Part shown: positions 1-64,000 of the stretch, one piece after another | How positions within the stretch are numbered: position 1 is the stretch's first letter | How the letters are laid out: every line of letters starts with the position of its first letter | Assembly: GCA_036002925.1 (NCBI GenBank) | Contig: DASYSU010000256.1 | Location: 5,216-69,215, forward strand | From: Gemmatimonadaceae bacterium | GTDB lineage: Bacteria > Gemmatimonadota > Gemmatimonadetes > Gemmatimonadales > Gemmatimonadaceae | Direction of reading: 5' to 3' | Length of the DNA: 64,000 bases | Notes under the pieces: generated by a model | What the model was told of the DNA's origin: nothing | The model's database searches: none | What the model saw: the letters and a program-made list of their open reading frames with translations, nothing else | Translations under genes and position numbers: made by a program

Positions 1-21
1 GCGCGTGGGCCGCTGATCTTC

Positions 22-555
22 ATGGCGGCGATCAGCCTCATCGGCGTCGGTCTCATCATCCGCGATCTTCGCGCGAGCCGCGATCGCATTCGACCAATCG
101 TGTTTCTCGGCATGCTCGGCGAGGCGGCTCTGCTCGCGGCCGTGTTCGGGTTCGTCATTGGCATCACGACAGCGAAGCTCCTTGGCTCGCTCCACGCGCT
201 CAGCATCGGTCCCCTCGAGCAAACGAGTTGGACGACACGGCTGATGTTGTCGCTTGGGGCCGGACTCTACGAGGAACTTTTCTTCCGCGTGTTGCTCGTG
301 ACCGGAATCGCCGCCGGAGCGCGCGTAGTGCTCGGCTTGAGCCGACGTGCATCAGGAATCATCGCCGCGGTCGTCGGCGCGTTCATCTTTTCCGCGTTCC
401 ACTATATCGGACCGTATGGCGACCAGCTGCAGCTACAGTCGTTCGTCTTCCGGATGCTGAGCGGATTGGCGTTCAGCGCCTTGTATCTCTTGCGCGGCTT
501 CGGCATCACCGCGTGGACGCACTCGTTGTACGACGCCTTCCTGCTATTGGCGTAG
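22..555 (+). CDS. CPBP-family (CAAX/Abi-like) intramembrane glutamic endopeptidase
   Basis: Polytopic hydrophobic protein. It carries the family motifs EELFFRVLL (EExxxR), FSAFHY (FxxxH) and a distal His (TAWTHSLYD). The frame is open back to nt 1, so the true start may lie upstream of the window. Confidence 0.7.
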   Translation: MAAISLIGVGLIIRDLRASRDRIRPIVFLGMLGEAALLAAVFGFVIGITTAKLLGSLHALSIGPLEQTSWTTRLMLSLGAGLYEELFFRVLLVTGIAAGARVVLGLSRRASGIIAAVVGAFIFSAFHYIGPYGDQLQLQSFVFRMLSGLAFSALYLLRGFGITAWTHSLYDAFLLLA

Positions 556-1320
556 CAGCTCGGCGAATACGTCGACGGCGCGCGGATCGCCGGTCTGCCC
601 GAGCCAAAAGATCGCGGATCGACGGACCGACGCGTGCTTCGAGCTCCGAGAGAGCTCGATCAGCTCCGGCACGCTCTCGGCCTTTGGGCGCTGCGACAGC
701 ACGAAGACGGCTTGCGTTCGCATCTCGTCGTCCTCGGTATTGTCGCGCGTATCGGCGATGCCAAGATGATCATTCACGCCATTCGCAAGCCACGTGAGCG
801 CCGATCGCCGAACCTCACGCGGCCGACTGTCATCGCGTGCGACGCGGAGCAGCAGCGGCCACGGCTGCGGCGCGTCGGCGATGACGAGCGGCAGAATCGC
901 GTCTGACGCGACACGCCCGGTACCTCGCGTGGCGATCTCGCCCAGCCACGCCGCCGCGTCGCTCGCGCTGGCCATGATGGTTCGCGCGTCGGCCGACGTC
1001 GCTGGCACCGGTCCAACGTATGTGCGAAGACGCGTCACTTCGCGCCCGATGACTGTCGCGACGACGCGCGCTGGCCCATGCACACACGGCCGGTCGGACC
1101 AGCTCCCGTGCCCGTTGAACTGTACGTCGCCGCCGTAGTAGTTCGACCGGCCGAGCACGTTGCCGATCGTGCTCTGTCCGTCACCGCACACTCCCGGACG
1201 ACTCGGGAAGACAACTTGAATCAACCCGTCGGAAGCGGCGACTCGCTCGCCGAGCGATTGCGCAGCGGGCGAGACGAACGGCGCGAACAATAAGACCAGC
1301 GATGGCAGCATGCGGCGCAT
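544..1320 (-). CDS. Secreted HEAT-like repeat protein, paralog A
   Basis: N-terminal signal peptide (MRRMLPSLVLLFAPFVSPAAQ). Two-Cys N-domain with SRPGVCGD. Three C-terminal HEAT-like repeats: LTWLANG, VFVLSQRPK, IFWLGQTGD. Last gene of the ECF operon. Confidence 0.6.
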   Translation of the reverse strand: MRRMLPSLVLLFAPFVSPAAQSLGERVAASDGLIQVVFPSRPGVCGDGQSTIGNVLGRSNYYGGDVQFNGHGSWSDRPCVHGPARVVATVIGREVTRLRTYVGPVPATSADARTIMASASDAAAWLGEIATRGTGRVASDAILPLVIADAPQPWPLLLRVARDDSRPREVRRSALTWLANGVNDHLGIADTRDNTEDDEMRTQAVFVLSQRPKAESVPELIELSRSSKHASVRRSAIFWLGQTGDPRAVDVFAELLRQ

Positions 1321-1327
1321 GACAACC

Positions 1328-2080
1328 TCAACGCGTCAGAATATCCTGCAGAAACTTGATTGCTTTGGGCTCTCTCATTTGTCCGAGCCAGAACATCGCT
1401 TGCTTCCGGATTTCAGGATCAGAATCGTGCCGCGCAACATCGATCAATCCATCGACGGCCGCGTCTTCGTGCCGCTGTGACAGCACGAACGTGTAGTGCT
1501 GGCGCAGCGTGAGTGGTTTGAGGCTTTCGCGCAGGCGTACGAGATCCGCCGTCGGATAATCACTTTGGCCGAGCCAAAAGAGCGCTTGCTTGCGCCCTTC
1601 CATCGACGCGTCGTCGTCTCGAACCAATCGCAGAAGGCCGGGCGACTGATCGCCCGCATCGGCGAACGCCGCGGCGCTCACTGCGTCATCGGCGCTGTTC
1701 CCGCCGATCGTGTGGGCGAGACCGAGGAGATACTCGGCCGCATCGCTCGCGGAGACCTCGCCCAAATCCACGTCGCCTTGACCAACGCTCCACCGACCGC
1801 CGACTCGCGTCCGAATGCTCACGCTCTGCTTGTCCGCGCGACCGATCGCGACGCGCACGGGACTTCGAATACAAACGAACTCCCGGTCGCCCGTGGACCA
1901 CGTCTTTCGCGATCCCTGAATCCACATACTGCCCCGATCATCGCCGCAAACGCCCGGCCGCGAGGCGAATGTCATCAGCACTCGTCCGTCGCGCACCGCG
2001 TCGACGCGGCTCGCCAGCGATTGGCCGGCGAGCTGACTCGCCGCGACCGCGCTCGCGGCCAACCACGTCACGCTTCTCAT
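1328..2080 (-). CDS. Secreted HEAT-like repeat protein, paralog B
   Basis: Signal peptide present. It has the same SRPGVCGD two-Cys N-domain and the same repeat triplet (LFWLGQSDY, FVLSQRHE, MFWLGQMRE) as 544-1320. Its start overlaps the upstream stop (ATGA). Confidence 0.6.
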   Translation of the reverse strand: MRSVTWLAASAVAASQLAGQSLASRVDAVRDGRVLMTFASRPGVCGDDRGSMWIQGSRKTWSTGDREFVCIRSPVRVAIGRADKQSVSIRTRVGGRWSVGQGDVDLGEVSASDAAEYLLGLAHTIGGNSADDAVSAAAFADAGDQSPGLLRLVRDDDASMEGRKQALFWLGQSDYPTADLVRLRESLKPLTLRQHYTFVLSQRHEDAAVDGLIDVARHDSDPEIRKQAMFWLGQMREPKAIKFLQDILTR

Positions 2081-3423
2081 TTGTTGATCAGGTCGCGGAT
2101 GAACTGGCGAATGCGCGGATCGTTCTTCTGGCCGAGCCAGAACAACGCCTGCTTGCGCATCTCGATGTCGCCGTCGCCCTTGGCGATGGCCATGAGCTTG
2201 TCGACCGCGGCCGGCTCGCGCCGCTGCGAGAGAACGAAGATGACTTGCTTCTGCATCTCCTCGTCGCCCTTCGTTTGATCGTAGATCGACGAGACTTGAT
2301 CGAAATCGAACGTGCGCCGCTGCGACGCCCAGAAGAGCGCGTTCTTTCTTGTCTCGATGTCGAACGATTTGTCGCGCGCGATGTCGAGTAGCCAGCTCCC
2401 CGCCTCGGCTGACTGACTGTTCGAGACCGCCTGCACGATCTTCGATCGGATCTCGGCGTTCTTGGTCTTGCGGAACAGTGTCTTGAAGTAGTCGAGGTCG
2501 GCCACGCGTGCCTGACCGAGCCAGAACACCGCGTCGCCGCGCAACTCCTCCGACATGCTCTCATTCTCGGCCGCGCGCTTCAACACCTGTCGCGCACGCT
2601 CGTCCCTGTACTGCGATAGGGAGAAGATGGCCTTCTTCCGAATTTCCTCGTCGCGGCTTGACGACAAGATCGAGTCGAGCGCGGGAATCGCCTCGGCGGA
2701 TCGGGTCTGCGACAGCCAGAAGATCGCGTCTTGCCGTACGTCGCTACTCGGATCGTTTCGCGCAACCTCGAGCAACGTCGAGACGATGTCGGCGCCTTGC
2801 TTCTGCGAGATCATCCAGACCGCTTGCTTCCGGAGGGCTTCGCGACACGGGTCGCGCTGTTTCAGTACGTCCTTGAGGATAGGAACTGCATCCTGTGAGT
2901 TCATGCTCAAGAGCCCCTGCAATGCGGCCGAGCGCATCTCGTCATCGGCGTTGTTGCAGGCGTGGGCTTGGCGCAGTCGACCCACCGCCACGGCAATGTC
3001 GCCCGCCGCGTCGGCATCGCCGAGTTTTGCCTGCGCAGTACGAATCTGCCCGCGAAGCTCGGTAACGTCGCTCGCCATGGTCCCATTCTTGGCGTAGTTG
3101 CTGTTGTAGCGGTCGAGTGCCGCGAGCGCGTCGTCGAGTTCCGGCTTGCTACGATTGGTATTACCGAGTTGGTACAGCGCCCACGCGCGCCAGTAGAGCG
3201 CGTCGCCGGCACGGGCCGACGAGGGATATTTGTCGACGAGCTGCTTGAACAACGAGCTCGCCCGTCGATAGTCGCGATCGTTGAGTGCGGCGCGTCCGGC
3301 GCGGTACAGCGAGTCGGCCGCATCTTCGACCGCGACGCTGCCGGACGCGGCGCGCGCACGTTGGGCGTCGACCACGCCGGTCGTCAGCGCCAATGCACAC
3401 AGGACGTACAGGACCTTCTTCAT
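2077..3423 (-). CDS. Secreted TPR plus HEAT-like repeat protein (about 8 repeats)
   Basis: Signal peptide present. TPR-like N-terminus (LYRAGRAALNDRDYRRASSLFKQLVDKYPSS). About eight repeats of roughly 31 aa each carrying a (A/V)(I/L/V)FWL(G/S)Q or VIFVLSQRR core. Confidence 0.65.
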   Translation of the reverse strand: MKKVLYVLCALALTTGVVDAQRARAASGSVAVEDAADSLYRAGRAALNDRDYRRASSLFKQLVDKYPSSARAGDALYWRAWALYQLGNTNRSKPELDDALAALDRYNSNYAKNGTMASDVTELRGQIRTAQAKLGDADAAGDIAVAVGRLRQAHACNNADDEMRSAALQGLLSMNSQDAVPILKDVLKQRDPCREALRKQAVWMISQKQGADIVSTLLEVARNDPSSDVRQDAIFWLSQTRSAEAIPALDSILSSSRDEEIRKKAIFSLSQYRDERARQVLKRAAENESMSEELRGDAVFWLGQARVADLDYFKTLFRKTKNAEIRSKIVQAVSNSQSAEAGSWLLDIARDKSFDIETRKNALFWASQRRTFDFDQVSSIYDQTKGDEEMQKQVIFVLSQRREPAAVDKLMAIAKGDGDIEMRKQALFWLGQKNDPRIRQFIRDLINK

Positions 3424-3433
3424 TGTCGGATCC

Positions 3434-4234
3434 TCAGGTGCCCGCCGCGGAGTTCCGCGCGGAAGCAGTGCCGCGCAGCTTCGTGATGATGCCGCGCGTG
3501 GTGATCGATTGCTCGATGAGATCGAGGTCTTCGGAATTGTTGGTGCCGTGAGTGACGTACTGAACGATTTGCGCGATGACCAGGTCGAGGTCCTCGAGCA
3601 ATCGCTTCATTGTTGGGTCTTGGGTCGCGGCCGACGACTCGAGCATCCGCGTCGTGCTCAGCAACTCGCGCGACCACGTCGCGAGTTGCGCGTCCATCTC
3701 ACCGCGGCGCGCCGCGGTACGAAACGCCGTGATCATTGCCTCGCTGCCCGCGAGGTGCTGCAGCACCACGAGGTGATAGGCGAGGTTTCTCTCGGCCGGC
3801 GCGCCGGTGGTGCGGTCTTGCGCATTGGCCAACTCGTGGGCGCGGCGATTGGTATTGGTCGTCTGCTCGCGGAGTTTGCCGATGAGTGAATCGCGATTGG
3901 CGACCGTCGTCGCGGGAGCTGCCGTCGCGGAATCCCGAGTCGGTTGCGCGACACGTGGAGTCACGGCCACCGGAGCCACCGATGTGGGCGTCGCCCGCTC
4001 GACTCGCCGACCGATCGTGATACCGGCGGCGAGAATGAGGGCGGCAGCGATGCCGACGCTCGACCACATCCAGATCGGTCGTGACGGGCGCGTGTCATGC
4101 CGGACCGGAACGACCGGAGCCGCGCGACGGCTGGCCTGGATCCGCGCCCACATCTCGTCGCGCGGGACTGGGCCGGGCTCGTTGTAGTCGCGAGTGCCCT
4201 GCGCGAGCAACTCGTCGATGCGATCGTCATTCAT
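3434..4234 (-). CDS. Putative membrane-spanning anti-sigma factor
   Basis: ATGA overlap with the ECF sigma gene stop. Short cytoplasmic N-terminus, one TM helix (IWMWSSVGIAAALILAAGITIG), then an extracytoplasmic domain. Position and topology are typical of an anti-sigma factor. No family motif was recognised. Confidence 0.55.
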   Translation of the reverse strand: MNDDRIDELLAQGTRDYNEPGPVPRDEMWARIQASRRAAPVVPVRHDTRPSRPIWMWSSVGIAAALILAAGITIGRRVERATPTSVAPVAVTPRVAQPTRDSATAAPATTVANRDSLIGKLREQTTNTNRRAHELANAQDRTTGAPAERNLAYHLVVLQHLAGSEAMITAFRTAARRGEMDAQLATWSRELLSTTRMLESSAATQDPTMKRLLEDLDLVIAQIVQYVTHGTNNSEDLDLIEQSITTRGIITKLRGTASARNSAAGT

Positions 4235-4845
4235 GCGATGTGATCTCCAGCAAAAGCGGCCAGCGCGACGCGCAGCTTTGCCCGCGCATCGAACAGCCGG
4301 GCCTTCGACGTTCCGATGGGAATGCCGAGCGATCCGGCGATCTCTTCATGCGTGTAGCCCTCGACGTCGTGCATCACGAACACCGGACGCAGCTTTTCCG
4401 ATAGCGCGTCGATCGCCGCGTGCAACCGCGCCTTGAGGTCGCCCGTGAAGCGAAAAGCTTCAGCGGTGAGCGATGGTACGTCGTCAATCGTCTCCGTACG
4501 TCCTTGCATTCGTTTCACCTTTCTCATTCCGTTCAGCGCGACCGAGACGGCGATGGTATGGAGCCACGTCGCGAGCGACGAATCGCCGCGAAACTGCTCG
4601 AGCCGCTCGAACGCGCGGATAAAGGTTTCCTGGGTAAAGTCCGCCGCGAGGTCCCCGTCTCCCGCCATCCGATACATCAGCCGGTAGATTCGATCGACGT
4701 GCGCGTCATACAGCGCGCGTTCGGCGAGCACATCCTGGGCGAGGCACCGGGCCACCAGCTGGCGGTCGAGCAGCCGCGGGTGAGGTTGAGAGTTGGGCAG
4801 GGCGTCTGCGGCGTCGGTCACGACGAGAATACTGGACAAGTGCAC
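4231..4845 (-). CDS. ECF-type RNA polymerase sigma-70 factor
   Basis: Region 2 (DFTQETFIRAFERLEQFRGDSSLATWLHTIAVSVALNGMRK) and region 4 HTH (HDVEGYTHEEIAGSLGIPIGTSKARLFDARAKL) are both recognisable. Confidence 0.85.
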   Translation of the reverse strand: MHLSSILVVTDAADALPNSQPHPRLLDRQLVARCLAQDVLAERALYDAHVDRIYRLMYRMAGDGDLAADFTQETFIRAFERLEQFRGDSSLATWLHTIAVSVALNGMRKVKRMQGRTETIDDVPSLTAEAFRFTGDLKARLHAAIDALSEKLRPVFVMHDVEGYTHEEIAGSLGIPIGTSKARLFDARAKLRVALAAFAGDHIA

Positions 4846-4977
4846 CGTGGTTCAGAACCAACCCATAGACACGACGCGGTAGGGAAGGGTTGGGTTCTCA
4901 TTGGTTGCTGGTTACTGGCTGCTCGTTACTGGTAACCGGAACCAGCAGCCAGCAGGCAGCACCCAGAAGCCGAATTT

Positions 4978-5949
4978 CTACAGCACGGACGCGAACTCCC
5001 GGATAACGTCGGCGACCGTCTCAACCGAGTGAATCCCGACCACGCTCTTACCGGCCTGCCAATACTCGTTGGCCCCGGCGGAGCTGAGCGATGCCTTCTT
5101 GAGGCGTCGGAGCGAGGTCAACGCATAGATGCTTCGCATCCAGTATTTCATCTTCCGATGGCGAAGCATGAACCTGGCGATCGGCCCGGCGCGGGTCCCG
5201 AGGTTCCGTATGTACTGGTTGTTGATGACCGAGACAGGTAGCCCGGTGAGCCGCTCGGTGAGGACGATGTCCTCCGGATCAGCATCGACGATAGCTTGTT
5301 TGTAGTCTGGATGAGCCCGGCATTCGGCGGTCGCAATGAACCGCGTGCCCATTTGGACGCCGGCGTAGCCGAGGTCCATCATGCGCCTAAACGTCGCAGG
5401 ATCGCCGACGCCACCGGCGCATATCACGGGTAGGCCGAACCCGTTTACGTCGTCCAGAAGGGCTTCTGGAGACATTTTTCCGGCATGCCCACCGGCCACG
5501 TTGTTGACGGCAATAAGGCCTTGCACGCCGCCGTCCAGTGCCTTTTGCGCCCATTTCCGTTCAGTCACGTCGTGGTAAACGACGCCGTCCACTTGCCTCG
5601 CTTTGTCGACCACCCAACGTGGGTTGCCGAGCGAGGTGACGAAGAAACGGACGCCCTCTTCGAGTGAGATATCGACCCACTTTTCGAGCCGAGTGCGGTA
5701 GGCTTTGGACGACTGCTCGATCAGGGCGTTCACGCCAAAAGGGCGGGGTGTCAGTTTCCTGATGAGGCGAAGCCCTTCCCGATAATCGTGGCCGAACACG
5801 TAGGTCATCGACACGGGTTGGACCACACCGATCGCTCCGGCGTCGGACGCGGCAGCCACGAGCTCCGGGTTGGAGCACGGGTACATCGCGCCGCAGATGA
5901 TCGGCAGATCGATTCCAACCTGGCGCGTAAAGGCCGTTTCTCGCGTCAT
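4978..5949 (-). CDS. Nitronate monooxygenase / 2-nitropropane dioxygenase (NMO) family FMN oxidoreductase
   Basis: IICGAMYPCSNPELVAAASDAGAIGVVQ, VAGGHAGK and ICAGGVGDP motifs are typical of the NMO/FabK-like TIM-barrel family. Confidence 0.8.
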   Translation of the reverse strand: MTRETAFTRQVGIDLPIICGAMYPCSNPELVAAASDAGAIGVVQPVSMTYVFGHDYREGLRLIRKLTPRPFGVNALIEQSSKAYRTRLEKWVDISLEEGVRFFVTSLGNPRWVVDKARQVDGVVYHDVTERKWAQKALDGGVQGLIAVNNVAGGHAGKMSPEALLDDVNGFGLPVICAGGVGDPATFRRMMDLGYAGVQMGTRFIATAECRAHPDYKQAIVDADPEDIVLTERLTGLPVSVINNQYIRNLGTRAGPIARFMLRHRKMKYWMRSIYALTSLRRLKKASLSSAGANEYWQAGKSVVGIHSVETVADVIREFASVL

Positions 5950-6245
5950 CCGAAAGCGAAAGAGAGTATTGACAGCAAAATTCTGTCGCGAAAAGCTCTG
6001 TTGATAATCATGTGATGATGTAGTTCATAAGCTTCTCTCTACAGAGAAGTAAAAACATCACTTAGACCATACATCACAATTCGTACGATGCCGTGCACAG
6101 ACACGAATTCGCGAGAATACCAGTTGAGTCGAGCCGCTTGCGAATGAATTCGAGCGTGCGTCGCCGAAGCTTATGCGCTCTCGGTGAGTGATGATACGGG
6201 TCGACCGTCCAATGTCCGATCGCCGGCGCAGGCAACATCCCGTGG

Positions 6246-6491
6246 TCAAGTCAGGCCCGTCCGGCCACCACGGCCGAAGCCACATCCGCTTCGGCCGAAG
6301 CGTTCAGATCGCGACGCGCCTGCCAGCAACCAGTCAAGGAATCTGCCAAACGCGTCGGACGGATCGGCATGCCCAAATGGCTTGCTCACGCTGACGGTAC
6401 CGCGAACGGGCGCCGTCCAATTGTCTGCGGTGTCGCCCGCGATCGTCACCGCCACGACGGGCGCCAGACGCATGCGTTGCCGAATCGTCAA
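6246..6491 (-). pseudogene. Possible C-terminal remnant of an alpha/beta hydrolase, or a spurious ORF
   Basis: The 81-aa ORF contains APVVAVTIAGDTADNW...SKPFGHADPSDAFGRFLDWL. This resembles the last strand/His/helix region of alpha/beta hydrolases. No N-terminal nucleophile region exists upstream, because glpQ ends at 6520. Confidence 0.2.
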
Positions 6492-6519
6492 CGGCTGGCC
6501 GGGATCAGTCCGCTGCCCT

Positions 6520-7305
6520 TCAATTACCTAGCGCGACACGAACGCCCAGCATTGTCTCGGGGTCGTCGCTGATGATGCCGTTGATTCCAGCCGACCAGAG
6601 GCCACGGGCAACTGAGGGATCGTTCACCGTCCAGACATGAGTCGGCACGCCGCGCTGGCGGACGAGCTTCGCCATTCGTCGTACCGGGATTGGAATGCCC
6701 TTGTACCATGGCGGGATGCAGAGCGCCGAGTAGGGCAGCGAAGTGGGGGCGCTCCCAACGAACGCGCGTGGAAGAAGTCCGAGCACGTCATCGAAACAGG
6801 CGCCGGTGAGGACGGGCACTCTGCGAAAGGGCGTCAGCGCTTCGAGCTCCATTGAGTCCAAGAGCACCCGGTCGCTCGCTCCATGTGACTCGATCGCCCG
6901 CCGCGCTGGCTCCGACGCCGCGGCGAGCTTGAGCTCGATCAACAGCGGGATCGACCGGTAGCGCTCGAGTAGCTCGTCGAACGTGAGGATCTGAAGACCG
7001 CGCCCGCGCCAAGGGAACGTTCGGCCGTCGGGTGTGAACCTGGCGCCCGCGTCCAGCGCCTTGAGCTCCGTCAGGGTCAGCTCAGCGACCGCGCCGGTGC
7101 CCTCAGTCGTCCGATCGACGGTCGGGTCATGGATGACGACGGCGACGCCGTCGCGCGAGACGCGCAGATCGAATTCGATGGCATCGACGCCCAGAGAGAG
7201 GGCGTAATCGAAGCTCGCCGCCGTGTTCTCGGGGAAGCGTGCCGCGGCCCCGCGATGGCCGATGACGATACGCGCGGCGGGGTCGCTGAGCACGTTCATG
7301 CCCAA
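6520..7305 (-). CDS. glpQ: Glycerophosphodiester phosphodiesterase
   Basis: IGHRGAAARFPENTAASFDYALSLGVDAIEFDLRVSRDGVAVVIHD is the canonical GDPD active-site region (HR...EN...E.D). Confidence 0.85.
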   Translation of the reverse strand: MGMNVLSDPAARIVIGHRGAAARFPENTAASFDYALSLGVDAIEFDLRVSRDGVAVVIHDPTVDRTTEGTGAVAELTLTELKALDAGARFTPDGRTFPWRGRGLQILTFDELLERYRSIPLLIELKLAAASEPARRAIESHGASDRVLLDSMELEALTPFRRVPVLTGACFDDVLGLLPRAFVGSAPTSLPYSALCIPPWYKGIPIPVRRMAKLVRQRGVPTHVWTVNDPSVARGLWSAGINGIISDDPETMLGVRVALGN

Positions 7306-7339
7306 CGACCCCGCCGCATTGTTCGCATTGCCTTGACGA

Positions 7340-10240
7340 TTAGTACTGGTACTGGACCCGCGTCATGATCAAACGACCGATCGCCGGAACGCCGACGAAA
7401 GTCGCGACTTTATTGTCGAGCAGGTTGGTGGCGTTGAGTGACCAGCGCGGTGAACCGGCGACCGGCAGAATCCACGAGAATCCGGCGTCGAGCAGGGCGT
7501 TGACCGGCACCGGCGGATATCGGACCGCTCCGACGGGAAGACCATACGAGTTGAACACGCCCGAGTTCACCGGGAACGCATCAGTGTACCGACCGCGCAC
7601 CTCGGCCGACCAGGCACGGAGTTGATTCTCGTAGCGGATGGTCGTCGTCGCTCGATGCTTGGCGGTGTTGGCGGCGAGAGGATTCGTTGCCGTGGCACCG
7701 GGTGCGTCGGGGAACACGTTCTTGCTCAGATTGGAGTACGTGGCGGCGACCGACCAGCCGCGATCGAGCAAGACGTCGGCGGCCAGATCGAAACCGTTCA
7801 CGTTGATCGAACCAGTGGCCTTTTGATATGAGTAGACGAGGTACGGCTGGTCGTCGAGCGAGTTCGTGAAAGCGGTCGCGCCGACGGGGATCCTTGCCAT
7901 GAGCGGCGTCAGCGCCGCTGCTGCTGCCTGCGCGGTCGCAGCCGCCTGGGCCGGTGACTGCCCGGCCGCGATCAATCCCTGGGCAATGCCGTTGCCGAGG
8001 AACGCGGCGAGCTGCACTGGATTGAACAAAACGCCCGGATTGATGATCTGGGCTGTCGGGTCCGCGGGACGCTTCTGGAACCACGCGTCGGCCGAGAAGC
8101 TCAGACGATTCCCGAGAAACCCCTTGTATCCAGCTTCCCACGTATTCGCGAAATCTGCGCTGAGCGGCGCGTAGTCGGTCACGCCGGCGACCGGGGTCCC
8201 AGAGTTGAGGTCCACGAGTACGGACCCCACCTGCGCATCGGTCGGACGAAGCCCGCGAACGATCGGACCAATCTGGGACAACAATCCCAGCAACTGCTGA
8301 CGCGCCGTTTCTCCTCCCGCTCCGAACGCGCTCACCGGAAGTCCCTGAACGATTGGAACGAGCTGCGATGCGAACCCAGCGTACGCACCGGCGGCCGACG
8401 CCGGCGCGAGCGTGCCGGGAATGTACGGAGAGCGCATGCACAGTCCGCCGCCCGCGCCGCCGGTGCAACTGCGCGCGAACGTCCAGCCTTCCTTTGGCGG
8501 ATTGCCAAGGATCTGCACTGGCAAACCCGGAGCCGGCGTTGTTCCTGAGAACTGATCGAGGAAGAACGAGAACGACGTCGGCGAGCTGTACGCGCGGTTG
8601 AACGTCAGTCTGAAAGTGTTGTTTGAATCGGGCTTCAGAATGAGCGCCGCGCGAGGGGAGAATTGCGATCCTTGAATGCGTGAGTTCGCATCGACACGCG
8701 CGGCGGCGAGGAAGTCGAGCTTCGGCAGCAGTGAGGTGGTCGTTTGCAGGTAGCCGCCGTACTCGTTGATGTCATCACGCGACTCGTTGCGTCCGTCGAT
8801 CGTGCCCTCCGTCTGAGGACGCGTCGCCAGATATTCGCCACCGACGACCAATCGTGTGCGGCCGATCTCGACACCTTGTTGTGCCTGCGTGGCCAGAATG
8901 CTCGAGCGATCGACGACCGGAATTCCGGTGCGCAAGTAATACGTACCGTTCGGATCCGTGCCGCTGCTGTTGCCCGAGTTCGACTTGTCGTAAAACACCT
9001 GCGCGAAGAACTGCTTGTGATGCAGCCGCTCTTGGAGATTGAGGTAGCTCCAGTTCTTCACCTGCGCCGCGCCGAACGTCGTCGTGATCTCGCGACCGCT
9101 GCCGATCAGCGAGTATCCGCCGGTGCTGATCAACTGCGTGTTCTCGGTCGGGTGATAGTCGAGCCGTGCCTCGCCCGCGTATTTGCGAAGATCGAAATCG
9201 TGCTCGACCGGCTTGCCGCGCCGCTCGGGCGGAATGCGCGTGTCGGTGCTCGAGTACACCGTGGGTTCGTTCGGATCGATGTACTTGAAGTCGGTCGCTG
9301 TCAGGTATTCGCCCGACACCTTATAGGCCAGCTTATCGTCCGCGAAAATGCCGGCGTTGCGCAGACTCGCGCGCACCATCGATCGTTCGCCGCCGTCCAC
9401 GGTCATCGTCGTGCCGGCTGATTGGAACGGCGACTTCGTGATCACATGGAGCACGCCGTTGCCGGAGTTCGGTCCGTAGATCGCCGCCGCCGGACCCTGC
9501 AACACCTCGATGCGATCGATGTCTTCGTTCGTTCCCGTGGCGAGCAACGGAACGTTCACGCGCAACGATGGGACGCCCGCGTAGCGATAATCCTGCAGCA
9601 TCAACATCTGCGTCGAGAAGGCGTTGTTGAATCCGCGCGAGACGATGTTCGCCTGCGCGATACCGCCGGTCGAAATCGAAAGTCCCGGAACCGACTTCAA
9701 ATGATCTGTAATCGTCGCCGACGGCCGCTCGGCGATCTGTGTTGCGGTGACGACCGAGATTGGGTTTGGCGAGTCTTGAATGCGCTCGGGCTGCGCGCCG
9801 CCGGTCGCCGTTGTGACGACCTGCTCGAGTTGTCGCGCGATGGGCGACATCGCGAGGACGAGCGACGTGGTTTCTCCGGAGCGCACCATGACGCTGTCGA
9901 CCGTCCTCGGCGCCAATCCAATTCGTGCGGTGACGGATACCGTATACAAGCCAACCGGAAGGTTCGTGACACGGTATGCGCCGTCGGCCACGGATTTGGT
10001 CGACCCAGATCCACCGCCGCCCGAGCGCACGGCCGTCACTGTTGCTCCGGTGAGTGGTTCTCCCGACACCTTTTCCGTCACGCGACCACTAATCCCGCCG
10101 GTTTGAGCCACTGCGGGCAGAGCGGCGATCGCAACAACGAACGCGGCGCTCGACGCGCGGCGGAACAGGCGTGGCTTCAGCTCGCTCAGACCACGTAAGA
10201 CCAATTTCGTTGACATGCACGGCCTCCAAGGAGGGAACAC
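7340..10240 (-). CDS. TonB-dependent outer-membrane receptor with N-terminal carboxypeptidase-regulatory-like domain
   Basis: Signal peptide present. CarboxypepD_reg-like segment (GISGRVTE...GATVTAV...ADGAYRVTNLPVGLYTV). Plug region (ISVVTATQIAERPSATITDHLKSVPGLSI). Long beta-barrel ending in an aromatic residue (TRVQYQY). The true start is more likely the MSTKLV Met at about 10216. Confidence 0.85.
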   Translation of the reverse strand: MFPPWRPCMSTKLVLRGLSELKPRLFRRASSAAFVVAIAALPAVAQTGGISGRVTEKVSGEPLTGATVTAVRSGGGGSGSTKSVADGAYRVTNLPVGLYTVSVTARIGLAPRTVDSVMVRSGETTSLVLAMSPIARQLEQVVTTATGGAQPERIQDSPNPISVVTATQIAERPSATITDHLKSVPGLSISTGGIAQANIVSRGFNNAFSTQMLMLQDYRYAGVPSLRVNVPLLATGTNEDIDRIEVLQGPAAAIYGPNSGNGVLHVITKSPFQSAGTTMTVDGGERSMVRASLRNAGIFADDKLAYKVSGEYLTATDFKYIDPNEPTVYSSTDTRIPPERRGKPVEHDFDLRKYAGEARLDYHPTENTQLISTGGYSLIGSGREITTTFGAAQVKNWSYLNLQERLHHKQFFAQVFYDKSNSGNSSGTDPNGTYYLRTGIPVVDRSSILATQAQQGVEIGRTRLVVGGEYLATRPQTEGTIDGRNESRDDINEYGGYLQTTTSLLPKLDFLAAARVDANSRIQGSQFSPRAALILKPDSNNTFRLTFNRAYSSPTSFSFFLDQFSGTTPAPGLPVQILGNPPKEGWTFARSCTGGAGGGLCMRSPYIPGTLAPASAAGAYAGFASQLVPIVQGLPVSAFGAGGETARQQLLGLLSQIGPIVRGLRPTDAQVGSVLVDLNSGTPVAGVTDYAPLSADFANTWEAGYKGFLGNRLSFSADAWFQKRPADPTAQIINPGVLFNPVQLAAFLGNGIAQGLIAAGQSPAQAAATAQAAAAALTPLMARIPVGATAFTNSLDDQPYLVYSYQKATGSINVNGFDLAADVLLDRGWSVAATYSNLSKNVFPDAPGATATNPLAANTAKHRATTTIRYENQLRAWSAEVRGRYTDAFPVNSGVFNSYGLPVGAVRYPPVPVNALLDAGFSWILPVAGSPRWSLNATNLLDNKVATFVGVPAIGRLIMTRVQYQY

Positions 10241-10390
10241 ACAGGCGGGCGTTACGCCGGCCGGAGGGGCAACACGATCTTACGGGGCGACGCGAGAATT
10301 ACAAGTACGTATTCTGTCGTAGTCATTGCCAAAAATCGTGTCGGCTTACATTTGGGCCACGAGCATTAACCGCGTGCAATCGGAACACTC

Positions 10391-11989
10391 ATGGTCCCAT
10401 CTTTCAGCCGCGACGTCCTGATCACGGCTCCGTCTACAGCGCACTCGGCGCGGGTCCTCACGCCCGAGGCCCTCGACTTCGTTCGGCGACTCCATCGGCA
10501 GTTCAATCCCACGCGCGAACGCTTGTTGGCGCGTCGGGATGAACGCCGCGAGCGCATTCGGCGCGGTGAGCGTCTCGACTTCCTCGCGGAGACGATCGGC
10601 ATTCGCCAAGCAGTCTGGCGGGTGAATCCCGCGCCGCGCGATCTCAACGACCGTCGCGTGGAGATCACAGGACCGACGGATCGCAAGATGATGATCAACG
10701 CGCTCAATTCTGGCGCGCGCGTGTTCATGGCCGATCTCGAGGACGCGTCGTCCCCGACGTGGGAGAACATGATCGAAGGCCAGCACAACTTGATGGATGC
10801 CGTGCGCCGTGTTCTCTCACTCGAGACCGACGAAGGCAAGCGGTACCGTCTCAATGCGGAGATCGCGACGCTCGTCGTCCGACCACGTGGCTGGCATCTC
10901 ACCGAATCGCACCTTCGCGTCGACGATGCCCCGGTTTCTGCGAGCCTATTCGATTTCGGGCTTTACTTCTTTCATAACGCCCGTGAGTTGATCGAGCGTG
11001 GCAGCGCGCCGTATTTCTACCTTCCGAAATTGGAAAGTCATCTCGAGGCTCGACTGTGGAACGACGTCTTCAACACCGCCCAGGACGCGTTGGACATTCC
11101 GCGCGGAACGATACGCGCGACGGTGTTGATCGAAACGATTCTTGCCGCCTTCGAAATGGAGGAGATTCTCTTCGAGCTGCGTGAGCACGCGGCCGGATTG
11201 AACGCGGGTCGCTGGGACTATTTGTTCAGCGTCATCAAGACGTTTCGAACGCGAGCGGATTGTATCTTGCCCGATCGAGCGCAACTCACGATGGCGGTGC
11301 CGTTCATGCGCGCGTATGCACGGCTCCTCGTCGAGACCTGCCACAAACGAGGTGCGCACGCGATCGGCGGAATGGCAGCCTTCATCCCGAATAGGAAGGA
11401 CGCCGAGGCCAACGCGCGGGCGTTCGCGAAAGTGCGCGAGGACAAGGAACGGGAATCGACCGATGGATTCGACGGCACGTGGGTCGCGCATCCGGATCTC
11501 GTGCCGGTCGCGCGGGAAGTCTTCGACCGCGTGCTCCGTGACACGCCGAATCAAACGGACAAGGTGAGCGACGTCCATATCGCCGCCGGAGAGCTCACTG
11601 ACTTCGCCGTCGCCGGCGGCGCGGTGACGCTCACTGGAGTCGAAACCAACATCGACGTCGCGCTGCAATACATCGAAGCGTGGCTGCGGGGCCAGGGTGC
11701 GGTGGCGATTCACAACTTGATGGAGGACGCCGCGACCGCTGAGATTTCCCGCTCGCAACTCTGGCAATGGATCCGTCACGAGGCGACGATCGCCGACGAC
11801 GGCACGATGAGCGCCAACGGCTACAAGGATGTCCGCGATCGTCTGCTGAAAACATTGCGCGCCGATTCTTCCGAAGGCGCGCGCTGGGACGAAGCCGCTG
11901 CGCTGCTCGACCTACTCGTCCTTGGCGACTTTCAGGAATTCCTGACTATTCCGGGCTATCGTTTACTCGACGAGCGTATCGGCAGGTAG
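10391..11989 (+). CDS. aceB: Malate synthase A
   Basis: [61 protein letters not shown] and [10 protein letters not shown] are characteristic of the roughly 530-aa A-type enzyme. Confidence 0.9.
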
Positions 11990-12173
11990 GCTGTTGAGAG
12001 TAGCCGCGGACTCCGCGGAGCCAACGGAATACCGCGGAGTGGAAAACTGAATTTATTGCGATCCGCCAAGCCGCGCCTGGCGCGGGGCGAAGGATCGACG
12101 TCGGTCCTCCATTCATTCATTCCGTCGCACTCCGCTCACTCCGTGTGATTCCGCGGCCCCGCTGTTCAAATGA

Positions 12174-15101
12174 CTAGGGATCCAGCACGACACTCACGTA
12201 TGCCCGGACGCGCTTCCGAAACGGCGCGTCGAGTGACTCTCCGACGCCGAATTGCACGCGGGCGGGCGGAGTTCCGGCAATGGCGATCGCCGGAATGGAC
12301 GCCGACCAGTCGGCGCCGACAACTCGATTCCAGATCGCGAATCGCTGCCCGGCCGCCGCGGTACTCCCCGCGTAGAGATAGAGAGCTAATGGGCGCGTGT
12401 TGAGCGTCGCACGATACGCAAATGCTGATGAGCCGATGCGAATACCGCTGGGCAACACCGGCATGCTAAACCGCTGAGTGAGCAACGCGCGATCAATCAG
12501 CGGCGATAGGGCGCCGCCAAGTGAGAATTGCTCGAAGATGGGAGCGTCGGATTGGGTGCGTCCGTACGTCGCCGTGGCGACGACCGGCACCATGGCATTC
12601 CCCGACGTCGCGAGCGTCGCGGACGCGACGCCGCGACTGAATCGGTGGCTGAACGATTGTCCAAGGGCGACGCTCGCGCTGATTGATTCCGTGATGGTCG
12701 AATGGTCGCCGCGCTGCGCAAGCGACAGCGCACCGTCGCCGAACGCGATCTCCCGTCGACTGCTCGCGCCGTCGATCCGCAAGCTCGATGGGAGATCGAC
12801 GCGAATCCGACTGACCGTGCCGCCGAGTCTATAGCGGACTGCCCACGTATCGAAAGAGGAGCTGCCGTCCAGCGCGAGCTCAGCGCCCGCGAGACGCGAA
12901 TCAAGCGTGAGCGGGAGGTCGGCATCGGCACGGCTGCCACTCAGTCGCTGCGCGGCGTCGAAGAGGTTGAGTCGGAATCCTGGGCGCGAGCCGTGCCACG
13001 CAAGATTCAGTGCGCCGCCGCGCCACGCCGCCCTGTCGCCCGCGGCGATTGTCGCGAGGATGTCGCTTCGTCCAATGACATCGGTGCTGAACAGTCCGAG
13101 CGCAGCGCTTGCGCCGTCGGCGTCGAGCTCGGGTTGGGGAATCCAACGAAACACACGCGGCCCGAAGCCGAAGCGACGCGGCTCGCTGACGGTGTTCGCC
13201 GCGAAGCGTGGCTCAGTGATCGGAGCAGTCGGTACCGCGGGAGCCAGCTGCTGATCAAGATTGATCACCTCCGGGCTCAACGCCGGAACGGCGACGCGGC
13301 GGAGATCATACCCTCGCGAATAGAGCGACAGAAACCACACGCTGCTGTCGGCGGGATTTGCCTCGGGCGCAACGGCTGCGCCGGTCACGTGCGTGATGGA
13401 CGTCGACACGCGAGTCGAGAGGTCGACTCGTTGAACGTTTGCGACGCCGCCATCCTCCGAGACGAGGACGAGCGTCGACGGGTTTGCCCATGCGACGTCA
13501 TAGGCGTTGGCGCTGCTCGTCAAGAACTCGGCGCGCGATCCGTCGCGCAGCGAAACGATCGCAACGCGCCACCCGTCACCGGTGTGAATGGCGACCGCCG
13601 CGCGCGACCCATCGGGCGACATCCGCGGCCGATAAAACGATTGCAACGGCCCGCCCTGGAGCAGCGTGGTCACCGCACCGCTGCCAAGGTCGACCATCAC
13701 GAGATCGCACCATCCGCCGCGACATCGCGTAGCCACGGCAGATCGTCCATCAGGTGCCGGATCGGCATCGTGCAACGATGCGGCGCGTGTGACCCGAACA
13801 ATCGAATGTCGACGATAATCCCATATATAGAGATCCGGCACGAGCGATCCATCACCGCGCGACGTGTTGCGCCACAGCAAGATTCGTCCGTCTCGAAAGA
13901 ATCGAGGGGACTCGTACGGCGCACCGCCCGCGGCGCGGAGCGACGCCAACACCTTTTTGGGTGGTGGGTAGATCGGTCGCGCCGGGACGTCCTGCGGATC
14001 GCGCGCGAGCAGAATCGAGTCGCGCCGCGCTCGACTCGTGTCGGGCTCTGGCGCCGTGCCCCACACGATGACGCGCGACGGCGCCGTCAGCGAGCGCTGT
14101 ACGAGCGCGATCTGTCGCCCATCGCGCGAAATGGCGGGGTCTCCCGTGCTCCACGACAGACGCTGCACGATCTCTCCGGTGTCGCTCGGACTCCCCGCGC
14201 GGATCGCGCGCTCTGCCTCGAGCGAACGGCCCGTGAGCTCGGCGCTGAAGCGCCCGTACATTGCGCGCGGACTCTCGCCGAATACACCAGCGAACGCCGC
14301 ATCGAACGTGCGGTTTTGTCGGGCGCTGAGTCGCCGCCAGAGTTGGACAAGGCTGGAGTCGCCGTGCTGCTCGACGAGCCACTCGAGAAACGCCGAGCCG
14401 GCGAGATACGCGAACTCGCCACCATCGTACGCGCCCGATGCATCGAGTTGATCGTATCGCGGCAGTTGACCTTCCAACGACCACTGACGGAGGATGGCCG
14501 GTCGCCACGCGCCATGTGGTCGACCGGAGCCGGTCACCCGTCCTTCGACGTACGTCGCGTAGCCTTCGATCGCCCATCGTGGCGATCGAATGGCGATCGG
14601 CCCGACGTCGACCGGCAGTGTTTCCCACAGGCGTCGCATGAATGCGTTGCGCGAGGGACGGGTGAGATGCGCGATGTGCGTGAACTCGTGCGACAGCAGC
14701 ATCTCGCTCCAGTCGCGATACTCGCCGATGTCGTCGCGCGGATCCGGTGGCGTCGCCCAAAGATTGATCACCGGCCGATTTAGAAACGGCCAGGCGGATC
14801 CGTTAGAGATCGCATATGGATCGTCGACGACGATGTGGGTCCGGCGGACCGGGGCGTACCCGACGACCCGCGCGACCGCGGTATCGATGGCCTCGACGTG
14901 CGCCGCGATCCCCTGCGTCCAGGCCTCCAGCTCGACCGGATAGTGGAAGGCGAAATGCGCCGTCTCGATCGTACGCCAGTCGAGCCACGACCGGACGACG
15001 AACTGGCTCCAGGCCGCACTGGCCGGAACGCCGAGAAAGATGACCGCGAGCCCGCAACGAAAAAGGACGGGGAGCATCCCCGTCCTCGCGCGAGCAGTCA
15101 T
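12174..15101 (-). CDS. Large exported multidomain protein: peptidase-MA-like (HExxH), PD40/TolB-like beta-propeller, C-terminal beta-barrel-like region
   Basis: Signal/anchor peptide present. LLSHEFTHIAHL followed by PRWAIEGYATYVEG (peptidase MA_2-like signature). The middle has repeated ...SPDG/ISRDGR...-type propeller blades. The last 330 aa or so show alternating beta-strand character resembling an Omp85/surface-antigen barrel. This last call is made by eye only. Confidence 0.6.
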   Translation of the reverse strand: MTARARTGMLPVLFRCGLAVIFLGVPASAAWSQFVVRSWLDWRTIETAHFAFHYPVELEAWTQGIAAHVEAIDTAVARVVGYAPVRRTHIVVDDPYAISNGSAWPFLNRPVINLWATPPDPRDDIGEYRDWSEMLLSHEFTHIAHLTRPSRNAFMRRLWETLPVDVGPIAIRSPRWAIEGYATYVEGRVTGSGRPHGAWRPAILRQWSLEGQLPRYDQLDASGAYDGGEFAYLAGSAFLEWLVEQHGDSSLVQLWRRLSARQNRTFDAAFAGVFGESPRAMYGRFSAELTGRSLEAERAIRAGSPSDTGEIVQRLSWSTGDPAISRDGRQIALVQRSLTAPSRVIVWGTAPEPDTSRARRDSILLARDPQDVPARPIYPPPKKVLASLRAAGGAPYESPRFFRDGRILLWRNTSRGDGSLVPDLYIWDYRRHSIVRVTRAASLHDADPAPDGRSAVATRCRGGWCDLVMVDLGSGAVTTLLQGGPLQSFYRPRMSPDGSRAAVAIHTGDGWRVAIVSLRDGSRAEFLTSSANAYDVAWANPSTLVLVSEDGGVANVQRVDLSTRVSTSITHVTGAAVAPEANPADSSVWFLSLYSRGYDLRRVAVPALSPEVINLDQQLAPAVPTAPITEPRFAANTVSEPRRFGFGPRVFRWIPQPELDADGASAALGLFSTDVIGRSDILATIAAGDRAAWRGGALNLAWHGSRPGFRLNLFDAAQRLSGSRADADLPLTLDSRLAGAELALDGSSSFDTWAVRYRLGGTVSRIRVDLPSSLRIDGASSRREIAFGDGALSLAQRGDHSTITESISASVALGQSFSHRFSRGVASATLATSGNAMVPVVATATYGRTQSDAPIFEQFSLGGALSPLIDRALLTQRFSMPVLPSGIRIGSSAFAYRATLNTRPLALYLYAGSTAAAGQRFAIWNRVVGADWSASIPAIAIAGTPPARVQFGVGESLDAPFRKRVRAYVSVVLDP

Positions 15102-15135
15102 GATTGGTTGAGCCGCGAGACGCGTCGGCGACGCG

Positions 15136-15312
15136 TCAGCTGTTCGATTCTGTGCGGCGCGAGCCCAGGCGGTCCATCAACCATGTGGCCGGAATGACGA
15201 ACAGCGGCGTGAGAAAGAACCCAAGCAACGTGTTCAACCAAATCAGCGCGATGTAGAAGCAGCCGAGGCCAAGACCGACCCAGAGTGTGGCAAACGGACC
15301 ATGCGTTTCCAA
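15136..15312 (-). CDS. Candidate small two-TM membrane protein (58 aa, TTG start), not in the ORF track
   Basis: My own translation gives (M)ETHGPFATLWVGLGLGCFYIALIWLNTLLGFFLTPLFVIPATWLMDRLGSRRTESNS. It predicts two hydrophobic helices and shows GC-rich third positions. It ends 35 nt upstream of the 975-aa gene on the same strand. Confidence 0.25.
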   Translation of the reverse strand: METHGPFATLWVGLGLGCFYIALIWLNTLLGFFLTPLFVIPATWLMDRLGSRRTESNS

Positions 15313-15375
15313 GCGTGCGCTCCCGAGGATGAACGGAACGCCGGAAGTATAGTGGCCCTGGTCGGCGCCTTCCAG

Positions 15376-15391
15376 GGGCGCTCGAGCGCCC
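15376..15391. repeat. Perfect 16-bp palindrome GGGCGCTCGAGCGCCC nested inside a 7-bp inverted repeat (GTCGGCG...CGCCGAC, 15361-15407)
   Basis: Read directly from the sequence. It lies in the divergent region between the minus-strand 975-aa operon and tilS. Confidence 0.6.
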
Positions 15392-15421
15392 GACGTCTGC
15401 CGCCGACGCTAAGTTTCCAGC

Positions 15422-16732
15422 GTGAGTCTTCGTGATACGACGTCGGTGCGCCAATCGGTCGCCGCCGCGCTTCGCCCGCATGCGCGCGCGGTGTTGGCCG
15501 TGTCCGGCGGACTCGATTCGATGGTGCTGCTCGACGCCGCGGCGGCGTCGGTCCCGCGCGACCGGCTGGTCGTTGCGACCTTCGACCACGGCACCGGAGC
15601 AACGGCGACATCTGCCCTTGCACTAGTCCAGCGTTCCGCGAGCGCGCTGGGGATCGATTGCGTCGCGGGTCGCGCGACCGCAACTCTATCGAGCGAGGCG
15701 GAGCTGCGGGACGCGCGGTGGAGATTTCTGCGCGACGTCGCGGCCCGCGATGCCTGCGAAGCGCCGATCTGCACCGCGCACAGTATGGATGACCAAATCG
15801 AGACGGTGCTCATGCGTGTCCTTCGCGGCGCCGGCGCGCGTGGGCTCGCCGGTCTGTACGCGACCAGCGACCTCGTGCGCCCGCTTCTTCGACTCACGCG
15901 GCGCGACTTGACTTGGTACGCTCGATCGAGAGGACTCACGTGGATCGAGGATCCGTCGAACCAATCGCCACGCTACCTGCGAAACCGGATCCGTCACGAT
16001 CTTTTGCCGGCGTTGCGACGCGCGCGGCCAGCGATCGAGCGCGAGCTCCTGGCATCCGCTCGCAAGGCCGCCCGCTGGCGGGCCGACGTCGAGTCGTTGG
16101 CCGCGGAGCACATCGACGTGCGGCGAGTGGCTTCAGCGAACGGTTTGGATATCGCCGCATCGTCGCTTTCGGGATTCTCGACCGAAGCGCTTTTGATCCT
16201 ATGGCCGGCGATCGTCGCACGCGCCGGAATCGCGATTGATCGTCGAGGGACGGCGCGGCTCGCGGCATTCACCGGGCTGAGCCGAGTCGGCGCTCGAGTA
16301 CAACTGTCGGGCGGGTGGGATGTGATTCGCTCGCGTGACGCATTCCAGCTTCGTGCGTCGGGACACCGACGATCAGCCGAGGAACCACTAGCGTTGTCCT
16401 GCGCCATGAGTTGGGGCAGTTGGTCGTTTCGGCCCGCGTCGAACGAGTTAGGCCCTGATTCATGGTCCGCGTGGCTTCCGGTCGACCGCCCGCTCAAGGT
16501 TCGTTCGTGGCAGGCCGGCGATACCATGGTTGTTCGTGCGGACGGCACGGAGCGTAAGGTCAAGCGTTTCTTGAGCGACGCCGGGATCACCGGACACGAA
16601 CGGGCCGGTTGGCCCGTAGTCTTGGCCGGGGATCAGATCGTGTGGATTCCTGGAATTCGTCGCGGCAACGCGGCGACCGCACGGTCCGGCCGGCCGGGTT
16701 TAGCTTTCGTGTGTGAATACGTCAACCGCTGA
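15422..16732 (+). CDS. tilS: tRNA(Ile)-lysidine synthetase
   Basis: PP-loop motif LAVSGGLDSMVLL. Conserved tilS-hpt-ftsH gene order. GTG start. Confidence 0.85.
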   Translation: MSLRDTTSVRQSVAAALRPHARAVLAVSGGLDSMVLLDAAAASVPRDRLVVATFDHGTGATATSALALVQRSASALGIDCVAGRATATLSSEAELRDARWRFLRDVAARDACEAPICTAHSMDDQIETVLMRVLRGAGARGLAGLYATSDLVRPLLRLTRRDLTWYARSRGLTWIEDPSNQSPRYLRNRIRHDLLPALRRARPAIERELLASARKAARWRADVESLAAEHIDVRRVASANGLDIAASSLSGFSTEALLILWPAIVARAGIAIDRRGTARLAAFTGLSRVGARVQLSGGWDVIRSRDAFQLRASGHRRSAEEPLALSCAMSWGSWSFRPASNELGPDSWSAWLPVDRPLKVRSWQAGDTMVVRADGTERKVKRFLSDAGITGHERAGWPVVLAGDQIVWIPGIRRGNAATARSGRPGLAFVCEYVNR

Positions 16733-17263
16733 TCCGCGGCTCCTCGGGCGAGCTGTCCGTCGGATCGTGTACGAAAAAGAGCAGATCGCCGAGCGGGTGT
16801 GCCAACTAGGGGCCGAAATCACCGCGGCATATCCCGATGGCGATCTCCTCGTGCTGGGACTCTTGAAGGGGAGCTTTATCTTTCTGAGCGACCTGGTGCG
16901 AGAAATCAGGCGCCCGTTGCAGGTCGACTTCCTCGTGGCATCGAGCTACGGAGATTCGACTGTTTCGAGCGGCAACGTGCGACTACTATATGATCCAGAG
17001 ACCGAGCTCGAGGGAAAACACATCCTGCTGGTCGAGGATATCGTCGACACCGGCCGGACGCTGAGCCGGCTCATGGACCTGCTACAGGCACGGAAACCGC
17101 GTTCGCTCGAGATATGTGCATTGTTACATAAGCACGTCGCGGTCGAGCTGCTGTTTCCAACGCGTTTTATCGGCTTCGATGCACCAAATGAGTTCCTCGT
17201 GGGGTATGGATTGGACCACGCAGAGAACTTCCGGCACCTTCCGTATATAGCGAGCTTGCAGTA

Positions 17264-17264
<1 letters not shown>
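16713..17264 (+). CDS. hpt: Hypoxanthine phosphoribosyltransferase
   Basis: PRPP-binding motif ILLVEDIVDTGRTL, plus LKGSFIFLSDL and the C-terminal VGYGLD. Confidence 0.9.
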
Positions 17265-19243
<1,979 letters not shown>

Positions 19244-19267
19244 TTGGCTCGCTCGGAAAGAAAGGGA

Positions 19268-19302
19268 AACGGGAATCGCGAACGCGGTTCCCGTTTTTTT
19301 TT
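19268..19302 (+). terminator. Rho-independent terminator after ftsH
   Basis: A roughly 13-bp GC-rich hairpin (AACGGGAATCGCG / CGCGGTTCCCGTT) runs into a stretch of about 9 T residues. Confidence 0.7.
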
Positions 19303-19334
19303 CGGCCTCGGCGACAAGCCAATAGCTTTCGCTG

Positions 19335-20192
19335 ATGCTCTGGCATCATGCAACGGGTGTCCTCACGATCGACCGGCCGCGGATTGTCGGGATCGTGAAC
19401 GTGACGCCGGACAGCTTCAGTGACGGCGGCATGTTGCGGACGGTGGACGACGTGCGGCGCCACGTCGACCGCCTCGCCGAGGAAGGCGCCGACGTTATCG
19501 ACATCGGCGGCGAGTCGACGCGACCGCAGGGCGCGAGGCCCGTAGGTGTTGACGACGAGCTACGCCGCGTGCTTCCGGCAGTTCAATCGACGATCGCTGA
19601 TTTTCCTGGTATTCCCGTATCGGTCGACACGGTGAAGGCACGCGTTGCCGCCGAGGCCCTTGCCGCCGGCGCATCGATCGTCAACGACGTTTCGGCTTTC
19701 CGACTTGACCCCGAGATGGCCAAGGTTTGCGCGCACGGCAGGTCGGGGGTTGTCTTGATGCACTCGCGCGGCGACGTTGCCGACATGGCGACGTTCGTGC
19801 ATGCCGGATACGGAGCGGACGCGGTCGGCGAGGTGATCGCCGAATTGAGCACGAGAGTCGCCTCCGCCGTCGACGCCGGCGTCGAGCGAACGCGTATCGT
19901 GATCGACCCTGGCATAGGTTTCTCGAAGAGAGGAGAACAGTCGCTCGCGATGTTGGCGCAGATGAGGCGATTCACGGAGTTTGGCTTTCCCGTGTTGGTC
20001 GGGGTCTCGCGAAAGCGGTTCATTGGTGAGATTACGAGGGCCGCGTCGCCGGCCGACCGCATGGCCGGGACGGTGGGAGCGAACGTCGTCGCATTGGAGC
20101 GCGGAGCGAGGCTGTTTCGCGTGCACGACGTGAAGCCCTCTCGCGACGCACTCGACGTAGCGTGGGCGATCATGCAGAGCGCATCCGTATGA
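19335..20192 (+). CDS. folP: Dihydropteroate synthase
   Basis: GIVNVTPDSFSDGG, DIGGESTRP, SVDT, IVNDVS and VGVSRKRFIG pterin-binding motifs. Confidence 0.9.
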   Translation: MLWHHATGVLTIDRPRIVGIVNVTPDSFSDGGMLRTVDDVRRHVDRLAEEGADVIDIGGESTRPQGARPVGVDDELRRVLPAVQSTIADFPGIPVSVDTVKARVAAEALAAGASIVNDVSAFRLDPEMAKVCAHGRSGVVLMHSRGDVADMATFVHAGYGADAVGEVIAELSTRVASAVDAGVERTRIVIDPGIGFSKRGEQSLAMLAQMRRFTEFGFPVLVGVSRKRFIGEITRAASPADRMAGTVGANVVALERGARLFRVHDVKPSRDALDVAWAIMQSASV

Positions 20193-20989
20193 GCATTCTT
20201 GAACAACTCAGGTTGGCGCATCCAGGATGGCGCGACGCCCTCGAGATCGTCGTCGTGAGCTACGCGATCTACCGCGTGCTCGTGCTGATCCATCGGACGC
20301 GGGCAATGCAGGTGCTCGTCGGCATCACCGTACTTGCCGTAGCGTATGGCGTCGCCTATGTGCTGCAGCTCAGCATGATCATCTACCTCCTGACGCTGGT
20401 CTTCAGCTACGGGGCGATCGCGCTCCTGGTCGTGTTCGCGCCCGAGCTTCGTGCCGCGCTGGCGCAGATCGGGCGCTCCCCGATGTCGCGGTTCTTCGCG
20501 CACATGGGTGAAAGCGAGATCGCCGACGAAGTCGCCGAGGCAGTCGAGCGCCTGAGTCGCTCCGGAATCGGCGCGATCATCGCCATCGAGCGCGAGGTGT
20601 CACTGGACGAATATGTCCAGTCGGGATCGGAGATGCAGGCCAAGGTATCGGCCGACCTCCTGGCCACGATCTTCACGCCGTACTCGCCACTGCACGACGG
20701 CGCGGTGATCATTCGCGGCGACATGATCGTCGGAGCGGGCTGCATTCTCCCGCTGTCGCAGGCCGCGATGATCGACCGTTCGCTCGGCACGCGGCACCGC
20801 GCGGCACTCGGGTTGAGCGAAGAGACGGACGCGCTCGTCGTCGTCGTCTCGGAAGAGACAGCGATGATCACCGTTGCGGCAAACGGCCGGCTCTGGCGCG
20901 ACTTCACGGCGCCCCAAGTGCGCGATCTCGTCGCCGGGCGGCCGTTGGCGCAAGTCGCGCAATCGGCGGGACTCGAAGTTCACTCGTGA
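20189..20989 (+). CDS. cdaA: Diadenylate cyclase CdaA (c-di-AMP synthase)
   Basis: Three N-terminal TM helices. DAC domain with HDGAVII (DGA) and GTRHRAALG (RHR). I chose the MSILEQ start because it makes an ATGA overlap with the folP stop. The ORF-track start is 20162. Confidence 0.9.
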   Translation: MSILEQLRLAHPGWRDALEIVVVSYAIYRVLVLIHRTRAMQVLVGITVLAVAYGVAYVLQLSMIIYLLTLVFSYGAIALLVVFAPELRAALAQIGRSPMSRFFAHMGESEIADEVAEAVERLSRSGIGAIIAIEREVSLDEYVQSGSEMQAKVSADLLATIFTPYSPLHDGAVIIRGDMIVGAGCILPLSQAAMIDRSLGTRHRAALGLSEETDALVVVVSEETAMITVAANGRLWRDFTAPQVRDLVAGRPLAQVAQSAGLEVHS

Positions 20990-22947
20990 CGGAGCGGCGC
21001 GCGGCACCGCTCGCGGGCGCCGTCTTGCTGCTGGTTTACGTCGCGACGCTCGCGCCGAGCGTCACATTTTGGGACGCCGGAGAGTTCATCGCCGCGGCGC
21101 ACTCGCTCGGCATTCCGCACCCGCCGGGGACGCCGCTGTTCGTCGTCGTGCTGAACGCGTGGGCGCGACTGTGTTGGTTCCTGCCCTTCGCGACCGCGAC
21201 AAATCTTTTTTCGGCGGTTTGCACGGCGACCGCTGCCGGCCTGACGGCATGGTGGATCGGGCGGTCGACACGTTCGGCCGTCGTCGGGTTGGCGGCCGCG
21301 ATGACGGCAGGCGCAATGACCTCCGTCTGGCAAAACGCGACCGAGACGGAGGTCTATTCCGCCTCGCTGTTGCTATCGGTCGCGGCGATTGTCGCCGCCG
21401 ATCGCTCGGGCGAGACGGGCGAGAGGAGGTGGACCATCCTCGCGGCCTATCTTCTCGCGCTGTCCCTGCCGCTCCATCTGAGTGCGCTCGTGGCGGCGCC
21501 GGTGGTAATTCTGCTTGTCACCGACCGCGTCGACGGGACGCGCGACTGGAGCGCCGGTTGTGCACTCCTCGGCGTTTGCATCGCGATCGTTGGAGTGAGT
21601 CGTGTCTCGACGCTGACGCTGGCGATCGGTTTGCTTGTCCTGATCGCGAGCGCGATAGTGAGTGGCAACGATCCCGAGCGCGAACGAAGGCGGCGTGTGG
21701 CGTGGGTCGTCGGCGTTGGCCTGGTCGCGTGCAGCGCGGTGATCTTCCTGTTGCTGCGGGCCCGTCACGAGCCGCTCATCAATCAAGGCGATCCGAATAC
21801 GTGGCGTCGCGTCGCCTACGTCGTGGGACGCGAACAGTATGACGTCGCCGGCCTGTGGCCGCGACAAGCGCCGCTGTGGCTGCAACTGGCGAATTGGTTC
21901 GAGTACGCCGATTGGCAATTCGCCCTCTCGCTGGGGCCGACCGTGATTCCAACGGTGTGGCGTGTATTCGCGACGCTTGCCTTCGCGATGCTTGGACTGT
22001 TTGGAGCGAGCTGGCATCGCCGCATGGATCCGCGGAGGTGGCGAGCCGTGGCGCTGCTTTTTCTGTGCGGTTCGCTGGGCGTCTTGGTATACCTCAACTT
22101 GAAAGCGGGGCGGACGTTCGGCTGGCACTTTGTGCCTCAAGATGCGCGACACGAGGCGCGCGACCGGGACTACTTCTTCGTGCTCGGATTCTGGGCATGG
22201 GGAGTGTGGGCCGGAATGGGAGCTATCGCGCTCGCTCGACGGTTTGCGTTGCCAATCGGAGTGGGGCTCGTTGTCGCCGCGCTTCCGATCGCGCTGAACT
22301 GGTCGGCGGTCACGCGTCGCTCCGAGCCCGAGGCGAGTCTGCCGCGCGCACTCGCGACCGCGTTGCTCGACGGGCTGCCGCCTCGCGCGGTGTTGTTCGT
22401 TGCCGGCGACAATGACACCTACCCGCTGTGGTATGCGCAACAGGTCGAGGGCCGGCGGCGCGACGTGACAGTGGTGACCATGCCGCTGTTGGCTGCTCCG
22501 TGGTATGTCGAGGAGCTCGCGCGTCGACACGGGTTGCGCATCGCGGCGAAGCGAGACGAAATCGACGATCTTGCGAGCGCGGTGGCGACTTCCGCGCGCA
22601 AACAGGGTCGACCTGTGGCTGCCGCGGTCACGGTGCCTGGCATCGATCGAGACAGTTTGTCGCGATCATGGAAGGTGCTCGGGATCGTTGCGATCGACGT
22701 GAGTCCGTCCTCTGCGCGCAGCGCCGGCGAGCCGGCGGCGTCGATCGCGATCGATACCTCGGCGACGCGATCCGCGGCTGCGGCGATCGAGCGATGGCGC
22801 CGGGGGCGCACACCGCGGCCGGCGGTCGATGGAACGGACGAGTACTTCATGAATGTGCTTTCGTGCCCCAGCCTGCTGCTCACGGCGGTTCCGTCGAGGG
22901 AGCAACTCGCGGCGCGCGATTCGATCTGCAACGTTCCGGGCCGCTAG
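20986..22947 (+). CDS. DUF2723-type polytopic membrane protein (GT-C / TMEM260-like glycosyltransferase fold predicted)
   Basis: The N-terminal signature APSVTFWDAGEFIAAAHSLGIPHPPGTPLF is typical of DUF2723. About 10 or more TM helices, then a soluble C-terminal domain. GTGA overlap with the cdaA stop. Confidence 0.7.
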   Translation: MTERRAAPLAGAVLLLVYVATLAPSVTFWDAGEFIAAAHSLGIPHPPGTPLFVVVLNAWARLCWFLPFATATNLFSAVCTATAAGLTAWWIGRSTRSAVVGLAAAMTAGAMTSVWQNATETEVYSASLLLSVAAIVAADRSGETGERRWTILAAYLLALSLPLHLSALVAAPVVILLVTDRVDGTRDWSAGCALLGVCIAIVGVSRVSTLTLAIGLLVLIASAIVSGNDPERERRRRVAWVVGVGLVACSAVIFLLLRARHEPLINQGDPNTWRRVAYVVGREQYDVAGLWPRQAPLWLQLANWFEYADWQFALSLGPTVIPTVWRVFATLAFAMLGLFGASWHRRMDPRRWRAVALLFLCGSLGVLVYLNLKAGRTFGWHFVPQDARHEARDRDYFFVLGFWAWGVWAGMGAIALARRFALPIGVGLVVAALPIALNWSAVTRRSEPEASLPRALATALLDGLPPRAVLFVAGDNDTYPLWYAQQVEGRRRDVTVVTMPLLAAPWYVEELARRHGLRIAAKRDEIDDLASAVATSARKQGRPVAAAVTVPGIDRDSLSRSWKVLGIVAIDVSPSSARSAGEPAASIAIDTSATRSAAAAIERWRRGRTPRPAVDGTDEYFMNVLSCPSLLLTAVPSREQLAARDSICNVPGR

Positions 22948-23051
22948 AAGTCCAAGCCCGGTGGGTCCCGACCAAGCTCGCAGACCCCGCCGTTCACCTC
23001 GGTTGTTTCCCAACTACTTTACGGATCGTCGGACATTCCGATGGCGGCTAG

Positions 23052-23080
23052 TTGAATCACCCTGTAACCTCCGGTAAGTT
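23052..23080 (+). promoter_or_regulatory. Candidate sigma70-type promoter (TTGAAT-17 nt-TAAGTT) 8 nt upstream of the yggS ATG
   Basis: Hexamers and spacer were read directly from the sequence. The geometry implies a leaderless or near-leaderless transcript. Confidence 0.3.
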
Positions 23081-23088
23081 GCTACGTT

Positions 23089-23772
23089 ATGCCGTTTCCT
23101 GACCTATCGGACCGGCTGCGGGAAGTACGCGACCGAGTCGATGCCGCGGTGCGGCGCGGTGGTCATGGACAGGCGGTATCAATCGTGGCAGTCACGAAGA
23201 CGCACGGCCCCGACGCAGTACAGGCCGCATGGGACGCGGGCCTTCAGGACGTCGGCGAGAACCGGGTCCAGGAGGCCCTTCCGAAGATGGACGCCATCTC
23301 GGTCCCGGTACGGTGGCATCTCATCGGGCACCTGCAGCGGAACAAGGTGAAGTCCCTCGCCAAGTTCGATCTCTTCCACGCACTCGATAGCAGCAGGCTC
23401 GCCGACGCCGTCAACGACTTCGGTCTGAGCGCGAACACAGCGGTGAAATCACTCGTGCAGATCAACGTGGTCGGGGAGGAGTCGAAGGGTGGCTATGCCC
23501 CACATGACGTGCCTCGCGAGGCGGAGCGCCTCCGGTCGCTCGCCGGCATTCACGTCATGGGCGTGATGACGATGGCGCCGTTGGATGCTGATGAGGCAAC
23601 CCTGCGCGCGACATTCTCAGGCGCACGCCGGGCGCGGGAGGTCCTGTGCGCGGCAGGGCACAGTGCAACGGAATTGTCCATGGGAATGTCCAGTGACTAC
23701 GAAGTCGCGATCGAGGAGGGTGCCACGTACATCCGCCTCGGAACGATACTCTTCGGAGCGAGACCCGCATGA
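23089..23772 (+). CDS. yggS: YggS-family pyridoxal-phosphate homeostasis protein
   Basis: VAVTKTHG (PLP lysine), GENRVQE, HLIGHLQRNK and MGMSSDYE motifs. Confidence 0.9.
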   Translation: MPFPDLSDRLREVRDRVDAAVRRGGHGQAVSIVAVTKTHGPDAVQAAWDAGLQDVGENRVQEALPKMDAISVPVRWHLIGHLQRNKVKSLAKFDLFHALDSSRLADAVNDFGLSANTAVKSLVQINVVGEESKGGYAPHDVPREAERLRSLAGIHVMGVMTMAPLDADEATLRATFSGARRAREVLCAAGHSATELSMGMSSDYEVAIEEGATYIRLGTILFGARPA

Positions 23773-24305
23773 TCGACGAGACCTTCCACCTCACGCCGCT
23801 CGACGTGCGCCGATATGAATTCGGCAAGGCGATGCGTGGCTATGATCCCGAACGCGTCAACCAGTTCCGCGAGCAGGTCGCCGAGGAGCTGGAGCGGCTG
23901 TCGCGCCTGAACCAGGAGCTCGACGCCAAAGCGAAGGGCTTTCACGAGCAGCTTCGCGCGTTTCGCGAGCGCGACAAAGCGATCAACGAAGCCCTCATCT
24001 CGGCGCAGCAACTGCGCGGGGAGATCCGGGAGCAGGCAGAAAAGGAGGCGCAGCTGATCCTCCGTGAGGCACGGGCCGATGGCGAGAAGATCGTCGAAGA
24101 GGCCCGCTCCGAGATTCGCCGGCTGCAAGATCAAATCGTGTCGCTCGACCGGTCGCGGCGTGCCTACCTCGCGCAAGTCCGCTTACTCATCGAGCGCCAA
24201 CTGTCGGAGATCACGGTAGCCGAACAGGCAGCACCGAGTACCGACGGCGGCGTCCGTGACGGCGCGGGCTCGCCTTCTTGGATGGGATCGCTCGTCAAGG
24301 AATGA
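23769..24305 (+). CDS. DivIVA-domain cell-division/polarity coiled-coil protein
   Basis: N-terminal LTPLDVRRYEFGKAMRGYDPERVNQFREQVAEELERL is the DivIVA lipid-binding-domain signature. The rest is coiled coil. ATGA overlap with yggS. Confidence 0.8.
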   Translation: MIDETFHLTPLDVRRYEFGKAMRGYDPERVNQFREQVAEELERLSRLNQELDAKAKGFHEQLRAFRERDKAINEALISAQQLRGEIREQAEKEAQLILREARADGEKIVEEARSEIRRLQDQIVSLDRSRRAYLAQVRLLIERQLSEITVAEQAAPSTDGGVRDGAGSPSWMGSLVKE

Positions 24306-25171
24306 GCACGCTCGAATCAGGTCTCGCGACGTCGCCCACTGCGACGTTGGACGCGCATTCGTCGGACGCGATCGAGCGGGCAGCCGACACGATTCGCGCG
24401 CGCTTCGACCGTCGACCCGACGCCGCGATCATTCTCGGCACAGGGCTCGGCCGGCTTGCCGTTGAAATCGACGCGCACGCGGTGGTCGAGTACGCCGACA
24501 TCCCTGGCTTCCCATTGTCGACGGTCGAGTCGCACACGGGTCGGTTGTTGTGTGGCACGCTCGGCAACAAGACGGTGATCGCGATGCAGGGCCGCTTCCA
24601 TCGGTACGAGGGCTATTCACTGCGGAAGGTCACGTTTCCGGTACGCGTCATGCGCGCGCTCGGCGCGGACTCGTTGATTGTGTCGAACGCCTGCGGCGGG
24701 CTCAATCCGCTCTGGTCGGCCGGCGATCTGATGTTGATCGCCGATCACATCAACTTGCTCGGCGATAGTCCGCTGATCGGGCCGAATGACGATCGTCTCG
24801 GTCCACGGTTCCCCGATCTGTCGGCGCCGTACGATTCCGCGCTGCGCGATGTGGCGCGCCGCGTGGCGGCCGAGAAGGGAATCACGCTCCGCGAAGGCGT
24901 CTACGTTGCCGTGACGGGCCCGAATCTAGAGACGCGCGCCGAATACCGCTTTCTGCGGGCCATCGGCGCGGACGTCGTCGGCATGTCGACGGTACCCGAG
25001 GTCGTCGTCGCGATTCACGCGGGCATGAGAGTTCTTGGATTGTCGATCATCACGGACATGTGCCTTCCCGACGCGCTGGAGCCCGCGACGGTCGAGCGCA
25101 TCATCGCGGTGGCCAATCGCGCCGAGCCGCAGCTGACGGCGCTCGTGCGCGGCGTACTGGAGCGCATGTGA
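24302..25171 (+). CDS. Purine nucleoside phosphorylase (trimeric PNP/PunA type)
   Basis: ILGTGLG, ESHTGRLLCGTLGNKTVIAMQGRFHRYEGYS, NACGGLNP and VGMSTVPEV motifs. I chose the start that makes an ATGA overlap. The ORF-track start is 24278. Confidence 0.85.
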   Translation: MSTLESGLATSPTATLDAHSSDAIERAADTIRARFDRRPDAAIILGTGLGRLAVEIDAHAVVEYADIPGFPLSTVESHTGRLLCGTLGNKTVIAMQGRFHRYEGYSLRKVTFPVRVMRALGADSLIVSNACGGLNPLWSAGDLMLIADHINLLGDSPLIGPNDDRLGPRFPDLSAPYDSALRDVARRVAAEKGITLREGVYVAVTGPNLETRAEYRFLRAIGADVVGMSTVPEVVVAIHAGMRVLGLSIITDMCLPDALEPATVERIIAVANRAEPQLTALVRGVLERM

Positions 25172-25182
25172 CCGCGCCCAGC

Positions 25183-28100
25183 ATGACGCGATATCAGGTC
25201 TTGCCGCCCGATCGGCCGGCGGATGACGTCGAGCGCGAGCTGCTCGCGCGATGGGAGGAGGAGGATCTCTTCCGCCAGACGCTCGACGCGCGCGCCGGCG
25301 CGCCGACGTTCGTGTTCTTTGAAGGCCCGCCGACGGCGAACGGCAAACCGGGCATCCACCACGTGTTCGCGCGAACGATCAAGGATCTTTTTTGCCGCCA
25401 TCGGGCGATGAAAGGGTTCCGCGTGGCGCGCAAAGCGGGATGGGACACGCATGGGCTTCCCGTCGAGATCGAGGTCGAGAAGCAGCTCGGCATCAGCGGC
25501 AAGCAGCAGATCGAAGCGCTTGGCGTCGCCGAGTTCAACCGGCTGTGTCGCGAGAGTGTCTTCAAGTACCGCGGTGATTGGGAGAAGCTGAGCGCGCGCA
25601 TCGCGTACTGGCTCGACTACGAGCATCCGTACGTGACGTACACGAACGACTATGTCGAAAGCGTGTGGTGGTCGTTGAAGACGCTGTTCGACAAGCAGCT
25701 GCTGTATCGCGGCCACAAGATCCTGCCGTACTGCTCGCGCTGCGGGACGGCGCTCTCGAGCCACGAAGTGGCGCAGGGATGGCAGGAGGACGAAGACCCG
25801 AGCGTGTACGTCGCACTCGATCTGGTCGACGACGGCGACACGCGGGATGCCTCGTTGCATCCGCACGTGGGTCGGCGAATTCTCGTCTGGACGACGACTC
25901 CGTGGACGTTGGTGTCGAACACGGCGCTGGCCGTGCACCCCGACTTCGACTACGTGGAGTTGATCCGTCGCGACGATGGTAAGGCGCACGCCGACGCCGC
26001 TGGTCTCGATAAAAGAACGCTCATTCTGGCTGAGGCGCGCGTTCATGCCGTCCTGGGCCAGGACTACGAAAACCGCTGGGAGTTCATTCGCCGGTTCAAA
26101 GGCGCGGAGCTGGTCGGCGCGCGGTATCGCCGCCCGTTGGATTGGGTCGAGTTTCCCGAGGGAACCAATCACGAAATCATCATTGGTGAAGAATTCGTGT
26201 TGGCCACCGACGGAAGCGGCGTCGTGCACATGTCGCCTGCCTTTGGTGCCGACGACTACGAGGCGGGGAAGCGCCACGGGCTCGCCTTCTTGCAGCCGGT
26301 CGGCTTGCGCGGCGAATTCCCATCGTCAATGCCGATCGTGGGCGGCTTGTTCGTGAAAGATGCCGATCCGCTACTGATCGAAGAGCTCAAGCGACGCGGT
26401 GTGCTCTGGAAGGCCGGTCGCCTCACGCACCAATACCCACACTGCTGGCGCTGCGGCACGCCGCTGATCTATTACGCGCGCACGTCCTGGTTCATCCGCA
26501 CGACGGCGGTGCGCGATGCCATGCTCGCCCGCAATGCGCGCGTCGACTGGCATCCGCCGTTCATCGGTGAGGGCCGGTTTGGCGAGTGGCTCGAGAACAA
26601 CATCGATTGGGCGATCTCGCGCGATCGATATTGGGGCACGCCGTTGCCGGTGTGGCTGTGCGACGCCGAGGCGTCGCACGTCGAGTGTATCGGCAGCTTC
26701 GCGGATCTCGCAGAGCGTGCGGGGACGGTGTTGCCGCATGACTTCGATCCACACAAGCCGAACGTCGATCACTATACGTGGCGGTGTCGCGCGCCCGGCT
26801 GCGCCGGCACAATGCGACGCGCGCCCGAGGTCATCGACACCTGGTACGACTCGGGCTCGATGTCGTTCGCGCAGTGGCATTACCCGTTCGAGAATCGTGA
26901 ACAGGTGACGGAGCAATTCCCGGCGGACTTCATCGCCGAGGGCGTCGATCAAACGCGCGGATGGTTCTACTCGCTGCTGGCGATTGCGACGGGCCTTGGC
27001 GATGCGCTGCCCAACAATGACGCGGCGTCCGCGTCACCGTATCGTGCGGTCGTAGTGAACGACCAGGTGCTCGACGAGAATGGGCTCAAGATGTCGAAGA
27101 GCCGCGGCAATATCATCGATCCGTGGACAGTGATCCCGCGTCATGGTGTCGATGCGATCAGACTGTTCTTCGTCGCGGCAAGCAACGTGTGGGTGGAGCG
27201 CAGGTTCGACGAGCGCGTGCTCGTCGAACAGGCGGGGCGATTCCTGCGCACGTTCAAGAACGTGTACAGCGGAATCTTCGCGCAGTACGCGAACTTCGGT
27301 TGGTCACCGTCCGAGCAGGATCCGCCGCTCTCGGCGCGTCCGGTCATCGATCGCTGGATGATCAGCCGGCTTGCGTCGGTCGAACGCACGGTCGACGAGG
27401 CGCTCGAAGCCTATGACGCAACGGCCGCGTCGCGTGCGATCATCGAGTTTGTCGACGACGACGTCGCGAACTGGTACGTGCGATTGAGCCGTGGTCGCTT
27501 CTACGACGTCGACGGCGAGGACAACCGAGCAGCGTTCGCCACGCTCCACGAGGTGCTCGTCTCAGTCTGCCGCCTGCTCGCCCCGATCGCGCCCTTCGTG
27601 ACCGACTGGATCCACCGGGAGCTCACCGGCGAGTCGGTGCATTTGGCGCCATTCATCGGCGCGCGTGCTGAGCGGGTCGATCCGACGCTCGATACTGGTA
27701 TGGAGGCCATTCGAACCTTGGCGCGGTTGGGCCGTGCGGCGAGAGAAGAAGTCGGCATCAAGGTGCGGCAACCGCTCGCGCGGATGATCTGCGTGGCGCC
27801 GGACGTAGCCGAAGAGGCGCTCGTCCCGCTCGTTCCGTTGCTCGCCGCTGAACTCAACGTCAAAGAGGTGGACTTCGCCAGCTCGGGCGACTCGCTCGTC
27901 ACGCTCGAGGCGAAACCGAATTTCCGCTCGCTCGGTAAGAAGTTCGGGAAGAAGACGCCGCTGGCGGCCCAGGCCGTCGGCGACCTTGGAAGTGAGCGGC
28001 TGCGACGGTTCCTCCACGGGGAGGCGCTGGTCGTTAGCGTTGAGGGTGAGTCGCACGAGCTGGGACTTGACGACCTAACGATCATTCGCCGCGCGTCTGG

Positions 28101-28437
28101 TGCACTCGCGGTTCAGGAGGATGGGGGCTTTTTCGCGGCGATCGATCCGACGATCACGCCCGAGCTCAAGCTCGAGGGGCATGCCCGAGAGCTCATCAGC
28201 CGGGTACAACGTATGCGAAAGGAGTCGGGGCTTTCGGTAAGCGACCGTATCGTGCTGACCGTCGCCGGAGGTGAAGAGGTGAAGGCCGTGATCGACGCTC
28301 ATGGTGCGCGCATCGCGGACGAAGTGTTGGCAACCGAGCTCGTGTTCGCGGGCGCGGACGGGGGGCGAGGGCAGGACACGAACGCCATCGATCTCGACGG
28401 GATTACGGCCTACGCGGCCATCAACAGGATACAGTAG
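25183..28437 (+). CDS. ileS: Isoleucyl-tRNA synthetase
   Basis: HIGH-type motif (PPTANGKPGIHHV), KMSKS (LKMSKSRGN), and CP1 editing-region length. The start is set at MTRYQV. A GTG at 25168 (GTGA overlap) is an alternative. Confidence 0.95.
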   Translation: MTRYQVLPPDRPADDVERELLARWEEEDLFRQTLDARAGAPTFVFFEGPPTANGKPGIHHVFARTIKDLFCRHRAMKGFRVARKAGWDTHGLPVEIEVEKQLGISGKQQIEALGVAEFNRLCRESVFKYRGDWEKLSARIAYWLDYEHPYVTYTNDYVESVWWSLKTLFDKQLLYRGHKILPYCSRCGTALSSHEVAQGWQEDEDPSVYVALDLVDDGDTRDASLHPHVGRRILVWTTTPWTLVSNTALAVHPDFDYVELIRRDDGKAHADAAGLDKRTLILAEARVHAVLGQDYENRWEFIRRFKGAELVGARYRRPLDWVEFPEGTNHEIIIGEEFVLATDGSGVVHMSPAFGADDYEAGKRHGLAFLQPVGLRGEFPSSMPIVGGLFVKDADPLLIEELKRRGVLWKAGRLTHQYPHCWRCGTPLIYYARTSWFIRTTAVRDAMLARNARVDWHPPFIGEGRFGEWLENNIDWAISRDRYWGTPLPVWLCDAEASHVECIGSFADLAERAGTVLPHDFDPHKPNVDHYTWRCRAPGCAGTMRRAPEVIDTWYDSGSMSFAQWHYPFENREQVTEQFPADFIAEGVDQTRGWFYSLLAIATGLGDALPNNDAASASPYRAVVVNDQVLDENGLKMSKSRGNIIDPWTVIPRHGVDAIRLFFVAASNVWVERRFDERVLVEQAGRFLRTFKNVYSGIFAQYANFGWSPSEQDPPLSARPVIDRWMISRLASVERTVDEALEAYDATAASRAIIEFVDDDVANWYVRLSRGRFYDVDGEDNRAAFATLHEVLVSVCRLLAPIAPFVTDWIHRELTGESVHLAPFIGARAERVDPTLDTGMEAIRTLARLGRAAREEVGIKVRQPLARMICVAPDVAEEALVPLVPLLAAELNVKEVDFASSGDSLVTLEAKPNFRSLGKKFGKKTPLAAQAVGDLGSERLRRFLHGEALVVSVEGESHELGLDDLTIIRRASGALAVQEDGGFFAAIDPTITPELKLEGHARELISRVQRMRKESGLSVSDRIVLTVAGGEEVKAVIDAHGARIADEVLATELVFAGADGGRGQDTNAIDLDGITAYAAINRIQ

Positions 28438-28439
28438 CA

Positions 28440-28856
28440 ATGGCGACCATCAACGGCGTGAAGAAGCCGAAGGGCATGAACAAGAAGATGCTGCAGCACT
28501 TCGAGAAGCGTTTGCAGGAGGAGCGCAAGCGCGTGCTCAAGGAGCTGGGCCGGGCTGACGAAGCCTTCGGCGCGACACCGCAATCGGCGGACGGGGATCT
28601 GAGCAGCTATTCGTTCCACATGGCCGATCAGGGAACCGACGCGATGGAGCGCGAAAAGGCGTTCCTTTTCGCGAGTCAGGAAGGACGTTTCCTCTGGCAC
28701 ATCGACGAGGCGTTGCGGCGACTCTATCGCGCACCGGAAAGCTTCGGTAAATGTCATCAGTGCGGGAACGAGATCGCATTCGATCGTCTGGACGCCCTCC
28801 CGCACGCCCGCTATTGCATTGACTGCAAACAGCGCGAGGAAGATGCAAAGAAATAA
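28440..28856 (+). CDS. DksA/TraR-family C4 zinc-finger protein
   Basis: Coiled-coil N-terminus. CHQCGNEIAFDRLDALPHARYCIDCK four-Cys finger. Confidence 0.8.
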   Translation: MATINGVKKPKGMNKKMLQHFEKRLQEERKRVLKELGRADEAFGATPQSADGDLSSYSFHMADQGTDAMEREKAFLFASQEGRFLWHIDEALRRLYRAPESFGKCHQCGNEIAFDRLDALPHARYCIDCKQREEDAKK

Positions 28857-29388
28857 CGCGGGGCTGTTCTGGCCCGTGCTGGCGCTCGTGGCGGCGGTCG
28901 ACTTCGGAACGAAGGCGATCGCTTCCACGCGCTTGATTCCTCAGGGGTTACCACACACGGTCTACGGTGAGTGGATTCGTTTCACGCTCGTCCACAATCC
29001 GGGTGCGGCGTTTGGACTCCAAATGGGGAATCCGCAGTTCTCGCGATGGATCTTCATGGTCCTGACGATCGTTGCCTTGGTCATTCTCGGACGGCTTTAC
29101 GTCGTGACGCGAGCCGGCGACATCGTCCGGACGTTGTCGCTCGCACTCGTCTGCGGTGGCGCCATGGGGAATCTGATCGATCGCGTGCGCTCGACGATGG
29201 GCGTCGTCGACTTCATCGATATCGGCTTCGGCGACTCACGTTGGCCGACGTTCAACATCGCGGACATGGCGGTCAGCTTGGGCGCGTTTCTTCTCGCGTG
29301 GGTATTGTGGGGCGAAGACACGGCAGCGGATCGATCGACTGTGCCGGCGCAGGCGACGATCGCCGGCGAATCCGGCGAGCTCTCGTAA
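28843..29388 (+). CDS. lspA: Lipoprotein signal peptidase II, copy 1
   Basis: NPGAAFG, GNLIDR and FNIADMAV motifs, so both catalytic Asp residues are present. Four TM helices. The start is taken at the second Met. The ORF-track start is 28819. Confidence 0.85.
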   Translation: MQRNNAGLFWPVLALVAAVDFGTKAIASTRLIPQGLPHTVYGEWIRFTLVHNPGAAFGLQMGNPQFSRWIFMVLTIVALVILGRLYVVTRAGDIVRTLSLALVCGGAMGNLIDRVRSTMGVVDFIDIGFGDSRWPTFNIADMAVSLGAFLLAWVLWGEDTAADRSTVPAQATIAGESGELS

Positions 29389-29398
29389 GCCAGGCGAC

Positions 29399-29962
29399 AT
29401 GAGCCCATCGCGGGCGGGCAACAACGGCCGCGTGTTCTGGGTGACGGCCGCTGCCGTCATCTGCCTCGACGTCGCCACGAAAGTGCTCGCCGTCAAGAGC
29501 CTCGACGTCCACATTCCGCGGCGCATCGTCGGCGACGTCGTGCGACTCACGCTGGCGTTCAATCCTGGCGCGGCATTCAGCATGTCGTTGGGCATGTACT
29601 CCCGCTACATCTTCGGCGCGTTTGCCGTCATCGCGCTGTTCATCCTGTGGCGCCTATACAAAACAACCGCGGCAGGGGACACGACCCGTGTGCTGGCGCT
29701 CGGACTCGCGTGGGGGGGCGCGGCCGGCAATCTGATCGACCGATTCCGTTCGACCAAGGGCGTGGTCGATTTCATCGACATTGGCGTCGGTGACGTGCGC
29801 TTTTGGACGTTCAACGTCGCCGATTCGGCGGTGACGATCGGTGCGTTGCTGCTGGCATGGGTCCTCTGGCAAGAGGATCGGGCGGCGAACGCCGCTGCGC
29901 GGGCAACCGCCGCGGCGGGCGAGTCGACACGCGAGGGCGGCGAAGCGCGTTCGTCGCCGTAG
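29399..29962 (+). CDS. lspA: Lipoprotein signal peptidase II, copy 2
   Basis: NPGAAFS, GNLIDR and FNVADSAV motifs. The architecture matches copy 1, which ends 10 nt upstream. Confidence 0.85.
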   Translation: MSPSRAGNNGRVFWVTAAAVICLDVATKVLAVKSLDVHIPRRIVGDVVRLTLAFNPGAAFSMSLGMYSRYIFGAFAVIALFILWRLYKTTAAGDTTRVLALGLAWGGAAGNLIDRFRSTKGVVDFIDIGVGDVRFWTFNVADSAVTIGALLLAWVLWQEDRAANAAARATAAAGESTREGGEARSSP

Positions 29963-29968
29963 GCGCGA

Positions 29969-30949
29969 ATGCCGAGCACGCACCACACGCTCGACGCCCC
30001 GGACGAGGCTCCTCGTCTCGACGTCCTCGTCGCCACACACCTCGACATCTCGCGGAATCAAGCCGCGACGCTCATCGCCGAAGGTCACGTTCTCGTTGCT
30101 GGCCGCCGAGAAAAGGCGAGCTACCGTGCGCGCGCGGGCGAACGAGTCATGATCGAGGTCCCACCAGTGCCGGGTCGCGAGGTTTTGGGTGAGGACATCC
30201 CGCTCAACGTGGTCTACGAAGACGACGACGTGTTGGTCGTCGACAAGCCGGCGGGAATGGTCGTCCACCCCGCGCCCGGCAACTGGTCCGGGACCCTGGT
30301 CAATGCGCTAAAGGGCAGGGGCGCATCACTTTCCGAGGCCACGGATGAAGGCCGCGAGGGGATCGTCCACCGTCTGGACAAGGAAACATCTGGCCTCCTG
30401 CTGGTCGCGAAAACCGACCGCGCACATCGGCGACTTGGCGCGGCATTGCAGGCTCGCGAGATCGTGCGACGCTACGCGGTGTTGTCGTGGGGACATCTCA
30501 CCGAAGAGCGGGTCACGGTCGAAAAGCCGATTGCACGCGATCCGCGAGACCGAAAGCGCATGGCAGTCGTCAGTAGTGGACGGCCGGCGAGGACTGACCT
30601 CACTCGGCTCGCGCGCTTCGACTCCGCCGATCTGCTTCGGGCTCATCTCTTTACGGGACGCACGCATCAGATCCGAGTACATCTCGCCTCGATCGGACAT
30701 CCGGTCGTGGGCGACGACACGTACGGCGGTGGTGGCGGCCGCAAGCTGATGGGGCTCCCGCCGCGCCGACACTTTCTGCACGCGGCGTGGTTGATCTTCC
30801 GTCATCCGGTGACTGGAGAACCGATCGATCTCCGCTCGCCGCTGCCGGAAGAGCTGCATCGCGCGATCGTCGTCGCCGCTGGTCCCGATGTCCCCGTCGC
30901 TGACACCAACCCGCTCGAGTTCTTTGGCTTCTACCGCGTCGATACCTGA
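29969..30949 (+). CDS. rluD: RluA-family 23S rRNA pseudouridine synthase (RluD-like)
   Basis: N-terminal S4 domain. Catalytic HRLDKETSGLLLVAKT. GRTHQIRVH motif. Confidence 0.9.
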   Translation: MPSTHHTLDAPDEAPRLDVLVATHLDISRNQAATLIAEGHVLVAGRREKASYRARAGERVMIEVPPVPGREVLGEDIPLNVVYEDDDVLVVDKPAGMVVHPAPGNWSGTLVNALKGRGASLSEATDEGREGIVHRLDKETSGLLLVAKTDRAHRRLGAALQAREIVRRYAVLSWGHLTEERVTVEKPIARDPRDRKRMAVVSSGRPARTDLTRLARFDSADLLRAHLFTGRTHQIRVHLASIGHPVVGDDTYGGGGGRKLMGLPPRRHFLHAAWLIFRHPVTGEPIDLRSPLPEELHRAIVVAAGPDVPVADTNPLEFFGFYRVDT

Positions 30950-31364
30950 AGCGACTCTCGCTCCCACGCTGCTGTTTCGCGTGGGGGGATCGACGTACGG
31001 GTGCGACATCGACGCCACACAAGAAGTCATTCCGCTCCGCCGCATGACGCGTGTTCCCGGCGCGCCGGCCTACGTGCGTGGGTTGATCAACATGCGCGGA
31101 ACGATCGTGACCGTGCTCGATCTCGGGATGCGACTCGATCCGTCGAGCGCGCCGATCGCCGATGGGGGATCGATTCTGCTGCTGCGCTATCGGGATCGAA
31201 TGGTGGGAATCGTTGTCGAGGAAGTAGTCGATTTGCGCGCGCTCGAGATCGAAGACGGTGACGCCGGCGCGGGGTCGATCGTGCGCGGGATGGCAACGTT
31301 GGATGACGCAACAGTCGTCGTGCTCGATCTCGACGCACTGATCAAGCAGGTTCTGCACTCTTAG
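30888..31364 (+). CDS. cheW: CheW-like coupling protein 1
   Basis: LLFRVGGSTYGCDIDATQEVIPLRRMTRVPGAPAYVRGLINMRGTIVTVLDLG is a typical CheW fold signature. The start is uncertain (ATG 30888 or TTG 30924). Either one overlaps the rluD 3' end. Confidence 0.8.
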   Translation: MSPSLTPTRSSSLASTASIPEATLAPTLLFRVGGSTYGCDIDATQEVIPLRRMTRVPGAPAYVRGLINMRGTIVTVLDLGMRLDPSSAPIADGGSILLLRYRDRMVGIVVEEVVDLRALEIEDGDAGAGSIVRGMATLDDATVVVLDLDALIKQVLHS

Positions 31365-31375
31365 GGAGGCGTTAC

Positions 31376-31738
31376 TTGAGCCACACCGTTCTTATCTGCG
31401 ACGACGCGATCTTCATGCGCACCATGGTCGGCGACATTCTCACGCAAGCGGGATTCGAGATCGTGGGGGAGGCCGAGACGGGGTTGCAAGCCGTCGAGAA
31501 ATATCAGCAACTCAAGCCCGACTTGGTGACGATGGACATCGTCATGCCAGACATGGGCGGCATCGACGCCGTGCGCGAGATCTGCAAGCAGGATCCGCAA
31601 GCAAAGATCTTGATGTGCAGCGCGATGGGCCAGCAGGCGCTCGTCGTCGAGGCGATTCAAGCCGGCGCGAAGGATTTCGTCGTCAAACCGTTTCAACCGA
31701 GTCGCGTGCTCGAAGCCGTGCAGCGCGTGTTAGGCTGA
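31376..31738 (+). CDS. cheY: CheY single-domain response regulator
   Basis: DD pair (LICDDA), phospho-Asp (VTMDIVMPDMGG), Ser/Thr (MCSAMG) and Lys (VVKPF) are all present. Confidence 0.9.
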   Translation: MSHTVLICDDAIFMRTMVGDILTQAGFEIVGEAETGLQAVEKYQQLKPDLVTMDIVMPDMGGIDAVREICKQDPQAKILMCSAMGQQALVVEAIQAGAKDFVVKPFQPSRVLEAVQRVLG

Positions 31739-31757
31739 GCGCTGCACACGCGTCGTC

Positions 31758-33686
31758 GTGGATAACGCCCAGTACGCGGAGCTCTTTCTCACCGAGAGCC
31801 GAGAGCACATCGCCGGGGTCAATAAGGCGTTGCTCGAGCTCGAGCGCGATGCGACCGGACCGGGTGCGTCCGCCGCGGTCGCGTCGATCTTTCGTGGCGT
31901 TCACACCATCAAAGGCATGGGCGCGACGATGGGGTACGCCATCGTCGCCGAACTAGCGCACGAGCTGGAGACAGTGCTCGATCGCATCCGTCGCGCCGAT
32001 TTGGCGATCAACGTCGCGATCATGGACGTGCTGTTTCGCGCAACCGATGTCCTCGAGAAGGCCGTAGAAGCGGCTGTCGCCGGCCGCGACGGCGAGGTCG
32101 TCGCCACCGAGCTCGTGACGACGCTGCACTCCCTTGGCGCATCGGGGCCGAGGCGTTCGAGTGGCGGATGGACGATTCCGGCGCCCTCCGGTGCCGGCAC
32201 CTTGGTGCGCATCCGATTGGCGCCCGACACGCCGCTGCGCGGAGTCCGCGCGTTCATCATCATCAAGGCATTGGGTGCGCTCGGTGAGGTGACGAACACC
32301 GAACCGCCGATCGAACAAATCCAAGCCGACGGCTTCGACACCGACTTCGCGGTTCGCGTCGTGAGCACGTCACCGGCGACCGAAATCGAGAGCGTGATTC
32401 GTAAGGCCGGCGACGTCGTCTTCGTGCGCGTCAGCGAGCCGCAGGCCGCCCCGCCGCGGCGCTCGGCGCCCGTCACCATTGAGCCTGCCGCTGCGCCGAC
32501 GTCCGCGCCAGCCGCCGACACCCGATCGGTTGTCGGACAAGCGCGGCATGTCCGCATCGATGTGCGGCGCCTCGACACGTTGATGAATCTCATCGGAGAG
32601 TTGTTGATCGCGCGCGGACGTCTGACGCAGCTCGCCGGCGAGCTTGGTGATCTCACGCTCGAGGAGACGGTGACGCAATCGTCACGGCTCATCGGCGAGC
32701 TGCGCGACGAGATCACGGCGAGCCGCATGGTGCCGGTCTCGCATGTCTTCGATCGATTCCCGCGCGTGGTGCGCGACGCGGCGCGAGCGGTCGGCAAGCA
32801 GATCGATTTCGTCGTCGACGGAAAGGGGATCGAGCTCGATCGGTCGATGCTCGATGAGATTGGCGACTCGATCGTGCATCTGTTGCGCAACGCGGTCGAT
32901 CACGGAATCGAAGCCCCAGAGGCCCGCACTGCCGCGGGGAAATCACCCACCGGCCGGCTGGTCTTGAGCGCGGCGCGCGATCGCTCGGCCGTGGTGATCA
33001 AGGTGAGCGACGACGGGAAGGGCATCGATCGCGAACGGGTGCTCGCGCGCGCCAAGCGCGATGGGCTCGTCGACGCGAATCGCAACGATCTGACCGAAGA
33101 CGAGTTGCTCCGCCTGCTCGCCCGCCCGGGCTTTTCGACCGCCGAGAAAGTGACCGACCTATCCGGTCGCGGCGTTGGCGTCGACGCCGTGTACACGCGC
33201 GTGCGCGCACTCGGCGGCGCGATGGACATTCGATCCGTGCCCGGTCAGGGCACGACGATGATCCTACGTCTGCCGCTGACGCTTGCGATCGTCCGCGCAC
33301 TTCTCGTCCGCGTGGCCGACGAGATCTACGCGATTCCGCTGGCGCACGTGAGCGAAACGATCGAGCTCGAGTCCGAGATTCTGCGGACCGTGAAAGGTCG
33401 CGAGGTGTTGTTGGCGCGCAACGAAGTGCTTCCGCTCATGCGGCTGCGCGATCTCGTCGGCCTGCCGGCGTATCAACCGCCGAGCGAAATCGCGCTGGAA
33501 CACGTCGTGGTGATCGACCTCGGCGATCGTCGAGCGGGGCTCGTCATCGACGAGCTCACGGGGCAGGAAGAAATTGTGGTCAAACAATACGACGCGGTTC
33601 GTGAAGGCTTGCCGTTCTTCGGGGGCGCCACGCTCCTCAGCGACGGCAGCCCATCGCTCATCGTCGACGTCAGCAGTCTCCTCTGA
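31758..33686 (+). CDS. cheA: Chemotaxis histidine kinase CheA
   Basis: HPt with FRGVHTIKGMG. Dimerisation domain. HATPase N/G boxes (HLLRNAVDHGIE, DDGKGID, GRGVGVD). C-terminal CheW-like P5 domain. Confidence 0.92.
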   Translation: MDNAQYAELFLTESREHIAGVNKALLELERDATGPGASAAVASIFRGVHTIKGMGATMGYAIVAELAHELETVLDRIRRADLAINVAIMDVLFRATDVLEKAVEAAVAGRDGEVVATELVTTLHSLGASGPRRSSGGWTIPAPSGAGTLVRIRLAPDTPLRGVRAFIIIKALGALGEVTNTEPPIEQIQADGFDTDFAVRVVSTSPATEIESVIRKAGDVVFVRVSEPQAAPPRRSAPVTIEPAAAPTSAPAADTRSVVGQARHVRIDVRRLDTLMNLIGELLIARGRLTQLAGELGDLTLEETVTQSSRLIGELRDEITASRMVPVSHVFDRFPRVVRDAARAVGKQIDFVVDGKGIELDRSMLDEIGDSIVHLLRNAVDHGIEAPEARTAAGKSPTGRLVLSAARDRSAVVIKVSDDGKGIDRERVLARAKRDGLVDANRNDLTEDELLRLLARPGFSTAEKVTDLSGRGVGVDAVYTRVRALGGAMDIRSVPGQGTTMILRLPLTLAIVRALLVRVADEIYAIPLAHVSETIELESEILRTVKGREVLLARNEVLPLMRLRDLVGLPAYQPPSEIALEHVVVIDLGDRRAGLVIDELTGQEEIVVKQYDAVREGLPFFGGATLLSDGSPSLIVDVSSLL

Positions 33687-33688
33687 GG

Positions 33689-34312
33689 ATGCTCATGGAA
33701 GATCTCCGTTCGCTGAAGGCCATCCAACTGGACGCACTGCGCGAAGTTGCGAATATCGGCGCGGGTCACGCCGCCACGGCGCTGTCGCAGATGGTCGGCG
33801 AAACCATCATGATCAGCGTGCCGACGATCAACATCGCGCGGCTCGAGGATGTGCCACCGCAAGTCGGCGAGCCCGATCAACCTGTCGCGGCGGTGCTCAT
33901 GCACATGCTCGGCGATCTGACCGGACGAACGCTGCTCGTGTTTCCGCGCCGCACGGCGGTCCGTCTGGCCGAGCTGCTGCTGCATCGCCCGAGCCCGGCG
34001 GACACGTTCTCCGAAATGCAGCAGTCGGCGATCAAGGAAGCGGGAAACATTCTCAGCTCGGCCTACATGAACGCCCTCAGCGACTTCATGGGCATGATGT
34101 TGTTACCATCGCCGCCCAGCCTCGCGATCGACATGTCGACCGCGGTGCTGACGACGGCGTACCTCCAATTCGGCAGCGACAAGGATTATGTCTTCTGCGT
34201 CGAGAGCGAGTTTCGTCTGAGCGACATCGGCGAGAAACTGTCCGGTTATTTCCTGCTCCTTCCCGACGCCGCGTCGCTGCAAGCCATCCTCAAGGCCGTT
34301 CGCGTAGCCTGA
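33689..34312 (+). CDS. cheC: CheC-type CheY-P phosphatase
   Basis: Two copies of the E-x2-N-x22-P active-site motif are present (LREVANIGAGHAATALSQMVGETIMISVP and IKEAGNILSSAYMNALSDFMGMMLLPSPP). Confidence 0.8.
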   Translation: MLMEDLRSLKAIQLDALREVANIGAGHAATALSQMVGETIMISVPTINIARLEDVPPQVGEPDQPVAAVLMHMLGDLTGRTLLVFPRRTAVRLAELLLHRPSPADTFSEMQQSAIKEAGNILSSAYMNALSDFMGMMLLPSPPSLAIDMSTAVLTTAYLQFGSDKDYVFCVESEFRLSDIGEKLSGYFLLLPDAASLQAILKAVRVA

Positions 34313-34315
34313 GCC

Positions 34316-37003
34316 ATGGTTCTCACGTCCGAGCGTGACCGCGACGTACTTCGGTCGTTCGCCCGCCGGATCGATCCGTCGGACGCCGGGGCGCACAACA
34401 ACCTCGGCGTCTTGTATTACAACAAGGGATTGTACGAGGAAGCGGTCAGTGCGCTGATGAAGGCGCTCGAGCTCGACGGAAAAATGCAGGTCGCGCGCCG
34501 CAACCTCGAGATCGCGTACTTCAATACTGGCTATTACGATACTCGAATACCCGAGCTCCGCGAACGTCTGCGCTCGCGTCCCGAAGACCGTGACGCGCGG
34601 TGGGAGCTTGGTCGCACGTTCGCGTTGCTGGGACAACACGAGGAAGCGGCTGAAGAGTTCCGCGTCCTGTTGCAGCACAACGCGAATGACGTCGGCGCGC
34701 TTCTCCAGCTCGCGCTTGCCGAAAAGCAGGCCGGCGACATGGAACGGGCCCAATCGTGCGTCGAACAGGCGCTCGTGCTCGACCCCGAGAGCTCGCTTCT
34801 TCAGTTCACGCTTGGTGAGGTGCTCTATCATCGCGGATTGAACGAGGAAGCGCTGCGTGCGCTCGAGCGCGCGATCGAGCTCAATCCGGAGAACCATGAC
34901 GCACTCTATCTCATGGGTTTCGTCCTCGGCGACATCGGACGACATGAGGAGGCGCAGGCAGTCACCCGCCGCGCGATCAAGCTCAATCCGACGCTCTCAC
35001 GCGCGCACGCCAACTTAGCGATCGATCAACAACGCGCGGCGCAGACGAACGGCAACGAGGCGTCGGCCAAGAAAGAGCTGCAGGTGTCGGGCGAAGGACA
35101 GCTCGCGCGCTACAACCTGGGCCTCGCCTTTCGCAGCAAGGCGTATTACGCCGAGGCGTTGCGTGAATACCGTGCCGCGCTCGAGCGTGGCGAAGAGCGC
35201 GATCTCGTTTTACAAGCGATGGCCGAGGTCCACCTGCTCATGCGTCAGCCCAAGGAAGCGCTGGCGCTCTATGATGAACTGCTGCAGCGCCAATGTGATA
35301 GCCCAAAGCTATGGAACGAGCGCGGCGTGTCGCTGCACCAGCAGGGTCGGTTCGCCGACGCGGAGGAGAGCTATCGCCGGGCGTTGCAATCGGAGCCCGA
35401 GTACGCGATCGCGCACAACAACCTGGGCGTCGCCTTGTACCACCGTGGCGCCGTCGACGATGCGGTTACGGCATTTCGAACCGCGCTCCATGAGGAGCCC
35501 GGATTCGCGAAGGCGCGACTGAATCTGGCGCTGCTGCTGAGCCGCGCGAAGCGTTTTCCAGCGGCGCTCGAAGCCTACCGACTCGTGCTGAGCTCCGCGC
35601 CGGAGCACCCGGTGGCGTGGAATGGCATCGGTGTCGTGCTCGCCGAGCTGCGCAAGTTCGAGGACGCGCGCAACGCATTCGCCCGGGCGATTCAAGCACG
35701 GCCGGAGTTCGCCGAAGCGCACTACAACATGAGCTTCACGCTCTCCAACCTCGGCGATTTCGAGGGCGCGTTGCGCGAAACCAAACGCGCGCTCGAGCTC
35801 GACCCGTACTATGTCGCGCAGAAGTTCGAGCTCGCCATGGACGTCGAGTACGAGGACCCGGATCTGTCGATCCAGCCGGATCTGGGGAGCGAGCGCGCGG
35901 CCGACGCCGCGATCGCCGACTTCGCGTTCGACCCAAAAACGCTCGACTCGCTGTTCACCGAGCTGACGCCGGTCGTCGAGCCGCCGCCTCGGAACCGCAA
36001 CACCGACTCGTCGCCCTATGCAATGGCGACGGATTACCTGTCGAAGGGATTGTTCGATCGCGCGTCGGCGGAGATCAACCGCGCGATGGCGCGAGGCAAT
36101 GCACGCGCTGACGGTCTCGCCATGCTGGGCGACGTGTTCGCGAAGCAGGGATTGTTCGGCGAAGCGTTGGAGCGATACCGCGACGCACTGCAGATGCAGC
36201 CCGACCTTCGTGCCGCGTCGATCGGCGAGGCGTGGTCGTTGGTCCGTCTCGGACGCGCGACCGAAGCACGGCCGCTCGCCGAGCGCCTGGCGAAGCAACA
36301 TCCGGACGACGTCGATCTGCTGATGCTTGTCGCGACGGCGTGCGCGGATTCCGGCGATCCGGCCGCCGCGCTCTCGGCCCTCGAGAAGGCGCGTCGCGTC
36401 GCGCCGATGCGGGCCGATATTCACCAGCGCATCGGCGACATCGCCGGCTCCTTGGGCGACAGCGACGGCGCGGTCTCCGCGTACCGGCATGCGCTGCAGT
36501 TGGATTCGGACTTCGCCGTAGTGCGATTCCAGTTGGCTCGACTGCTCCAGTCGAAGGGACACGATCGCGTCGCCGAAGAGGAACTCGTCGCGGCGCTCGA
36601 CGCAGTCCCCACATATGCGGAGGCGACGCTCGAGCTCGCGACATTGCGCCGACGATTGGGTCGGCCCGCCGAGGCGCTCACGCTGCTCGTCGATCTGCTC
36701 CATCGCGATCCCTATCACTTCGACGCCCTCATCTCGCTCGGCGAGACGCTGCTGGCGCTCGGACGAAAGCGCGACGCCGTCCACGCATTCACGCGTGTGC
36801 TCCGGTTCGATCCGTCGCACATCGGCGCGTTGTTTTACGAGGGCGCGATCCTCGTCGAGCAGCATCGCTATCGCGACGCGATCGCTCGCTGGGAGAAAGT
36901 CGTCGAGCTCGGACCAGCGACTGAATACGCGCGCCGCGCCCGACGCGACATGCGCACCGCGGCTGATCTGCAGCGCATCCTCTCGCCGCGAGCGAGGCAC
37001 TAG
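34316..37003 (+). CDS. Large tetratricopeptide-repeat protein (895 aa)
   Basis: TPR consensus (W/L-G-Y-A-F-A-P spacing) recurs throughout. Examples are AHNNLGVLYYNKGLYEEAVSALMKALELD and AHNNLGVALYHRGAVDDAVTAFRTAL. No TM, HAMP or MCP signalling motif was seen. Confidence 0.75.
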   Translation: MVLTSERDRDVLRSFARRIDPSDAGAHNNLGVLYYNKGLYEEAVSALMKALELDGKMQVARRNLEIAYFNTGYYDTRIPELRERLRSRPEDRDARWELGRTFALLGQHEEAAEEFRVLLQHNANDVGALLQLALAEKQAGDMERAQSCVEQALVLDPESSLLQFTLGEVLYHRGLNEEALRALERAIELNPENHDALYLMGFVLGDIGRHEEAQAVTRRAIKLNPTLSRAHANLAIDQQRAAQTNGNEASAKKELQVSGEGQLARYNLGLAFRSKAYYAEALREYRAALERGEERDLVLQAMAEVHLLMRQPKEALALYDELLQRQCDSPKLWNERGVSLHQQGRFADAEESYRRALQSEPEYAIAHNNLGVALYHRGAVDDAVTAFRTALHEEPGFAKARLNLALLLSRAKRFPAALEAYRLVLSSAPEHPVAWNGIGVVLAELRKFEDARNAFARAIQARPEFAEAHYNMSFTLSNLGDFEGALRETKRALELDPYYVAQKFELAMDVEYEDPDLSIQPDLGSERAADAAIADFAFDPKTLDSLFTELTPVVEPPPRNRNTDSSPYAMATDYLSKGLFDRASAEINRAMARGNARADGLAMLGDVFAKQGLFGEALERYRDALQMQPDLRAASIGEAWSLVRLGRATEARPLAERLAKQHPDDVDLLMLVATACADSGDPAAALSALEKARRVAPMRADIHQRIGDIAGSLGDSDGAVSAYRHALQLDSDFAVVRFQLARLLQSKGHDRVAEEELVAALDAVPTYAEATLELATLRRRLGRPAEALTLLVDLLHRDPYHFDALISLGETLLALGRKRDAVHAFTRVLRFDPSHIGALFYEGAILVEQHRYRDAIARWEKVVELGPATEYARRARRDMRTAADLQRILSPRARH

Positions 37004-37005
37004 CG

Positions 37006-38049
37006 ATGGCGATCGAGGGACCGCTCCGCGAGCTCGGCATCCACGACGTCTTTCAGCTCCTCGACCTGAGCCGAAAGACAGGGATGCTGCGCGTCTCCTC
37101 GGAGCTCCGCGAGGACGAGGGGCTCGTCTGCTTCGACGGGGGGCGCGTCGTCCAAGCAACGATTCGCAGCAAGACGCTTCCGATGGAGATGGTGCTGCTC
37201 CAGGCCGGCCGAATTACCGAGTCGGATCTCGAGCGCGCGCGGGCGAAGCGGCAAAACGGGCGGGCCGGACGCGAGATCGTGCATCTGCTCGTCGACGTCG
37301 GCGCGATCACGCACAAGGAGCTCGAGCGCCAGCTCCGACTGCAGCTCGAGAGCGTCGTGTTCGAGCTCATGTCGTGGCGCGAAGGGTTCTTCTCGTTCGA
37401 GGAACGCACGCGCGATGAGATGCCGGGCGAGACGTTGATCACCGTCTCGACCGAGTCGCTGCTCATGGAAGGCGCCCGGCGCATCGACGAATGGTCGCGC
37501 ATCGCGGACATCGTTCCGAATGTCGCGGCGGTTCCGGAGCTCGCCCCGATCGACTCGGCGCGCGACGGAGCCATGCTCGATCTCTTGCCGCACGAGTGGC
37601 AGGTGTTGACGATGATCGACAGCGAGCGCGATCTGCGTGAGATCGCCGCCGTGCTGGCCCGCGATGAATTCGAGATCGCGAAGATCGCATACGGACTCGC
37701 GACGACCGGCATCATCACGATGCGGTCGCCAAAGCGACCGACGCCGGAGCTCGATCGCAGCGGCGTCGAATCGCGCCTCGAGGCGGCGCGCGCGTACACG
37801 ACCGCCGGGCGTCACGCCGAAGCGCTCGACGAGCTCCGGCGCGCCGTTCAGGAAGATCCGCTGACGTCGCGCGCGCATCTCGATCTCGCGTTCGCCGCGG
37901 CGCGCACCGGCGATCTCTCCGCGGCGCGCGCGAGTTGGCAGCACTTTCTCCGCTTGACGCCTCGCGATCCAGCGGCGCCGCTCGTGCACAGCGCGCTCGG
38001 CGCGTTGGCCGAGCTCGAACGAGTGCTCGAGGTGCACGCCAATGGCTGA
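37006..38049 (+). CDS. PATAN (DUF4388) domain protein with C-terminal TPRs, paralog 1
   Basis: N-terminal GPLRELGIHDVFQLLDLSRKTGMLRVSS...GRVVQA is the DUF4388/PATAN signature. SLLMEGARRIDEW mid-region. TPR-like C-terminus. Confidence 0.65.
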   Translation: MAIEGPLRELGIHDVFQLLDLSRKTGMLRVSSELREDEGLVCFDGGRVVQATIRSKTLPMEMVLLQAGRITESDLERARAKRQNGRAGREIVHLLVDVGAITHKELERQLRLQLESVVFELMSWREGFFSFEERTRDEMPGETLITVSTESLLMEGARRIDEWSRIADIVPNVAAVPELAPIDSARDGAMLDLLPHEWQVLTMIDSERDLREIAAVLARDEFEIAKIAYGLATTGIITMRSPKRPTPELDRSGVESRLEAARAYTTAGRHAEALDELRRAVQEDPLTSRAHLDLAFAAARTGDLSAARASWQHFLRLTPRDPAAPLVHSALGALAELERVLEVHANG

Positions 38050-38851
38050 CGACATCCGCCGTTGGAGCGATGAGTTGGCGCGCGATCCGTCGAGCCTCGT
38101 GTTCCTGCAGCTCGGCGAATCACTGCGACGACAGGGGCAAGTGGACATCGCGCTCAAAATCGCGCTTCGAGGACTCGAGCGGCATCCACGCAATGCCGAG
38201 GCACACGACCTCGTGGCGCGAATCGCGGTCGACCGGCTCGACTTCTCGCGCGCGCTCGAAGAGTGGGAAACGGTGCTTCGCTTGGTGCCCGACCACGTCG
38301 GAGCAATGAAGGGCCTCGGCTACGTCCATTTCCATCAAGGCCGCTTCGATCATGCGGAAGCGTATCTGAGCCAGGCTGCAGCCGGCGGAGCGGGAAGCGA
38401 CGTGTCGAACGCACTACAGACCATACGTCGCACTACCGGCATTGCACCGACATGGACCGGCGACCGGAATCCGGCGCCCGATCCGCAGCGAATCTTCGCC
38501 GATCTACTGCTCGACGACGGTCAAACGGCTCTGCTGCTCGACGGCAGCGGTTACGTGCTCGGCGGCTTGTATCTCGATTCAGTGGGCGACGACGTGTCGC
38601 AGGACATCGGCGCGCAGTTGAGCGGCATCTCCGATGAGGTCGAGCGCTCGATGCGCCATCTCGACATCGGAAACTGGCGGTCGATCATCTTCGAGACGCA
38701 GGCCGCGGTCGTGGCGATGGCGCCCGCGGCGGACGACAGTCTGGTCGTTGTCGCGGCGTCTCGTTCGACCCCGCTCGGACTCCTGCGTCGGCTTCTCGAC
38801 CGATGCGCCGAGCGGGCAGCCGGGTGGCTGGACGGCGGGAGACGGCCATGA
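38042..38851 (+). CDS. TPR-Roadblock/LC7 fusion protein
   Basis: N-terminal TPRs (LGESLRRQGQVDIALKIALRGLERHPRNAEAH...). C-terminal roughly 110 aa have a Roadblock-like pattern (GQTALLLDGSGYVLGG...SIIFETQAAVVAMAPAADDSLVVVAAS). Confidence 0.55.
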   Translation: MADDIRRWSDELARDPSSLVFLQLGESLRRQGQVDIALKIALRGLERHPRNAEAHDLVARIAVDRLDFSRALEEWETVLRLVPDHVGAMKGLGYVHFHQGRFDHAEAYLSQAAAGGAGSDVSNALQTIRRTTGIAPTWTGDRNPAPDPQRIFADLLLDDGQTALLLDGSGYVLGGLYLDSVGDDVSQDIGAQLSGISDEVERSMRHLDIGNWRSIIFETQAAVVAMAPAADDSLVVVAASRSTPLGLLRRLLDRCAERAAGWLDGGRRP

Positions 38852-39195
38852 GCCCCTTCACGTCGATGCTCGAATCGCTGACCCGCCAGCGTGGCGTGCG
38901 GGCCAGCTTGATCGTCTCCGAGAACGATGGGCTGATTGTCGATTCAAATCTCCGGTTCGGACAAGATGGCGACCGCATAGCTGCGCTGGCCGCGTCGATG
39001 TACCGCAAGGCGCGGTTATCGGCGGGGGCGGCGCGGCTGGGCGCCGTGTCGTTCCTCCAGCTTGATGCCGAGCGTGGACGGATATGCGCCGTCGGTGGCC
39101 GCAGTGATCTCGTCATCGTGGTCGTCGCCGATCCGGCGGCGAACGTAGGTCTGATGCGCGTGGAATTATTCAGGGCGCTGGAGTCGCTGGAATGA
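38848..39195 (+). CDS. Roadblock/LC7 domain protein
   Basis: GVRASLIVSENDGLIVDSN...AALAASMYRKA...SFLQLDAERGRICAVGGRSDLVIVVVADPAANVGLMRVEL is a typical Robl/LC7 pattern. ATGA overlaps at both ends. Confidence 0.65.
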   Translation: MSPFTSMLESLTRQRGVRASLIVSENDGLIVDSNLRFGQDGDRIAALAASMYRKARLSAGAARLGAVSFLQLDAERGRICAVGGRSDLVIVVVADPAANVGLMRVELFRALESLE

Positions 39196-39671
39196 ACATC
39201 GCGACGGTCGAGCCGTGGGTCGAAGCGCCGCTCAGGCGCTTCGTCGACGATGCGCGTGCCCGCCTCGCGTTGTTGTTGCATCCGTCGGGGCAGGTGATTG
39301 CGCAGGCGGGCTTCACGCGCGAGGTCGACGTGATGAGCGCGTGCGCGCTCGCGGCGGCGTCGCACGCCACCGCCGGCGAGCTCGGACGGCGCGTGGATGG
39401 TCATGCGTTTCGCAGTCTGCACTACGCCGGACCAGATCGGCAGCTCTTTCTGTCACCGGTCGAGACGGCGCGCGGGGCCTACATTTGCTTGACAGTCTTC
39501 AACGCCGAGAGCTCGCTCGGGCTCGTGCGCATTTACTTCGAGGAGTTGTGCAACGATCTCGCGGCAGCCGCACCGCCGCTGCCTGCCATCCGCCAACCGA
39601 CGATCGCCGCCGATTTCGAGCTCGACCTCAATCGGAACCTCGCGGCGCTCTTCGGACGACACCACCCGTAA
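39192..39671 (+). CDS. mglB: MglB-like Roadblock/LC7 protein (candidate MglA GAP)
   Basis: Roadblock pattern ending in ICLTVFNAESSLGLVRIYFEEL. From memory this resembles the ...VVIFDNRTSLGLVRLRIKK segment of Myxococcus MglB. The position immediately upstream of mglA matches the mglBA arrangement. Confidence 0.65.
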   Translation: MNIATVEPWVEAPLRRFVDDARARLALLLHPSGQVIAQAGFTREVDVMSACALAAASHATAGELGRRVDGHAFRSLHYAGPDRQLFLSPVETARGAYICLTVFNAESSLGLVRIYFEELCNDLAAAAPPLPAIRQPTIAADFELDLNRNLAALFGRHHP

Positions 39672-39689
39672 CGCCTCCCGCATCGTCCT

Positions 39690-40313
39690 GTGTCGCTCGT
39701 CAACTACGCCACCCGCGAGATCACGTGCAAGATCGTCTACTACGGACCCGGCCGGTCCGGTAAGACGACCAACCTGCACTACATCTACGGTCAGGTGCCC
39801 GATGATCGGAAAGGCCGCATGGTGTCGCTCGCGACGCAGACGGACCGCACGCTGTTTTTCGATTTTCTTCCGCTCGATCTCGGCTCGATCTCGGGATTCA
39901 CCACGAAGTTCCAGTTGTACACGGTGCCCGGTCAGGTCTACTACCAGGCGACGCGAAAGCTCGTGCTCCAGGGTGCCGATGGCGTCGTTTTCGTCGCCGA
40001 CTCGCAAGCACGACAGCTCGGAGAGAACATCGAGAGCTTTCAGGACCTCCACGCGAATCTCGCCGAGCAGGGAATCGATGCGCGCACGGTTCCGCTCGTG
40101 CTGCAGTACAACAAGCAGGACTTGCCGCGCGATCTCATCCTCACCACGGCCGAGCTTTCCGACGCGATCAATTTTCGCGGCGTGCCCGAGTTTCCCGCCG
40201 ACGCGCTGCACGGTCCGGGCGTGTTCGAAACCCTTCGCTCGATCGCCGAGGTCGTACTGAAGCGCCTCAGCGCGGGCACGAGTGCCGGCGTCGTGGCTGG
40301 CGCGCGGGGATGA
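39690..40313 (+). CDS. mglA: MglA-family Ras-like small GTPase
   Basis: KIVYYGPGRSGKTTNL P-loop. Intrinsic Arg in TQTDRTLFFDFLP. The MglA-specific switch II TVPGQ replaces DxxGQ. NKQD G4 box. By eye it is near-colinear with M. xanthus MglA as I remember it. GTG start. Confidence 0.9.
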   Translation: MSLVNYATREITCKIVYYGPGRSGKTTNLHYIYGQVPDDRKGRMVSLATQTDRTLFFDFLPLDLGSISGFTTKFQLYTVPGQVYYQATRKLVLQGADGVVFVADSQARQLGENIESFQDLHANLAEQGIDARTVPLVLQYNKQDLPRDLILTTAELSDAINFRGVPEFPADALHGPGVFETLRSIAEVVLKRLSAGTSAGVVAGARG

Positions 40314-42241
40314 ACCGAATGCAGATCGACTCCCGGCTGCGCTTCGACAATTTCGTCGTTGGCTCGGCCAACCGGCTTGCCGTGGCCGCGGCGCACGCGG
40401 TCGCCGAATCGCCGGGAGCGGTCTACAACCCGCTGTTCATGTACAGCAGCTCGGGGCTCGGCAAGACGCACCTCATGAGCGCGATCGGCAATCAGGTCGG
40501 GCACCGCAGCGACCTCGTTGTGGAGCTCGTGACGCTCGATGATTTCGTCGAGGAACTGCACGAGGCGATTGCCGCCGGCCAATCCGAGCGGCTCAAGGAA
40601 CGCTACTTGAAGGTCGGCGTGTTGCTGATCGACGACATGCAATTCCTCACCGGTCATCGCGAGACGCAGACGGAATTGCTCCGCATCTTCAACGCGCTGC
40701 AAGCGGACGGCCGACAGATCGTGATGACGAGCGACCGGCCGCCGAACGAGATCGCCGACGTCGATGAGCGTTTGCTCACGAGGCTCTCCGGCGGGTTGAT
40801 CGTCGACATGGGCGCGCCCGATTACGAGACCCGCATGGCCATTCTCAAGGCCAAGTGTGAAGAGCGCGGCGTTCGGTTTCGCGGCGGCGTGATCGACGAG
40901 CTCGGACGCCTCGAGTTCAAGAACGTTCGTGAGTTGCAGGGCGCCCTCAATCGGCTGATCGCGTTCCAAACATTGGGCGGCGAGCAGGTCGAGCCGGAGG
41001 CGGTGCTCACCATTCTCGGCGATCTGGCGGACCAACGCGCCCGCTCGCCGGCGCCACGCCCCGTCGGCGGCGAATTCGCGAACTTCCTGACCGACATCGC
41101 GTCGGCCGTTGCGCACCACGTGGAGCAGTGGAAGACGAGGATCATCGAAGGCATCGAGTACTGGAAGAGCGAGGGCTTTCACACGGGCGCGCTCGAGCGT
41201 GTGTTGGCGGATCGCACGCCGCCGACGAGCGTCGAGACGGTGCTGCGCGAGTTCGAGGCAGGCGTCACCAAACTGCGCGACTTGCAACGCCAACTTCTGC
41301 GCCTCGACGCCGCGCTCGCGGCGCACGACGCATTCCGCGACCCCGATCGACTGAGCGAAGCCGAGGATTTGCTCGAGCGTGCGCTGCGCACGTCGACGCC
41401 GCCGCCGGGTCCTTCGGCGGCGTTCACGCGCGCGGGGTTCGAGGTCAGCGTGAGCAACCAGCTCGCGGTCCGCGCGGCTGACGCGATCGTCGGTGTTCCC
41501 GGCTCGCGCTACAATCCGCTGTTCATCCATGGGCCGAGTGGGGTCGGCAAGACGCACTTGCTCAACGCGATCGGCAATGGGTTGGTTCAAGGCGCCGCCG
41601 GTTCGTCCGCGGTTGCGTGCGTTCCCGCTCAGCTGTTCATCGACGAGCTGATCGCCGCGCTTCAGGAGGGAACGATCGATCGGTGGCGCTCGCGATATCG
41701 CGCCGCATCGGCGCTGCTGTTGGATGACGTCCAATTCGTCGCCGGCAAAGAGCGCACGCAGGAAGAACTGTTCCACGTCTTCAACGCGCTCTATGCGGAA
41801 GGCAAGCAACTCGTCATCGCGAGTGATCGTCCGCCGCGCGAGTTGTCGGGTCTCGAGGAACGGCTGCGTTCGCGCTTCGAGGGCGGATTGGTCGTCCAGA
41901 TGCAGTCGCCGGATCACGCGCTGCGCGAGCGGCTGTACTCGCGCTACCTTCGGGAGCTCGGTGTCGAGCCGACGGCTGAGATGGTGCAGTATCTGTCGAC
42001 GAGGCCGGCGTTGAGCGTTCGTGAGATCATCGGAACGGCGAATCGCGTCGTCGCGTCGGCCGAAGTGGCGGCCGTGCCGGTGACGATGGAGTTCATTCGC
42101 GCCGCCCTCGAGCCCGACGACAGCGGCCCGGCCGGCGCCGCGGTCAAGCGCGCCGCTGCCGATGGATTCTTCCTCGACCGAGAGAAGGTCCTGTGGGAAT
42201 GGCCCGACGCGTCAACGCGGCTGATCGAGGAGCTGCGATGA
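40310..42241 (+). CDS. Protein with two tandem DnaA-type AAA+ modules and no DnaA domain IV (not the replication initiator)
   Basis: Module 1: FDNFVVGSANRLA, Walker A SSGLGKTHL (about nt 40460), Walker B LLIDDMQFL, sensor I IVMTSDRPP, sensor II NVRELQGAL. Module 2: Walker A GPSGVGKTHL (about nt 41546), LLLDDVQFV, LVIASDRPP, box VII ERLRSRFEGGL, SVREIIG. No helix-turn-helix DnaA-box-binding tail is present. ATGA overlap with the mglA stop. Confidence 0.75.
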   Translation: MNRMQIDSRLRFDNFVVGSANRLAVAAAHAVAESPGAVYNPLFMYSSSGLGKTHLMSAIGNQVGHRSDLVVELVTLDDFVEELHEAIAAGQSERLKERYLKVGVLLIDDMQFLTGHRETQTELLRIFNALQADGRQIVMTSDRPPNEIADVDERLLTRLSGGLIVDMGAPDYETRMAILKAKCEERGVRFRGGVIDELGRLEFKNVRELQGALNRLIAFQTLGGEQVEPEAVLTILGDLADQRARSPAPRPVGGEFANFLTDIASAVAHHVEQWKTRIIEGIEYWKSEGFHTGALERVLADRTPPTSVETVLREFEAGVTKLRDLQRQLLRLDAALAAHDAFRDPDRLSEAEDLLERALRTSTPPPGPSAAFTRAGFEVSVSNQLAVRAADAIVGVPGSRYNPLFIHGPSGVGKTHLLNAIGNGLVQGAAGSSAVACVPAQLFIDELIAALQEGTIDRWRSRYRAASALLLDDVQFVAGKERTQEELFHVFNALYAEGKQLVIASDRPPRELSGLEERLRSRFEGGLVVQMQSPDHALRERLYSRYLRELGVEPTAEMVQYLSTRPALSVREIIGTANRVVASAEVAAVPVTMEFIRAALEPDDSGPAGAAVKRAAADGFFLDREKVLWEWPDASTRLIEELR

Positions 42242-42255
42242 GGAGGGCCATCTAG

Positions 42256-43875
42256 ATGGCCATTCGCGGCAGCCTGAAAGAGGCCAGCCTTCCCGACGTG
42301 CTTCAACTCCTCGCCATGGGGAAGAAGACCGGCTGCCTGAGTGTCACGCATCGCTCGAACTTCGGGAACATCTACTTCGAGCGCGGGCGCATTTGTTATG
42401 CGTCGATCGTCAATCGGCGCGACCGACTCGGTGACGTGCTCGTGAAGAGTGGTGCGCTCGCGCAATCGCAGCTGGATGCGGCGATTGCGTTGCAGGATCG
42501 CCGGCGCGACAAACGGTTGGGGGAGTTGTTGGTCGAAATGGGCGCGCTGCGGATCGAGGAGCTGCACGACGCGATCGAGGTGCAGATTCGCGAGGCGGTC
42601 TACTACCTGTTTACGTGGAACCAAGGGACGTTCAACTTCGAAGCGGACGTCGCTCCCGATCAGCTCGACCACGTCGTGTCGATCAATCCCGAGTCGTTGC
42701 TGCTCGAAGGTGCGCGCCGCGTCGACGAGTGGGGCCTGATCGAGAAGAAGATTCCCACGTTCGATCTGATTTTCGAGGCGGATCGCCCGCATGCGTCGGT
42801 GAGCGACGTCGAATTGACGAACGAGCAACGCATCGTGCTCGATCTGGTCGACGGGGCGCGCGACGTGCAAGCGATCGTCGACCAGTCGGGGCTGGTCGAG
42901 TTCGAGGTCGGGAAGGCGCTGTATGGACTGGTCACCACCGGATTCATCCACCGGATCGGCAAGAGCGCCGGTCCGCCGCAGGCGTTGTCCGAAGGCCGGG
43001 CGGAAGAGCATCGCAATCTGGGAATCGCGTTCTACAAAACGGGCATGCTCGACGAGTCGCTCCGCGAATTTCGACGCGTACTCGAGCTGCGTGGAAACGA
43101 CGCGTCGGCGCGATTCTACGTCGGGCTGGTGTTGTCGCGTCAAGGTCAATGGGACGAAGCCGTGGCGACGTTCGCCGATGCCGCCGCCCAACCCGGGGCC
43201 AAGCCGGCGATCTTTCACAATCTCGCATACGCGCTCGAGCAGCAGCGTCGATACGACGAGGCGCGCATCGCGCTCGACGAGGCGATTCGGCGGGGCGGCT
43301 CGAAGAATCCACGCATGCAGACGTCTGCCGGCATCATCTGTCTCCTTGCCGGAGATCTCGAGGGCGCCGACGCAAAACTCTCCGCGGCGCGAGCACTGTT
43401 CGCCGGCGGGGCACCGACCGCGGCGTGGTTTCACTACATGGCACTGACCGCCGCCCTTCTCGGAGACTCGACGCGCGCCATCGAGACGCTCAACCAAGGT
43501 GTTGCAGCGCATCCGCACGCGGCCGCGCTGCTCAACAACCTCGCGGTGGTCTTGGAGCGAGCCGGCCGCTACGACGAAGCGCGGGCTGCCGCGGACCGAG
43601 GCATCCATGAGGATCCGACGCTGCCGCAATTGCACAAGAATTTCGGCGATCTACAATACCGAGCGACGCAGTACGACGACGCGCTGGAGTCGTATCTCCG
43701 CGCCACCAAGGCGCATCCCGAGTTGGGCAGCGACGTGTATCTCAAGCTCGGGAACATTCGCCTGCGCCGTCGCGAGCGCGACGAGGCCGTGCGGTGCTGG
43801 GAGCGTGCGCTGGAGCTCGACCCGGACAACGCCATCGTGCGCACGAATCTCGAGTCGGTTCGTCAGGTCTTCTGA
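42256..43875 (+). CDS. PATAN (DUF4388) domain protein with C-terminal TPRs, paralog 2
   Basis: GSLKEASLPDVLQLLAMGKKTGCLSVT...GRICYA and SLLLEGARRVDEW parallel the 37006-38049 protein. The C-terminal half is TPR. A good AGGAGG sits 9 nt upstream. Confidence 0.65.
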   Translation: MAIRGSLKEASLPDVLQLLAMGKKTGCLSVTHRSNFGNIYFERGRICYASIVNRRDRLGDVLVKSGALAQSQLDAAIALQDRRRDKRLGELLVEMGALRIEELHDAIEVQIREAVYYLFTWNQGTFNFEADVAPDQLDHVVSINPESLLLEGARRVDEWGLIEKKIPTFDLIFEADRPHASVSDVELTNEQRIVLDLVDGARDVQAIVDQSGLVEFEVGKALYGLVTTGFIHRIGKSAGPPQALSEGRAEEHRNLGIAFYKTGMLDESLREFRRVLELRGNDASARFYVGLVLSRQGQWDEAVATFADAAAQPGAKPAIFHNLAYALEQQRRYDEARIALDEAIRRGGSKNPRMQTSAGIICLLAGDLEGADAKLSAARALFAGGAPTAAWFHYMALTAALLGDSTRAIETLNQGVAAHPHAAALLNNLAVVLERAGRYDEARAAADRGIHEDPTLPQLHKNFGDLQYRATQYDDALESYLRATKAHPELGSDVYLKLGNIRLRRRERDEAVRCWERALELDPDNAIVRTNLESVRQVF

Positions 43876-44690
43876 TGTCCGAGTCGCAGCTCGGAGACTT
43901 CCAGGTCCTCACGCGCAAGATCACGCTCGAGCGCGGGTTCGGGTGCGCCAGTTATAAAGAGAAGTGTCTTCGCCGGCGGATCGCGGTGCGGATGCGCGCC
44001 CGGGGCGTTCACACGTACGACGATTACGCGCGAATCCTCGATGCCGACGCGGGTGAATACGAGCGTCTGCTCGACGTTCTGACGATCAACGTCACCAAGC
44101 TCTTTCGGAATTGGGACGTCTACGCGTCGATCGCCGCGAACGTCGTCCCCGCGTTGTGGCTTCGAACGACGCCCTCGATCCGTGTGTGGAGCGCCGGCTG
44201 CTCGTCGGGCCAGGAACCGTACTCGCTCGCCATTCTGTTCCACCGCTATGTGGCGACGAACGGCATGCTTCCCCAAATCGGGCGGGTTCAGGTGCTCGGC
44301 ACGGATATCGACCGACTTTCCTTGGCCGCCGCGGAGCGCGGACAATTCGAGTCAGCCGATTTCTCGGATACACCCGATGAGCTGCGTAGCCGATACTTCT
44401 CCGCAGCACCGCCGTTCGTCGTCTCCGCGGGCGTTCGCAGCCTCGTGCGGTTCGAGCGCCGCGACCTGCTCGGTGATCCCGCACCGCCGGGAAAGTTCGA
44501 GCTGATTGTCTGCCGCAACGTCTTGATTTACTTCGACCGCGAAACCCAAGAACAATTGTTCGAGAAATTCTATCAGGCCCTCGCGCCCGACGGCTTTCTG
44601 GTCCTCGGCAAGGTCGAGACGCTGTTGGGCCCCATCCGCCCGCGGTTCGCGCCGGTTGACTCACGCGAGCGAATCTTTCGCCGTCTATGA
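43875..44690 (+). CDS. cheR: Chemotaxis protein methyltransferase CheR
   Basis: SYKEKCLRRRIAVRM N-domain. SAM-binding IRVWSAGCSSGQEPYSLAI. CRNVLIYFD. I chose the MSESQL start (TGATG junction). The ORF-track start is 43794. Confidence 0.88.
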   Translation: MSESQLGDFQVLTRKITLERGFGCASYKEKCLRRRIAVRMRARGVHTYDDYARILDADAGEYERLLDVLTINVTKLFRNWDVYASIAANVVPALWLRTTPSIRVWSAGCSSGQEPYSLAILFHRYVATNGMLPQIGRVQVLGTDIDRLSLAAAERGQFESADFSDTPDELRSRYFSAAPPFVVSAGVRSLVRFERRDLLGDPAPPGKFELIVCRNVLIYFDRETQEQLFEKFYQALAPDGFLVLGKVETLLGPIRPRFAPVDSRERIFRRL

Positions 44691-45178
44691 GGGACACCTC
44701 CACCGAGGTTCTCGTCAAAGTCGCCGATTACGCGGTGGCCGCGAGCGGCACGATCGCCACGATCGGCCTCGGCTCGTGCGTCGCGATCATCCTGTATGAC
44801 GGCGTGGCACACGTCGGCGGTATGGCGCACGTGCTGCTGCCGAACGAGGCGATGTCGCGAGATCGCTCGAACCCCGCGAAATTTCCCGCGTCGGCCGTTC
44901 CGCTGCTGCTCGACGAGATGCGTCTGCTCGGGGCGACGCGCGAACGCGTGCGGGCGAAGATCGTTGGCGGCGCGAGCATGTTCGCCAATCTCATTCCGGC
45001 CGGCGGCATCAACATCGGTGAACGCAACATCACCGCCGTTCGCGGTGCGCTGTCCGAGGCGAAGGTGCCGATTGTCGCCGAAGATGTTGGCAGCGACCAT
45101 GGTCGGAGCGTGTTCCTGTTCCTCGATGACGGCCGCGTCGAAGTGCGGTCGCTGAAGAAGGGTTCGCGTGTCCTCTGA
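44687..45178 (+). CDS. cheD: Chemoreceptor glutamine deamidase CheD
   Basis: GLGSCVAIILYD (catalytic Cys), GMAHVLLP (His) and GERNI motifs. Confidence 0.85.
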   Translation: MRDTSTEVLVKVADYAVAASGTIATIGLGSCVAIILYDGVAHVGGMAHVLLPNEAMSRDRSNPAKFPASAVPLLLDEMRLLGATRERVRAKIVGGASMFANLIPAGGINIGERNITAVRGALSEAKVPIVAEDVGSDHGRSVFLFLDDGRVEVRSLKKGSRVL

Positions 45179-46247
45179 CAAGCTGCGCGTTCTCGTCGTC
45201 GACGACAGTGCGTTCATGCGGAGACTCACGTCACAGATCATCGACGACTCGGGGGAGTTCGCCGTCGCCGGCACGGCACGCAATGGATACGACGCGCTGA
45301 AACAGATTCACGAGCTCAATCCCGACATCGTCACGCTCGATGTGGACATGCCGGAGCTCGACGGATTGAGCGCGCTCGGCTACATCATGAGCGAGACGCC
45401 GCGACCGGTGGTGATGCTGAGCGCCGGCACCACGAATGGCGGACACACGGCCACGTTGCGGGCACTCGAGTTGGGCGCCGTCGACTTCGTGCTCAAGCCG
45501 TCGGGGGCGATCAGTCTGGATCTGCGAACGATTTCAGATCGGTTGCTCTCGGCGCTTCGCGGCGCGGCGACCGCGAACATGAGTGGACTGCGCATGCTGG
45601 CGCGCCCGGCGCCCGAGGGATTCGGACACAAGGTCGATCCCGTGTCGCGCTCCGATCGCGCGACGCGCGCCGTCGTCGTGGCGTCGTCAACGGGCGGTCC
45701 ACGCGCACTCTCGGCGATCGTTCCGCAACTATCGCGCGGACTCGCGGCTGCGGTGTTGGTCGTGCAACACATGCCGGCCGGATTCACCAAGAGCCTGGCG
45801 CAGCGACTCGATACCGTCAGCCCCATCCGAATCGACGAGGCGGAGGACGGAGAGCCCGTCGTGCATGGACGCGTGTATTTGGCGCCGGGTGGATTTCATA
45901 TGACCGTTCGCGACGACGGCGAGGGCCCGGCGATCGGGCTCGACAAGTCGGCCTCACTCTGGGGCGTGCGACCAGCTGCCGATCTCTTGTTTCGTTCCGC
46001 CGCGGCGGTGTTTGGCGCGTCGACGGTTGCGGTCGTTCTGACGGGGATGGGCCGCGACGGCGCCGAAGGAACACGCGCAGTCCGCGAGGCCGGTGGGCTT
46101 GCCATCATTCAGGACCGCGAGTCCGCGACGATCTACGGCATGCCCCAGGCGGCGATCCAGTGCGCGGGTGCCGACCGCGTCGCTCCGCTGCAAGACATCG
46201 GCGGCGTCATCGCGGAATTCGTCGACGTGGTTGCCCATGTTCCGTGA
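45168..46247 (+). CDS. cheB: Chemotaxis response regulator protein-glutamate methylesterase CheB
   Basis: Receiver domain (VVDDSAFMR, TLDVDMPELDG). Esterase triad contexts ASSTGGPRAL, VQHMPAGFT and GMGRDGAEG. Confidence 0.92.
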   Translation: MSSDKLRVLVVDDSAFMRRLTSQIIDDSGEFAVAGTARNGYDALKQIHELNPDIVTLDVDMPELDGLSALGYIMSETPRPVVMLSAGTTNGGHTATLRALELGAVDFVLKPSGAISLDLRTISDRLLSALRGAATANMSGLRMLARPAPEGFGHKVDPVSRSDRATRAVVVASSTGGPRALSAIVPQLSRGLAAAVLVVQHMPAGFTKSLAQRLDTVSPIRIDEAEDGEPVVHGRVYLAPGGFHMTVRDDGEGPAIGLDKSASLWGVRPAADLLFRSAAAVFGASTVAVVLTGMGRDGAEGTRAVREAGGLAIIQDRESATIYGMPQAAIQCAGADRVAPLQDIGGVIAEFVDVVAHVP

Positions 46248-46686
46248 CGGTGCCGCGCGGTTTCTCGTCTTTCGCATAGGGGCCGAGCGTTTCGGCGTCG
46301 AGCTTCCCGCGGTCGACGAAGTCATTGATGCACCCAGCGTTCAGGCGGTTCCCGACGCACCGGCAACAGTGCTCGGGGTGTCGACGATTCGCGGAGAGTT
46401 GATCACGCTGTACGACCCACGGCCGCTGCTTCATGTCGAGGGTCGACTCGACGGCGCCGCGTTGTTGTTTGTTCGAGACGACCGGCGAGTCGGTGTGGCG
46501 ATCGAAGACGTGTACGACGCGATCAAGATCGAGGACGGCGATTTGCTCAAGGCGCCAGGCGGCGGCGCCGACGCGTCCGACGGGATTCTCGTCGGCTTGG
46601 TTCGTCGTGCAGGAGAGTTGATCGGGATACTCGATGCCAACGCGCTGCTCGATGCGGCGATCGCCGGCGACGGAGAGAGGAAATGA
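46237..46686 (+). CDS. cheW: CheW-like coupling protein 2
   Basis: FLVFRIGAERFGVELPAVDEVIDAPSVQAVPDAPATVLGVSTIRGELITLYD. The start is set at MFRDG. The ORF-track start is 46093. Confidence 0.8.
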   Translation: MFRDGAARFLVFRIGAERFGVELPAVDEVIDAPSVQAVPDAPATVLGVSTIRGELITLYDPRPLLHVEGRLDGAALLFVRDDRRVGVAIEDVYDAIKIEDGDLLKAPGGGADASDGILVGLVRRAGELIGILDANALLDAAIAGDGERK

Positions 46687-47168
46687 AGAAGGACGTCGTG
46701 CAGCTTGTGATCTTTCGTCTCGGAGCCGACCTGTTCGCGGCCGACGTGTTCGACGTCGAGCGCGTGCTGCGGTACGCGCAGCCGAACACGGTGCCGGGCG
46801 TCCCGCGCTGGATCGCGGGACTGATGCCATATCGAGACACTGTCATCCCGGTCGTCGACATGCGTCGGCGGATCGAGCTGCCCGACGCGACGATCACGCC
46901 CGAGACGCGCCTCCTCGTGTTTTTCACCACCAATGGCTGGATCGGCGCGATCGTCGATTCGGTGTCGGAGGTCGCGGTGCTTCCGGCGGCGAATGTGACG
47001 CCGCCCCCAGCGTTGTTCCACGGGCTGCCCGCGCAGTTCATGCGCGGCATCGCCAAAGTCGGGGAACACGTCGTCGTCGTACTCGACGTCGATCTGGTGT
47101 TGTCGAGCAGCGAACGCCTTGCGTTCGAGCAAAGCGTCGAAGCACTGGAGCCGGCTGTACGTGCCTGA
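46683..47168 (+). CDS. cheW: CheW-like coupling protein 3
   Basis: LVIFRLGADLFAADVFDVERVLRYAQPNTVPGVPRWIAGLMPYRDTVIPVVDMRRR. ATGA overlap with the upstream cheW. Confidence 0.8.
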   Translation: MKKDVVQLVIFRLGADLFAADVFDVERVLRYAQPNTVPGVPRWIAGLMPYRDTVIPVVDMRRRIELPDATITPETRLLVFFTTNGWIGAIVDSVSEVAVLPAANVTPPPALFHGLPAQFMRGIAKVGEHVVVVLDVDLVLSSSERLAFEQSVEALEPAVRA

Positions 47169-48012
47169 AAGCGTCCCCGTAACGCTGCGCGCCCGGCATG
47201 ATGCCCTCGGCGGGCGGCTGGATGCGCCTGATGCCGCGAGAGAGCTCGACGAACTGAAGGCGGAGATCGGCGCGCTCTTCAAGGCGGTGGAGCTGGAGCT
47301 GAGCCAACTGAATGCGCTGCGCGCCGATGTGCTGCAACTCGTCGACCGATGGAAGGCGACGAAGGCCACGCAGCCGTCGCTCGCACCCCAGTTTGTCGCT
47401 GAGCGGCCCGTGGTCCATGCGGATCACATCGGTGCGTCGACCTTCGTCGAGAAAGGGTGGAGCAAGATTTCAGTCGGCGATTACGAGGGCGCCGAACAGG
47501 TGCTTCGCAAGGCGCTGGAGCTCGCGCCCAACGACGTGGCGGCCGCGTCGATGTTGGGCTGGGCGGAAATGCTGCAAGAGAAGTTCGATGACGCGCTCCT
47601 CAACTTTCAGAAGGTGCTCGCCCGCGAGCCCCAGAATGCGTTGGCCCGTATCAACGTCGGGTATATTTGTCTCAAGAAGCGGATTTTTGGTGAGGCGATC
47701 GAGCATTTGTCGCGGGCGATTCGTCTCGACAACGACAAGAAGGCGACGCTGTACGCGCACTTCTATCTCGGGTTGGTGTATCTCGAGCGCGACATGTTCG
47801 AGGACGCGCAGACATTCTTTCAGAAAACGCTCAACCTCGGCCCGAACTTGATCGAGGCGTACTACGAGCTCGGTCGCGCGTACTGGCTCAATGGCCGCCG
47901 AGAACATGCAATGGCCACGTGGAAGGCCGGCTTCGAGGCGAACAAGTTCAATCCGTGGGGAAAACGCTGCGCAGAAGTGCTCACGACGGTGGAGGCAGGC
48001 GGCTCGCCTTAG
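47119..48012 (+). CDS. Coiled-coil plus TPR protein
   Basis: N-terminal coiled coil (ELDELKAEIGALFKAVELELSQLNALRADV), then four to five TPRs. The start is uncertain (TTG 47119 or GTG 47161). Confidence 0.65.
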   Translation: MRSSKASKHWSRLYVPESVPVTLRARHDALGGRLDAPDAARELDELKAEIGALFKAVELELSQLNALRADVLQLVDRWKATKATQPSLAPQFVAERPVVHADHIGASTFVEKGWSKISVGDYEGAEQVLRKALELAPNDVAAASMLGWAEMLQEKFDDALLNFQKVLAREPQNALARINVGYICLKKRIFGEAIEHLSRAIRLDNDKKATLYAHFYLGLVYLERDMFEDAQTFFQKTLNLGPNLIEAYYELGRAYWLNGRREHAMATWKAGFEANKFNPWGKRCAEVLTTVEAGGSP

Positions 48013-49010
48013 GCGCGGTTCTGTCGCGCGCGCGCCGCGTGTTGTCGGTTGCGGCGCTGATTCCGCTGGCTCTGACCGCCGCCGCAGCGCAAGAAGAAGC
48101 TCCCGAGCGGCTCGACCGCGGCCGATTCACGGCCGTCTATTTTCCCAGCGACCAAACGCTGACGCAGTCATTGTTGGATTACTCGGTCCGCAACGACACG
48201 TTTCCCGGATTGCCGCGGCCGCGCCAGCACGTCTGGCTGGCGATCGCGCCCAACCGCAAGCGATTCCGTGAGTGGATCGGTCCGGGCGCGCCGGAGTGGG
48301 GCGCGGCGATCACGTTTCCCGAATCGCGTCGCATCGTGATGCAGGGGCGATTCGCCGGAGCCGACGCCGGCGATCCGCGCGAAGTGTTGCGTCATGAGCT
48401 CGCGCACTTGGCGCTGCACGAGTACTTGGGCGACGCACCGCCACGCTGGTTCGACGAAGGCTACGCGAGCTACGCTGCGCACGAATGGCGGAGAGACGAC
48501 GCGTTGGCGGCCAACGTCGCGTTGGCATTGAAGGGAACGCCGACCCTCGACGAGCTAGATGCCGAATTCAACGCCGGCTCGACGACGGCGCAGAACGCGT
48601 ACGCGCTCGCGTATCGTGCGGTGGTGGAGCTCGCGTCGCTCGACACGGCGTCCGGTCTCGCGCGGTTTCTCAGCGCCTGGAAGGATACGGGCTCGATGGA
48701 CCGCGCCTTCCGCGCGACCTTCGGCATTACGCTGGTCGGATTCGAGCAGCGATGGCAACAGCGCACGCGCCGTCGCTACGGAGCGCTCGCGCTCGTTGGC
48801 GATTTTGCCATCGGGGGACTGGTGTTGCTGGTGATCGTGTTCCCGTTGTACGTGACCAGGCGCCAACGAAATCGCCAACGATTGGCGGCGCTGCTTGCGG
48901 CAGACGAGGCCGCCGAGCGGGCGGCGCGACGCAGCGCGATCGAGGCACTCCTGCGCGGGGATGATGAGACCGATTTGCGTGGCGGAACGCCCGAGATTCC
49001 TCCGTCTTAA
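47919..49010 (+). CDS. Peptidase-MA-like (HExxH) protein with signal peptide and C-terminal TM anchor
   Basis: REVLRHELAHLALHEYLGDAPPRWFDEGYASYAA has the same HExxH...W..EGYA.Y signature as the 975-aa protein. Signal-like RARRVLSVAALIPLALTAAAAQ. C-terminal TM LVGDFAIGGLVLLVIVFPLYV. The start is ambiguous (47919, 47955 or later). Confidence 0.55.
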   Translation: MEGRLRGEQVQSVGKTLRRSAHDGGGRRLALGAVLSRARRVLSVAALIPLALTAAAAQEEAPERLDRGRFTAVYFPSDQTLTQSLLDYSVRNDTFPGLPRPRQHVWLAIAPNRKRFREWIGPGAPEWGAAITFPESRRIVMQGRFAGADAGDPREVLRHELAHLALHEYLGDAPPRWFDEGYASYAAHEWRRDDALAANVALALKGTPTLDELDAEFNAGSTTAQNAYALAYRAVVELASLDTASGLARFLSAWKDTGSMDRAFRATFGITLVGFEQRWQQRTRRRYGALALVGDFAIGGLVLLVIVFPLYVTRRQRNRQRLAALLAADEAAERAARRSAIEALLRGDDETDLRGGTPEIPPS

Positions 49011-49062
49011 TCAGTCCGTAATGTCGCGCTCATCATGGCGTAACTTCGCGTCAGCACGTCGC

Positions 49063-49091
49063 TTGACACCATTCCTAGGAAGGTCTACACT
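49063..49091 (+). promoter_or_regulatory. Near-consensus sigma70-type promoter TTGACA-17 nt-TACACT
   Basis: Read directly from the sequence. It lies about 45 nt upstream of the small ORF at 49137 and about 280 nt upstream of tRNA-Val. Confidence 0.4.
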
Positions 49092-49136
49092 ACATCCCCT
49101 ATGGCGGAGAACGAGGCGGCGTCTCGGACACGAGGC

Positions 49137-49271
49137 ATGATGTGGTGGGGAATCGCGGCGTTGGTGATCATTGCCGGGTTCGCCGATTTGGCGCGGGGCG
49201 GGGAAACGATCGCCCCGATCTTGCTTGCGATTGGATATTGCATCCTCGTACCCGTTGCAATTCTGAAATAG
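49137..49271 (+). CDS. Candidate 44-aa two-TM membrane peptide, not in the ORF track
   Basis: My own translation gives MMWWGIAALVIIAGFADLARGGETIAPILLAIGYCILVPVAILK. A GAGG lies just upstream, and the promoter is at 49063. Confidence 0.3.
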   Translation: MMWWGIAALVIIAGFADLARGGETIAPILLAIGYCILVPVAILK

Positions 49272-49370
49272 TTTCTTGAGCGCTTTTTCGCGGATCTGGC
49301 GGGCGGGCGAGCAGGACGCCGCGAAAGTTGCTATGTGTGTGCAGGAGCGACCCGCCCGATCGTGCAGGTC

Positions 49371-49444
49371 GGGCGAATAGCTCAGTTGGTTAGAGCGCCT
49401 GCCTTACACGCAGGAAGTCGGGGGTTCGAGTCCCTCTTCGCCCA
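49371..49444 (+). tRNA. tRNA-Val (anticodon UAC)
   Basis: I folded the cloverleaf by hand. Acceptor GGGCGAA/TTCGCCC. D arm GCTC-AGTTGGTTA-GAGC. Anticodon arm CCTGC-CTTACAC-GCAGG. T arm GGGGG-TTCGAGT-CCCTC. Discriminator A. CCA is not encoded. Confidence 0.9.
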
Positions 49445-49480
49445 TTGAGCATTAATTAAGCAGTATGTGATTGCGAACCC

Positions 49481-49528
49481 GAGTGCACGTCGCGGGGTAC
49501 TCAGTTCAACGTCTGGGAGGTTACGACC
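49481..49528 (+). promoter_or_regulatory. Conserved 5' leader, copy 1 (GAGTGCACGT...CAGTTCA.CG.TGGGAGGT...GACC-GTG)
   Basis: It aligns by eye with 51375-51421 upstream of the paralogous gene. It includes the GGGAGG Shine-Dalgarno and a GTGCAC palindrome. Confidence 0.45.
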
Positions 49529-51277
49529 GTGAAGTCAACGCAACGTTCGAGTGCCAGGGCCTTGGCCCTTCTCGCGCTTTCGCTCGCGACCAGTCCGCTG
49601 GCCGCGCAAGTGGCGAAGCAGCCGGATCAGCGCGGCGGCGTGCCGAACACCGACACGCCCTACATTCTCGTCGCGACATTCCGCAGTCCCGACCGAGCGC
49701 TCGGCGTCACCATGGCCGACGAAGTTCGGAAGCGGCTGCAGAGTGAGAAATCGACGAAAGAGCTTTACGTCATTCCAAAGACGAACATCAACAACACGCT
49801 CGAGGCCTCGGGCTACCGAGCGGATTCCGCGTTGAATGCGTCCGACCTCATGGAGCTCGCGAAGCAGCTGCGCGGTGAACAAGTGCTCGACGGTGTCGTG
49901 ACGAAGACGGCGAGCGGCGTGCACGTCGAGCCGCGGTTGCTCATGCGAACCGGACAACAGATTGTCGCGCAGCCGCTCCCGGTGGTCGACGCGAGAGATC
50001 CGGGCGACGCCGCGAAGCAAATCGAACGCGGTCTCACCGAAGCAAGCAAAGCAATTCCGTCCTATAAGCTGTGCACGACGGCATTGCGCGCAGCCAAATA
50101 CGACGATGCAGCGAAAGCGGCGCGCGCCGGTCTCGCGCTGTACGCCAACTCCAGCTTCTCCCGTCTGTGCCTGCTGTCGGCATTCGCGTCCCAGAAGGCG
50201 CCCGCTGACTCGATCATCGCGGTTGCGTCGAAGATCGTCGCGACCGACCCGACGTCGATGATCGCGCTGGCGAATCTCGCCGACGCGTACGCGCAGAAGG
50301 GTGACACGGCAAAGGCCATCGAGACGAACCTGGCGATCTACAAGCTCGATCCGTCGAATACGACGATCGGCACGTCGATCATTACGCAGCTTGCGCAGTT
50401 CGGATCACCGGACAAGGCGCTGCCGATCATCGACTCGATGCTCGTGCAGAATCCGGGAGACCCGACCATGCTCCGTCAGAAATGGCTCCTTCAGCTCAAG
50501 GCCGGAAAGTTCAAGCAGGCAATTGCGACGGGTGAGGAGTATGTGAAGGCCGACACCGCCGCGGCAACGCTCGACTTCTTCCAGCGCCAGATCGGCGCGG
50601 CGCAGCAAGACAGCAACGCGGCAATGGTGCAGACGCTGGCGGCACGGGCGGCGCAGAGATTCCCGAAGGACGCGAGCCTCCAGGTGCTGTTGGCGCAGAA
50701 CTATCGGAAAGCGGGGCAGATGCAACAAGCATTGGCAGCGGCCCGCCGTGCAACCGAAATCGATCCGAAGAACGCGAACGCCTGGTTGTTCGCGATCGTG
50801 ACGGCCAACGATTTGAACATGCCTGACACGGCCATGGCGCTCGCCCAAAAGGCGATCGCGGCTGGCTCGAGCAAAGAGCAGCTGAGTCAGGCGCTTCTTG
50901 CGCCGGTCGGCGCGTCGGTGAAAAAAGCGCAGGACTCCAAGGAGCGCGCGGATTGGGAGGCGGCACTCAAGTCCGCCCAATCGGCCGATGCGATCGCTGG
51001 TTCGCAGGGGACGAAGTTCTACATTGGACTATCGTCCTTCCAGGTTGGGTTGGACGCGATCAACAACGCGCAGAAGCTCTCGAAGGAAAAAGGCAAGGAC
51101 GCCAAGGAAAAGGCGTGCGCTGAGACGAAGATCGCCGAGGAGATGACGGCGTTGACGGCGATGTCGATGCCGGCGGGCGGCGCGTACAACAAGGAGGCGG
51201 CGGGTCAGATCCTTACCGCGCTGAATCAAATTCAAGAAGCCATCCCGCAGTTCAAGAAGGCGCTCTGCGGCAAGTAA
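49529..51277 (+). CDS. Secreted TPR-like helical-repeat protein, tandem paralog 1
   Basis: GTG start behind GGGAGG. Signal peptide ALALLALSLATSPLAAQ. N-terminal roughly 130-aa alpha/beta-like domain, then TPR-like repeats. Four conserved Cys residues. Confidence 0.7.
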   Translation: MKSTQRSSARALALLALSLATSPLAAQVAKQPDQRGGVPNTDTPYILVATFRSPDRALGVTMADEVRKRLQSEKSTKELYVIPKTNINNTLEASGYRADSALNASDLMELAKQLRGEQVLDGVVTKTASGVHVEPRLLMRTGQQIVAQPLPVVDARDPGDAAKQIERGLTEASKAIPSYKLCTTALRAAKYDDAAKAARAGLALYANSSFSRLCLLSAFASQKAPADSIIAVASKIVATDPTSMIALANLADAYAQKGDTAKAIETNLAIYKLDPSNTTIGTSIITQLAQFGSPDKALPIIDSMLVQNPGDPTMLRQKWLLQLKAGKFKQAIATGEEYVKADTAAATLDFFQRQIGAAQQDSNAAMVQTLAARAAQRFPKDASLQVLLAQNYRKAGQMQQALAAARRATEIDPKNANAWLFAIVTANDLNMPDTAMALAQKAIAAGSSKEQLSQALLAPVGASVKKAQDSKERADWEAALKSAQSADAIAGSQGTKFYIGLSSFQVGLDAINNAQKLSKEKGKDAKEKACAETKIAEEMTALTAMSMPAGGAYNKEAAGQILTALNQIQEAIPQFKKALCGK

Positions 51278-51297
51278 AACGCGAACTGAACGCGAGA

Positions 51298-51333
51298 AAT
51301 GCCGCCCGGCAACGTCTGCCGGGCGGCATTTTT
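51298..51333 (+). terminator. Rho-independent terminator
   Basis: A 13-bp stem (AATGCCGCCCGGC / GCCGGGCGGCATT) with a 7-nt loop, followed by TTTTT. Confidence 0.75.
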
Positions 51334-51374
51334 CGCTCACGTAGGGTTTTTTAGCATTTCGGAATCCTCGCCGC

Positions 51375-51421
51375 GAGTGCACGTTCCTCTGTACACAGTT
51401 CACCGTTGGGAGGTGAGGACC
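51375..51421 (+). promoter_or_regulatory. Conserved 5' leader, copy 2
   Basis: Same block order and same spacing to the GTG start as 49481-49528. Confidence 0.45.
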
Positions 51422-53203
51422 GTGCAGTCAACGCAACGTCATAGCTGGACGGGGTTGGCGATTCTGGCGCTCTCGCTCGCACGCACGCCTTTGCTCGCAC
51501 AAACGTCCAAGCTGCCGGAACAGCGCGGAGGCGCGCCGAATGCCGACACGCCGTACATCCTCGTGGCCGCGTTCCGGGGTCCCGACCGCGCCCTCGGCGT
51601 TGCCGTTGCCGACGAGGTCCGAAAGCGTCTCCAGAGCGAGCATTCGACCAAGGAGCTGTACGTCGTTCCCAAAGCCAACATCATCCATACGCTAGCCGCG
51701 TCGGGATACCCCGCGGATTCCGCGCTGAGCGTGACAGATCTCGTCGAGCTCGCGAGGTCGCTCCGCAGCGACGAGGTGCTCGACGGTTTGGTTTCCAAGA
51801 GTGCGAGCGGCGTGCACGTCGAGCCGCGGTTGTTGTTGAAGAGTGGTCAACAGGTCGTGATGCAGCCCCTTCCCGCCATCGATGCCCACGATCCGGGCGA
51901 CGCCGCCAAACAAATCGAACGCCATCTCACCGACGCGAGCAAGGCGATTCCGTCGTACAAGCTGTGTGTGACGGCGCTGCGGGCGGCGAAGTACGACGAC
52001 GCTGTGCGTGCCGGACGCGCGGGCCTTGCTGCGTATCCGAACTCGAACCTTGCGCGCATCTGCCTGCTCCAAGCGTTCGTCTCTCAAAAAGCGCCGGCTG
52101 ATTCGATCATCAACGTTGGCAAGGCTGTGGTCGCGGCCGACCCGACATCGCTGATCGCACTCGCGAATTTGGCCGACGCGTACTTGCGGAAGGGCGATAC
52201 GGTGACGGCGATTCAGACCCAACTCGCGATGTACAAGCTCGATCCGACGAACACTGCACTCGGGACGGCGATCATCAACTCACTCGTGAGTGTCGGGTCG
52301 GTTGCGGACGCATTGCGAATCGTCGAATCGATGCTGGCCGAAAATCCCGGCGATCCGTCCATGCTGAAAACACGGTGGCTCCTCCTCCTCAGGTCTGCGC
52401 AGGCCGACAGCAACCGCGCGACCAAATCGGCGAAGCTGCAACTCGCGGTCAAAGCGGGCGATGACTACGTGAAGGCCGACCCAAGCGCGGCCACCGTCGA
52501 CTTCTTTGGCAGGCAGATCGGCGCGATGCAGCAAGACAGCAACGCGGCGATGGTGCAGCAGATCGCTGCGAAAGCCGCACAGAAATTTCCGATGGAGGCG
52601 AGTTTTCAAGTCCTCCTCGCGCAGAGCTATCGAAAGTCGGGTCAATTGCAGCAGGCCCTCGTCGCCGCGCGACGTGCAACCGAGATCAATCCAAAGGATG
52701 CCAACGCCTGGCTCTTCGCGATCGTCACGGCGAATGATCTGAACATGCCTGATACGGCGATGGCGCTGGCGCAGAAGGCGATCGCGGCTGGCTCGAGCAA
52801 AGAGCAGCTTGGCCAAGCGCTGCTTGGTCCGGTCAATGTCGCCGTGAAGAAGGCGCAAGAATCGAAGGAGCGCGCGGATTGGGAAGCGGCGTTGAAATCG
52901 GCGCAATCGGCCGACGCGATTGCCAGCTCACAGGGCAGCAAATTCTACATCGGGCTTGCTTCCTTTCAGGTCGGATTGGACGCGATCAACAACGCGCAGA
53001 AGCTGTCGAAGGAAAAGGGCAAGGACGCCAAAGAGAAGGCGTGCTCCGAAACGAAGGTTGCGGAGGACATGACCGCGACGACAGCGATGTCGATGCCGGT
53101 TGGTGGAGGCTTCAACAAAGAGGCTGCCGGTCAAATCATGACCGCACTGGGCCAAATCCAGGCCGCCATCCCGCAATTCAAGAAGCAACTCTGCGGCAAA
53201 TGA
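51422..53203 (+). CDS. Secreted TPR-like helical-repeat protein, tandem paralog 2
   Basis: About 70 percent identical to paralog 1 by eye. The start is reassigned to the GTG at 51422 by homology of the leader, the SD and the VQSTQR N-terminus. The ORF-track start is 51299. Confidence 0.7.
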   Translation: MQSTQRHSWTGLAILALSLARTPLLAQTSKLPEQRGGAPNADTPYILVAAFRGPDRALGVAVADEVRKRLQSEHSTKELYVVPKANIIHTLAASGYPADSALSVTDLVELARSLRSDEVLDGLVSKSASGVHVEPRLLLKSGQQVVMQPLPAIDAHDPGDAAKQIERHLTDASKAIPSYKLCVTALRAAKYDDAVRAGRAGLAAYPNSNLARICLLQAFVSQKAPADSIINVGKAVVAADPTSLIALANLADAYLRKGDTVTAIQTQLAMYKLDPTNTALGTAIINSLVSVGSVADALRIVESMLAENPGDPSMLKTRWLLLLRSAQADSNRATKSAKLQLAVKAGDDYVKADPSAATVDFFGRQIGAMQQDSNAAMVQQIAAKAAQKFPMEASFQVLLAQSYRKSGQLQQALVAARRATEINPKDANAWLFAIVTANDLNMPDTAMALAQKAIAAGSSKEQLGQALLGPVNVAVKKAQESKERADWEAALKSAQSADAIASSQGSKFYIGLASFQVGLDAINNAQKLSKEKGKDAKEKACSETKVAEDMTATTAMSMPVGGGFNKEAAGQIMTALGQIQAAIPQFKKQLCGK

Positions 53204-53215
53204 ATGCATCGGCAA

Positions 53216-53255
53216 GAAACCGCCCGGCGCCTGACACGCCGGGCGGTTTCTTTTT
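53216..53255. terminator. Strong hairpin terminator between convergent genes
   Basis: A 14-bp stem (GAAACCGCCCGGCG / CGCCGGGCGGTTTC) followed by TTTTT on the plus strand. The T-rich tail on the minus strand is weaker. Confidence 0.75.
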
Positions 53256-53258
53256 CTT

Positions 53259-54155
53259 CTACCCTTCCGTTTCGCCAGGGAGAGTCGCGACGTGAACCCA
53301 CAGGTCGCGCGCCCGCGCCCGATAGACCAGATGCTTTCCGTTCGACGACTCTCCGTCGACGTTGACGGCCACCGCTTCGCGCGTGTCGATCGTCACGCCG
53401 CGCACCTGCACGTACTGCACTCCGTCCTGGCCAATGTGCTCACCGCGCTTGACGCGAAGCACCGTGCGCGCAAAATCGGCGCGCGACATGTTCTCGACAA
53501 TGCACAGGTCCAACAGCCCGTCCGTGGCCGAGGCCATCGGCGTGACCATGGTTCCCCCACCGGACGCGCGCGTCAGCCCCACAGCGAACATGAGAAACTC
53601 ACCCTCGTACTCGAAGCCGTCGCCGGCGAACCGCGCAACTTGTGGTCGAAGGTCGGCCAGCTTGCGCATGCCGCTGATCACATAGGCAAGCGCGCCGAGT
53701 GACTCCTTGGCCTCGGGTGGCGTCTCGGCTGTCGCTTCTGCGCCGACGCCGGCCGTGGACACGTTGAGAAATCGGCGGCCGTTGAGCGACGCCGTGTCCA
53801 GTCGCCTAGGCTTGCGTTGTAGGATAACATCCATGGCATGATCGGCATCCGCCGGTATCCCTACCTGTCGCGCAAAATCGTTGGCCGTTCCCACCGGGAT
53901 GACCCCAAGCGGCACGTCGTATCCGTCCAAGCCATTCACGACTTCATTCAACGTCCCGTCTCCACCCACCGCCGCGACCACATCGACGCCGCGGCGTGCG
54001 GCATCGGCGGCGAAGGCCGTGGCGTCGCCGACGGCGTACGTGACCATCGGCTCGACGAGGTGTCCCTTCTGGCGCACCCAGTCGATGAGATGTCGAACCT
54101 CGGGATAGTCGGCACGCGAGCCGTGGATGACCAACGCGATGTGCTTGGATCTCAT
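53259..54155 (-). CDS. Diacylglycerol-kinase-family lipid kinase (YegS/BmrU-like)
   Basis: VAAVGGDGTLNEVVNGL and IPVGTANDFAR motifs. Length is about 300 aa. Confidence 0.85.
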   Translation of the reverse strand: MRSKHIALVIHGSRADYPEVRHLIDWVRQKGHLVEPMVTYAVGDATAFAADAARRGVDVVAAVGGDGTLNEVVNGLDGYDVPLGVIPVGTANDFARQVGIPADADHAMDVILQRKPRRLDTASLNGRRFLNVSTAGVGAEATAETPPEAKESLGALAYVISGMRKLADLRPQVARFAGDGFEYEGEFLMFAVGLTRASGGGTMVTPMASATDGLLDLCIVENMSRADFARTVLRVKRGEHIGQDGVQYVQVRGVTIDTREAVAVNVDGESSNGKHLVYRARARDLWVHVATLPGETEG

Positions 54156-55083
54156 GCCGCTCGATAGCGCATATCACGCGCCTGTGCTCGCCAGCGACGT
54201 CACAGAGCTCCTACGCCGCTCGAAACGCGTGCTCGACTGTACGCTAGGAGGGGGCGGGCATTCGCTGGCCCTGCTCGAGGCTGGAGTCGAAAGCGTGGTG
54301 GGCGTCGATCGAGACCCTCAAGCGCTGGCCGCGGCTACCGAGCGCCTCGCCCGATTCTCCGACCTCGGCAGATTCTCGGCTGTCGAGTCGAACTTTGCGG
54401 CCCTCGACGGTCTTTCGGCACTCGAAGGGATTCGATTCGACGGCATCTTGCTCGACTTGGGGATTTCCTCGCACCAGATCGATGAGACCGACCGCGGCTT
54501 CAGTTTCCGCCCCGGCGCCCCGTTGAATATGCGCATGGGGGCAGACTCGCCGATGGATGCCGCTGAATTGCTCAACACTGAAGACGAGAGGACCCTGACA
54601 TCGATCTTCCGACACTTCGGCGACGAGCCGCACGCGGCTCGTCTGGCCCGCGAAGTCGTGCGTCGCCGAGCCAACGCGCCTTTCGAGAGCAGCGATGACC
54701 TGGTCGGCGCGATTCGAGCCGTCCTCGGCGCACGCAGCGGAGCTGGCGACTTTGCGCGATTGTTTCAGGCGGTGCGCATTGCCGTCAACGACGAGCTCCC
54801 CAGCTTGGAGCGTGCACTCCCCGCGCTTCGCGACCGGCTGTTGCCAGGCGGGACGTTGGTCGCGATCGCGTACCATTCGGGAGAAGACCGCATCGTCAAG
54901 AATGCGTTCCGAGACTGGAGCGCGGCCTGCGTCTGTCCGCCGAAGCAACCTGTCTGCACCTGCCGTGGCCGTCCACTCGGCACGACGATCACCAAGCGCG
55001 CCATTCCCGCCTCCGCCGACGAAGTCATTCGAAACCCACGCGCCCGCAGCGCCCGGCTCCGCGCATGGCGAAGCGCCGAGTAA
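54154..55083 (+). CDS. rsmH: 16S rRNA (cytosine1402-N4)-methyltransferase RsmH (MraW)
   Basis: YHAPVL, DCTLGGGGHS, DLGISSHQID, RMG and AYHSGEDRIVK motifs. The start is set at MPLDSAYHAPVL. The ORF-track start is 54127. Confidence 0.9.
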   Translation: MPLDSAYHAPVLASDVTELLRRSKRVLDCTLGGGGHSLALLEAGVESVVGVDRDPQALAAATERLARFSDLGRFSAVESNFAALDGLSALEGIRFDGILLDLGISSHQIDETDRGFSFRPGAPLNMRMGADSPMDAAELLNTEDERTLTSIFRHFGDEPHAARLAREVVRRRANAPFESSDDLVGAIRAVLGARSGAGDFARLFQAVRIAVNDELPSLERALPALRDRLLPGGTLVAIAYHSGEDRIVKNAFRDWSAACVCPPKQPVCTCRGRPLGTTITKRAIPASADEVIRNPRARSARLRAWRSAE

Positions 55084-55391
55084 AGCCGGGGCGCCGCGGC
55101 CTGATCGCCATGGTGCTCGTCGGTTTCGTCTTGGTCACGACGGGCGTCATTGCACGGAGAGTGTTCGGCGTTCAGCAGCAGCGGGAAATCCGAAAGCTCC
55201 AACAGAAACGCAACGCGCTCGAGGCAGACCGCATCCGGTTGGAGACCGCGATCCGAGAAGCATCGAGCCGGACGCATTTACAGCCGATCGCCGAGCAACG
55301 ATTGAACATGCACATCCCGACACCGGATCAGCAGGTGCTTCTGCCGCGACCCGCGACCAAAGCAGCACGCCCGCCTCATGATTCGCTCTAA
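55065..55391 (+). CDS. ftsL: FtsL-like cell-division protein
   Basis: Short basic N-terminus, a single TM (LIAMVLVGFVLVTTGVIA), then a coiled coil. The position between rsmH and ftsI is canonical. Confidence 0.65.
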   Translation: MAKRRVKPGRRGLIAMVLVGFVLVTTGVIARRVFGVQQQREIRKLQQKRNALEADRIRLETAIREASSRTHLQPIAEQRLNMHIPTPDQQVLLPRPATKAARPPHDSL

Positions 55392-57375
55392 GCGCATCGG
55401 CATCGCGCACGCCACGTTGGCGATCTTTGCGCTCGCCATTCTCATTCAATCCGCGCGCGTCCAGCTGGCGCAGGGCAAGGCATGGCGCGCCCGCGCCGAA
55501 CGGCAGCAAACGACGGAGCGCACTGTTCCGGCTCCGCGCGGCGACATCCTCGACGCCACGCGTCACGTGCTCGCGCAAAGTCGTGAGATGGTGCGTCTCG
55601 AGATCGCGCCGCGCGAAGTCACAGAGCCACGCAAGCTGCGCAAAGCACTTTCGCAGCTTCACGTCGACGGCGCGATCATCGGGCGGGCGCTCGACACATC
55701 GGTCAAATACCTTACGGTGCCGAATCGCTTCCTCGCGGTGGACGCCGCCCCGGCAATGGCACTACGCGGTGTCCATTCGTTCGCGTCGATCACACGGGCG
55801 TACGCCGTGACCGAAGGGACACAGGGAATCCTCGGCCACGTCGACGGCGACAACAAACCGGTGGACGGACTCGAGCTGTCGCTCGATTCGATTTTGCGCG
55901 GCACTCCAGGTGCGGCGACGATCTTCAAAGATCCCAAAGGACAGAGCCGCGAGTCGCCTATCGCGCCAGGCACGGCACCGATCCGCGGCAACAGCGTCGT
56001 GCTCACGATAAACGCCGACCTGCAACAGATCGCCGAAAAAGCGTTGGCCGACGCCGTCGCGCGCATGGGGGCGGAAGGCGGGGACATTGTCATTCTCGAT
56101 CCGCATGATGGCGACATCCTCGCCATGGCAAGTCGCCGTCTCGATCCGCGCCTGACCGCGGCGACCGCGTTGACGGAGCCGTTCGAGCCCGGATCGACGG
56201 CGAAGCCATTCATGGCGGCGGGGCTGCTCGAGCGCGGACTGGTGTCCGATCGCGATTCGGTCGACACCGGCGATGGCGTCTATGCGATCAACGGGCGCGA
56301 GATCCACGACGAGCATCACATCGGCCGGGCGCCGCTGGCTGACGTGCTGCGATGGTCGAGCAACATCGGCATTGTGAAGTTCTCGCAGCGACTGACGAAT
56401 CGCGACGAGTACGAGACCCTGCGCGACTTCGGCTTTGGTACGCCGACGGGAGTTCCGTTTCCGACGGAGTCCGGCGGAATTCTGCGAATCCCCAAATCGT
56501 GGTCGATGCAGTCGGCCAACTCGCTAGCGATGGGTTATGAGATCTCGGTCACTCCGCTGCAACTCGCGACGGCGTACGCCGCGTTCGCGAACGGCGGCGA
56601 GTTGGTCGAGCCGGCGTTGTTGAAGGAAGTCATCGGCCCCGACGGTTCGGTTCGATATCGGCATGAGCGACGCGTGGTGAGACGCGTCATGTCGCGCCCC
56701 GTGGCCGACAAGATTCGGCACATGCTGCTCGACGTCGTCGATGAGGGGACAGCGCTCCAGGCCGCGCTCGACAATTACTTGCTCGCCGGGAAGACCGGTA
56801 CTCCGCGCGGCGCGGTGCGCGGTCATTACGTGGCCGGCCGGTACAATCCGAATTTCGTCGGGCTATTCCCTGGCGATGCGCCGCAATACGTGATCGTGGT
56901 GAAGCTCACGGCTCCGCAAAGCTCGATCTTCGCGGCCGAAACGGCGGCACCGGTCACGAAGGCGATCCTCGAGGCCGCAGTGGCAGCAGGAAATGCGGCG
57001 CTGGATCGCTCAAAGCTTGCGTCGAGCGCGGTGCCGTCGCGCAAGGACACGGCGCGGCCGGCCAGCGTCAGGCAAGCGGGAGCGCCCGAGAAACGTACCC
57101 AGGTCGTCGCAAGCAATGACAGCGCCGACCAGGATGGCAGTCTGGCGTTCGTCGTCACGCTGCCCATGCAACCGCCGCCGCCGATGCCACGCACCGTTCA
57201 TCAGGTGCCGGACGTTCGCGGCCTGGCTCTGCGCGACGCGGTGCGTTCGTTGCACAGTGCTGGGTTCCGCGTCCAGCTCGGGCATGGTGGCGCGAGTAGC
57301 TCGCCGATGACGTCTCCAGGCGCGGGCGAGCTGGCTCAAACGGGAACGCTGGTTCGATTGCTCTTCGATTACTGA
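55378..57375 (+). CDS. ftsI: Class B penicillin-binding protein / peptidoglycan D,D-transpeptidase FtsI with C-terminal PASTA-like domain
   Basis: TM anchor. Dimerisation domain. Transpeptidase SxxK (GSTAKP), SxN (WSSNIG) and KTG (GKTGT). The C-terminal VPDVRGLALRDAVRSLHSAGFRVQL segment is PASTA-like. Confidence 0.9.
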   Translation: MIRSKRIGIAHATLAIFALAILIQSARVQLAQGKAWRARAERQQTTERTVPAPRGDILDATRHVLAQSREMVRLEIAPREVTEPRKLRKALSQLHVDGAIIGRALDTSVKYLTVPNRFLAVDAAPAMALRGVHSFASITRAYAVTEGTQGILGHVDGDNKPVDGLELSLDSILRGTPGAATIFKDPKGQSRESPIAPGTAPIRGNSVVLTINADLQQIAEKALADAVARMGAEGGDIVILDPHDGDILAMASRRLDPRLTAATALTEPFEPGSTAKPFMAAGLLERGLVSDRDSVDTGDGVYAINGREIHDEHHIGRAPLADVLRWSSNIGIVKFSQRLTNRDEYETLRDFGFGTPTGVPFPTESGGILRIPKSWSMQSANSLAMGYEISVTPLQLATAYAAFANGGELVEPALLKEVIGPDGSVRYRHERRVVRRVMSRPVADKIRHMLLDVVDEGTALQAALDNYLLAGKTGTPRGAVRGHYVAGRYNPNFVGLFPGDAPQYVIVVKLTAPQSSIFAAETAAPVTKAILEAAVAAGNAALDRSKLASSAVPSRKDTARPASVRQAGAPEKRTQVVASNDSADQDGSLAFVVTLPMQPPPPMPRTVHQVPDVRGLALRDAVRSLHSAGFRVQLGHGGASSSPMTSPGAGELAQTGTLVRLLFDY

Positions 57376-58857
57376 ATGCACGCGAAAATCGAAACGATCG
57401 CGAAAGCGCTCGACGAGGCGGGACTCCTCGTCGAGACTCGCGGTGCGCTTCCCGCGACGGTCGTCGGCGTCAGCGATGACAGCCGTGCCGTGCGCGACGG
57501 CTTTCTCTTCGTCGCTGTCCGTGGCTCCGAACGCGATGGACACGACTTTCTCGACGCGGCCGCCAAAGCCGGTGCGAGCGCGGCGATCGTCCAGGATCCA
57601 TCGCGAACTACGCTGCCGGCGTTGGTGGTGAACGACGGACGCCGCGCCGCCGCGGTCGTCGGTGCAGCGGCATTCGGGTTTCCGGCACGCGAGCTCCAGC
57701 TCGCAGGCGTCACCGGAACCAACGGGAAGACCACCACGGTCAACATGCTTCGTCACTTGCTCGACCCCGGCGACGGATCGAGCGCCTCACTTGGCACCCT
57801 GGGCGTGCTGGTCGGCAGCGATGGGGAGCCGCTCGAAGGCGGTGGGGGGCTCACGACACCGGGGCCGATCGAGTTGCAGCGCGTGTTCCGCGCGTTGATC
57901 GATCGCGCCGTCAAGCGCGTGGCGATGGAAGTATCGTCGCATTCGCTCGATCAGCGGCGCGTCGAAGGCGTGTTCTTCGACGTCGTGACGTTCACCAACT
58001 TCACGCGCGATCATCTCGACTATCACGGGTCGATGGACGCGTACTTCACGGCGAAGGCGAGATTGCTCGACCACTTGCTCCCGCACGGTGTGGTCGTGTA
58101 CAACGCCGACGACGAAGCATGGTCGCGGCTCAAGACCGATCGCCGTCGCGTGGCGTTCAGCGCACGTGTCAAAACCGCCGAGGTTCACGCCGAAGAGGTG
58201 CAATACCGTCCCCGCGGCAGCGAGTGGACTCTGGTCCTCGGCTCCGAACGCGTCGCCGTCCGACTTCCGTTGATCGGCGACTTCAACATCATCAACGCGC
58301 TGGGCGCCGCGGCGAGTGCGTTCGCGTTGGGTATCTCGTCGAGCCGCATCGCCGAGCGCTTGACGACGATGCCGCAGGTGCCGGGACGTCTCGAGGTGCT
58401 TCGCGATGATCCGACGGTGCTGCGCGATTACGCGCATACGCCCGACGCGCTCGAGCGCGCGCTCGACGCGGTGCGTCCATTCACGCCCGAGCGGCTGATC
58501 GTCGTGTTCGGATGTGGTGGCGACCGTGATCGCGGCAAGCGGCCGCAGATGGGCGCGATCGCCGAGGCGAAAGCGGATCTCGCGATCGTGACGAGCGACA
58601 ATCCGCGCACCGAAGATCCAGAAGCCATTATCGATGACATCGAGAAGGGAATGACTTCGAACACACACGAGCGAATCGAGGATCGACGCGCGGCCATCGA
58701 GCGAGCGCTCGAGCTGGCGACGCCGCGCGATGTGATCGTGCTCGCGGGAAAGGGCCACGAGACGTACCAGGTCCGGGGCACCACGAAGTTCCCGTTCGAC
58801 GAAAAGCAGATCGTCGCCGAGCTCTCGAGATCGAGTCGCACTCGGGCGTCGCGATGA
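57376..58857 (+). CDS. murE: UDP-N-acetylmuramoyl-L-alanyl-D-glutamate--2,6-diaminopimelate ligase
   Basis: GVTGTNGKTT P-loop. HTPDALE. GCGGDRDRGKRP, and a DNPR motif consistent with meso-DAP specificity. Confidence 0.93.
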   Translation: MHAKIETIAKALDEAGLLVETRGALPATVVGVSDDSRAVRDGFLFVAVRGSERDGHDFLDAAAKAGASAAIVQDPSRTTLPALVVNDGRRAAAVVGAAAFGFPARELQLAGVTGTNGKTTTVNMLRHLLDPGDGSSASLGTLGVLVGSDGEPLEGGGGLTTPGPIELQRVFRALIDRAVKRVAMEVSSHSLDQRRVEGVFFDVVTFTNFTRDHLDYHGSMDAYFTAKARLLDHLLPHGVVVYNADDEAWSRLKTDRRRVAFSARVKTAEVHAEEVQYRPRGSEWTLVLGSERVAVRLPLIGDFNIINALGAAASAFALGISSSRIAERLTTMPQVPGRLEVLRDDPTVLRDYAHTPDALERALDAVRPFTPERLIVVFGCGGDRDRGKRPQMGAIAEAKADLAIVTSDNPRTEDPEAIIDDIEKGMTSNTHERIEDRRAAIERALELATPRDVIVLAGKGHETYQVRGTTKFPFDEKQIVAELSRSSRTRASR

Positions 58858-60260
58858 GCATTGCACCGTCGGCCGCCGCCCCCGTCGCGAAGACAAGCTT
58901 TTGGACGCTCGACCGAGTCGCGGACGCGCTCGAGGAGTTGTCCGACATCAACCTCCCGCGCGGCACGAGCACGTTCGGACGCGTCTGGACCGATACGCGC
59001 ACCATCGAGTCCGGGGACCTGTTCGTCGCGCTCGTGGGCGAACGATTCGACGCGCACGACTTTCTGTCTGATGCGGTGCGCCGAGGTGCGGTGGGCGTTG
59101 TCGTGTCGCGCGCCAACGTGGGACGCGGACTCGCTGTTCCGGTATTTGAAGTCGCCGATACGCTCGTTGCGCTCGGCGCTCTTGGTCGGTATCGGCGCCG
59201 CGCGTGGGGAAAAACCGTCGTCGGCGTGGTCGGCACGAACGGAAAGACCAGCACGAAAGAGCTCATTCGCGCAGCGCTCGGGGGCGTTTACGAGGTGCAC
59301 GCCACGCGAGGGAACTTGAACAACTTGATCGGCGTTCCATTGACCCTGCTTTCCATTCCAGACGGGGCCGACGTCGCTGTGGTCGAGATGGGAACGAATC
59401 AACCAGGCGAGGTGCCGCGCCTGCGGACGATCGTGGAGCCCGACATCACCGTCGTGACCTCGGTTGCCGAAGAGCACCTGGAAGGGCTTGGCGATTTGGC
59501 CGGCGTGCTGCGCGAGGAAATGGCCGCGGCCGATGGGGTCGAAGTCGCGGTGGTGCCATCGTCGCAGCCTGAAGTCGTAGACGCCGCCCGCACTCGCGCC
59601 CGACGCGTTGTCACCGCGGGTCTCGACTCGGGTGAGGTTCGGGCGACGAGCTGGTCAGTCGACTCCGACGGTTGCGGCAAACTGTCCGCGGACTCGGTAG
59701 ACATTCGGCTTCCGCTTCGCGGCGCACACAATATCCGAAATGCGATGCTCGCGCTCGCCGTCGCTCGAGAGCTCGGCGTGTCGGTCGACGATGCCGGTCG
59801 CGGCCTCGCAGCGATGTCGGCCCCGCCCATGCGAGTGAACTGGGAGCAGTACCCAGCGGCGACACTGATCAATGATGCCTACAACTCGAATCCGGGCTCG
59901 GCCAAGGCAGCGATCGAGCTGCTGGCTCATACTGGGAAGGGACGCCAGCGCGTGGCAATCCTCGCGACAATGCTCGAGCTTGGACCCCAAGGGCCGCGCC
60001 TGCACGACGACGTGGCGCGGGCGGCGCTCGACGCCGGCATCGAGCTGGTGGTGGCGATCGGTGAGTTCGCGACGGCGTTCGGGCGTATCGCGCCGGGCGA
60101 TTCGCGCGTCATAACGGCTGACGATGCCGAGCACGTGTGGCCCGCGATCTCGTCGCGTCTCGATCCGAACGCCGTTATCCTCCTCAAGGGGTCGCGCGGT
60201 ATGCGCTTGGAGCGACTCGTTGAGCCCATCAGTAAATGGGCAACACAGCACCAGTCATGA
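58854..60260 (+). CDS. murF: UDP-N-acetylmuramoyl-tripeptide--D-alanyl-D-alanine ligase
   Basis: GVVGTNGKTSTKE P-loop. EMGTNQPGE. NDAYNSNP. LKGSRGMRLE at the C-terminus. ATGA overlap with murE. Confidence 0.9.
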   Translation: MSIAPSAAAPVAKTSFWTLDRVADALEELSDINLPRGTSTFGRVWTDTRTIESGDLFVALVGERFDAHDFLSDAVRRGAVGVVVSRANVGRGLAVPVFEVADTLVALGALGRYRRRAWGKTVVGVVGTNGKTSTKELIRAALGGVYEVHATRGNLNNLIGVPLTLLSIPDGADVAVVEMGTNQPGEVPRLRTIVEPDITVVTSVAEEHLEGLGDLAGVLREEMAAADGVEVAVVPSSQPEVVDAARTRARRVVTAGLDSGEVRATSWSVDSDGCGKLSADSVDIRLPLRGAHNIRNAMLALAVARELGVSVDDAGRGLAAMSAPPMRVNWEQYPAATLINDAYNSNPGSAKAAIELLAHTGKGRQRVAILATMLELGPQGPRLHDDVARAALDAGIELVVAIGEFATAFGRIAPGDSRVITADDAEHVWPAISSRLDPNAVILLKGSRGMRLERLVEPISKWATQHQS

Positions 60261-60319
60261 TGATTGGCTGAGGGGGGTGAGCTTCACCCTCGGTCCTCCA
60301 CCCTCGTCCGCGTCTCGTC

Positions 60320-61468
60320 GTGCTTTACCACTTCCTGCTTCCGCTCGCCAGTCACTACAAGCTGTTCAGGGTTCTCACATACATCTCGTTTCGAGCGGTC
60401 GGCGCGGCGGTCACCGCGCTCCTGCTGTCGTTCATCGTCGGGCCGATCATCCTCCGCGCGCTGAATCGACAATCGCTTCACCAGGTCGTCCGCGAGGGAA
60501 CCCCGGACTCCCACGCGAGCAAAGGCACAACGCCGACGATGGGTGGGTTGATCATCCTCAATAGCGCGCTGATCTCGATTGTGCTGTGGGGACGTTTCAG
60601 CGTGAGCCATCCATATTTGCTCATTGCAATCGTGATGACAGTCTGGATGGGCGTGATCGGTTTCCTCGACGACTACCTCAAGCTTCAGCAGAAGAAGCGC
60701 GGCGAAGTGAATCGCGGGTTGGTCGAGAAATACAAGCTCGCGGGTCAGGTGACAGCTGGGTTGGCGCTCGGGTTGTACCTCGTCTATCACCCGTTGTCGC
60801 CGAATCTGCCTGGTGCGTCGACGACCTTGCCGTTCTTCAAGTACTACCTCGTGACGCCGCTCGCCGGCTTCGCCTGGCTGTACGTCCTGTTCACGACGTT
60901 CATCATGACCGGCACGAGCAACGCGGTGAACATTACCGACGGTCTCGATGGACTGGCGGCCGGCTTGTCGGCGATCGCGTTCGGAACGTTCGCGATCTTC
61001 TCGTACATCATCGGCCGCGTCGACTACAGCAAGTTCTTGCTGATGTTCTATCTCCAGGATTCAGGAGAGCTCACGGTCTTCTGCCTGGCGATGGTCGGCG
61101 CGCTGATCGGATTCTTGTGGTACAACACACACCCGGCATCTGTATTCATGGGCGACACAGGATCGCTTGCTCTCGGTGGCGCGCTCGGGGCGGTCGCGAT
61201 CTTGCTCAAGGCAGAATTCGTCCTCGCGTTCGTTGGTGCGGTCTTTGTCGCCGAAATGCTCTCCGTGATCTTGCAGCGCTACGTCTTCAAGTACCGTCGA
61301 CGGCGACACAGCTTGGAATATGCGCGAGCGAACCGCGTCTTCAGACGTGCGCCGCTGCACCATCACTTCGAGGAAATTGGGTGGAGCGAAGTGCAGGTCG
61401 TCGTTCGCTTCTGGATCATCGGCATCCTGTGCGCGTTTTTCGCCCTGAGCACGCTCAAGCTCCGTTGA
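60320..61468 (+). CDS. mraY: Phospho-N-acetylmuramoyl-pentapeptide transferase
   Basis: KGTTPTMGG, GFLDDYLK, NAVNITDGLDGLA, MGDTGSLALGG and APLHHHFE motifs. GTG start. Confidence 0.95.
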   Translation: MLYHFLLPLASHYKLFRVLTYISFRAVGAAVTALLLSFIVGPIILRALNRQSLHQVVREGTPDSHASKGTTPTMGGLIILNSALISIVLWGRFSVSHPYLLIAIVMTVWMGVIGFLDDYLKLQQKKRGEVNRGLVEKYKLAGQVTAGLALGLYLVYHPLSPNLPGASTTLPFFKYYLVTPLAGFAWLYVLFTTFIMTGTSNAVNITDGLDGLAAGLSAIAFGTFAIFSYIIGRVDYSKFLLMFYLQDSGELTVFCLAMVGALIGFLWYNTHPASVFMGDTGSLALGGALGAVAILLKAEFVLAFVGAVFVAEMLSVILQRYVFKYRRRRHSLEYARANRVFRRAPLHHHFEEIGWSEVQVVVRFWIIGILCAFFALSTLKLR

Positions 61469-61471
61469 CCG

Positions 61472-62875
61472 ATGCCGCGCGTATCGAACCCCGCCATGAA
61501 TCCTGAGTGGTTGGGCGGCGAGATCGCCGTCGTCGGATTGGCTCGTAGCGGACGATCGGTTGCTCGACTGCTGGCCCGCGCCGGATCGAGCGTCTATGCG
61601 ACCGACTCGGGAAGATCGGCGGACCTCGAAGCGACGGCCAAATCACTGCGCGAGGACGACGTCGACGTGCAGCTCGGGGGCCACGATCTCGAGCGCATTG
61701 CCAAGGCATCGCTCGTGGTGGTGAGTCCGGGCGTTCCCCCCGACGCGCCTCCACTCGTCGCCGCCCGCGACGCGAAGGTCGACGTCGTCAGCGAGGTCGA
61801 GGTAGGTCTACGCTTCCTGCCGCTGCTCAACTACATCGCCATCACCGGCACCAACGGCAAAACGACGACGACGGCGCTGACGGGACACCTCCTCAAGGCG
61901 CTTGGCCGTCGCGCTGGGACGGCGGGGAATATCGGCACGCCGATCTCCGAGCTCGCCCTCATGGCCGCGCCACCGGACTGGGTGGCGCTCGAGGTGTCCT
62001 CATTCCAACTGCACGATTCGCCAAGCATCAATCCGCGCGTCGGCGTGCTGACGAACCTGTCGGCGAATCACCTCGACCGCTACGATAGCGTCAAGGCGTA
62101 TTACCACGACAAAGCGCTGCTTTTTCAGAACGCGAGCCCGGTCTCGCAGTGGGTGACCAACGCCGATGAGCCGGACGTCCAAGCGATGGTCGAAGGCGTT
62201 GCGGGAATTCAGTGCCGGTTTTCTGTGCGTGCCAGGAGCGACGCCTATCTTGACCGCTCCTCTGGAGAGCTCATTGTTCTCGGCTATCCCATCGTTCGGC
62301 GCGACGAGTTGCCGTTGATTGGCGATCACAACGTGGCGAACGCACTCGCGGCGTCATTGGCGGTCATGTTAGCGGACCGCGACCATCGGAGCCCGCGCGG
62401 CCTGCGGACGATTGGCGAGGCGCTCAAGCGGTTCAACGCGCTGGAGCACCGGATCGAAACGGTCGGCGAGTTCGGAGGCGTCTCCTGGATCAACGACTCG
62501 AAGTCGACGAACGTGGCGTCGACCATCGTCGCGATGCGTGGCATGACCAAGCCGACCGTTCTTCTACTCGGCGGTAAGCACAAGGGCGAGCCCTACACCG
62601 ACCTCGCCCCGGAGCTCGAGCGAACTGGACGAGCCGTGATCGCTTATGGCGAAGCGGCCGAGCTCATCGAGCGCGACCTCGACGGCGTGGTGCCGTTGAC
62701 GCGGCTCGGATCGTCGTTCGACGAAGTCATCGAAATGGCGCGGCAGTTGGCGCAGCCCGGTGACGTCGTCCTCCTTTCGCCCGCGTGCTCGAGCTACGAC
62801 ATGTTCGACAACTATGAGCAACGGGGCCGGGTGTTCAAACAGTTGGCCGCGCGCGTTCCCGCCGAACACAAATGA
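61472..62875 (+). CDS. murD: UDP-N-acetylmuramoylalanine--D-glutamate ligase
   Basis: VVGLARSG Rossmann N-terminus. ITGTNGKTTTT P-loop. NDSKSTN. The Met at 61496 is an alternative start. Confidence 0.92.
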   Translation: MPRVSNPAMNPEWLGGEIAVVGLARSGRSVARLLARAGSSVYATDSGRSADLEATAKSLREDDVDVQLGGHDLERIAKASLVVVSPGVPPDAPPLVAARDAKVDVVSEVEVGLRFLPLLNYIAITGTNGKTTTTALTGHLLKALGRRAGTAGNIGTPISELALMAAPPDWVALEVSSFQLHDSPSINPRVGVLTNLSANHLDRYDSVKAYYHDKALLFQNASPVSQWVTNADEPDVQAMVEGVAGIQCRFSVRARSDAYLDRSSGELIVLGYPIVRRDELPLIGDHNVANALAASLAVMLADRDHRSPRGLRTIGEALKRFNALEHRIETVGEFGGVSWINDSKSTNVASTIVAMRGMTKPTVLLLGGKHKGEPYTDLAPELERTGRAVIAYGEAAELIERDLDGVVPLTRLGSSFDEVIEMARQLAQPGDVVLLSPACSSYDMFDNYEQRGRVFKQLAARVPAEHK

Positions 62876-64000
62876 TCGATAGTCCCCCGATTCCAATCAG
62901 AAGTCGTCCAGCAGCGGCGATCGCCGATGTTCGCGAGCGGTGGCGCATGGGCCCCGAGGCGCGCGGACTCGTGTTGTTGAGTGCTGTGCTCTCAGCCTTC
63001 GGCCTCGCCGTGCTGTACAGTGCGAGCGCGTTCGTCGCGATCAACGAACACGGATCGAGCTCGTACTTTCTCGTTCGGCAGCTTGGTGGCGTCGCGGCCG
63101 GGATCGTCGTGTTCGCGATTGCTGCAAAGTTCGATGCCCAAAAGCTGAACGACTGGGCATGGCCGGTCATGTGGCTTACGATCGCCGCGATGACCGCGGT
63201 GCTCATCTTGCCCGGTCGCATCGCGCCGACGATTCATGGCTCGCGCCGATTTCTTTTCGCCTCGTCGTTTCAGCCGTCGGAGTTCGGCAAGCTCGCGGTC
63301 GTCGTCTGGGTGTCGATGCTGATCGTGAAGAAGGGTCAGACGCTCAGGCGCTTGACGAAAGGGCTCGTGCCGTTTCTTGTCGTGATCGGCGTGCTCGATG
63401 TGCTCGCGGCGCTCGAGCCCGATCTGTCGATCGCAATGCTGTACACCCTGCTCATGGCGCTGCTGTTGTTCGTCGGCGGCGCCCGCATGGGACACTTCAT
63501 TGCCCTCGGCGCGATGTTCCTGCCGATCACTCTGACCAAGATCGAGAAATGGCGGTACGCGGTGGCGCGTCTGAGCGCCTTCTTTCATCCTGGCAGCGCG
63601 CCCGAGGCGGTCAACTTTCAGCTTCAACAATCGCTCATCGCGGTCGGATCGGGTGGCTGGTTCGGTCGCGGCTTCGGCGAAGGGATGCAGCAAGCGTTCT
63701 TCGTTCCATTCCCATATAGCGACTTCGTCGGAAGCAATGTGGGCGAGGAATGGGGCTTCGTGGGCCTCGGGGCGATCACGATCGCATTTGCGCTTTACGG
63801 CTTGCTCGGCTTCCGCATCGCCCGCCAGGCGCGCACGCCGTTTTTGCAGCTCGTTGCCGTGGGACTCACCTTCACGACTGTGCTGACCGCGTTCCTACAC
63901 ATCGGCGTCGTCATCGGCCTGCTGCCGACGACGGGGCTGACGTTGCCGTTCGTCTCCTATGGTCGGTCCAACCTGGTGCTGACGATGCTCTTCACGGGGA
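62872..64000 (+). CDS. ftsW: SEDS-family peptidoglycan glycosyltransferase FtsW (3' end beyond the window)
   Basis: It is missing from the ORF track because no stop codon is reached. My own translation from the ATG at 62872 (ATGA overlap with murD) gives MIDSPP...LYSASAF...FQPSEFGKLAVVVW...QSLIAVGSGGWFGRGFGEG...LPFVSYGRSN. These are classic FtsW/RodA motifs. Confidence 0.9.
   Translation, partial: MIDSPPIPIRSRPAAAIADVRERWRMGPEARGLVLLSAVLSAFGLAVLYSASAFVAINEHGSSSYFLVRQLGGVAAGIVVFAIAAKFDAQKLNDWAWPVMWLTIAAMTAVLILPGRIAPTIHGSRRFLFASSFQPSEFGKLAVVVWVSMLIVKKGQTLRRLTKGLVPFLVVIGVLDVLAALEPDLSIAMLYTLLMALLLFVGGARMGHFIALGAMFLPITLTKIEKWRYAVARLSAFFHPGSAPEAVNFQLQQSLIAVGSGGWFGRGFGEGMQQAFFVPFPYSDFVGSNVGEEWGFVGLGAITIAFALYGLLGFRIARQARTPFLQLVAVGLTFTTVLTAFLHIGVVIGLLPTTGLTLPFVSYGRSNLVLTMLFTG

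Follow-up and report, generated by a model that had tools for sequence, protein, structure and literature searches.

The window analysed here, a 64,000-nt stretch of DNA from a soil-dwelling Gemmatimonadaceae bacterium, carries between positions 30888 and 49010 a run of 19 genes, all of which lie on the + strand according to the ORF listing and translation. A first-pass annotation had described about 19 co-directional, tightly spaced genes, and this description was borne out, with junction distances of -14 to +31 nt when computed with the start codon nearest each upstream stop. ATGA overlaps occur at the genes for the stand-alone Roadblock protein, MglB, the tandem DnaA-type ATPase, CheD and CheW3, and the start of CheR overlaps the upstream stop as TGATG. 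The domain calls made at that stage all held when checked with Pfam (and, for MglB and MglA, also against the M. xanthus proteins), and the features are as follows.

30888..31364, +, CheW1, coupling protein (Pfam CheW 6.9e-29)
31376..31738, +, CheY, single-domain receiver (Pfam Response_reg 1.8e-31)
31758..33686, +, CheA histidine kinase (Pfam Hpt, P2, H-kinase_dim, HATPase_c, CheW)
33689..34312, +, CheC, CheY-P phosphatase (Pfam CheC 7.3e-22)
34316..37003, +, 895-aa all-TPR scaffold protein, core member (Pfam TPR families down to 8e-87)
37006..38049, +, PATAN (DUF4388) + TPR protein 1 (Pfam DUF4388 6.7e-29 + TPR)
38042..38851, +, TPR protein with probable C-terminal Roadblock/LC7 domain (Pfam TPR_16 2.2e-15; Robl_LC7 4.3e-4)
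38848..39195, +, stand-alone Roadblock/LC7 protein (Pfam Robl_LC7 1.8e-7)
39192..39671, +, MglB homologue, Roadblock-fold GTPase-activating protein (phmmer 3.5e-10, M. xanthus MglB 6izw_B)
39690..40313, +, MglA small Ras-like GTPase (1.9e-74 to M. xanthus MglA, full length)
40310..42241, +, tandem DnaA-domain-III AAA+ ATPase, 643 aa (Pfam Bac_DnaA x2, 2.1e-104)
42256..43875, +, PATAN + TPR protein 2 (Pfam DUF4388 5.7e-38 + TPR)
43875..44690, +, CheR methyltransferase (Pfam CheR 2.5e-47, CheR_N 2.1e-9)
44687..45178, +, CheD receptor deamidase (Pfam CheD 3.1e-29)
45168..46247, +, CheB methylesterase with N-terminal receiver (Pfam CheB_methylest 2.4e-61, Response_reg 2.1e-21)
46237..46686, +, CheW2 (Pfam CheW 5.1e-21)
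46683..47168, +, CheW3 (Pfam CheW 6.3e-28)
47161..48012, +, TPR protein of ~283-297 aa, core member (Pfam TPR_2 1.6e-24)
48039..49010, +, Peptidase_MA_2-like HExxH protein (Pfam Peptidase_MA_2 5.1e-12)
49194..49217, +, G+C-rich hairpin followed by a T-rich tail (best-scoring terminator-like site in a scan of 29800-49700)
49371..49444, +, tRNA-Val(TAC) (Rfam tRNA 75.8 bits; ARAGORN)

Proteins encoded in the run

The Che proteins appear to be an F1-like set, flagellar-type in look, because the closest solved relative of CheY is T. maritima CheY (2e-51), the best NCBIfam model for CheC is CheC_Thtogales (3.9e-51), CheD matches NCBIfam CheD models that include CheD_Thtga (1.6e-39), and CheA has the classical P1-P5 architecture without a fused receiver. 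The best NCBIfam model for CheA is CheA_Halo, with a score under the cut-off of that model. The start of CheW1 is uncertain (candidates at 30888, 30924 and 30981), and its longest ORF runs into the end of rluD. CheW2 is fast-evolving, with 33-83% identity between loci, and is missing from distant loci.

The alignment of MglA shows the P-loop GPGRSGKT and the segments TDRTLFFDF and YTVPGQ, and the protein is 82-95% identical between Gemmatimonadaceae loci. The MglB homologue is weak in Pfam, and its match to 6izw_B spans residues 11-126; the stand-alone Roadblock protein matches PDB Roadblock proteins at 2.4e-6. The Roadblock domain of the TPR-Roadblock protein scores 20.4 bits, under the Pfam cut-off of 23 bits, and the orthologue at a related locus (L087) gives a likewise weak Robl_LC7 match. 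PATAN-TPR protein 2 probably binds c-di-GMP, as judged from two MshE-type c-di-GMP-binding motifs at residues 57-80 and 87-110 (nt 42424-42585), which lie in a helical insert within the PATAN domain. The strict form of the motif, RLGxx(LIVM)2xxG...Q, is matched twice, and the protein reaches 42.7 bits with NCBIfam NF053729 (cut-off 38). The TPR protein at 47161..48012 has an N-terminal coiled-coil-like stretch. The HExxH protein, whose longest ORF begins at 47919, is the sole membrane protein of the operon, with a HELAH motif, a signal-peptide-like N-terminus, one C-terminal transmembrane helix by hydropathy and a cytoplasmic tail of ~48 aa.

The tandem ATPase consists of two copies of DnaA domain III joined by a helical linker at residues 260-361; domains I, II and IV are absent, and Pfam finds no DnaA_C domain. 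Each half is far nearer to true DnaA domain III than to Hda, with ~50% identity to B. subtilis DnaA (6e-53 for the N-terminal half, versus 6e-8 for Hda). For the AF2 model, which has a pLDDT of 88.7, Foldseek puts 8bv3 first at a target-normalised TM-score of 0.94. Both halves keep Walker A/B and sensor II among 45 divergent members, and the C-terminal half retains a DnaA-like GKERTQEE segment after Walker B, which is presumably an ssDNA-contact motif. The ATPase is an undescribed protein derived from the replication initiator DnaA. In another lineage a phosphorelay cluster encodes a tandem DnaA-ATPase with a receiver at its C-terminus. Fusions of DnaA-type ATPase domains with MshEN are found too, in a cluster for type IV pili.

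Transcription unit, boundaries and receptors

Within the run, promoter-like sites show no excess over shuffled sequence (2, versus 2.0 expected, in a scan with a sigma-70-type consensus that may not be that of Gemmatimonadota), and neither do terminator-like sites (15, versus 13.2 expected). With these counts and the tight junctions, the che and mgl genes probably form one tightly coupled and co-transcribed unit, in agreement with the initial proposal. The right edge of the operon is distinct: a 518-nt gap follows the last gene and holds both the hairpin at 49194..49217, the probable 3' end of the transcription unit, and the tRNA-Val(TAC) gene, a boundary marker that lies outside the system. 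The left edge is a functional boundary rather than a structural one: upstream of CheW1 the tight co-directional run goes on through rluD, two lspA genes, a dksA-like gene and ileS.

The first-pass annotation had called the system receptor-less, seeing no MCP signature in the run or elsewhere in the window. This stands for the locus, where Pfam gave no MCPsignal or HAMP match in any sizeable ORF of the window, the TPR and PATAN proteins included, and where a six-frame tblastn of the window, with an MCP consensus and the signalling domain of Tsr as queries, reached E = 2 at best. The 93 related loci (1.54 Mb in total) likewise contained no MCP signalling domain, the best match having an E of 0.69. 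For the system as a whole the term does not fit, since the cultured relative G. phototrophica carries at least three MCP genes at unlinked sites (PMC9862903, supplement).

Conservation across Gemmatimonadota

The gene order is retained in more than 80 genomes, which is beyond what chance would give. In 80 genomes from Gemmatimonadota that keep it the tandem ATPase is 55-91% identical, and it is also retained in metagenomic relatives in which the ATPase is 29-38% identical and the junctions are alike in overlapping or measuring 0-5 nt. A check of gene neighbourhoods had been proposed at the outset, and synteny is indeed conserved across the phylum down to ~30% identity in the tandem ATPase. The operon always lies between yggS-divIVA-pnp-ileS-lspA-rluD and mraW-ftsL-ftsI-mur, and is separated from the dcw cluster by the 518-nt gap, the tRNA gene, a pair of TPR genes and a gene on the opposite strand. 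In these genomes synteny extends over the whole stretch from yggS to the dcw cluster, so conservation of the order may in part be inherited with it.

The locus had been viewed as a che operon split by an embedded module, and here the comparison reverses the picture: the module is the constant part, and the che genes, which are wholly or partly lost in several lineages, form a variable outer layer. The core comprises 11 genes, for the CheY-like receiver, the TPR scaffold (found at every core-bearing locus), two PATAN-TPR proteins, three Roadblock proteins including MglB, MglA, the tandem ATPase, the further TPR protein (present in che-less loci as well) and the membrane HExxH protein. Two distant loci (L090 and L091) have only a four-gene kernel of Roadblock protein, tandem DnaA-type ATPase, PATAN-TPR protein and HExxH membrane protein. 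It is this set, and not MglA, that is the deepest conserved kernel, and with the core occurring without che genes in one clade and the kernel without MglA at these two loci, neither Che nor MglA is essential to the machine, which counts against the reading favoured below.

Among the 37 loci that extend across both junctions, 32 carry both che blocks, 5 carry neither and none is mixed, so that the two blocks behave as one functional unit. The che-less loci make up one clade nested among che-bearing loci, and on deep branches W-Y-A-C / R-D(-B) still stands in two parts, which makes the split ancient and the loss of the che genes secondary. The receiver is nearly always retained with the core, although even it is missing from one locus (L038). 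In che-less loci it adjoins the TPR scaffold with its DD/D/T/K set intact, and at another locus (L081) it is kept together with CheC where CheA is gone, arguing that its phosphorylation matters to the core. CheY is 82-98% identical at loci with CheA and 67-74% at loci without it, with the phospho-acceptor residues intact in both groups.

A chemosensory pathway and a polarity module

The operon is best read as a layered signalling and polarity operon that is conserved across the phylum. Its kernel may be a cytoplasmic machine of tandem ATPase, MglB-like Roadblock protein and a probable c-di-GMP-binding PATAN-TPR protein with a bitopic HExxH membrane protein, to which most lineages add the CheY-like receiver, MglA, a further two Roadblock proteins, another PATAN-TPR protein and two TPR scaffolds. 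In the window, the outer layer consists of CheW-CheA-CheC upstream of the core and CheR-CheD-CheB-CheW-CheW downstream. In the reading that we favour, at about even confidence, CheY-phosphate from an F1-like Che pathway, whose receptors are encoded elsewhere, serves as the input to an MglA/AAA+ polarity machine; for this scheme we infer co-transcription, every contact between proteins, which way information flows and what the cellular output is. Unlinked methyl-accepting receptors would control CheA through the CheW proteins, CheA would phosphorylate CheY, and CheC would reset it, so that CheY would be the point at which the kinase meets the core module. CheY-phosphate might then dock on either the tandem ATPase or the TPR/PATAN/Roadblock scaffold, and docking would alter where MglA sits or its GTP state, which MglB controls, and through this the polarity of a polar machine, for which the flagellum, type IV pili and the growth or division site are candidates. 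CheR, CheB and CheD would adapt the unlinked receptors, and c-di-GMP could provide a second input through PATAN-TPR protein 2. A GTPase switch as the putative Che output gains indirect support from the receiver staying with the core and from the receiver-tandem ATPase fusion in another lineage.

In Vibrio, the che operons include the genes for ParC and ParP, and in Rhodobacter one che operon includes the gene for PpfA. The present module resembles them in lying within a che operon, and control might run in the reverse direction, with the che genes serving ordinary flagellar chemotaxis and the MglA/PATAN/TPR/AAA+ module acting as a polar landmark that places the chemoreceptor array and/or a polar flagellum. 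An NTPase inside a che operon recalls known array-positioning systems, the HExxH membrane protein weakly matches a flagellinolysin-type HExxH model (9.7e-5, far under its cut-off), a single flagellum sits at the pole of Gemmatimonas cells in culture (PMC9862903), and the flagellar-type look of the Che components, including the classical CheA, means that CheY could act on the flagellar switch instead of MglA. We nevertheless consider this reading rather unlikely. The core and receiver persist where all other che genes are lost, so the job of the core cannot be limited to positioning a Che array, and both the locus with CheC and receiver lacking CheA and the receiver-ATPase fusion point to phospho-signalling into the core.

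The kinship of the ATPase to DnaA raises another prospect, that it influences how replication starts or how the chromosome is organised, for instance by forming mixed oligomers with DnaA. In such a cell-cycle or division module the ATPase, with MglA, TPR and PATAN proteins, would couple polarity, budding or division to replication, and the che genes would be co-regulated passengers or environmental input only. The identity of its halves to B. subtilis DnaA, the GKERTQEE segment, the constant position between yggS-rluD and the mraW-mur genes, and the fact that Gemmatimonas is reported to bud would all fit. However, the ATPase lacks both the DNA-binding domain IV and domain I, a search of it found no clamp-binding-like motif, and the operon stands well apart from the dcw cluster; the fusions of its relatives to a receiver, and of DnaA-type ATPase domains to MshEN, argue for signalling and motility rather than replication, which makes this proposal improbable. 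Least probable is that nothing couples the two parts, the che blocks having been inserted around an unrelated operon in an ancestor and the order persisting by inertia. The region is syntenic as a whole, and the core can outlast the che genes where these are lost, yet the interleaved order and the stop/start overlaps are kept while identity drops to ~30%, the che blocks are always gained or lost jointly, CheY divergence follows the presence of CheA, and the internal promoter- and terminator-like sites do not point to separate transcription.

The favoured reading, in which CheY-phosphate would act on the MglA machine, has precedents. In M. xanthus the Frz chemosensory system acts on MglA/MglB polarity (PMC3441718, PMC10329633), and in Synechocystis the pilus motor is a target of Che-like systems, with PATAN response regulators as intermediates (bioRxiv 10.1101/2021.06.11.447907). 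Wuichet and Sogaard-Andersen (2014) found PATAN neighbours of mglA only occasionally, and in Myxococcus and Bdellovibrio mglA is not near the genes for partner response regulators such as RomR (PMC4316618). G. phototrophica has a different operon variant, an mglBA pair located apart from it and a second CheA, which goes up along with flagellar genes, and the picture is therefore not uniform across the phylum. The gene order had been put forward as not known from earlier descriptions, and no published description of the operon was found in the searchable literature. Its organisation suggests that chemical sensing and cell polarity may be joined by a hard-wired link.

Layout of the operon and its chromosomal setting

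Nineteen consecutive genes, delimited by ORF listing and translation, occupy positions 30888-49010 of the plus strand, in a window with a G+C content of 64%. When the start codon of each gene is taken as the one closest to the preceding stop, the junction distances range from -14 to +31 nt across all 19 genes; stop and start codons overlap as ATGA at five junctions and as TGATG at cheR, and other GTG or ATG starts reach 8-14 nt into the preceding gene. The first-pass annotation had described about 19 closely packed co-directional genes, and both this description and all of its domain calls were upheld, the latter by Pfam profile search.

Genes of the operon with their Pfam assignments, and features of the gap that follows it
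Genes 1-4, plus strand: CheW; CheY; CheA (Hpt-P2-dimerisation-HATPase-CheW); CheC
Genes 5-8, plus strand: 895-aa TPR protein; PATAN (DUF4388)-TPR protein; TPR protein with a sub-threshold Roadblock match; Roadblock protein
Genes 9-12, plus strand: MglB-like protein; small GTPase; protein with two Bac_DnaA ATPase domains and no DnaA_C; second PATAN-TPR protein
Genes 13-19, plus strand: CheR; CheD; CheB; CheW; CheW; TPR protein; Peptidase_MA_2 protein
3' of the last operon gene: gap of 518 nt
49063-49091: promoter-like site inside the gap
49194-49217: terminator-like hairpin inside the gap, top-scoring in the region scanned
49371-49444: tRNA-Val(TAC) gene inside the gap, directly after the operon

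The annotation had also treated the che and mgl genes as one transcription unit. Internal promoters or terminators that might separate them were sought, and the counts stand no higher than expected from shuffled sequence, with 2 promoter-like sites against 2.0 and 15 terminator-like sites against 13.2, the promoter scan assuming a sigma-70-type consensus that may not apply to this phylum.

The left edge of the operon is not a structural one, since the genes ahead of cheW1 (ileS, a dksA-like gene, two lspA genes and rluD) share its strand and are spaced just as closely. On its downstream side the operon is followed by a pair of paralogous TPR genes, a lipid kinase gene on the opposite strand, and the dcw cluster (mraW to murD). 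The two flanking strings are yggS-divIVA-pnp-ileS-(dksA-like)-lspA-lspA-rluD (23089-30949) and mraW-ftsL-ftsI-murE-murF-mraY-murD (54127-62875), and the site of the operon between them is constant in every related locus examined. The yggS...rluD set resembles the B. subtilis gene string 3' of the dcw cluster. Its lspA (signal peptidase II) paralogues stand in tandem (28819-29388 and 29399-29962), and the distant loci L081 and L090 have one lspA. The downstream TPR genes (49529-51277 and 51299-53203) encode tandem paralogues of about 600 aa, with TPRs in the C-terminal half only and an N-terminal stretch of about 230 aa that was assigned to no family. A homologue trails the operon in nearly all related loci, and these paralogues may be part of the system, though the terminator-like hairpin and the tRNA gene intervene. 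Elsewhere in the window, three minus-strand ORFs with coding-like third-position G+C, at 12174-15101 (975 aa), 3434-4234 (266 aa) and 19583-20503 (306 aa), match no Pfam family at E <= 0.001.

Conservation and natural variants

The gene order extends well beyond this genome. A search of one genome per species, anchored on the tandem DnaA-type protein encoded after mglA, returned 197 relatives of this ATPase; the best 80 of the 197 all belong to Gemmatimonadota, mainly Gemmatimonadaceae metagenome-assembled genomes, and are 55-91% identical to it. When all 22 window proteins were mapped by tblastn onto these best 80 loci, the complete gene order was seen in every locus with a sufficiently long contig, which contradicts the idea of an order unique to this genome. 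In metagenomic relatives with an anchor of 29-38% identity (rluD about 50%), neither the layout nor the chromosomal site has changed, and the overlapping junctions are kept as well. These distant relatives have cheW-cheY-cheA-cheC ahead of the TPR scaffold gene; behind the second PATAN-TPR gene they have cheR-cheD, cheR-cheB or cheR-cheD-cheB. The persistence of the order at 29-38% anchor identity argues that the interleaved arrangement is ancient and not a recent accident.

The first-pass annotation had viewed the locus as a che supra-operon split by an embedded module, and this reading had to be replaced by one of an ancient interleaved order with secondary che loss. Both junctions are spanned in 37 loci, of which 32 have two che blocks, 5 have none and none has a single block. 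The che-less loci belong to one clade that is nested within the che-bearing loci and itself contains one che-bearing member, arguing that the che genes were lost, probably more than once. This nesting, together with deep branches that hold both blocks in the same positions, rejects the splitting of a che operon by insertion.

The che-less loci retain an 11-gene core in every case, and a smaller set of four genes is found at the same site, 3' of rluD, in the distant loci L090 and L091.

Gene sets retained in natural variants
Core genes 1-6: CheY-like receiver; 895-aa TPR scaffold; first PATAN-TPR protein; TPR-Roadblock protein; Roadblock protein; MglB
Core genes 7-11: MglA; tandem ATPase; second PATAN-TPR protein; TPR protein of about 283-297 aa; HExxH protein
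L090 7564-13539 and L091 7470-12824, four-gene kernel: MglB-like Roadblock protein; tandem ATPase; PATAN-TPR protein; HExxH membrane protein

In the che-less loci the receiver keeps its phospho-acceptor residues and is 67-74% identical to the window CheY, as against 82-98% in CheA-bearing loci. In the distant locus L081 the receiver is retained with CheC, and CheA, CheW, CheR, CheB and CheD are missing; locus L038 has no receiver at all. The two CheW proteins of the 3' block are confined to the window's own group. The L090 and L091 sets contain no MglA, no receiver and no large TPR scaffold, and a Roadblock protein beside an AAA+ ATPase without a GTPase was unexpected. Their content argues that conservation runs deepest not in the GTPase but in a kernel made up of the DnaA-derived ATPase and three partners. 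The natural variants (full, with single che genes missing, che-less, and kernel without MglA) thereby show which parts of the system are separable.

Proteins of the operon and their known counterparts

Each half of the tandem ATPase is a complete DnaA domain III, and for the N-terminal half the match to domain III of B. subtilis DnaA reaches 6e-53 as compared to 6e-8 for Hda. Both halves share with DnaA and Hda the domain III fold, Walker A and B, sensor I, box VII and sensor II, but the protein differs from them in its duplicated module, its helical linker of about 100 aa, the absence of domains I, II and IV (Bac_DnaA_C) by Pfam, and its signalling and polarity gene context. It also has no QLxLF-like or clamp-binding-like motif. 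Public annotation names these proteins "chromosomal replication initiator protein DnaA" or "DnaA/Hda family". With two copies of domain III, no Bac_DnaA_C and no N-terminal domain, the protein does not have the make-up of a DnaA initiator, and its score clears the TIGR00362 cut-off solely through the double occurrence of the ATPase module; a role as replication initiator is very unlikely and the label is almost certainly a misnomer. An Hda-like identity is excluded by the much closer DnaA match, by a TIGR03420 score below the cut-off (171.5 versus 194.8 bits) and by the missing clamp motif.

Among 45 family members, with identity down to about 30%, the N-terminal half conserves the Walker A lysine (45/45), Walker B aspartate (44/45) and sensor II arginine (40/45), and the C-terminal half the Walker A lysine (38/45) and box VII arginine (39/45), so that both modules look nucleotide-competent, judging from these residues. 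An AlphaFold2 model that is locally confident (pLDDT 88.7), and in which the relative domain placement is not (pTM 0.50), contains two AAA+ modules with a helical linker (residues 260-361) between them, and DnaA domain III ranked first in a Foldseek search (target-normalised TM-score 0.94).

Such ATPases occur in further contexts outside this group. In locus L089, P0209 (9249-11465, 738 aa) consists of the tandem DnaA-type ATPase with a C-terminal receiver; the neighbouring genes form a phosphorelay cluster free of replication genes and encode a hybrid PAS histidine kinase, a receiver-HD protein, two Hpt proteins and two single receivers. In locus L088 (GCA_030620115.1, JAUXFG010000024.1, 4309-15923), proteins of 983, 398 and 1990 aa join DnaA-type ATPase domains to MshEN, the N-domain of the pilus ATPases PilB/GspE. 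An MshEN-only protein of 436 aa lies among these three fusions, and the surrounding type IV pilus cluster encodes PilD, PilB, PilT, PilC, a PilS-like kinase and a sigma-54 regulator. This arrangement suggests that pilus regulation in that lineage has taken on AAA+ modules of the DnaA type. Taken together, the contexts of the tandem ATPase (the operon and the receiver fusion) and the DnaA-type-MshEN fusions of the pilus cluster point to signalling.

The chemosensory proteins show an F-type architecture, with P1 (Hpt), P3, P4 and P5 of CheA, CheW and CheY all detected by Pfam. The CheA bears neither a fused receiver nor multiple Hpt domains, features that speak against the Tfp class and typical ACF architectures. 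CheY has the DD, D, T and K residues in their canonical places, and its nearest solved relative is T. maritima CheY (2e-51). The top NCBIfam models are a Thermotogales one for CheC and a haloarchaeal one for CheA, and the Thermotoga model ranks second among those for CheD, every such match falling short of the equivalog cut-off. The proteins are therefore F1-like in flavour, as judged from nearest solved and curated relatives and not from class HMMs. The F1 class of Wuichet and Zhulin comprises the flagellar chemotaxis systems of Thermotoga, Bacillus and Archaea, and these share with the window the complement CheA, CheW, CheY, CheB, CheR, CheC and CheD. The window differs from them in that its genes form two blocks around eight non-che genes, with three CheW proteins and no receptor or flagellar gene nearby.

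The first-pass annotation had called the operon receptor-less, which holds for the locus but need not hold for the system. No sizeable ORF of the whole window contains an MCPsignal or HAMP domain (Pfam, E <= 0.01), and a six-frame tblastn search of the window, with an MCP consensus and the signalling domain of Tsr as queries, gave a best E of 2; these searches rule out a concealed MCP anywhere in the window, the TPR and PATAN proteins included. A methyl-accepting receptor (MCPsignal) is likewise absent from 93 related loci. Unlinked receptors do occur in a relative: the supplement of PMC9862903 lists at least three MCP genes dispersed over the chromosome of the cultured G. phototrophica.

The same supplement also covers other genes of G. 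phototrophica AP64 (NZ_CP011454.1). A stand-alone roadblock-mglA pair lies at 1.5365-1.5377 Mb, and a separate, shorter cluster at 1.8734-1.8891 Mb, read with gaps after the response regulator and before cheB, contains cheW, a response regulator, DUF4388, a "GTPase domain-containing protein" and cheB. A second CheA, encoded elsewhere in the genome, is reported there to rise with flagellar genes (PMC9862903). On the entries covered, the cluster is a related but shorter che-PATAN-GTPase set that is not usable as a direct model of the window operon, and the gene set shows that members of the phylum can possess multiple Che systems and multiple MglA proteins.

The small GTPase proved to be a genuine MglA, matching M. 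xanthus MglA over its full length at 1.9e-74 in a search against solved structures; the alignment shows the P-loop GPGRSGKT, the segment TDRTLFFDF with the switch-I arginine, and YTVPGQ, in which TxxGQ replaces DxxGQ. The gene immediately upstream encodes MglB, a Roadblock-fold protein (3.5e-10 to MglB structures) with a predicted GAP role. The TPR-Roadblock protein found only generic TPR matches among PDB sequences. The Frz/MglA/MglB/RomR system of M. xanthus similarly combines a Che-type kinase and CheR/CheB-type adaptation with MglA and its GAP MglB, and in both systems there are extra Roadblock proteins (compare MglC) and receiver proteins as interface. The Frz genes, mglBA and the genes for receiver-type partners of Myxococcus occupy separate loci, whereas the window has all parts in one operon. 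The separation of Myxococcus mglA from the genes of its receiver-type interaction partners has been noted in the literature (PMC4316618). Unlike Frz, the Che proteins of the window are a plain, F1-like set of CheA, CheC and CheD, and the hallmarks of Frz are missing: CheA has no receiver (no FrzE-type fusion), only single-domain receivers occur (no FrzZ), and there is no FrzCD or other MCP. The locus yielded no homologue of RomR or RomX, and the tandem ATPase, PATAN-TPR proteins and HExxH membrane protein have no counterpart in Frz/Mgl.

The two PATAN-TPR proteins match PATAN (PF14332/DUF4388) at 6.7e-29 and 5.7e-38, and because the matches span about 160 residues as compared to a model of 122 positions, both domains contain a helical insertion. 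The MshEN motif is a tandem of the 24-residue RLGxx(L/V/I)(L/V/I)xxG(L/V/I)(L/V/I)xxxxLxxxLxxQ. In the second PATAN-TPR protein the helical insertion (residues 57-110, window 42424-42585) consists of two strict MshE-type copies, residues 57-80 and 87-110, a predicted c-di-GMP site; the protein passes the curated cut-off of NF053729 (42.7 versus 38 bits). At least one strict copy is present in most of its orthologues, those of the minimal kernel included, and the motif is degenerate in the first PATAN-TPR protein of the window. We suggest that in some PATAN domains the helical insert serves as a c-di-GMP site of the MshE type, a statement that we did not find in the literature.

The cyanobacterial Tax/Pix systems likewise link a Che-like pathway genetically to PATAN proteins; their PATAN-receiver regulators PixG and PixE bind the pilus motor PilB1 and control motility polarity (bioRxiv 10.1101/2021.06.11.447907). 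The window differs in that PATAN is fused to TPR and not to a receiver, the receiver being a separate CheY, and in adding the MglA/MglB pair and the AAA+ ATPase, with no pilus genes and no receptor in the cluster. The HExxH protein is the sole membrane protein of the operon, with a signal-peptide-like start and an outward domain carrying HELAH; a single transmembrane helix leads on to a cytoplasmic tail of about 48 residues. From these features it is the obvious candidate for a membrane anchor.

A polarity model, its rivals and its implications

The most economical model is one in which receptors encoded elsewhere would signal to CheA, which would phosphorylate CheY, with CheC resetting it. 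CheY-phosphate would act upon a scaffold of TPR, PATAN, Roadblock and AAA+ proteins; the scaffold would control MglA via MglB, and MglA would set the polarity of some polar machine. A second input, c-di-GMP, could enter through the second PATAN-TPR protein. Indirect support for these steps comes from the conserved operon with joint gain and loss of the che blocks, from retention of the receiver (once also CheC) with the core, and from the receiver fusion to the tandem ATPase in another lineage. By analogy, the model is supported by the cyanobacterial Che-PATAN-pilus precedent and by Frz-MglA in Myxococcus (PMC3441718, PMC10329633).

Control might also run in reverse, with the module positioning a Che array or flagellum, a less probable alternative. 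ParC/ParP of Vibrio and PpfA of Rhodobacter are positioning ATPases of the ParA type encoded within che operons, and the window likewise has non-Che NTPase genes inside a chemotaxis operon. Its NTPases differ from these in being MglA and a DnaA-type AAA+ protein, and its module persists without che genes. A module that serves replication or division is a further, still less probable alternative, favored by the DnaA ancestry of the ATPase and by the location beside the dcw cluster. That the linkage has no function is the least likely of the three alternatives, because the interleaved, overlapping order has survived for so long.

There is a reasonable chance that the kernel represents a new kind of NTPase machine. 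The fuller proposal, that the kernel is an unrecognised NTPase machine for polarity or positioning onto which MglA/MglB was layered first and the full chemosensory pathway later, is tentative and somewhat less likely than not. Single elements are known, namely Che pathways, MglA/MglB and the PATAN-MglB neighborhood, the last from Makarova et al. 2006 as cited in PMC4316618. The first-pass annotation had suspected that the gene order was previously undescribed, and the searchable literature yielded no account of it, of a che and mgl fusion into one operon, of a DnaA-derived tandem ATPase as constant partner, or of a c-di-GMP motif in a PATAN insert. Literature searches also gave nothing useful on type IV pili or twitching in Gemmatimonadota or on MglA in Gemmatimonas.

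Myxococcus is, to our knowledge, the only case in which control of polarity by a chemosensory pathway via a Ras-like GTPase is understood in depth; there the parts of the Frz-MglA link are scattered, and decades of genetics were needed to establish it. Here the proposed wiring is written in one operon, and its gene list provides candidate interaction partners. The locus further brings to light a tandem ATPase of DnaA origin, which databases label a replication initiator. Gemmatimonadota are abundant in soil and their cell biology is almost unexplored; if the proposal is true, chemoreceptor signals, as CheY-phosphate, and c-di-GMP would converge on a DnaA-like ATPase that sets polarity throughout the phylum.

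Follow-up and report, generated by a model that had tools for sequence, protein, structure and literature searches.

A tandem DnaA-domain-III ATPase of Gemmatimonadota, encoded between MglA and a PATAN-TPR protein, is a candidate ATP-gated switch of a polarity module

The Gemmatimonadaceae stretch analysed here (64,000 nucleotides in full, referred to as the window) encodes a protein with two complete DnaA-type ATPase modules, which is a Gemmatimonadota-specific paralogue of DnaA without the origin-finding or helicase-recruiting parts of the initiator. Its gene overlaps that of the polarity GTPase MglA inside a conserved block of chemosensory, Roadblock and TPR genes (Table 1). We propose, with roughly even confidence, that the protein is not a replication factor but works in the polarity module, either as a switch gated by ATP or as a scaffold for assembly.

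Table 1 Features of the tandem gene and its surrounding block in the window
Feature	Position	Strand	Basis
cheW, cheY, cheA, cheC/cheX	30888..34312	+	
895-aa TPR protein	34316..37003	+	conserved position
PATAN (DUF4388) + TPR protein 1	37006..38049	+	PF14332 E=7e-29
TPR + Roadblock fusion protein	38042..38851	+	
MglB-type Roadblock/LC7 protein	38803..39195	+	Robl_LC7 E=1.8e-7; PDB Roadblock matches
Roadblock-like protein 3, 159 aa	39192..39671	+	weak Robl_LC7 match, E=0.006, below Pfam cut-off; conserved position
mglA, Ras-like polarity GTPase	39690..40313	+	full-length match to M. xanthus MglA (5ymx), E=1.9e-74
ATGA, tandem start overlapping mglA stop	40310..40313	+	sequence
Tandem DnaA-domain-III AAA+ protein, 643 aa	40310..42241	+	ORF and full-length homologues
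Alternative start M4 of tandem gene	ATG 40319	+	
Module 1 (aa 7-245), DnaA domain III	40328..41044	+	motif and structure match
Family-specific helical linker domain (aa 246-375)	41045..41434	+	AF2 and conservation
Module 2 (aa 376-600), DnaA domain III	41435..42109	+	motif and profile match
Disordered tail ending in REKvlWeWPd...RLIEElR	42110..42238	+	AF2 and conservation
PATAN + TPR protein 2, 539 aa	42256..43875	+	PF14332 E=6e-38
cheR, cheD, cheB, cheW, cheW	43794..47168	+	
TPR protein, 297 aa	47119..48012	+	
Peptidase_MA_2-like protein, conserved block end in both subfamilies	47919..49010	+	
Best terminator-like site, after Peptidase_MA_2-like gene	49194-49217		

Pfam detects Bac_DnaA (PF00308, E=2e-104) in two stretches of the tandem protein, and the NCBIfam DnaA model (437 positions) aligns to it twice, covering only positions 102-345, which correspond to domain III. 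Bac_DnaA_C and DnaA_N have no Pfam match in the protein, and Bac_DnaA_C has none on the linker or tail even at E<=10, so that the profile search gave the two Bac_DnaA and zero Bac_DnaA_C matches foreseen in the initial annotation. Domains I and II are missing, module 1 beginning at residue 6-7, while DnaA-type Walker A/B, box VII and sensor II motifs occur twice. The modules share 42% identity with each other, and module 1 aligns gap-free to domain III of Bacillus subtilis DnaA at approximately 50% identity (E=6e-53), with a Foldseek TM of 0.90 (8bv3). The description of two complete domain III copies is therefore upheld by the two profile stretches, both motif sets and the structural match, and that of missing domains I, II and IV by the profile searches together with the linker and tail described below. 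Some close homologues are annotated from the second methionine (M4). With a pTM of only 0.46, the whole-chain AF2 model does not predict how the modules lie relative to each other, nor therefore a composite site within one chain.

The linker of about 130 aa between the modules is modelled by AF2 as a helical bundle (pLDDT 87.9, pTM 0.71), in keeping with its original description as helical. It has no Pfam match and no fold match in the PDB (best E=4.1), and residues E255, F256, F259, W274, G289, L295, D344 and P345 are conserved. That it might be a diverged DnaA domain IV was rejected, given an hhalign probability of 0.1% against full-length DnaA and the missing PDB match. In the tail, residues 601-625 of the AF2 model have pLDDT <50 and residues 631-639 form a short helix; because the last approximately 40 aa are disordered save for this helix, no DNA-binding fold is predicted at the C terminus, where the initial annotation had allowed for one. 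Tail residues E625, K626, W631, P632 and E640 are each at least 90% conserved.

Every Walker A, Walker B, sensor I and sensor II motif originally quoted is present in the protein. Walker A reads SSSGLGKTH (K52) in module 1, where serine replaces the first glycine, and GPSGVGKTH (K414) in module 2; Walker B reads LLIDD (D108/D109) and LLLDD (D472/D473), sensor I is SDR at residues 141-143 (D142/R143) and 505-507, and sensor II is VRE at 206-208 (R207) and 570-572 (R571), respectively. The claim that only module 2 keeps box VII holds for the surrounding residues, which differ, but not for the arginines, since R154/R158 (RLLTR) in module 1 are present alongside R518/R522 in module 2.

The family comprises two subfamilies, and conservation in the first was followed by identity to the window protein (at least 70%, n=13; 40-70%, n=35; <40%, n=31). 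The module-2 arginine finger R522 is found in 13/13, 34/35 and 27/31 members of these bins, respectively, and no catalytic feature of module 2 is better conserved family-wide; R158, the finger of module 1, is present in 13/13 and 34/35 but in only 9/31 of the most distant members. Sensor I of module 2 is essentially confined to the window's own clade of at least 70% identity (D506 in 13/13, versus 2/35 in the 40-70% band), and the ATP-site residues of module 1 are almost invariant in both subfamilies. Among 122 second-subfamily proteins, module 1 has the Walker A lysine, the Walker B aspartates and the arginine finger in all 122 and the sensor II arginine in 119, along with sensor I, counted for this module only (D142 in 121 and R143 in 120). 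In module 2 of the same proteins, Walker A, Walker B and sensor II are gone (0/122 for the lysine, the aspartates and the sensor II arginine), yet the finger remains in 114/122. The idea that the two halves may differ in function thus gains comparative backing, the constant features being the ATP site of module 1 and the arginine finger of module 2.

Module 2 of the window clade also keeps K480-E-R482-T483, which matches the single-stranded-DNA basic motif of DnaA (Escherichia coli K243/R245; Aquifex aeolicus K188/R190/T191). Neither the <40% identity group nor the second subfamily retains K480, and module 1 reads H-R-E or Q-x-E at this position. Between Walker A and Walker B, neither module has an indel relative to DnaA domain III, which means that the helical insert specific to initiators has been kept. 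To judge from the DnaA-like module 1 and the K-E-R-T of module 2, the protein may have nucleic-acid-directed or DnaA-directed roles.

The tandem family is real and old. Thousands of full-length homologues from independent assemblies, ranging from 95% to approximately 30% identity with the same length and linker, indicate that the open reading frame is not a fusion artefact. The family was detected in Gemmatimonadota only, and in the tree each module forms a clade of its own, the two branching in similar order and both lying apart from canonical DnaA, with the nearest named canonical DnaAs coming from Armatimonadota and Clostridia and not from Gemmatimonadota. Divergence across loci is considerable, with a median identity of 45% for module 1 versus 75% for MglA. 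The window protein has the features of the tandem DnaA-III/PATAN-TPR core, namely two modules, W274/G289/D344-P345, WxWP and a downstream PATAN-TPR gene. A literature search found no description of a double-module DnaA-like protein, which agrees with the initial statement that no precedent was known.

The setting of the gene is likewise not that of an initiator. The window holds no match to the DnaA box TTWTNCACA in 64 kb (0.68 expected), and no canonical dnaA lies within it or among 85 loci; Gemmatimonas genomes are expected to carry an ordinary dnaA. In place of an origin context, with its DnaA-box cluster and usually dnaN, the gene has mglA on one side and a PATAN-TPR gene on the other. It is only by summing over the two modules that the TIGR00362 score (508.6) passes the cut-off of 343.9, which explains the 'replication initiator' labels in public records. 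Architecture, homologues and synteny thus sustain the earlier view that the protein is neither the replication initiator nor an artefact.

The gene lies in an 18-kb block whose order of 17-19 genes recurs in all 80 species loci as far as flanking sequence is available: cheW-Y-A-C/X, TPR, PATAN, three Roadblock genes, mglA, the tandem ATPase, PATAN-TPR, cheR-D-B-W-W, TPR and the MA-peptidase gene. In the window it is flanked by divIVA-ileS-rluD on one side and the dcw cell-division cluster on the other. MglA of the window is a close orthologue of Myxococcus xanthus MglA and, with the adjacent Roadblock/LC7 protein, forms an MglA-MglB polarity module, an assignment that concerns these neighbours and not the tandem ATPase itself. 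Directly upstream of the tandem gene in 79/79 species loci with both genes, mglA overlaps it by 4 nt in 60/79 and by 1 nt in 5/79; the ATGA overlap first noted for the window is present in its sequence and supports translational coupling with MglA, but not the 1:1 stoichiometry read into it. The second PATAN-TPR gene is directly downstream in every examined context of both subfamilies, with a 1-nt stop-start overlap in 65/73 loci and a 14-nt gap in the window. The window contains no pilus genes, the che block no receptor gene, and no transposase or defence genes neighbour the tandem gene. PATAN genes are known to neighbour mglA and mglB (PMC4316618), and PATAN domains serve chemosensory regulators as output, binding the pilus motor PilB1 at its N-terminal domain (bioRxiv 10.1101/2021.06.11.447907). 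An unrelated lineage has two DnaA-III modules fused to an MshEN/GspE_N domain, and GspE_N (PF05157) is the family typical of the PilB1 N-terminus.

Genes of the second subfamily lie at the same backbone position in 7/7 contexts, without mglA or che genes, in the order yggS-divIVA-ileS-rluD-tandem-PATAN/TPR-Peptidase_MA_2. A distant counterpart of Roadblock-like protein 3 precedes the tandem gene in 2/7 of these loci, and the dcw neighbourhood is not conserved. The conserved linkage to mglA consequently applies to the 79 Gemmatimonadales-type loci and not to the second subfamily; the MglA tie is not intrinsic to the tandem family, and the deepest conserved partner is PATAN-TPR, which the second subfamily keeps in the absence of mglA. 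The WP pair of the tail is kept in 111/122 second-subfamily proteins. The unit that stays constant across the two subfamilies thus consists of the ATP site of module 1 and the arginine finger of module 2, together with linker, tail and PATAN-TPR.

On this comparison we infer a composite working site, in which module 1 would bind and hydrolyse ATP and module 2 would supply the arginine finger, whether to its own chain or, in a head-to-tail arrangement, to another. A purely intramolecular arrangement from module 2 to module 1 is insufficient, because module 1 keeps its own finger both in the window clade and throughout the second subfamily; the retained finger suggests, from its conservation, higher oligomers or another AAA+ target. 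The obligate partner would be the downstream PATAN-TPR protein, together with the MA-type peptidase-like protein, and docking probably takes place through the linker and the C-terminal WxWP...EE peptide. Gene order is the basis on which we infer the link to PATAN-TPR, MglA and Roadblock proteins. In the window lineage, this core has become part of a chemosensory and polarity supercluster (CheA/W/Y/C/R/D/B, MglA, MglB, other Roadblock and TPR proteins). Because the tandem gene is translated in tandem with mglA inside this supercluster, we propose that its ATP state could be read jointly with the GTP state of MglA to yield a polar or motility-related output, under control analogous to that of Frz over MglA/MglB in Myxococcus. 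A broader and more doubtful suggestion is that the tandem, PATAN-TPR and MA-peptidase-like proteins constitute an unrecognised polarity or positioning machine with the tandem ATPase as its nucleotide-driven core, in which DnaA-style ATP-dependent oligomers form without an origin; in Gemmatimonadales the machine would be wired directly to the chemosensory pathway and MglA, possibly also sensing the state of replication or the nucleoid. On that reading, an AAA+ protein of the initiator clade would for the first time be seen converted into a switch for cell polarity.

Several observations could also fit a regulator of DnaA itself, which would dock onto DnaA-ATP like Hda, use its finger to trigger hydrolysis or cap filaments, and so couple initiation to the polarity or chemosensory state. 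The close, gap-free likeness of module 1 to B. subtilis DnaA, the retention of both box VII arginines and both sensor II arginines, and a location between divIVA-ileS-rluD and the dcw cluster are in its favour, as is the module-1 finger, invariant where module 2 cannot bind ATP and so in need of another ATP site. We nevertheless consider it unlikely. The Hda model TIGR03420 scores 171.5 bits against a cut-off of 194.8, with two modules instead of one, and the beta-clamp-binding motif (QL[SP]LPL type) is absent anywhere in the tandem protein under strict and loose patterns. The modules form clades of their own, the nearest named DnaAs coming from outside the phylum, and a surface that had to fit a conserved DnaA would not be expected to diverge as fast as module 1 does relative to MglA. 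PATAN-TPR and peptidase-like genes, moreover, are the constant partners in gene order, not replication genes, and the dcw surroundings are not conserved in the second subfamily.

Still less probable is a nucleic-acid-dependent positioning ATPase, polymerizing in its ATP state on single-stranded DNA or the nucleoid so as to tether or space a chemosensory or polarity complex along the chromosome; the ParA-type protein PpfA, which positions cytoplasmic chemoreceptors, offers a comparison. The helical insert kept in both modules and the basic motif of the window clade agree with this, and a che block without a receptor gene makes a cytoplasmic organiser conceivable, but no helix-turn-helix or other fold that binds DNA was found in linker or tail, the basic motif is restricted within the family, and module 2 of the second subfamily is unable to bind nucleotide. 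We give practically no credence to the readings that the gene is a sequencing or assembly fusion of two genes or a pseudogene, or that it encodes an IstB/DnaC-type ATPase from a mobile element or defence system. Pfam IstB_IS21 does reach 80 bits and PADLOC returns weak P-loop matches, but the latter have E of at least 4e-6 and no matched stretch, and the NCBIfam scores fall below their cut-offs (IS21_help_AAA, 99 versus 200; DnaC, 36 versus 357). The chromosomal position is fixed across the phylum without transposase or defence genes nearby, which together with the scores also led us to reject a DnaC/IstB helicase loader or transposition helper, and the comparative data, with their many full-length homologues, refute the artefact and mobile-element reading altogether.

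To our knowledge, DnaA-type ATPases have been known almost only as initiators (DnaA), inactivators (Hda) and helicase or transposition loaders, and MglA polarity modules have so far been described as GTP-only. The phylum-wide presence of a two-module DnaA-type ATPase in a polarity and chemosensory block suggests that the ATP switch of the initiator clade has been reused for cell organisation. The protein is a candidate for feeding ATP input into MglA polarity and gives the poorly understood PATAN-TPR proteins a conserved partner. The two subfamilies amount to a natural dissection of the mechanism, since both modules are live in one, whereas the arginine finger is all that the dead module of the other has kept; the proposed role is testable in culturable Gemmatimonas species. 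The many public records labelled 'chromosomal replication initiator' can meanwhile mislead origin prediction in Gemmatimonadota.

Compared with known systems, each module of the tandem protein equals a complete DnaA domain III with lid and all ATPase motifs, whereas DnaA also has domains I/II, which contact the helicase and DiaA, and domain IV, which reads DnaA boxes; the tandem protein instead has two modules per chain, in separate clades, and a signalling-gene setting without oriC or dnaN. With Hda/HdaA it shares the form of a domain-III-only paralogue that keeps the arginine finger and has no DNA-binding domains, but Hda is a single module of approximately 230 aa that works with the beta clamp through an N-terminal clamp motif, whereas the tandem protein lacks such a motif and consists of two modules with a private 130-aa linker and a C-terminal peptide that is conserved. 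The block resembles the M. xanthus MglA/MglB-Frz system in its close MglA orthologue, Roadblock and TPR proteins and Che-type pathway, and differs in the ATPase gene overlapping mglA and in the flanking PATAN-TPR genes; we know of no AAA+ component in the Myxococcus polarity module. As in cyanobacterial PixG/PixE (PatA-type) systems, PATAN proteins are encoded with chemosensory genes, but here PATAN is fused to TPR and not to a receiver, its partner is a DnaA-like ATPase, and no pilus gene is nearby. Finally, p97/Cdc48, NSF and ClpB similarly carry two AAA+ modules per polypeptide, one often catalytically degenerate, but they belong to the classic and not the initiator clade (Foldseek TM 0.25-0.30, rmsd >30 Å), and their unfoldase-type N-domain and substrate-threading pore loops are presumably absent from the tandem protein. 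Initiator-clade inserts favour open helical assemblies over closed rings.

The reading frame of the tandem ATPase was confirmed as real, and two separate stretches of its 643 residues match the DnaA ATPase domain (PF00308, E=2e-104), with no Pfam match to DnaA_N or Bac_DnaA_C, the domain content that the initial annotation had proposed. The NCBIfam DnaA model likewise covers the protein twice, each time over model positions 102–345 of 437, which correspond to domain III. Module 1 aligns with domain III of B. subtilis DnaA without internal gaps (E=6e-53), and the two modules of the window protein are 42% identical to each other. All motifs originally read from the sequence were found in both modules, with a serine replacing the first glycine of the module-1 Walker A. 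The claim that only module 2 keeps box VII holds for the flanking residues but not for the arginines, both of which are present in module 1, and neither module looks impaired in the window's own clade. The ATGA overlap of the start codon with the mglA stop codon is seen in the sequence. The expectation that no DnaA-box cluster lies nearby is also borne out, with 0 TTWTNCACA sites against 0.68 expected in the whole window, and no other dnaA-like sequence was found within it.

Features of the window and motifs of the tandem ATPase (nucleotide positions in the window; residues on the 643-aa protein; second-subfamily columns give retention among 122 sequences)
Feature	Position (nt)	Module 1	Module 2	Second subfamily, module 1	Second subfamily, module 2	Remark
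975-aa ORF	12174-15101 (-)					No credible Pfam domain; 693-aa ORF overlaps on opposite strand
Upstream of block	17264-30949					ftsH, folP, cdaA, yggS, divIVA, phosphorylase gene, ileS, lspA, rluD
Block, first half	from 30888					cheW-cheY-cheA-cheC/X-TPR(895 aa)-PATAN/TPR-TPR/Roadblock-MglB-Roadblock3-MglA-tandem ATPase
TPR + Roadblock/LC7 fusion	38042-38851					Last 49 nt overlap MglB-type gene start (38803)
Tandem ATPase	40310-42241 (+)	7-245	376-600			Linker 246-375
Block, after tandem ATPase	to 49010					PATAN/TPR-cheR-cheD-cheB-cheW(-cheW)-TPR-Peptidase_MA_2
Peptidase_MA_2-like	47919-49010					Closes block in both subfamilies; third conserved partner
Best-scoring terminator-like site	49194-49217					After peptidase gene
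Downstream of block	54127-58857 (dcw start)					More TPR genes, then dcw cluster start (mraW, ftsI, murE)
Walker A		SSSGLGKTH (K52)	GPSGVGKTH (K414)	Lysine 122/122	Lysine 0/122	
Walker B		LLIDD (108-109)	LLLDD (472-473)	DD 122/122	DD 0/122	
Sensor I		SDR (141-143)	SDR (505-507)	D142 121/122, R143 120/122		Second subfamily counted for module 1 only
Box VII		RLLTR (154-158)	RLRSR (518-522)			
Arginine finger				122/122	114/122	
Sensor II		VRE (206-208)	VRE (570-572)	Arginine 119/122	Arginine 0/122	

The tandem ATPase belongs to a family of considerable depth. The first homologue search listed 120 full-length proteins of 636–647 aa and 75–95% identity from Gemmatimonadaceae metagenome bins, carrying the names 'DnaA/Hda family protein' or, incorrectly, 'chromosomal replication initiator protein', and an exhaustive search of 50%-identity representatives added dozens more full-length clusters, the most distant at 32% identity. 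Across 30 diverse aligned members, conservation covers the nucleotide-site residues of the two modules, several positions in the linker (E255, F256, F259, W274, G289, T292, L295, D344 and P345) and a C-terminal motif, REKxVWxWP....RLIEE. In a neighbour-joining tree, the module-1, module-2 and canonical DnaA domain III sequences form three separate groups, and branching orders are similar within the module-1 and module-2 groups, a topology that fits a single ancient fusion followed by co-divergence. The closest named canonical DnaAs are those of Armatimonadota and Clostridia, not Gemmatimonadota, which argues against a recent copy of the host dnaA; with the modules also forming clades of their own, such a duplication is not supported.

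A linker profile, which came from a narrower alignment and favoured one subfamily, was run against one genome per GTDB species and yielded 306 confirmed loci. The best 80 of these were inspected, and all are labelled Gemmatimonadota bar two, on taxon labels that are loose for metagenome bins. The exceptions, an Acidimicrobiia locus (L012) and a Solirubrobacterales locus, are also the only ones outside Gemmatimonadota among the named matches. Two 4,070-bp contigs (L041 and L042), labelled Solirubrobacterales and Gemmatimonadales, respectively, share an identical match position, identity and E-value, so that the Solirubrobacterales contig was probably mis-binned, and both exceptions are probably binning errors rather than occurrences outside the phylum.

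When the 19 proteins neighbouring the tandem gene in the window were mapped onto the same best 80 of 306 loci, their order proved constant wherever flanking sequence exists, and a 1.7-Mb contig carries the identical block order. In the window, the block lies on a single strand with short intergenic gaps or overlaps, and terminator-like sites occur within it at a frequency no higher than chance. The genes assigned there include cheA, cheY, cheC/X, cheR, cheD, cheB and three cheW, and none of the assigned genes has a receptor (MCP) domain; four TPR-rich and two PATAN proteins fill the block, and the position of the TPR/Roadblock fusion is kept in all Gemmatimonadales-type loci. The block sits in a phylum-wide backbone (ftsH-folP-cdaA-...-yggS-divIVA-pnp-ileS-dksA-like-lspA-rluD), with the start of the dcw cluster following it in the window. 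The divIVA-ileS-lspA-rluD order resembles the end of the Firmicutes division cluster.

In this first, Gemmatimonadales-type subfamily, mglA stands directly upstream of the tandem gene in all 79 loci holding both, the mglA stop and tandem start overlapping by 4 nt in 60 of them and by 1 nt in 5. Downstream, 65 of 73 loci show a 1-nt overlap between the stop codon of the tandem gene and the PATAN-TPR start, the window itself having a 14-nt gap there. The window MglA and that of M. xanthus are close orthologues (E=1.9e-74). Across loci, MglA is much better conserved than the tandem protein, with a median identity of 75% versus 45% for module 1. The linkage to mglA put forward in the initial annotation thus stands for this subfamily, but does not extend to a second one, found by a search with the divergent representative P0178 that returned 868 proteins, the named ones among them being from Gemmatimonadota, Longimicrobiales included. 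In none of the seven second-subfamily contexts examined were mglA or che genes found. All seven instead share the backbone yggS-divIVA-(pnp)-ileS-(lspA)-rluD, immediately after which come the tandem gene, the PATAN-TPR gene and Peptidase_MA_2, and a Roadblock gene precedes the tandem gene in two. Just downstream of this core trio, one second-subfamily genome (L085, 14561–21974) has a gas-vesicle cluster (gvpA, F/L, G, K and an ArsA-like ATPase gene).

Since both subfamilies lie between rluD and the peptidase gene, they are positional orthologues, and the che and mgl genes would either have been gained around the core pair by one lineage or have been lost by the other. Because the second subfamily keeps the PATAN-TPR gene without mglA or che, it is the PATAN-TPR protein rather than MglA that is predicted to be the most deeply conserved partner of the tandem ATPase.

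The two subfamilies also differ in how the modules are preserved. By its residues, module 1 of the second subfamily is fully canonical, and module 2 has lost its predicted nucleotide site and kept its finger. A set of 79 non-redundant first-subfamily sequences was banded by identity to the window protein (at least 70%, 40–70% and <40%). Walker A, Walker B and sensor II are present in both modules, and the module-2 finger R522 is retained in 13/13, 34/35 and 27/31 sequences of the three bands, against 13/13, 34/35 and only 9/31 for the module-1 finger R158. Module-2 sensor I is mostly lost outside the window's clade of at least 70% identity, with D506 present in 2 of the 35 sequences of the 40–70% band. 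Shared throughout the family are the ATP site of module 1 and the arginine finger of module 2, together with the linker and tail. We infer that the catalytic site would be composite, with module 2 activating the ATP bound to module 1 through a finger that reaches the nucleotide either within one chain or head-to-tail between chains.

An AlphaFold2 model built on a 69-sequence alignment (mean pLDDT 84.9, pTM 0.46; beginning at M4, so that its numbering is that of the ORF minus 3) has two DnaA-III folds joined by a helical region at 252–358 and ends in a disordered stretch (601–625) and a short terminal helix; given the low pTM, the model does not predict how the two modules are placed relative to each other. 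The best Foldseek match in the PDB is domain III of B. subtilis DnaA (TM 0.90), and double-ring AAA+ proteins such as p97 match only loosely (TM ~0.3, rmsd >30 Å). Modelled alone, the linker forms a confident helical bundle (pLDDT 87.9, pTM 0.71) with no significant Foldseek neighbour in the PDB (best E=4.1), no Pfam match at E≤10 and no profile similarity to any part of full-length DnaA (hhalign probability 0.1%), and a diverged DnaA domain IV or other known domain was rejected on these grounds. A C-terminal DNA-binding fold was likewise rejected, the tail being predicted as disordered apart from one short helix. The absence of domain IV or another DNA-binding fold, asserted at the outset, agrees with there being none detected in the linker or tail.

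Initiator-clade AAA+ proteins are ATP-dependent assembly switches. The tandem ATPase has lost every part of DnaA that deals with origin DNA or the helicase and has acquired a helical domain of its own as well as a conserved peptide at its end, and in the contexts examined of both subfamilies it is always encoded with the PATAN-TPR protein. PATAN domains are output domains of cyanobacterial chemosensory regulators, with the N-terminal domain of PilB1, a pilus motor, as their binding partner (bioRxiv 10.1101/2021.06.11.447907), and they have been noted beside mglA and mglB (PMC4316618). The best reading of these genomic data is that the tandem ATPase may be an ATP-gated scaffold or switch working with the PATAN-TPR protein. 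MglA, the Roadblock proteins and the Che pathway would be tied to it in the lineage of the window, giving control over a polar or motility-type output. More speculatively, one of the many TPR domains of the block could serve as the docking site of the acidic C-terminal peptide.

The representative search also returned two proteins of another lineage, P0189 (1990 aa) and P0191 (1876 aa). In both, an MshEN/GspE_N domain lies at the N-terminus, and a non-DnaA region of ~1,200–1,300 aa, rich in E, A, K and R by eye, lies between the two Bac_DnaA modules. These modules group with canonical DnaA in the neighbour-joining tree, which indicates that a tandem DnaA-III architecture arose a second time, independently. 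The PilB1 N-terminus, to which PATAN domains bind (bioRxiv 10.1101/2021.06.11.447907), is typically of the GspE_N family, and the two proteins are an independent hint of a link between tandem DnaA-III and a pilus-motor and c-di-GMP domain family.

The most serious rival to a scaffold or switch acting with PATAN-TPR is an Hda-like control of genuine DnaA. Module 1 is very DnaA-like, and its finger is invariant in the second subfamily, where module 2 is without a nucleotide site, so that this finger needs another target. However, no clamp-binding motif was found in the tandem ATPase, which scores under the cut-off of the Hda model and diverges quickly, and replication genes are not among its conserved gene partners. 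Weaker is the proposal of a DNA-dependent positioning role, suggested by the K-E-R-T basic motif, the single-stranded DNA motif of DnaA, in module 2 of the window clade; this motif is not conserved family-wide, and no DNA-binding fold was found. An artefactual, mobile-element or defence origin of the tandem gene is excluded: full-length homologues spanning 95% to about 30% identity reject the fusion or frameshift that the initial annotation had named as a possible artefact, while profile scores and fixed synteny reject a defence system or mobile element.

The tandem ATPase passes the TIGR00362 equivalog (508.6 bits versus a cut-off of 343.9) only as its modules sum, which explains misleading public names and could mislead origin and dnaA calls in Gemmatimonadota genomes. 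Many public records (JGI) name homologues 'chromosomal replication initiator protein DnaA'. A literature search found no description of a two-module DnaA-like protein, as had been surmised, or of this gene block, and the main survey of prokaryotic small GTPases gives PATAN neighbours of mglA and no DnaA-like or other AAA+ neighbour (PMC4316618). The tandem ATPase shares domain III with DnaA but differs in having no domain I or IV and no origin context, and membership tests place it outside both Hda and DnaC/IstB. Judged from sequence and gene order, it would be a familiar fold that has taken on a new architecture and sits in a new functional setting.
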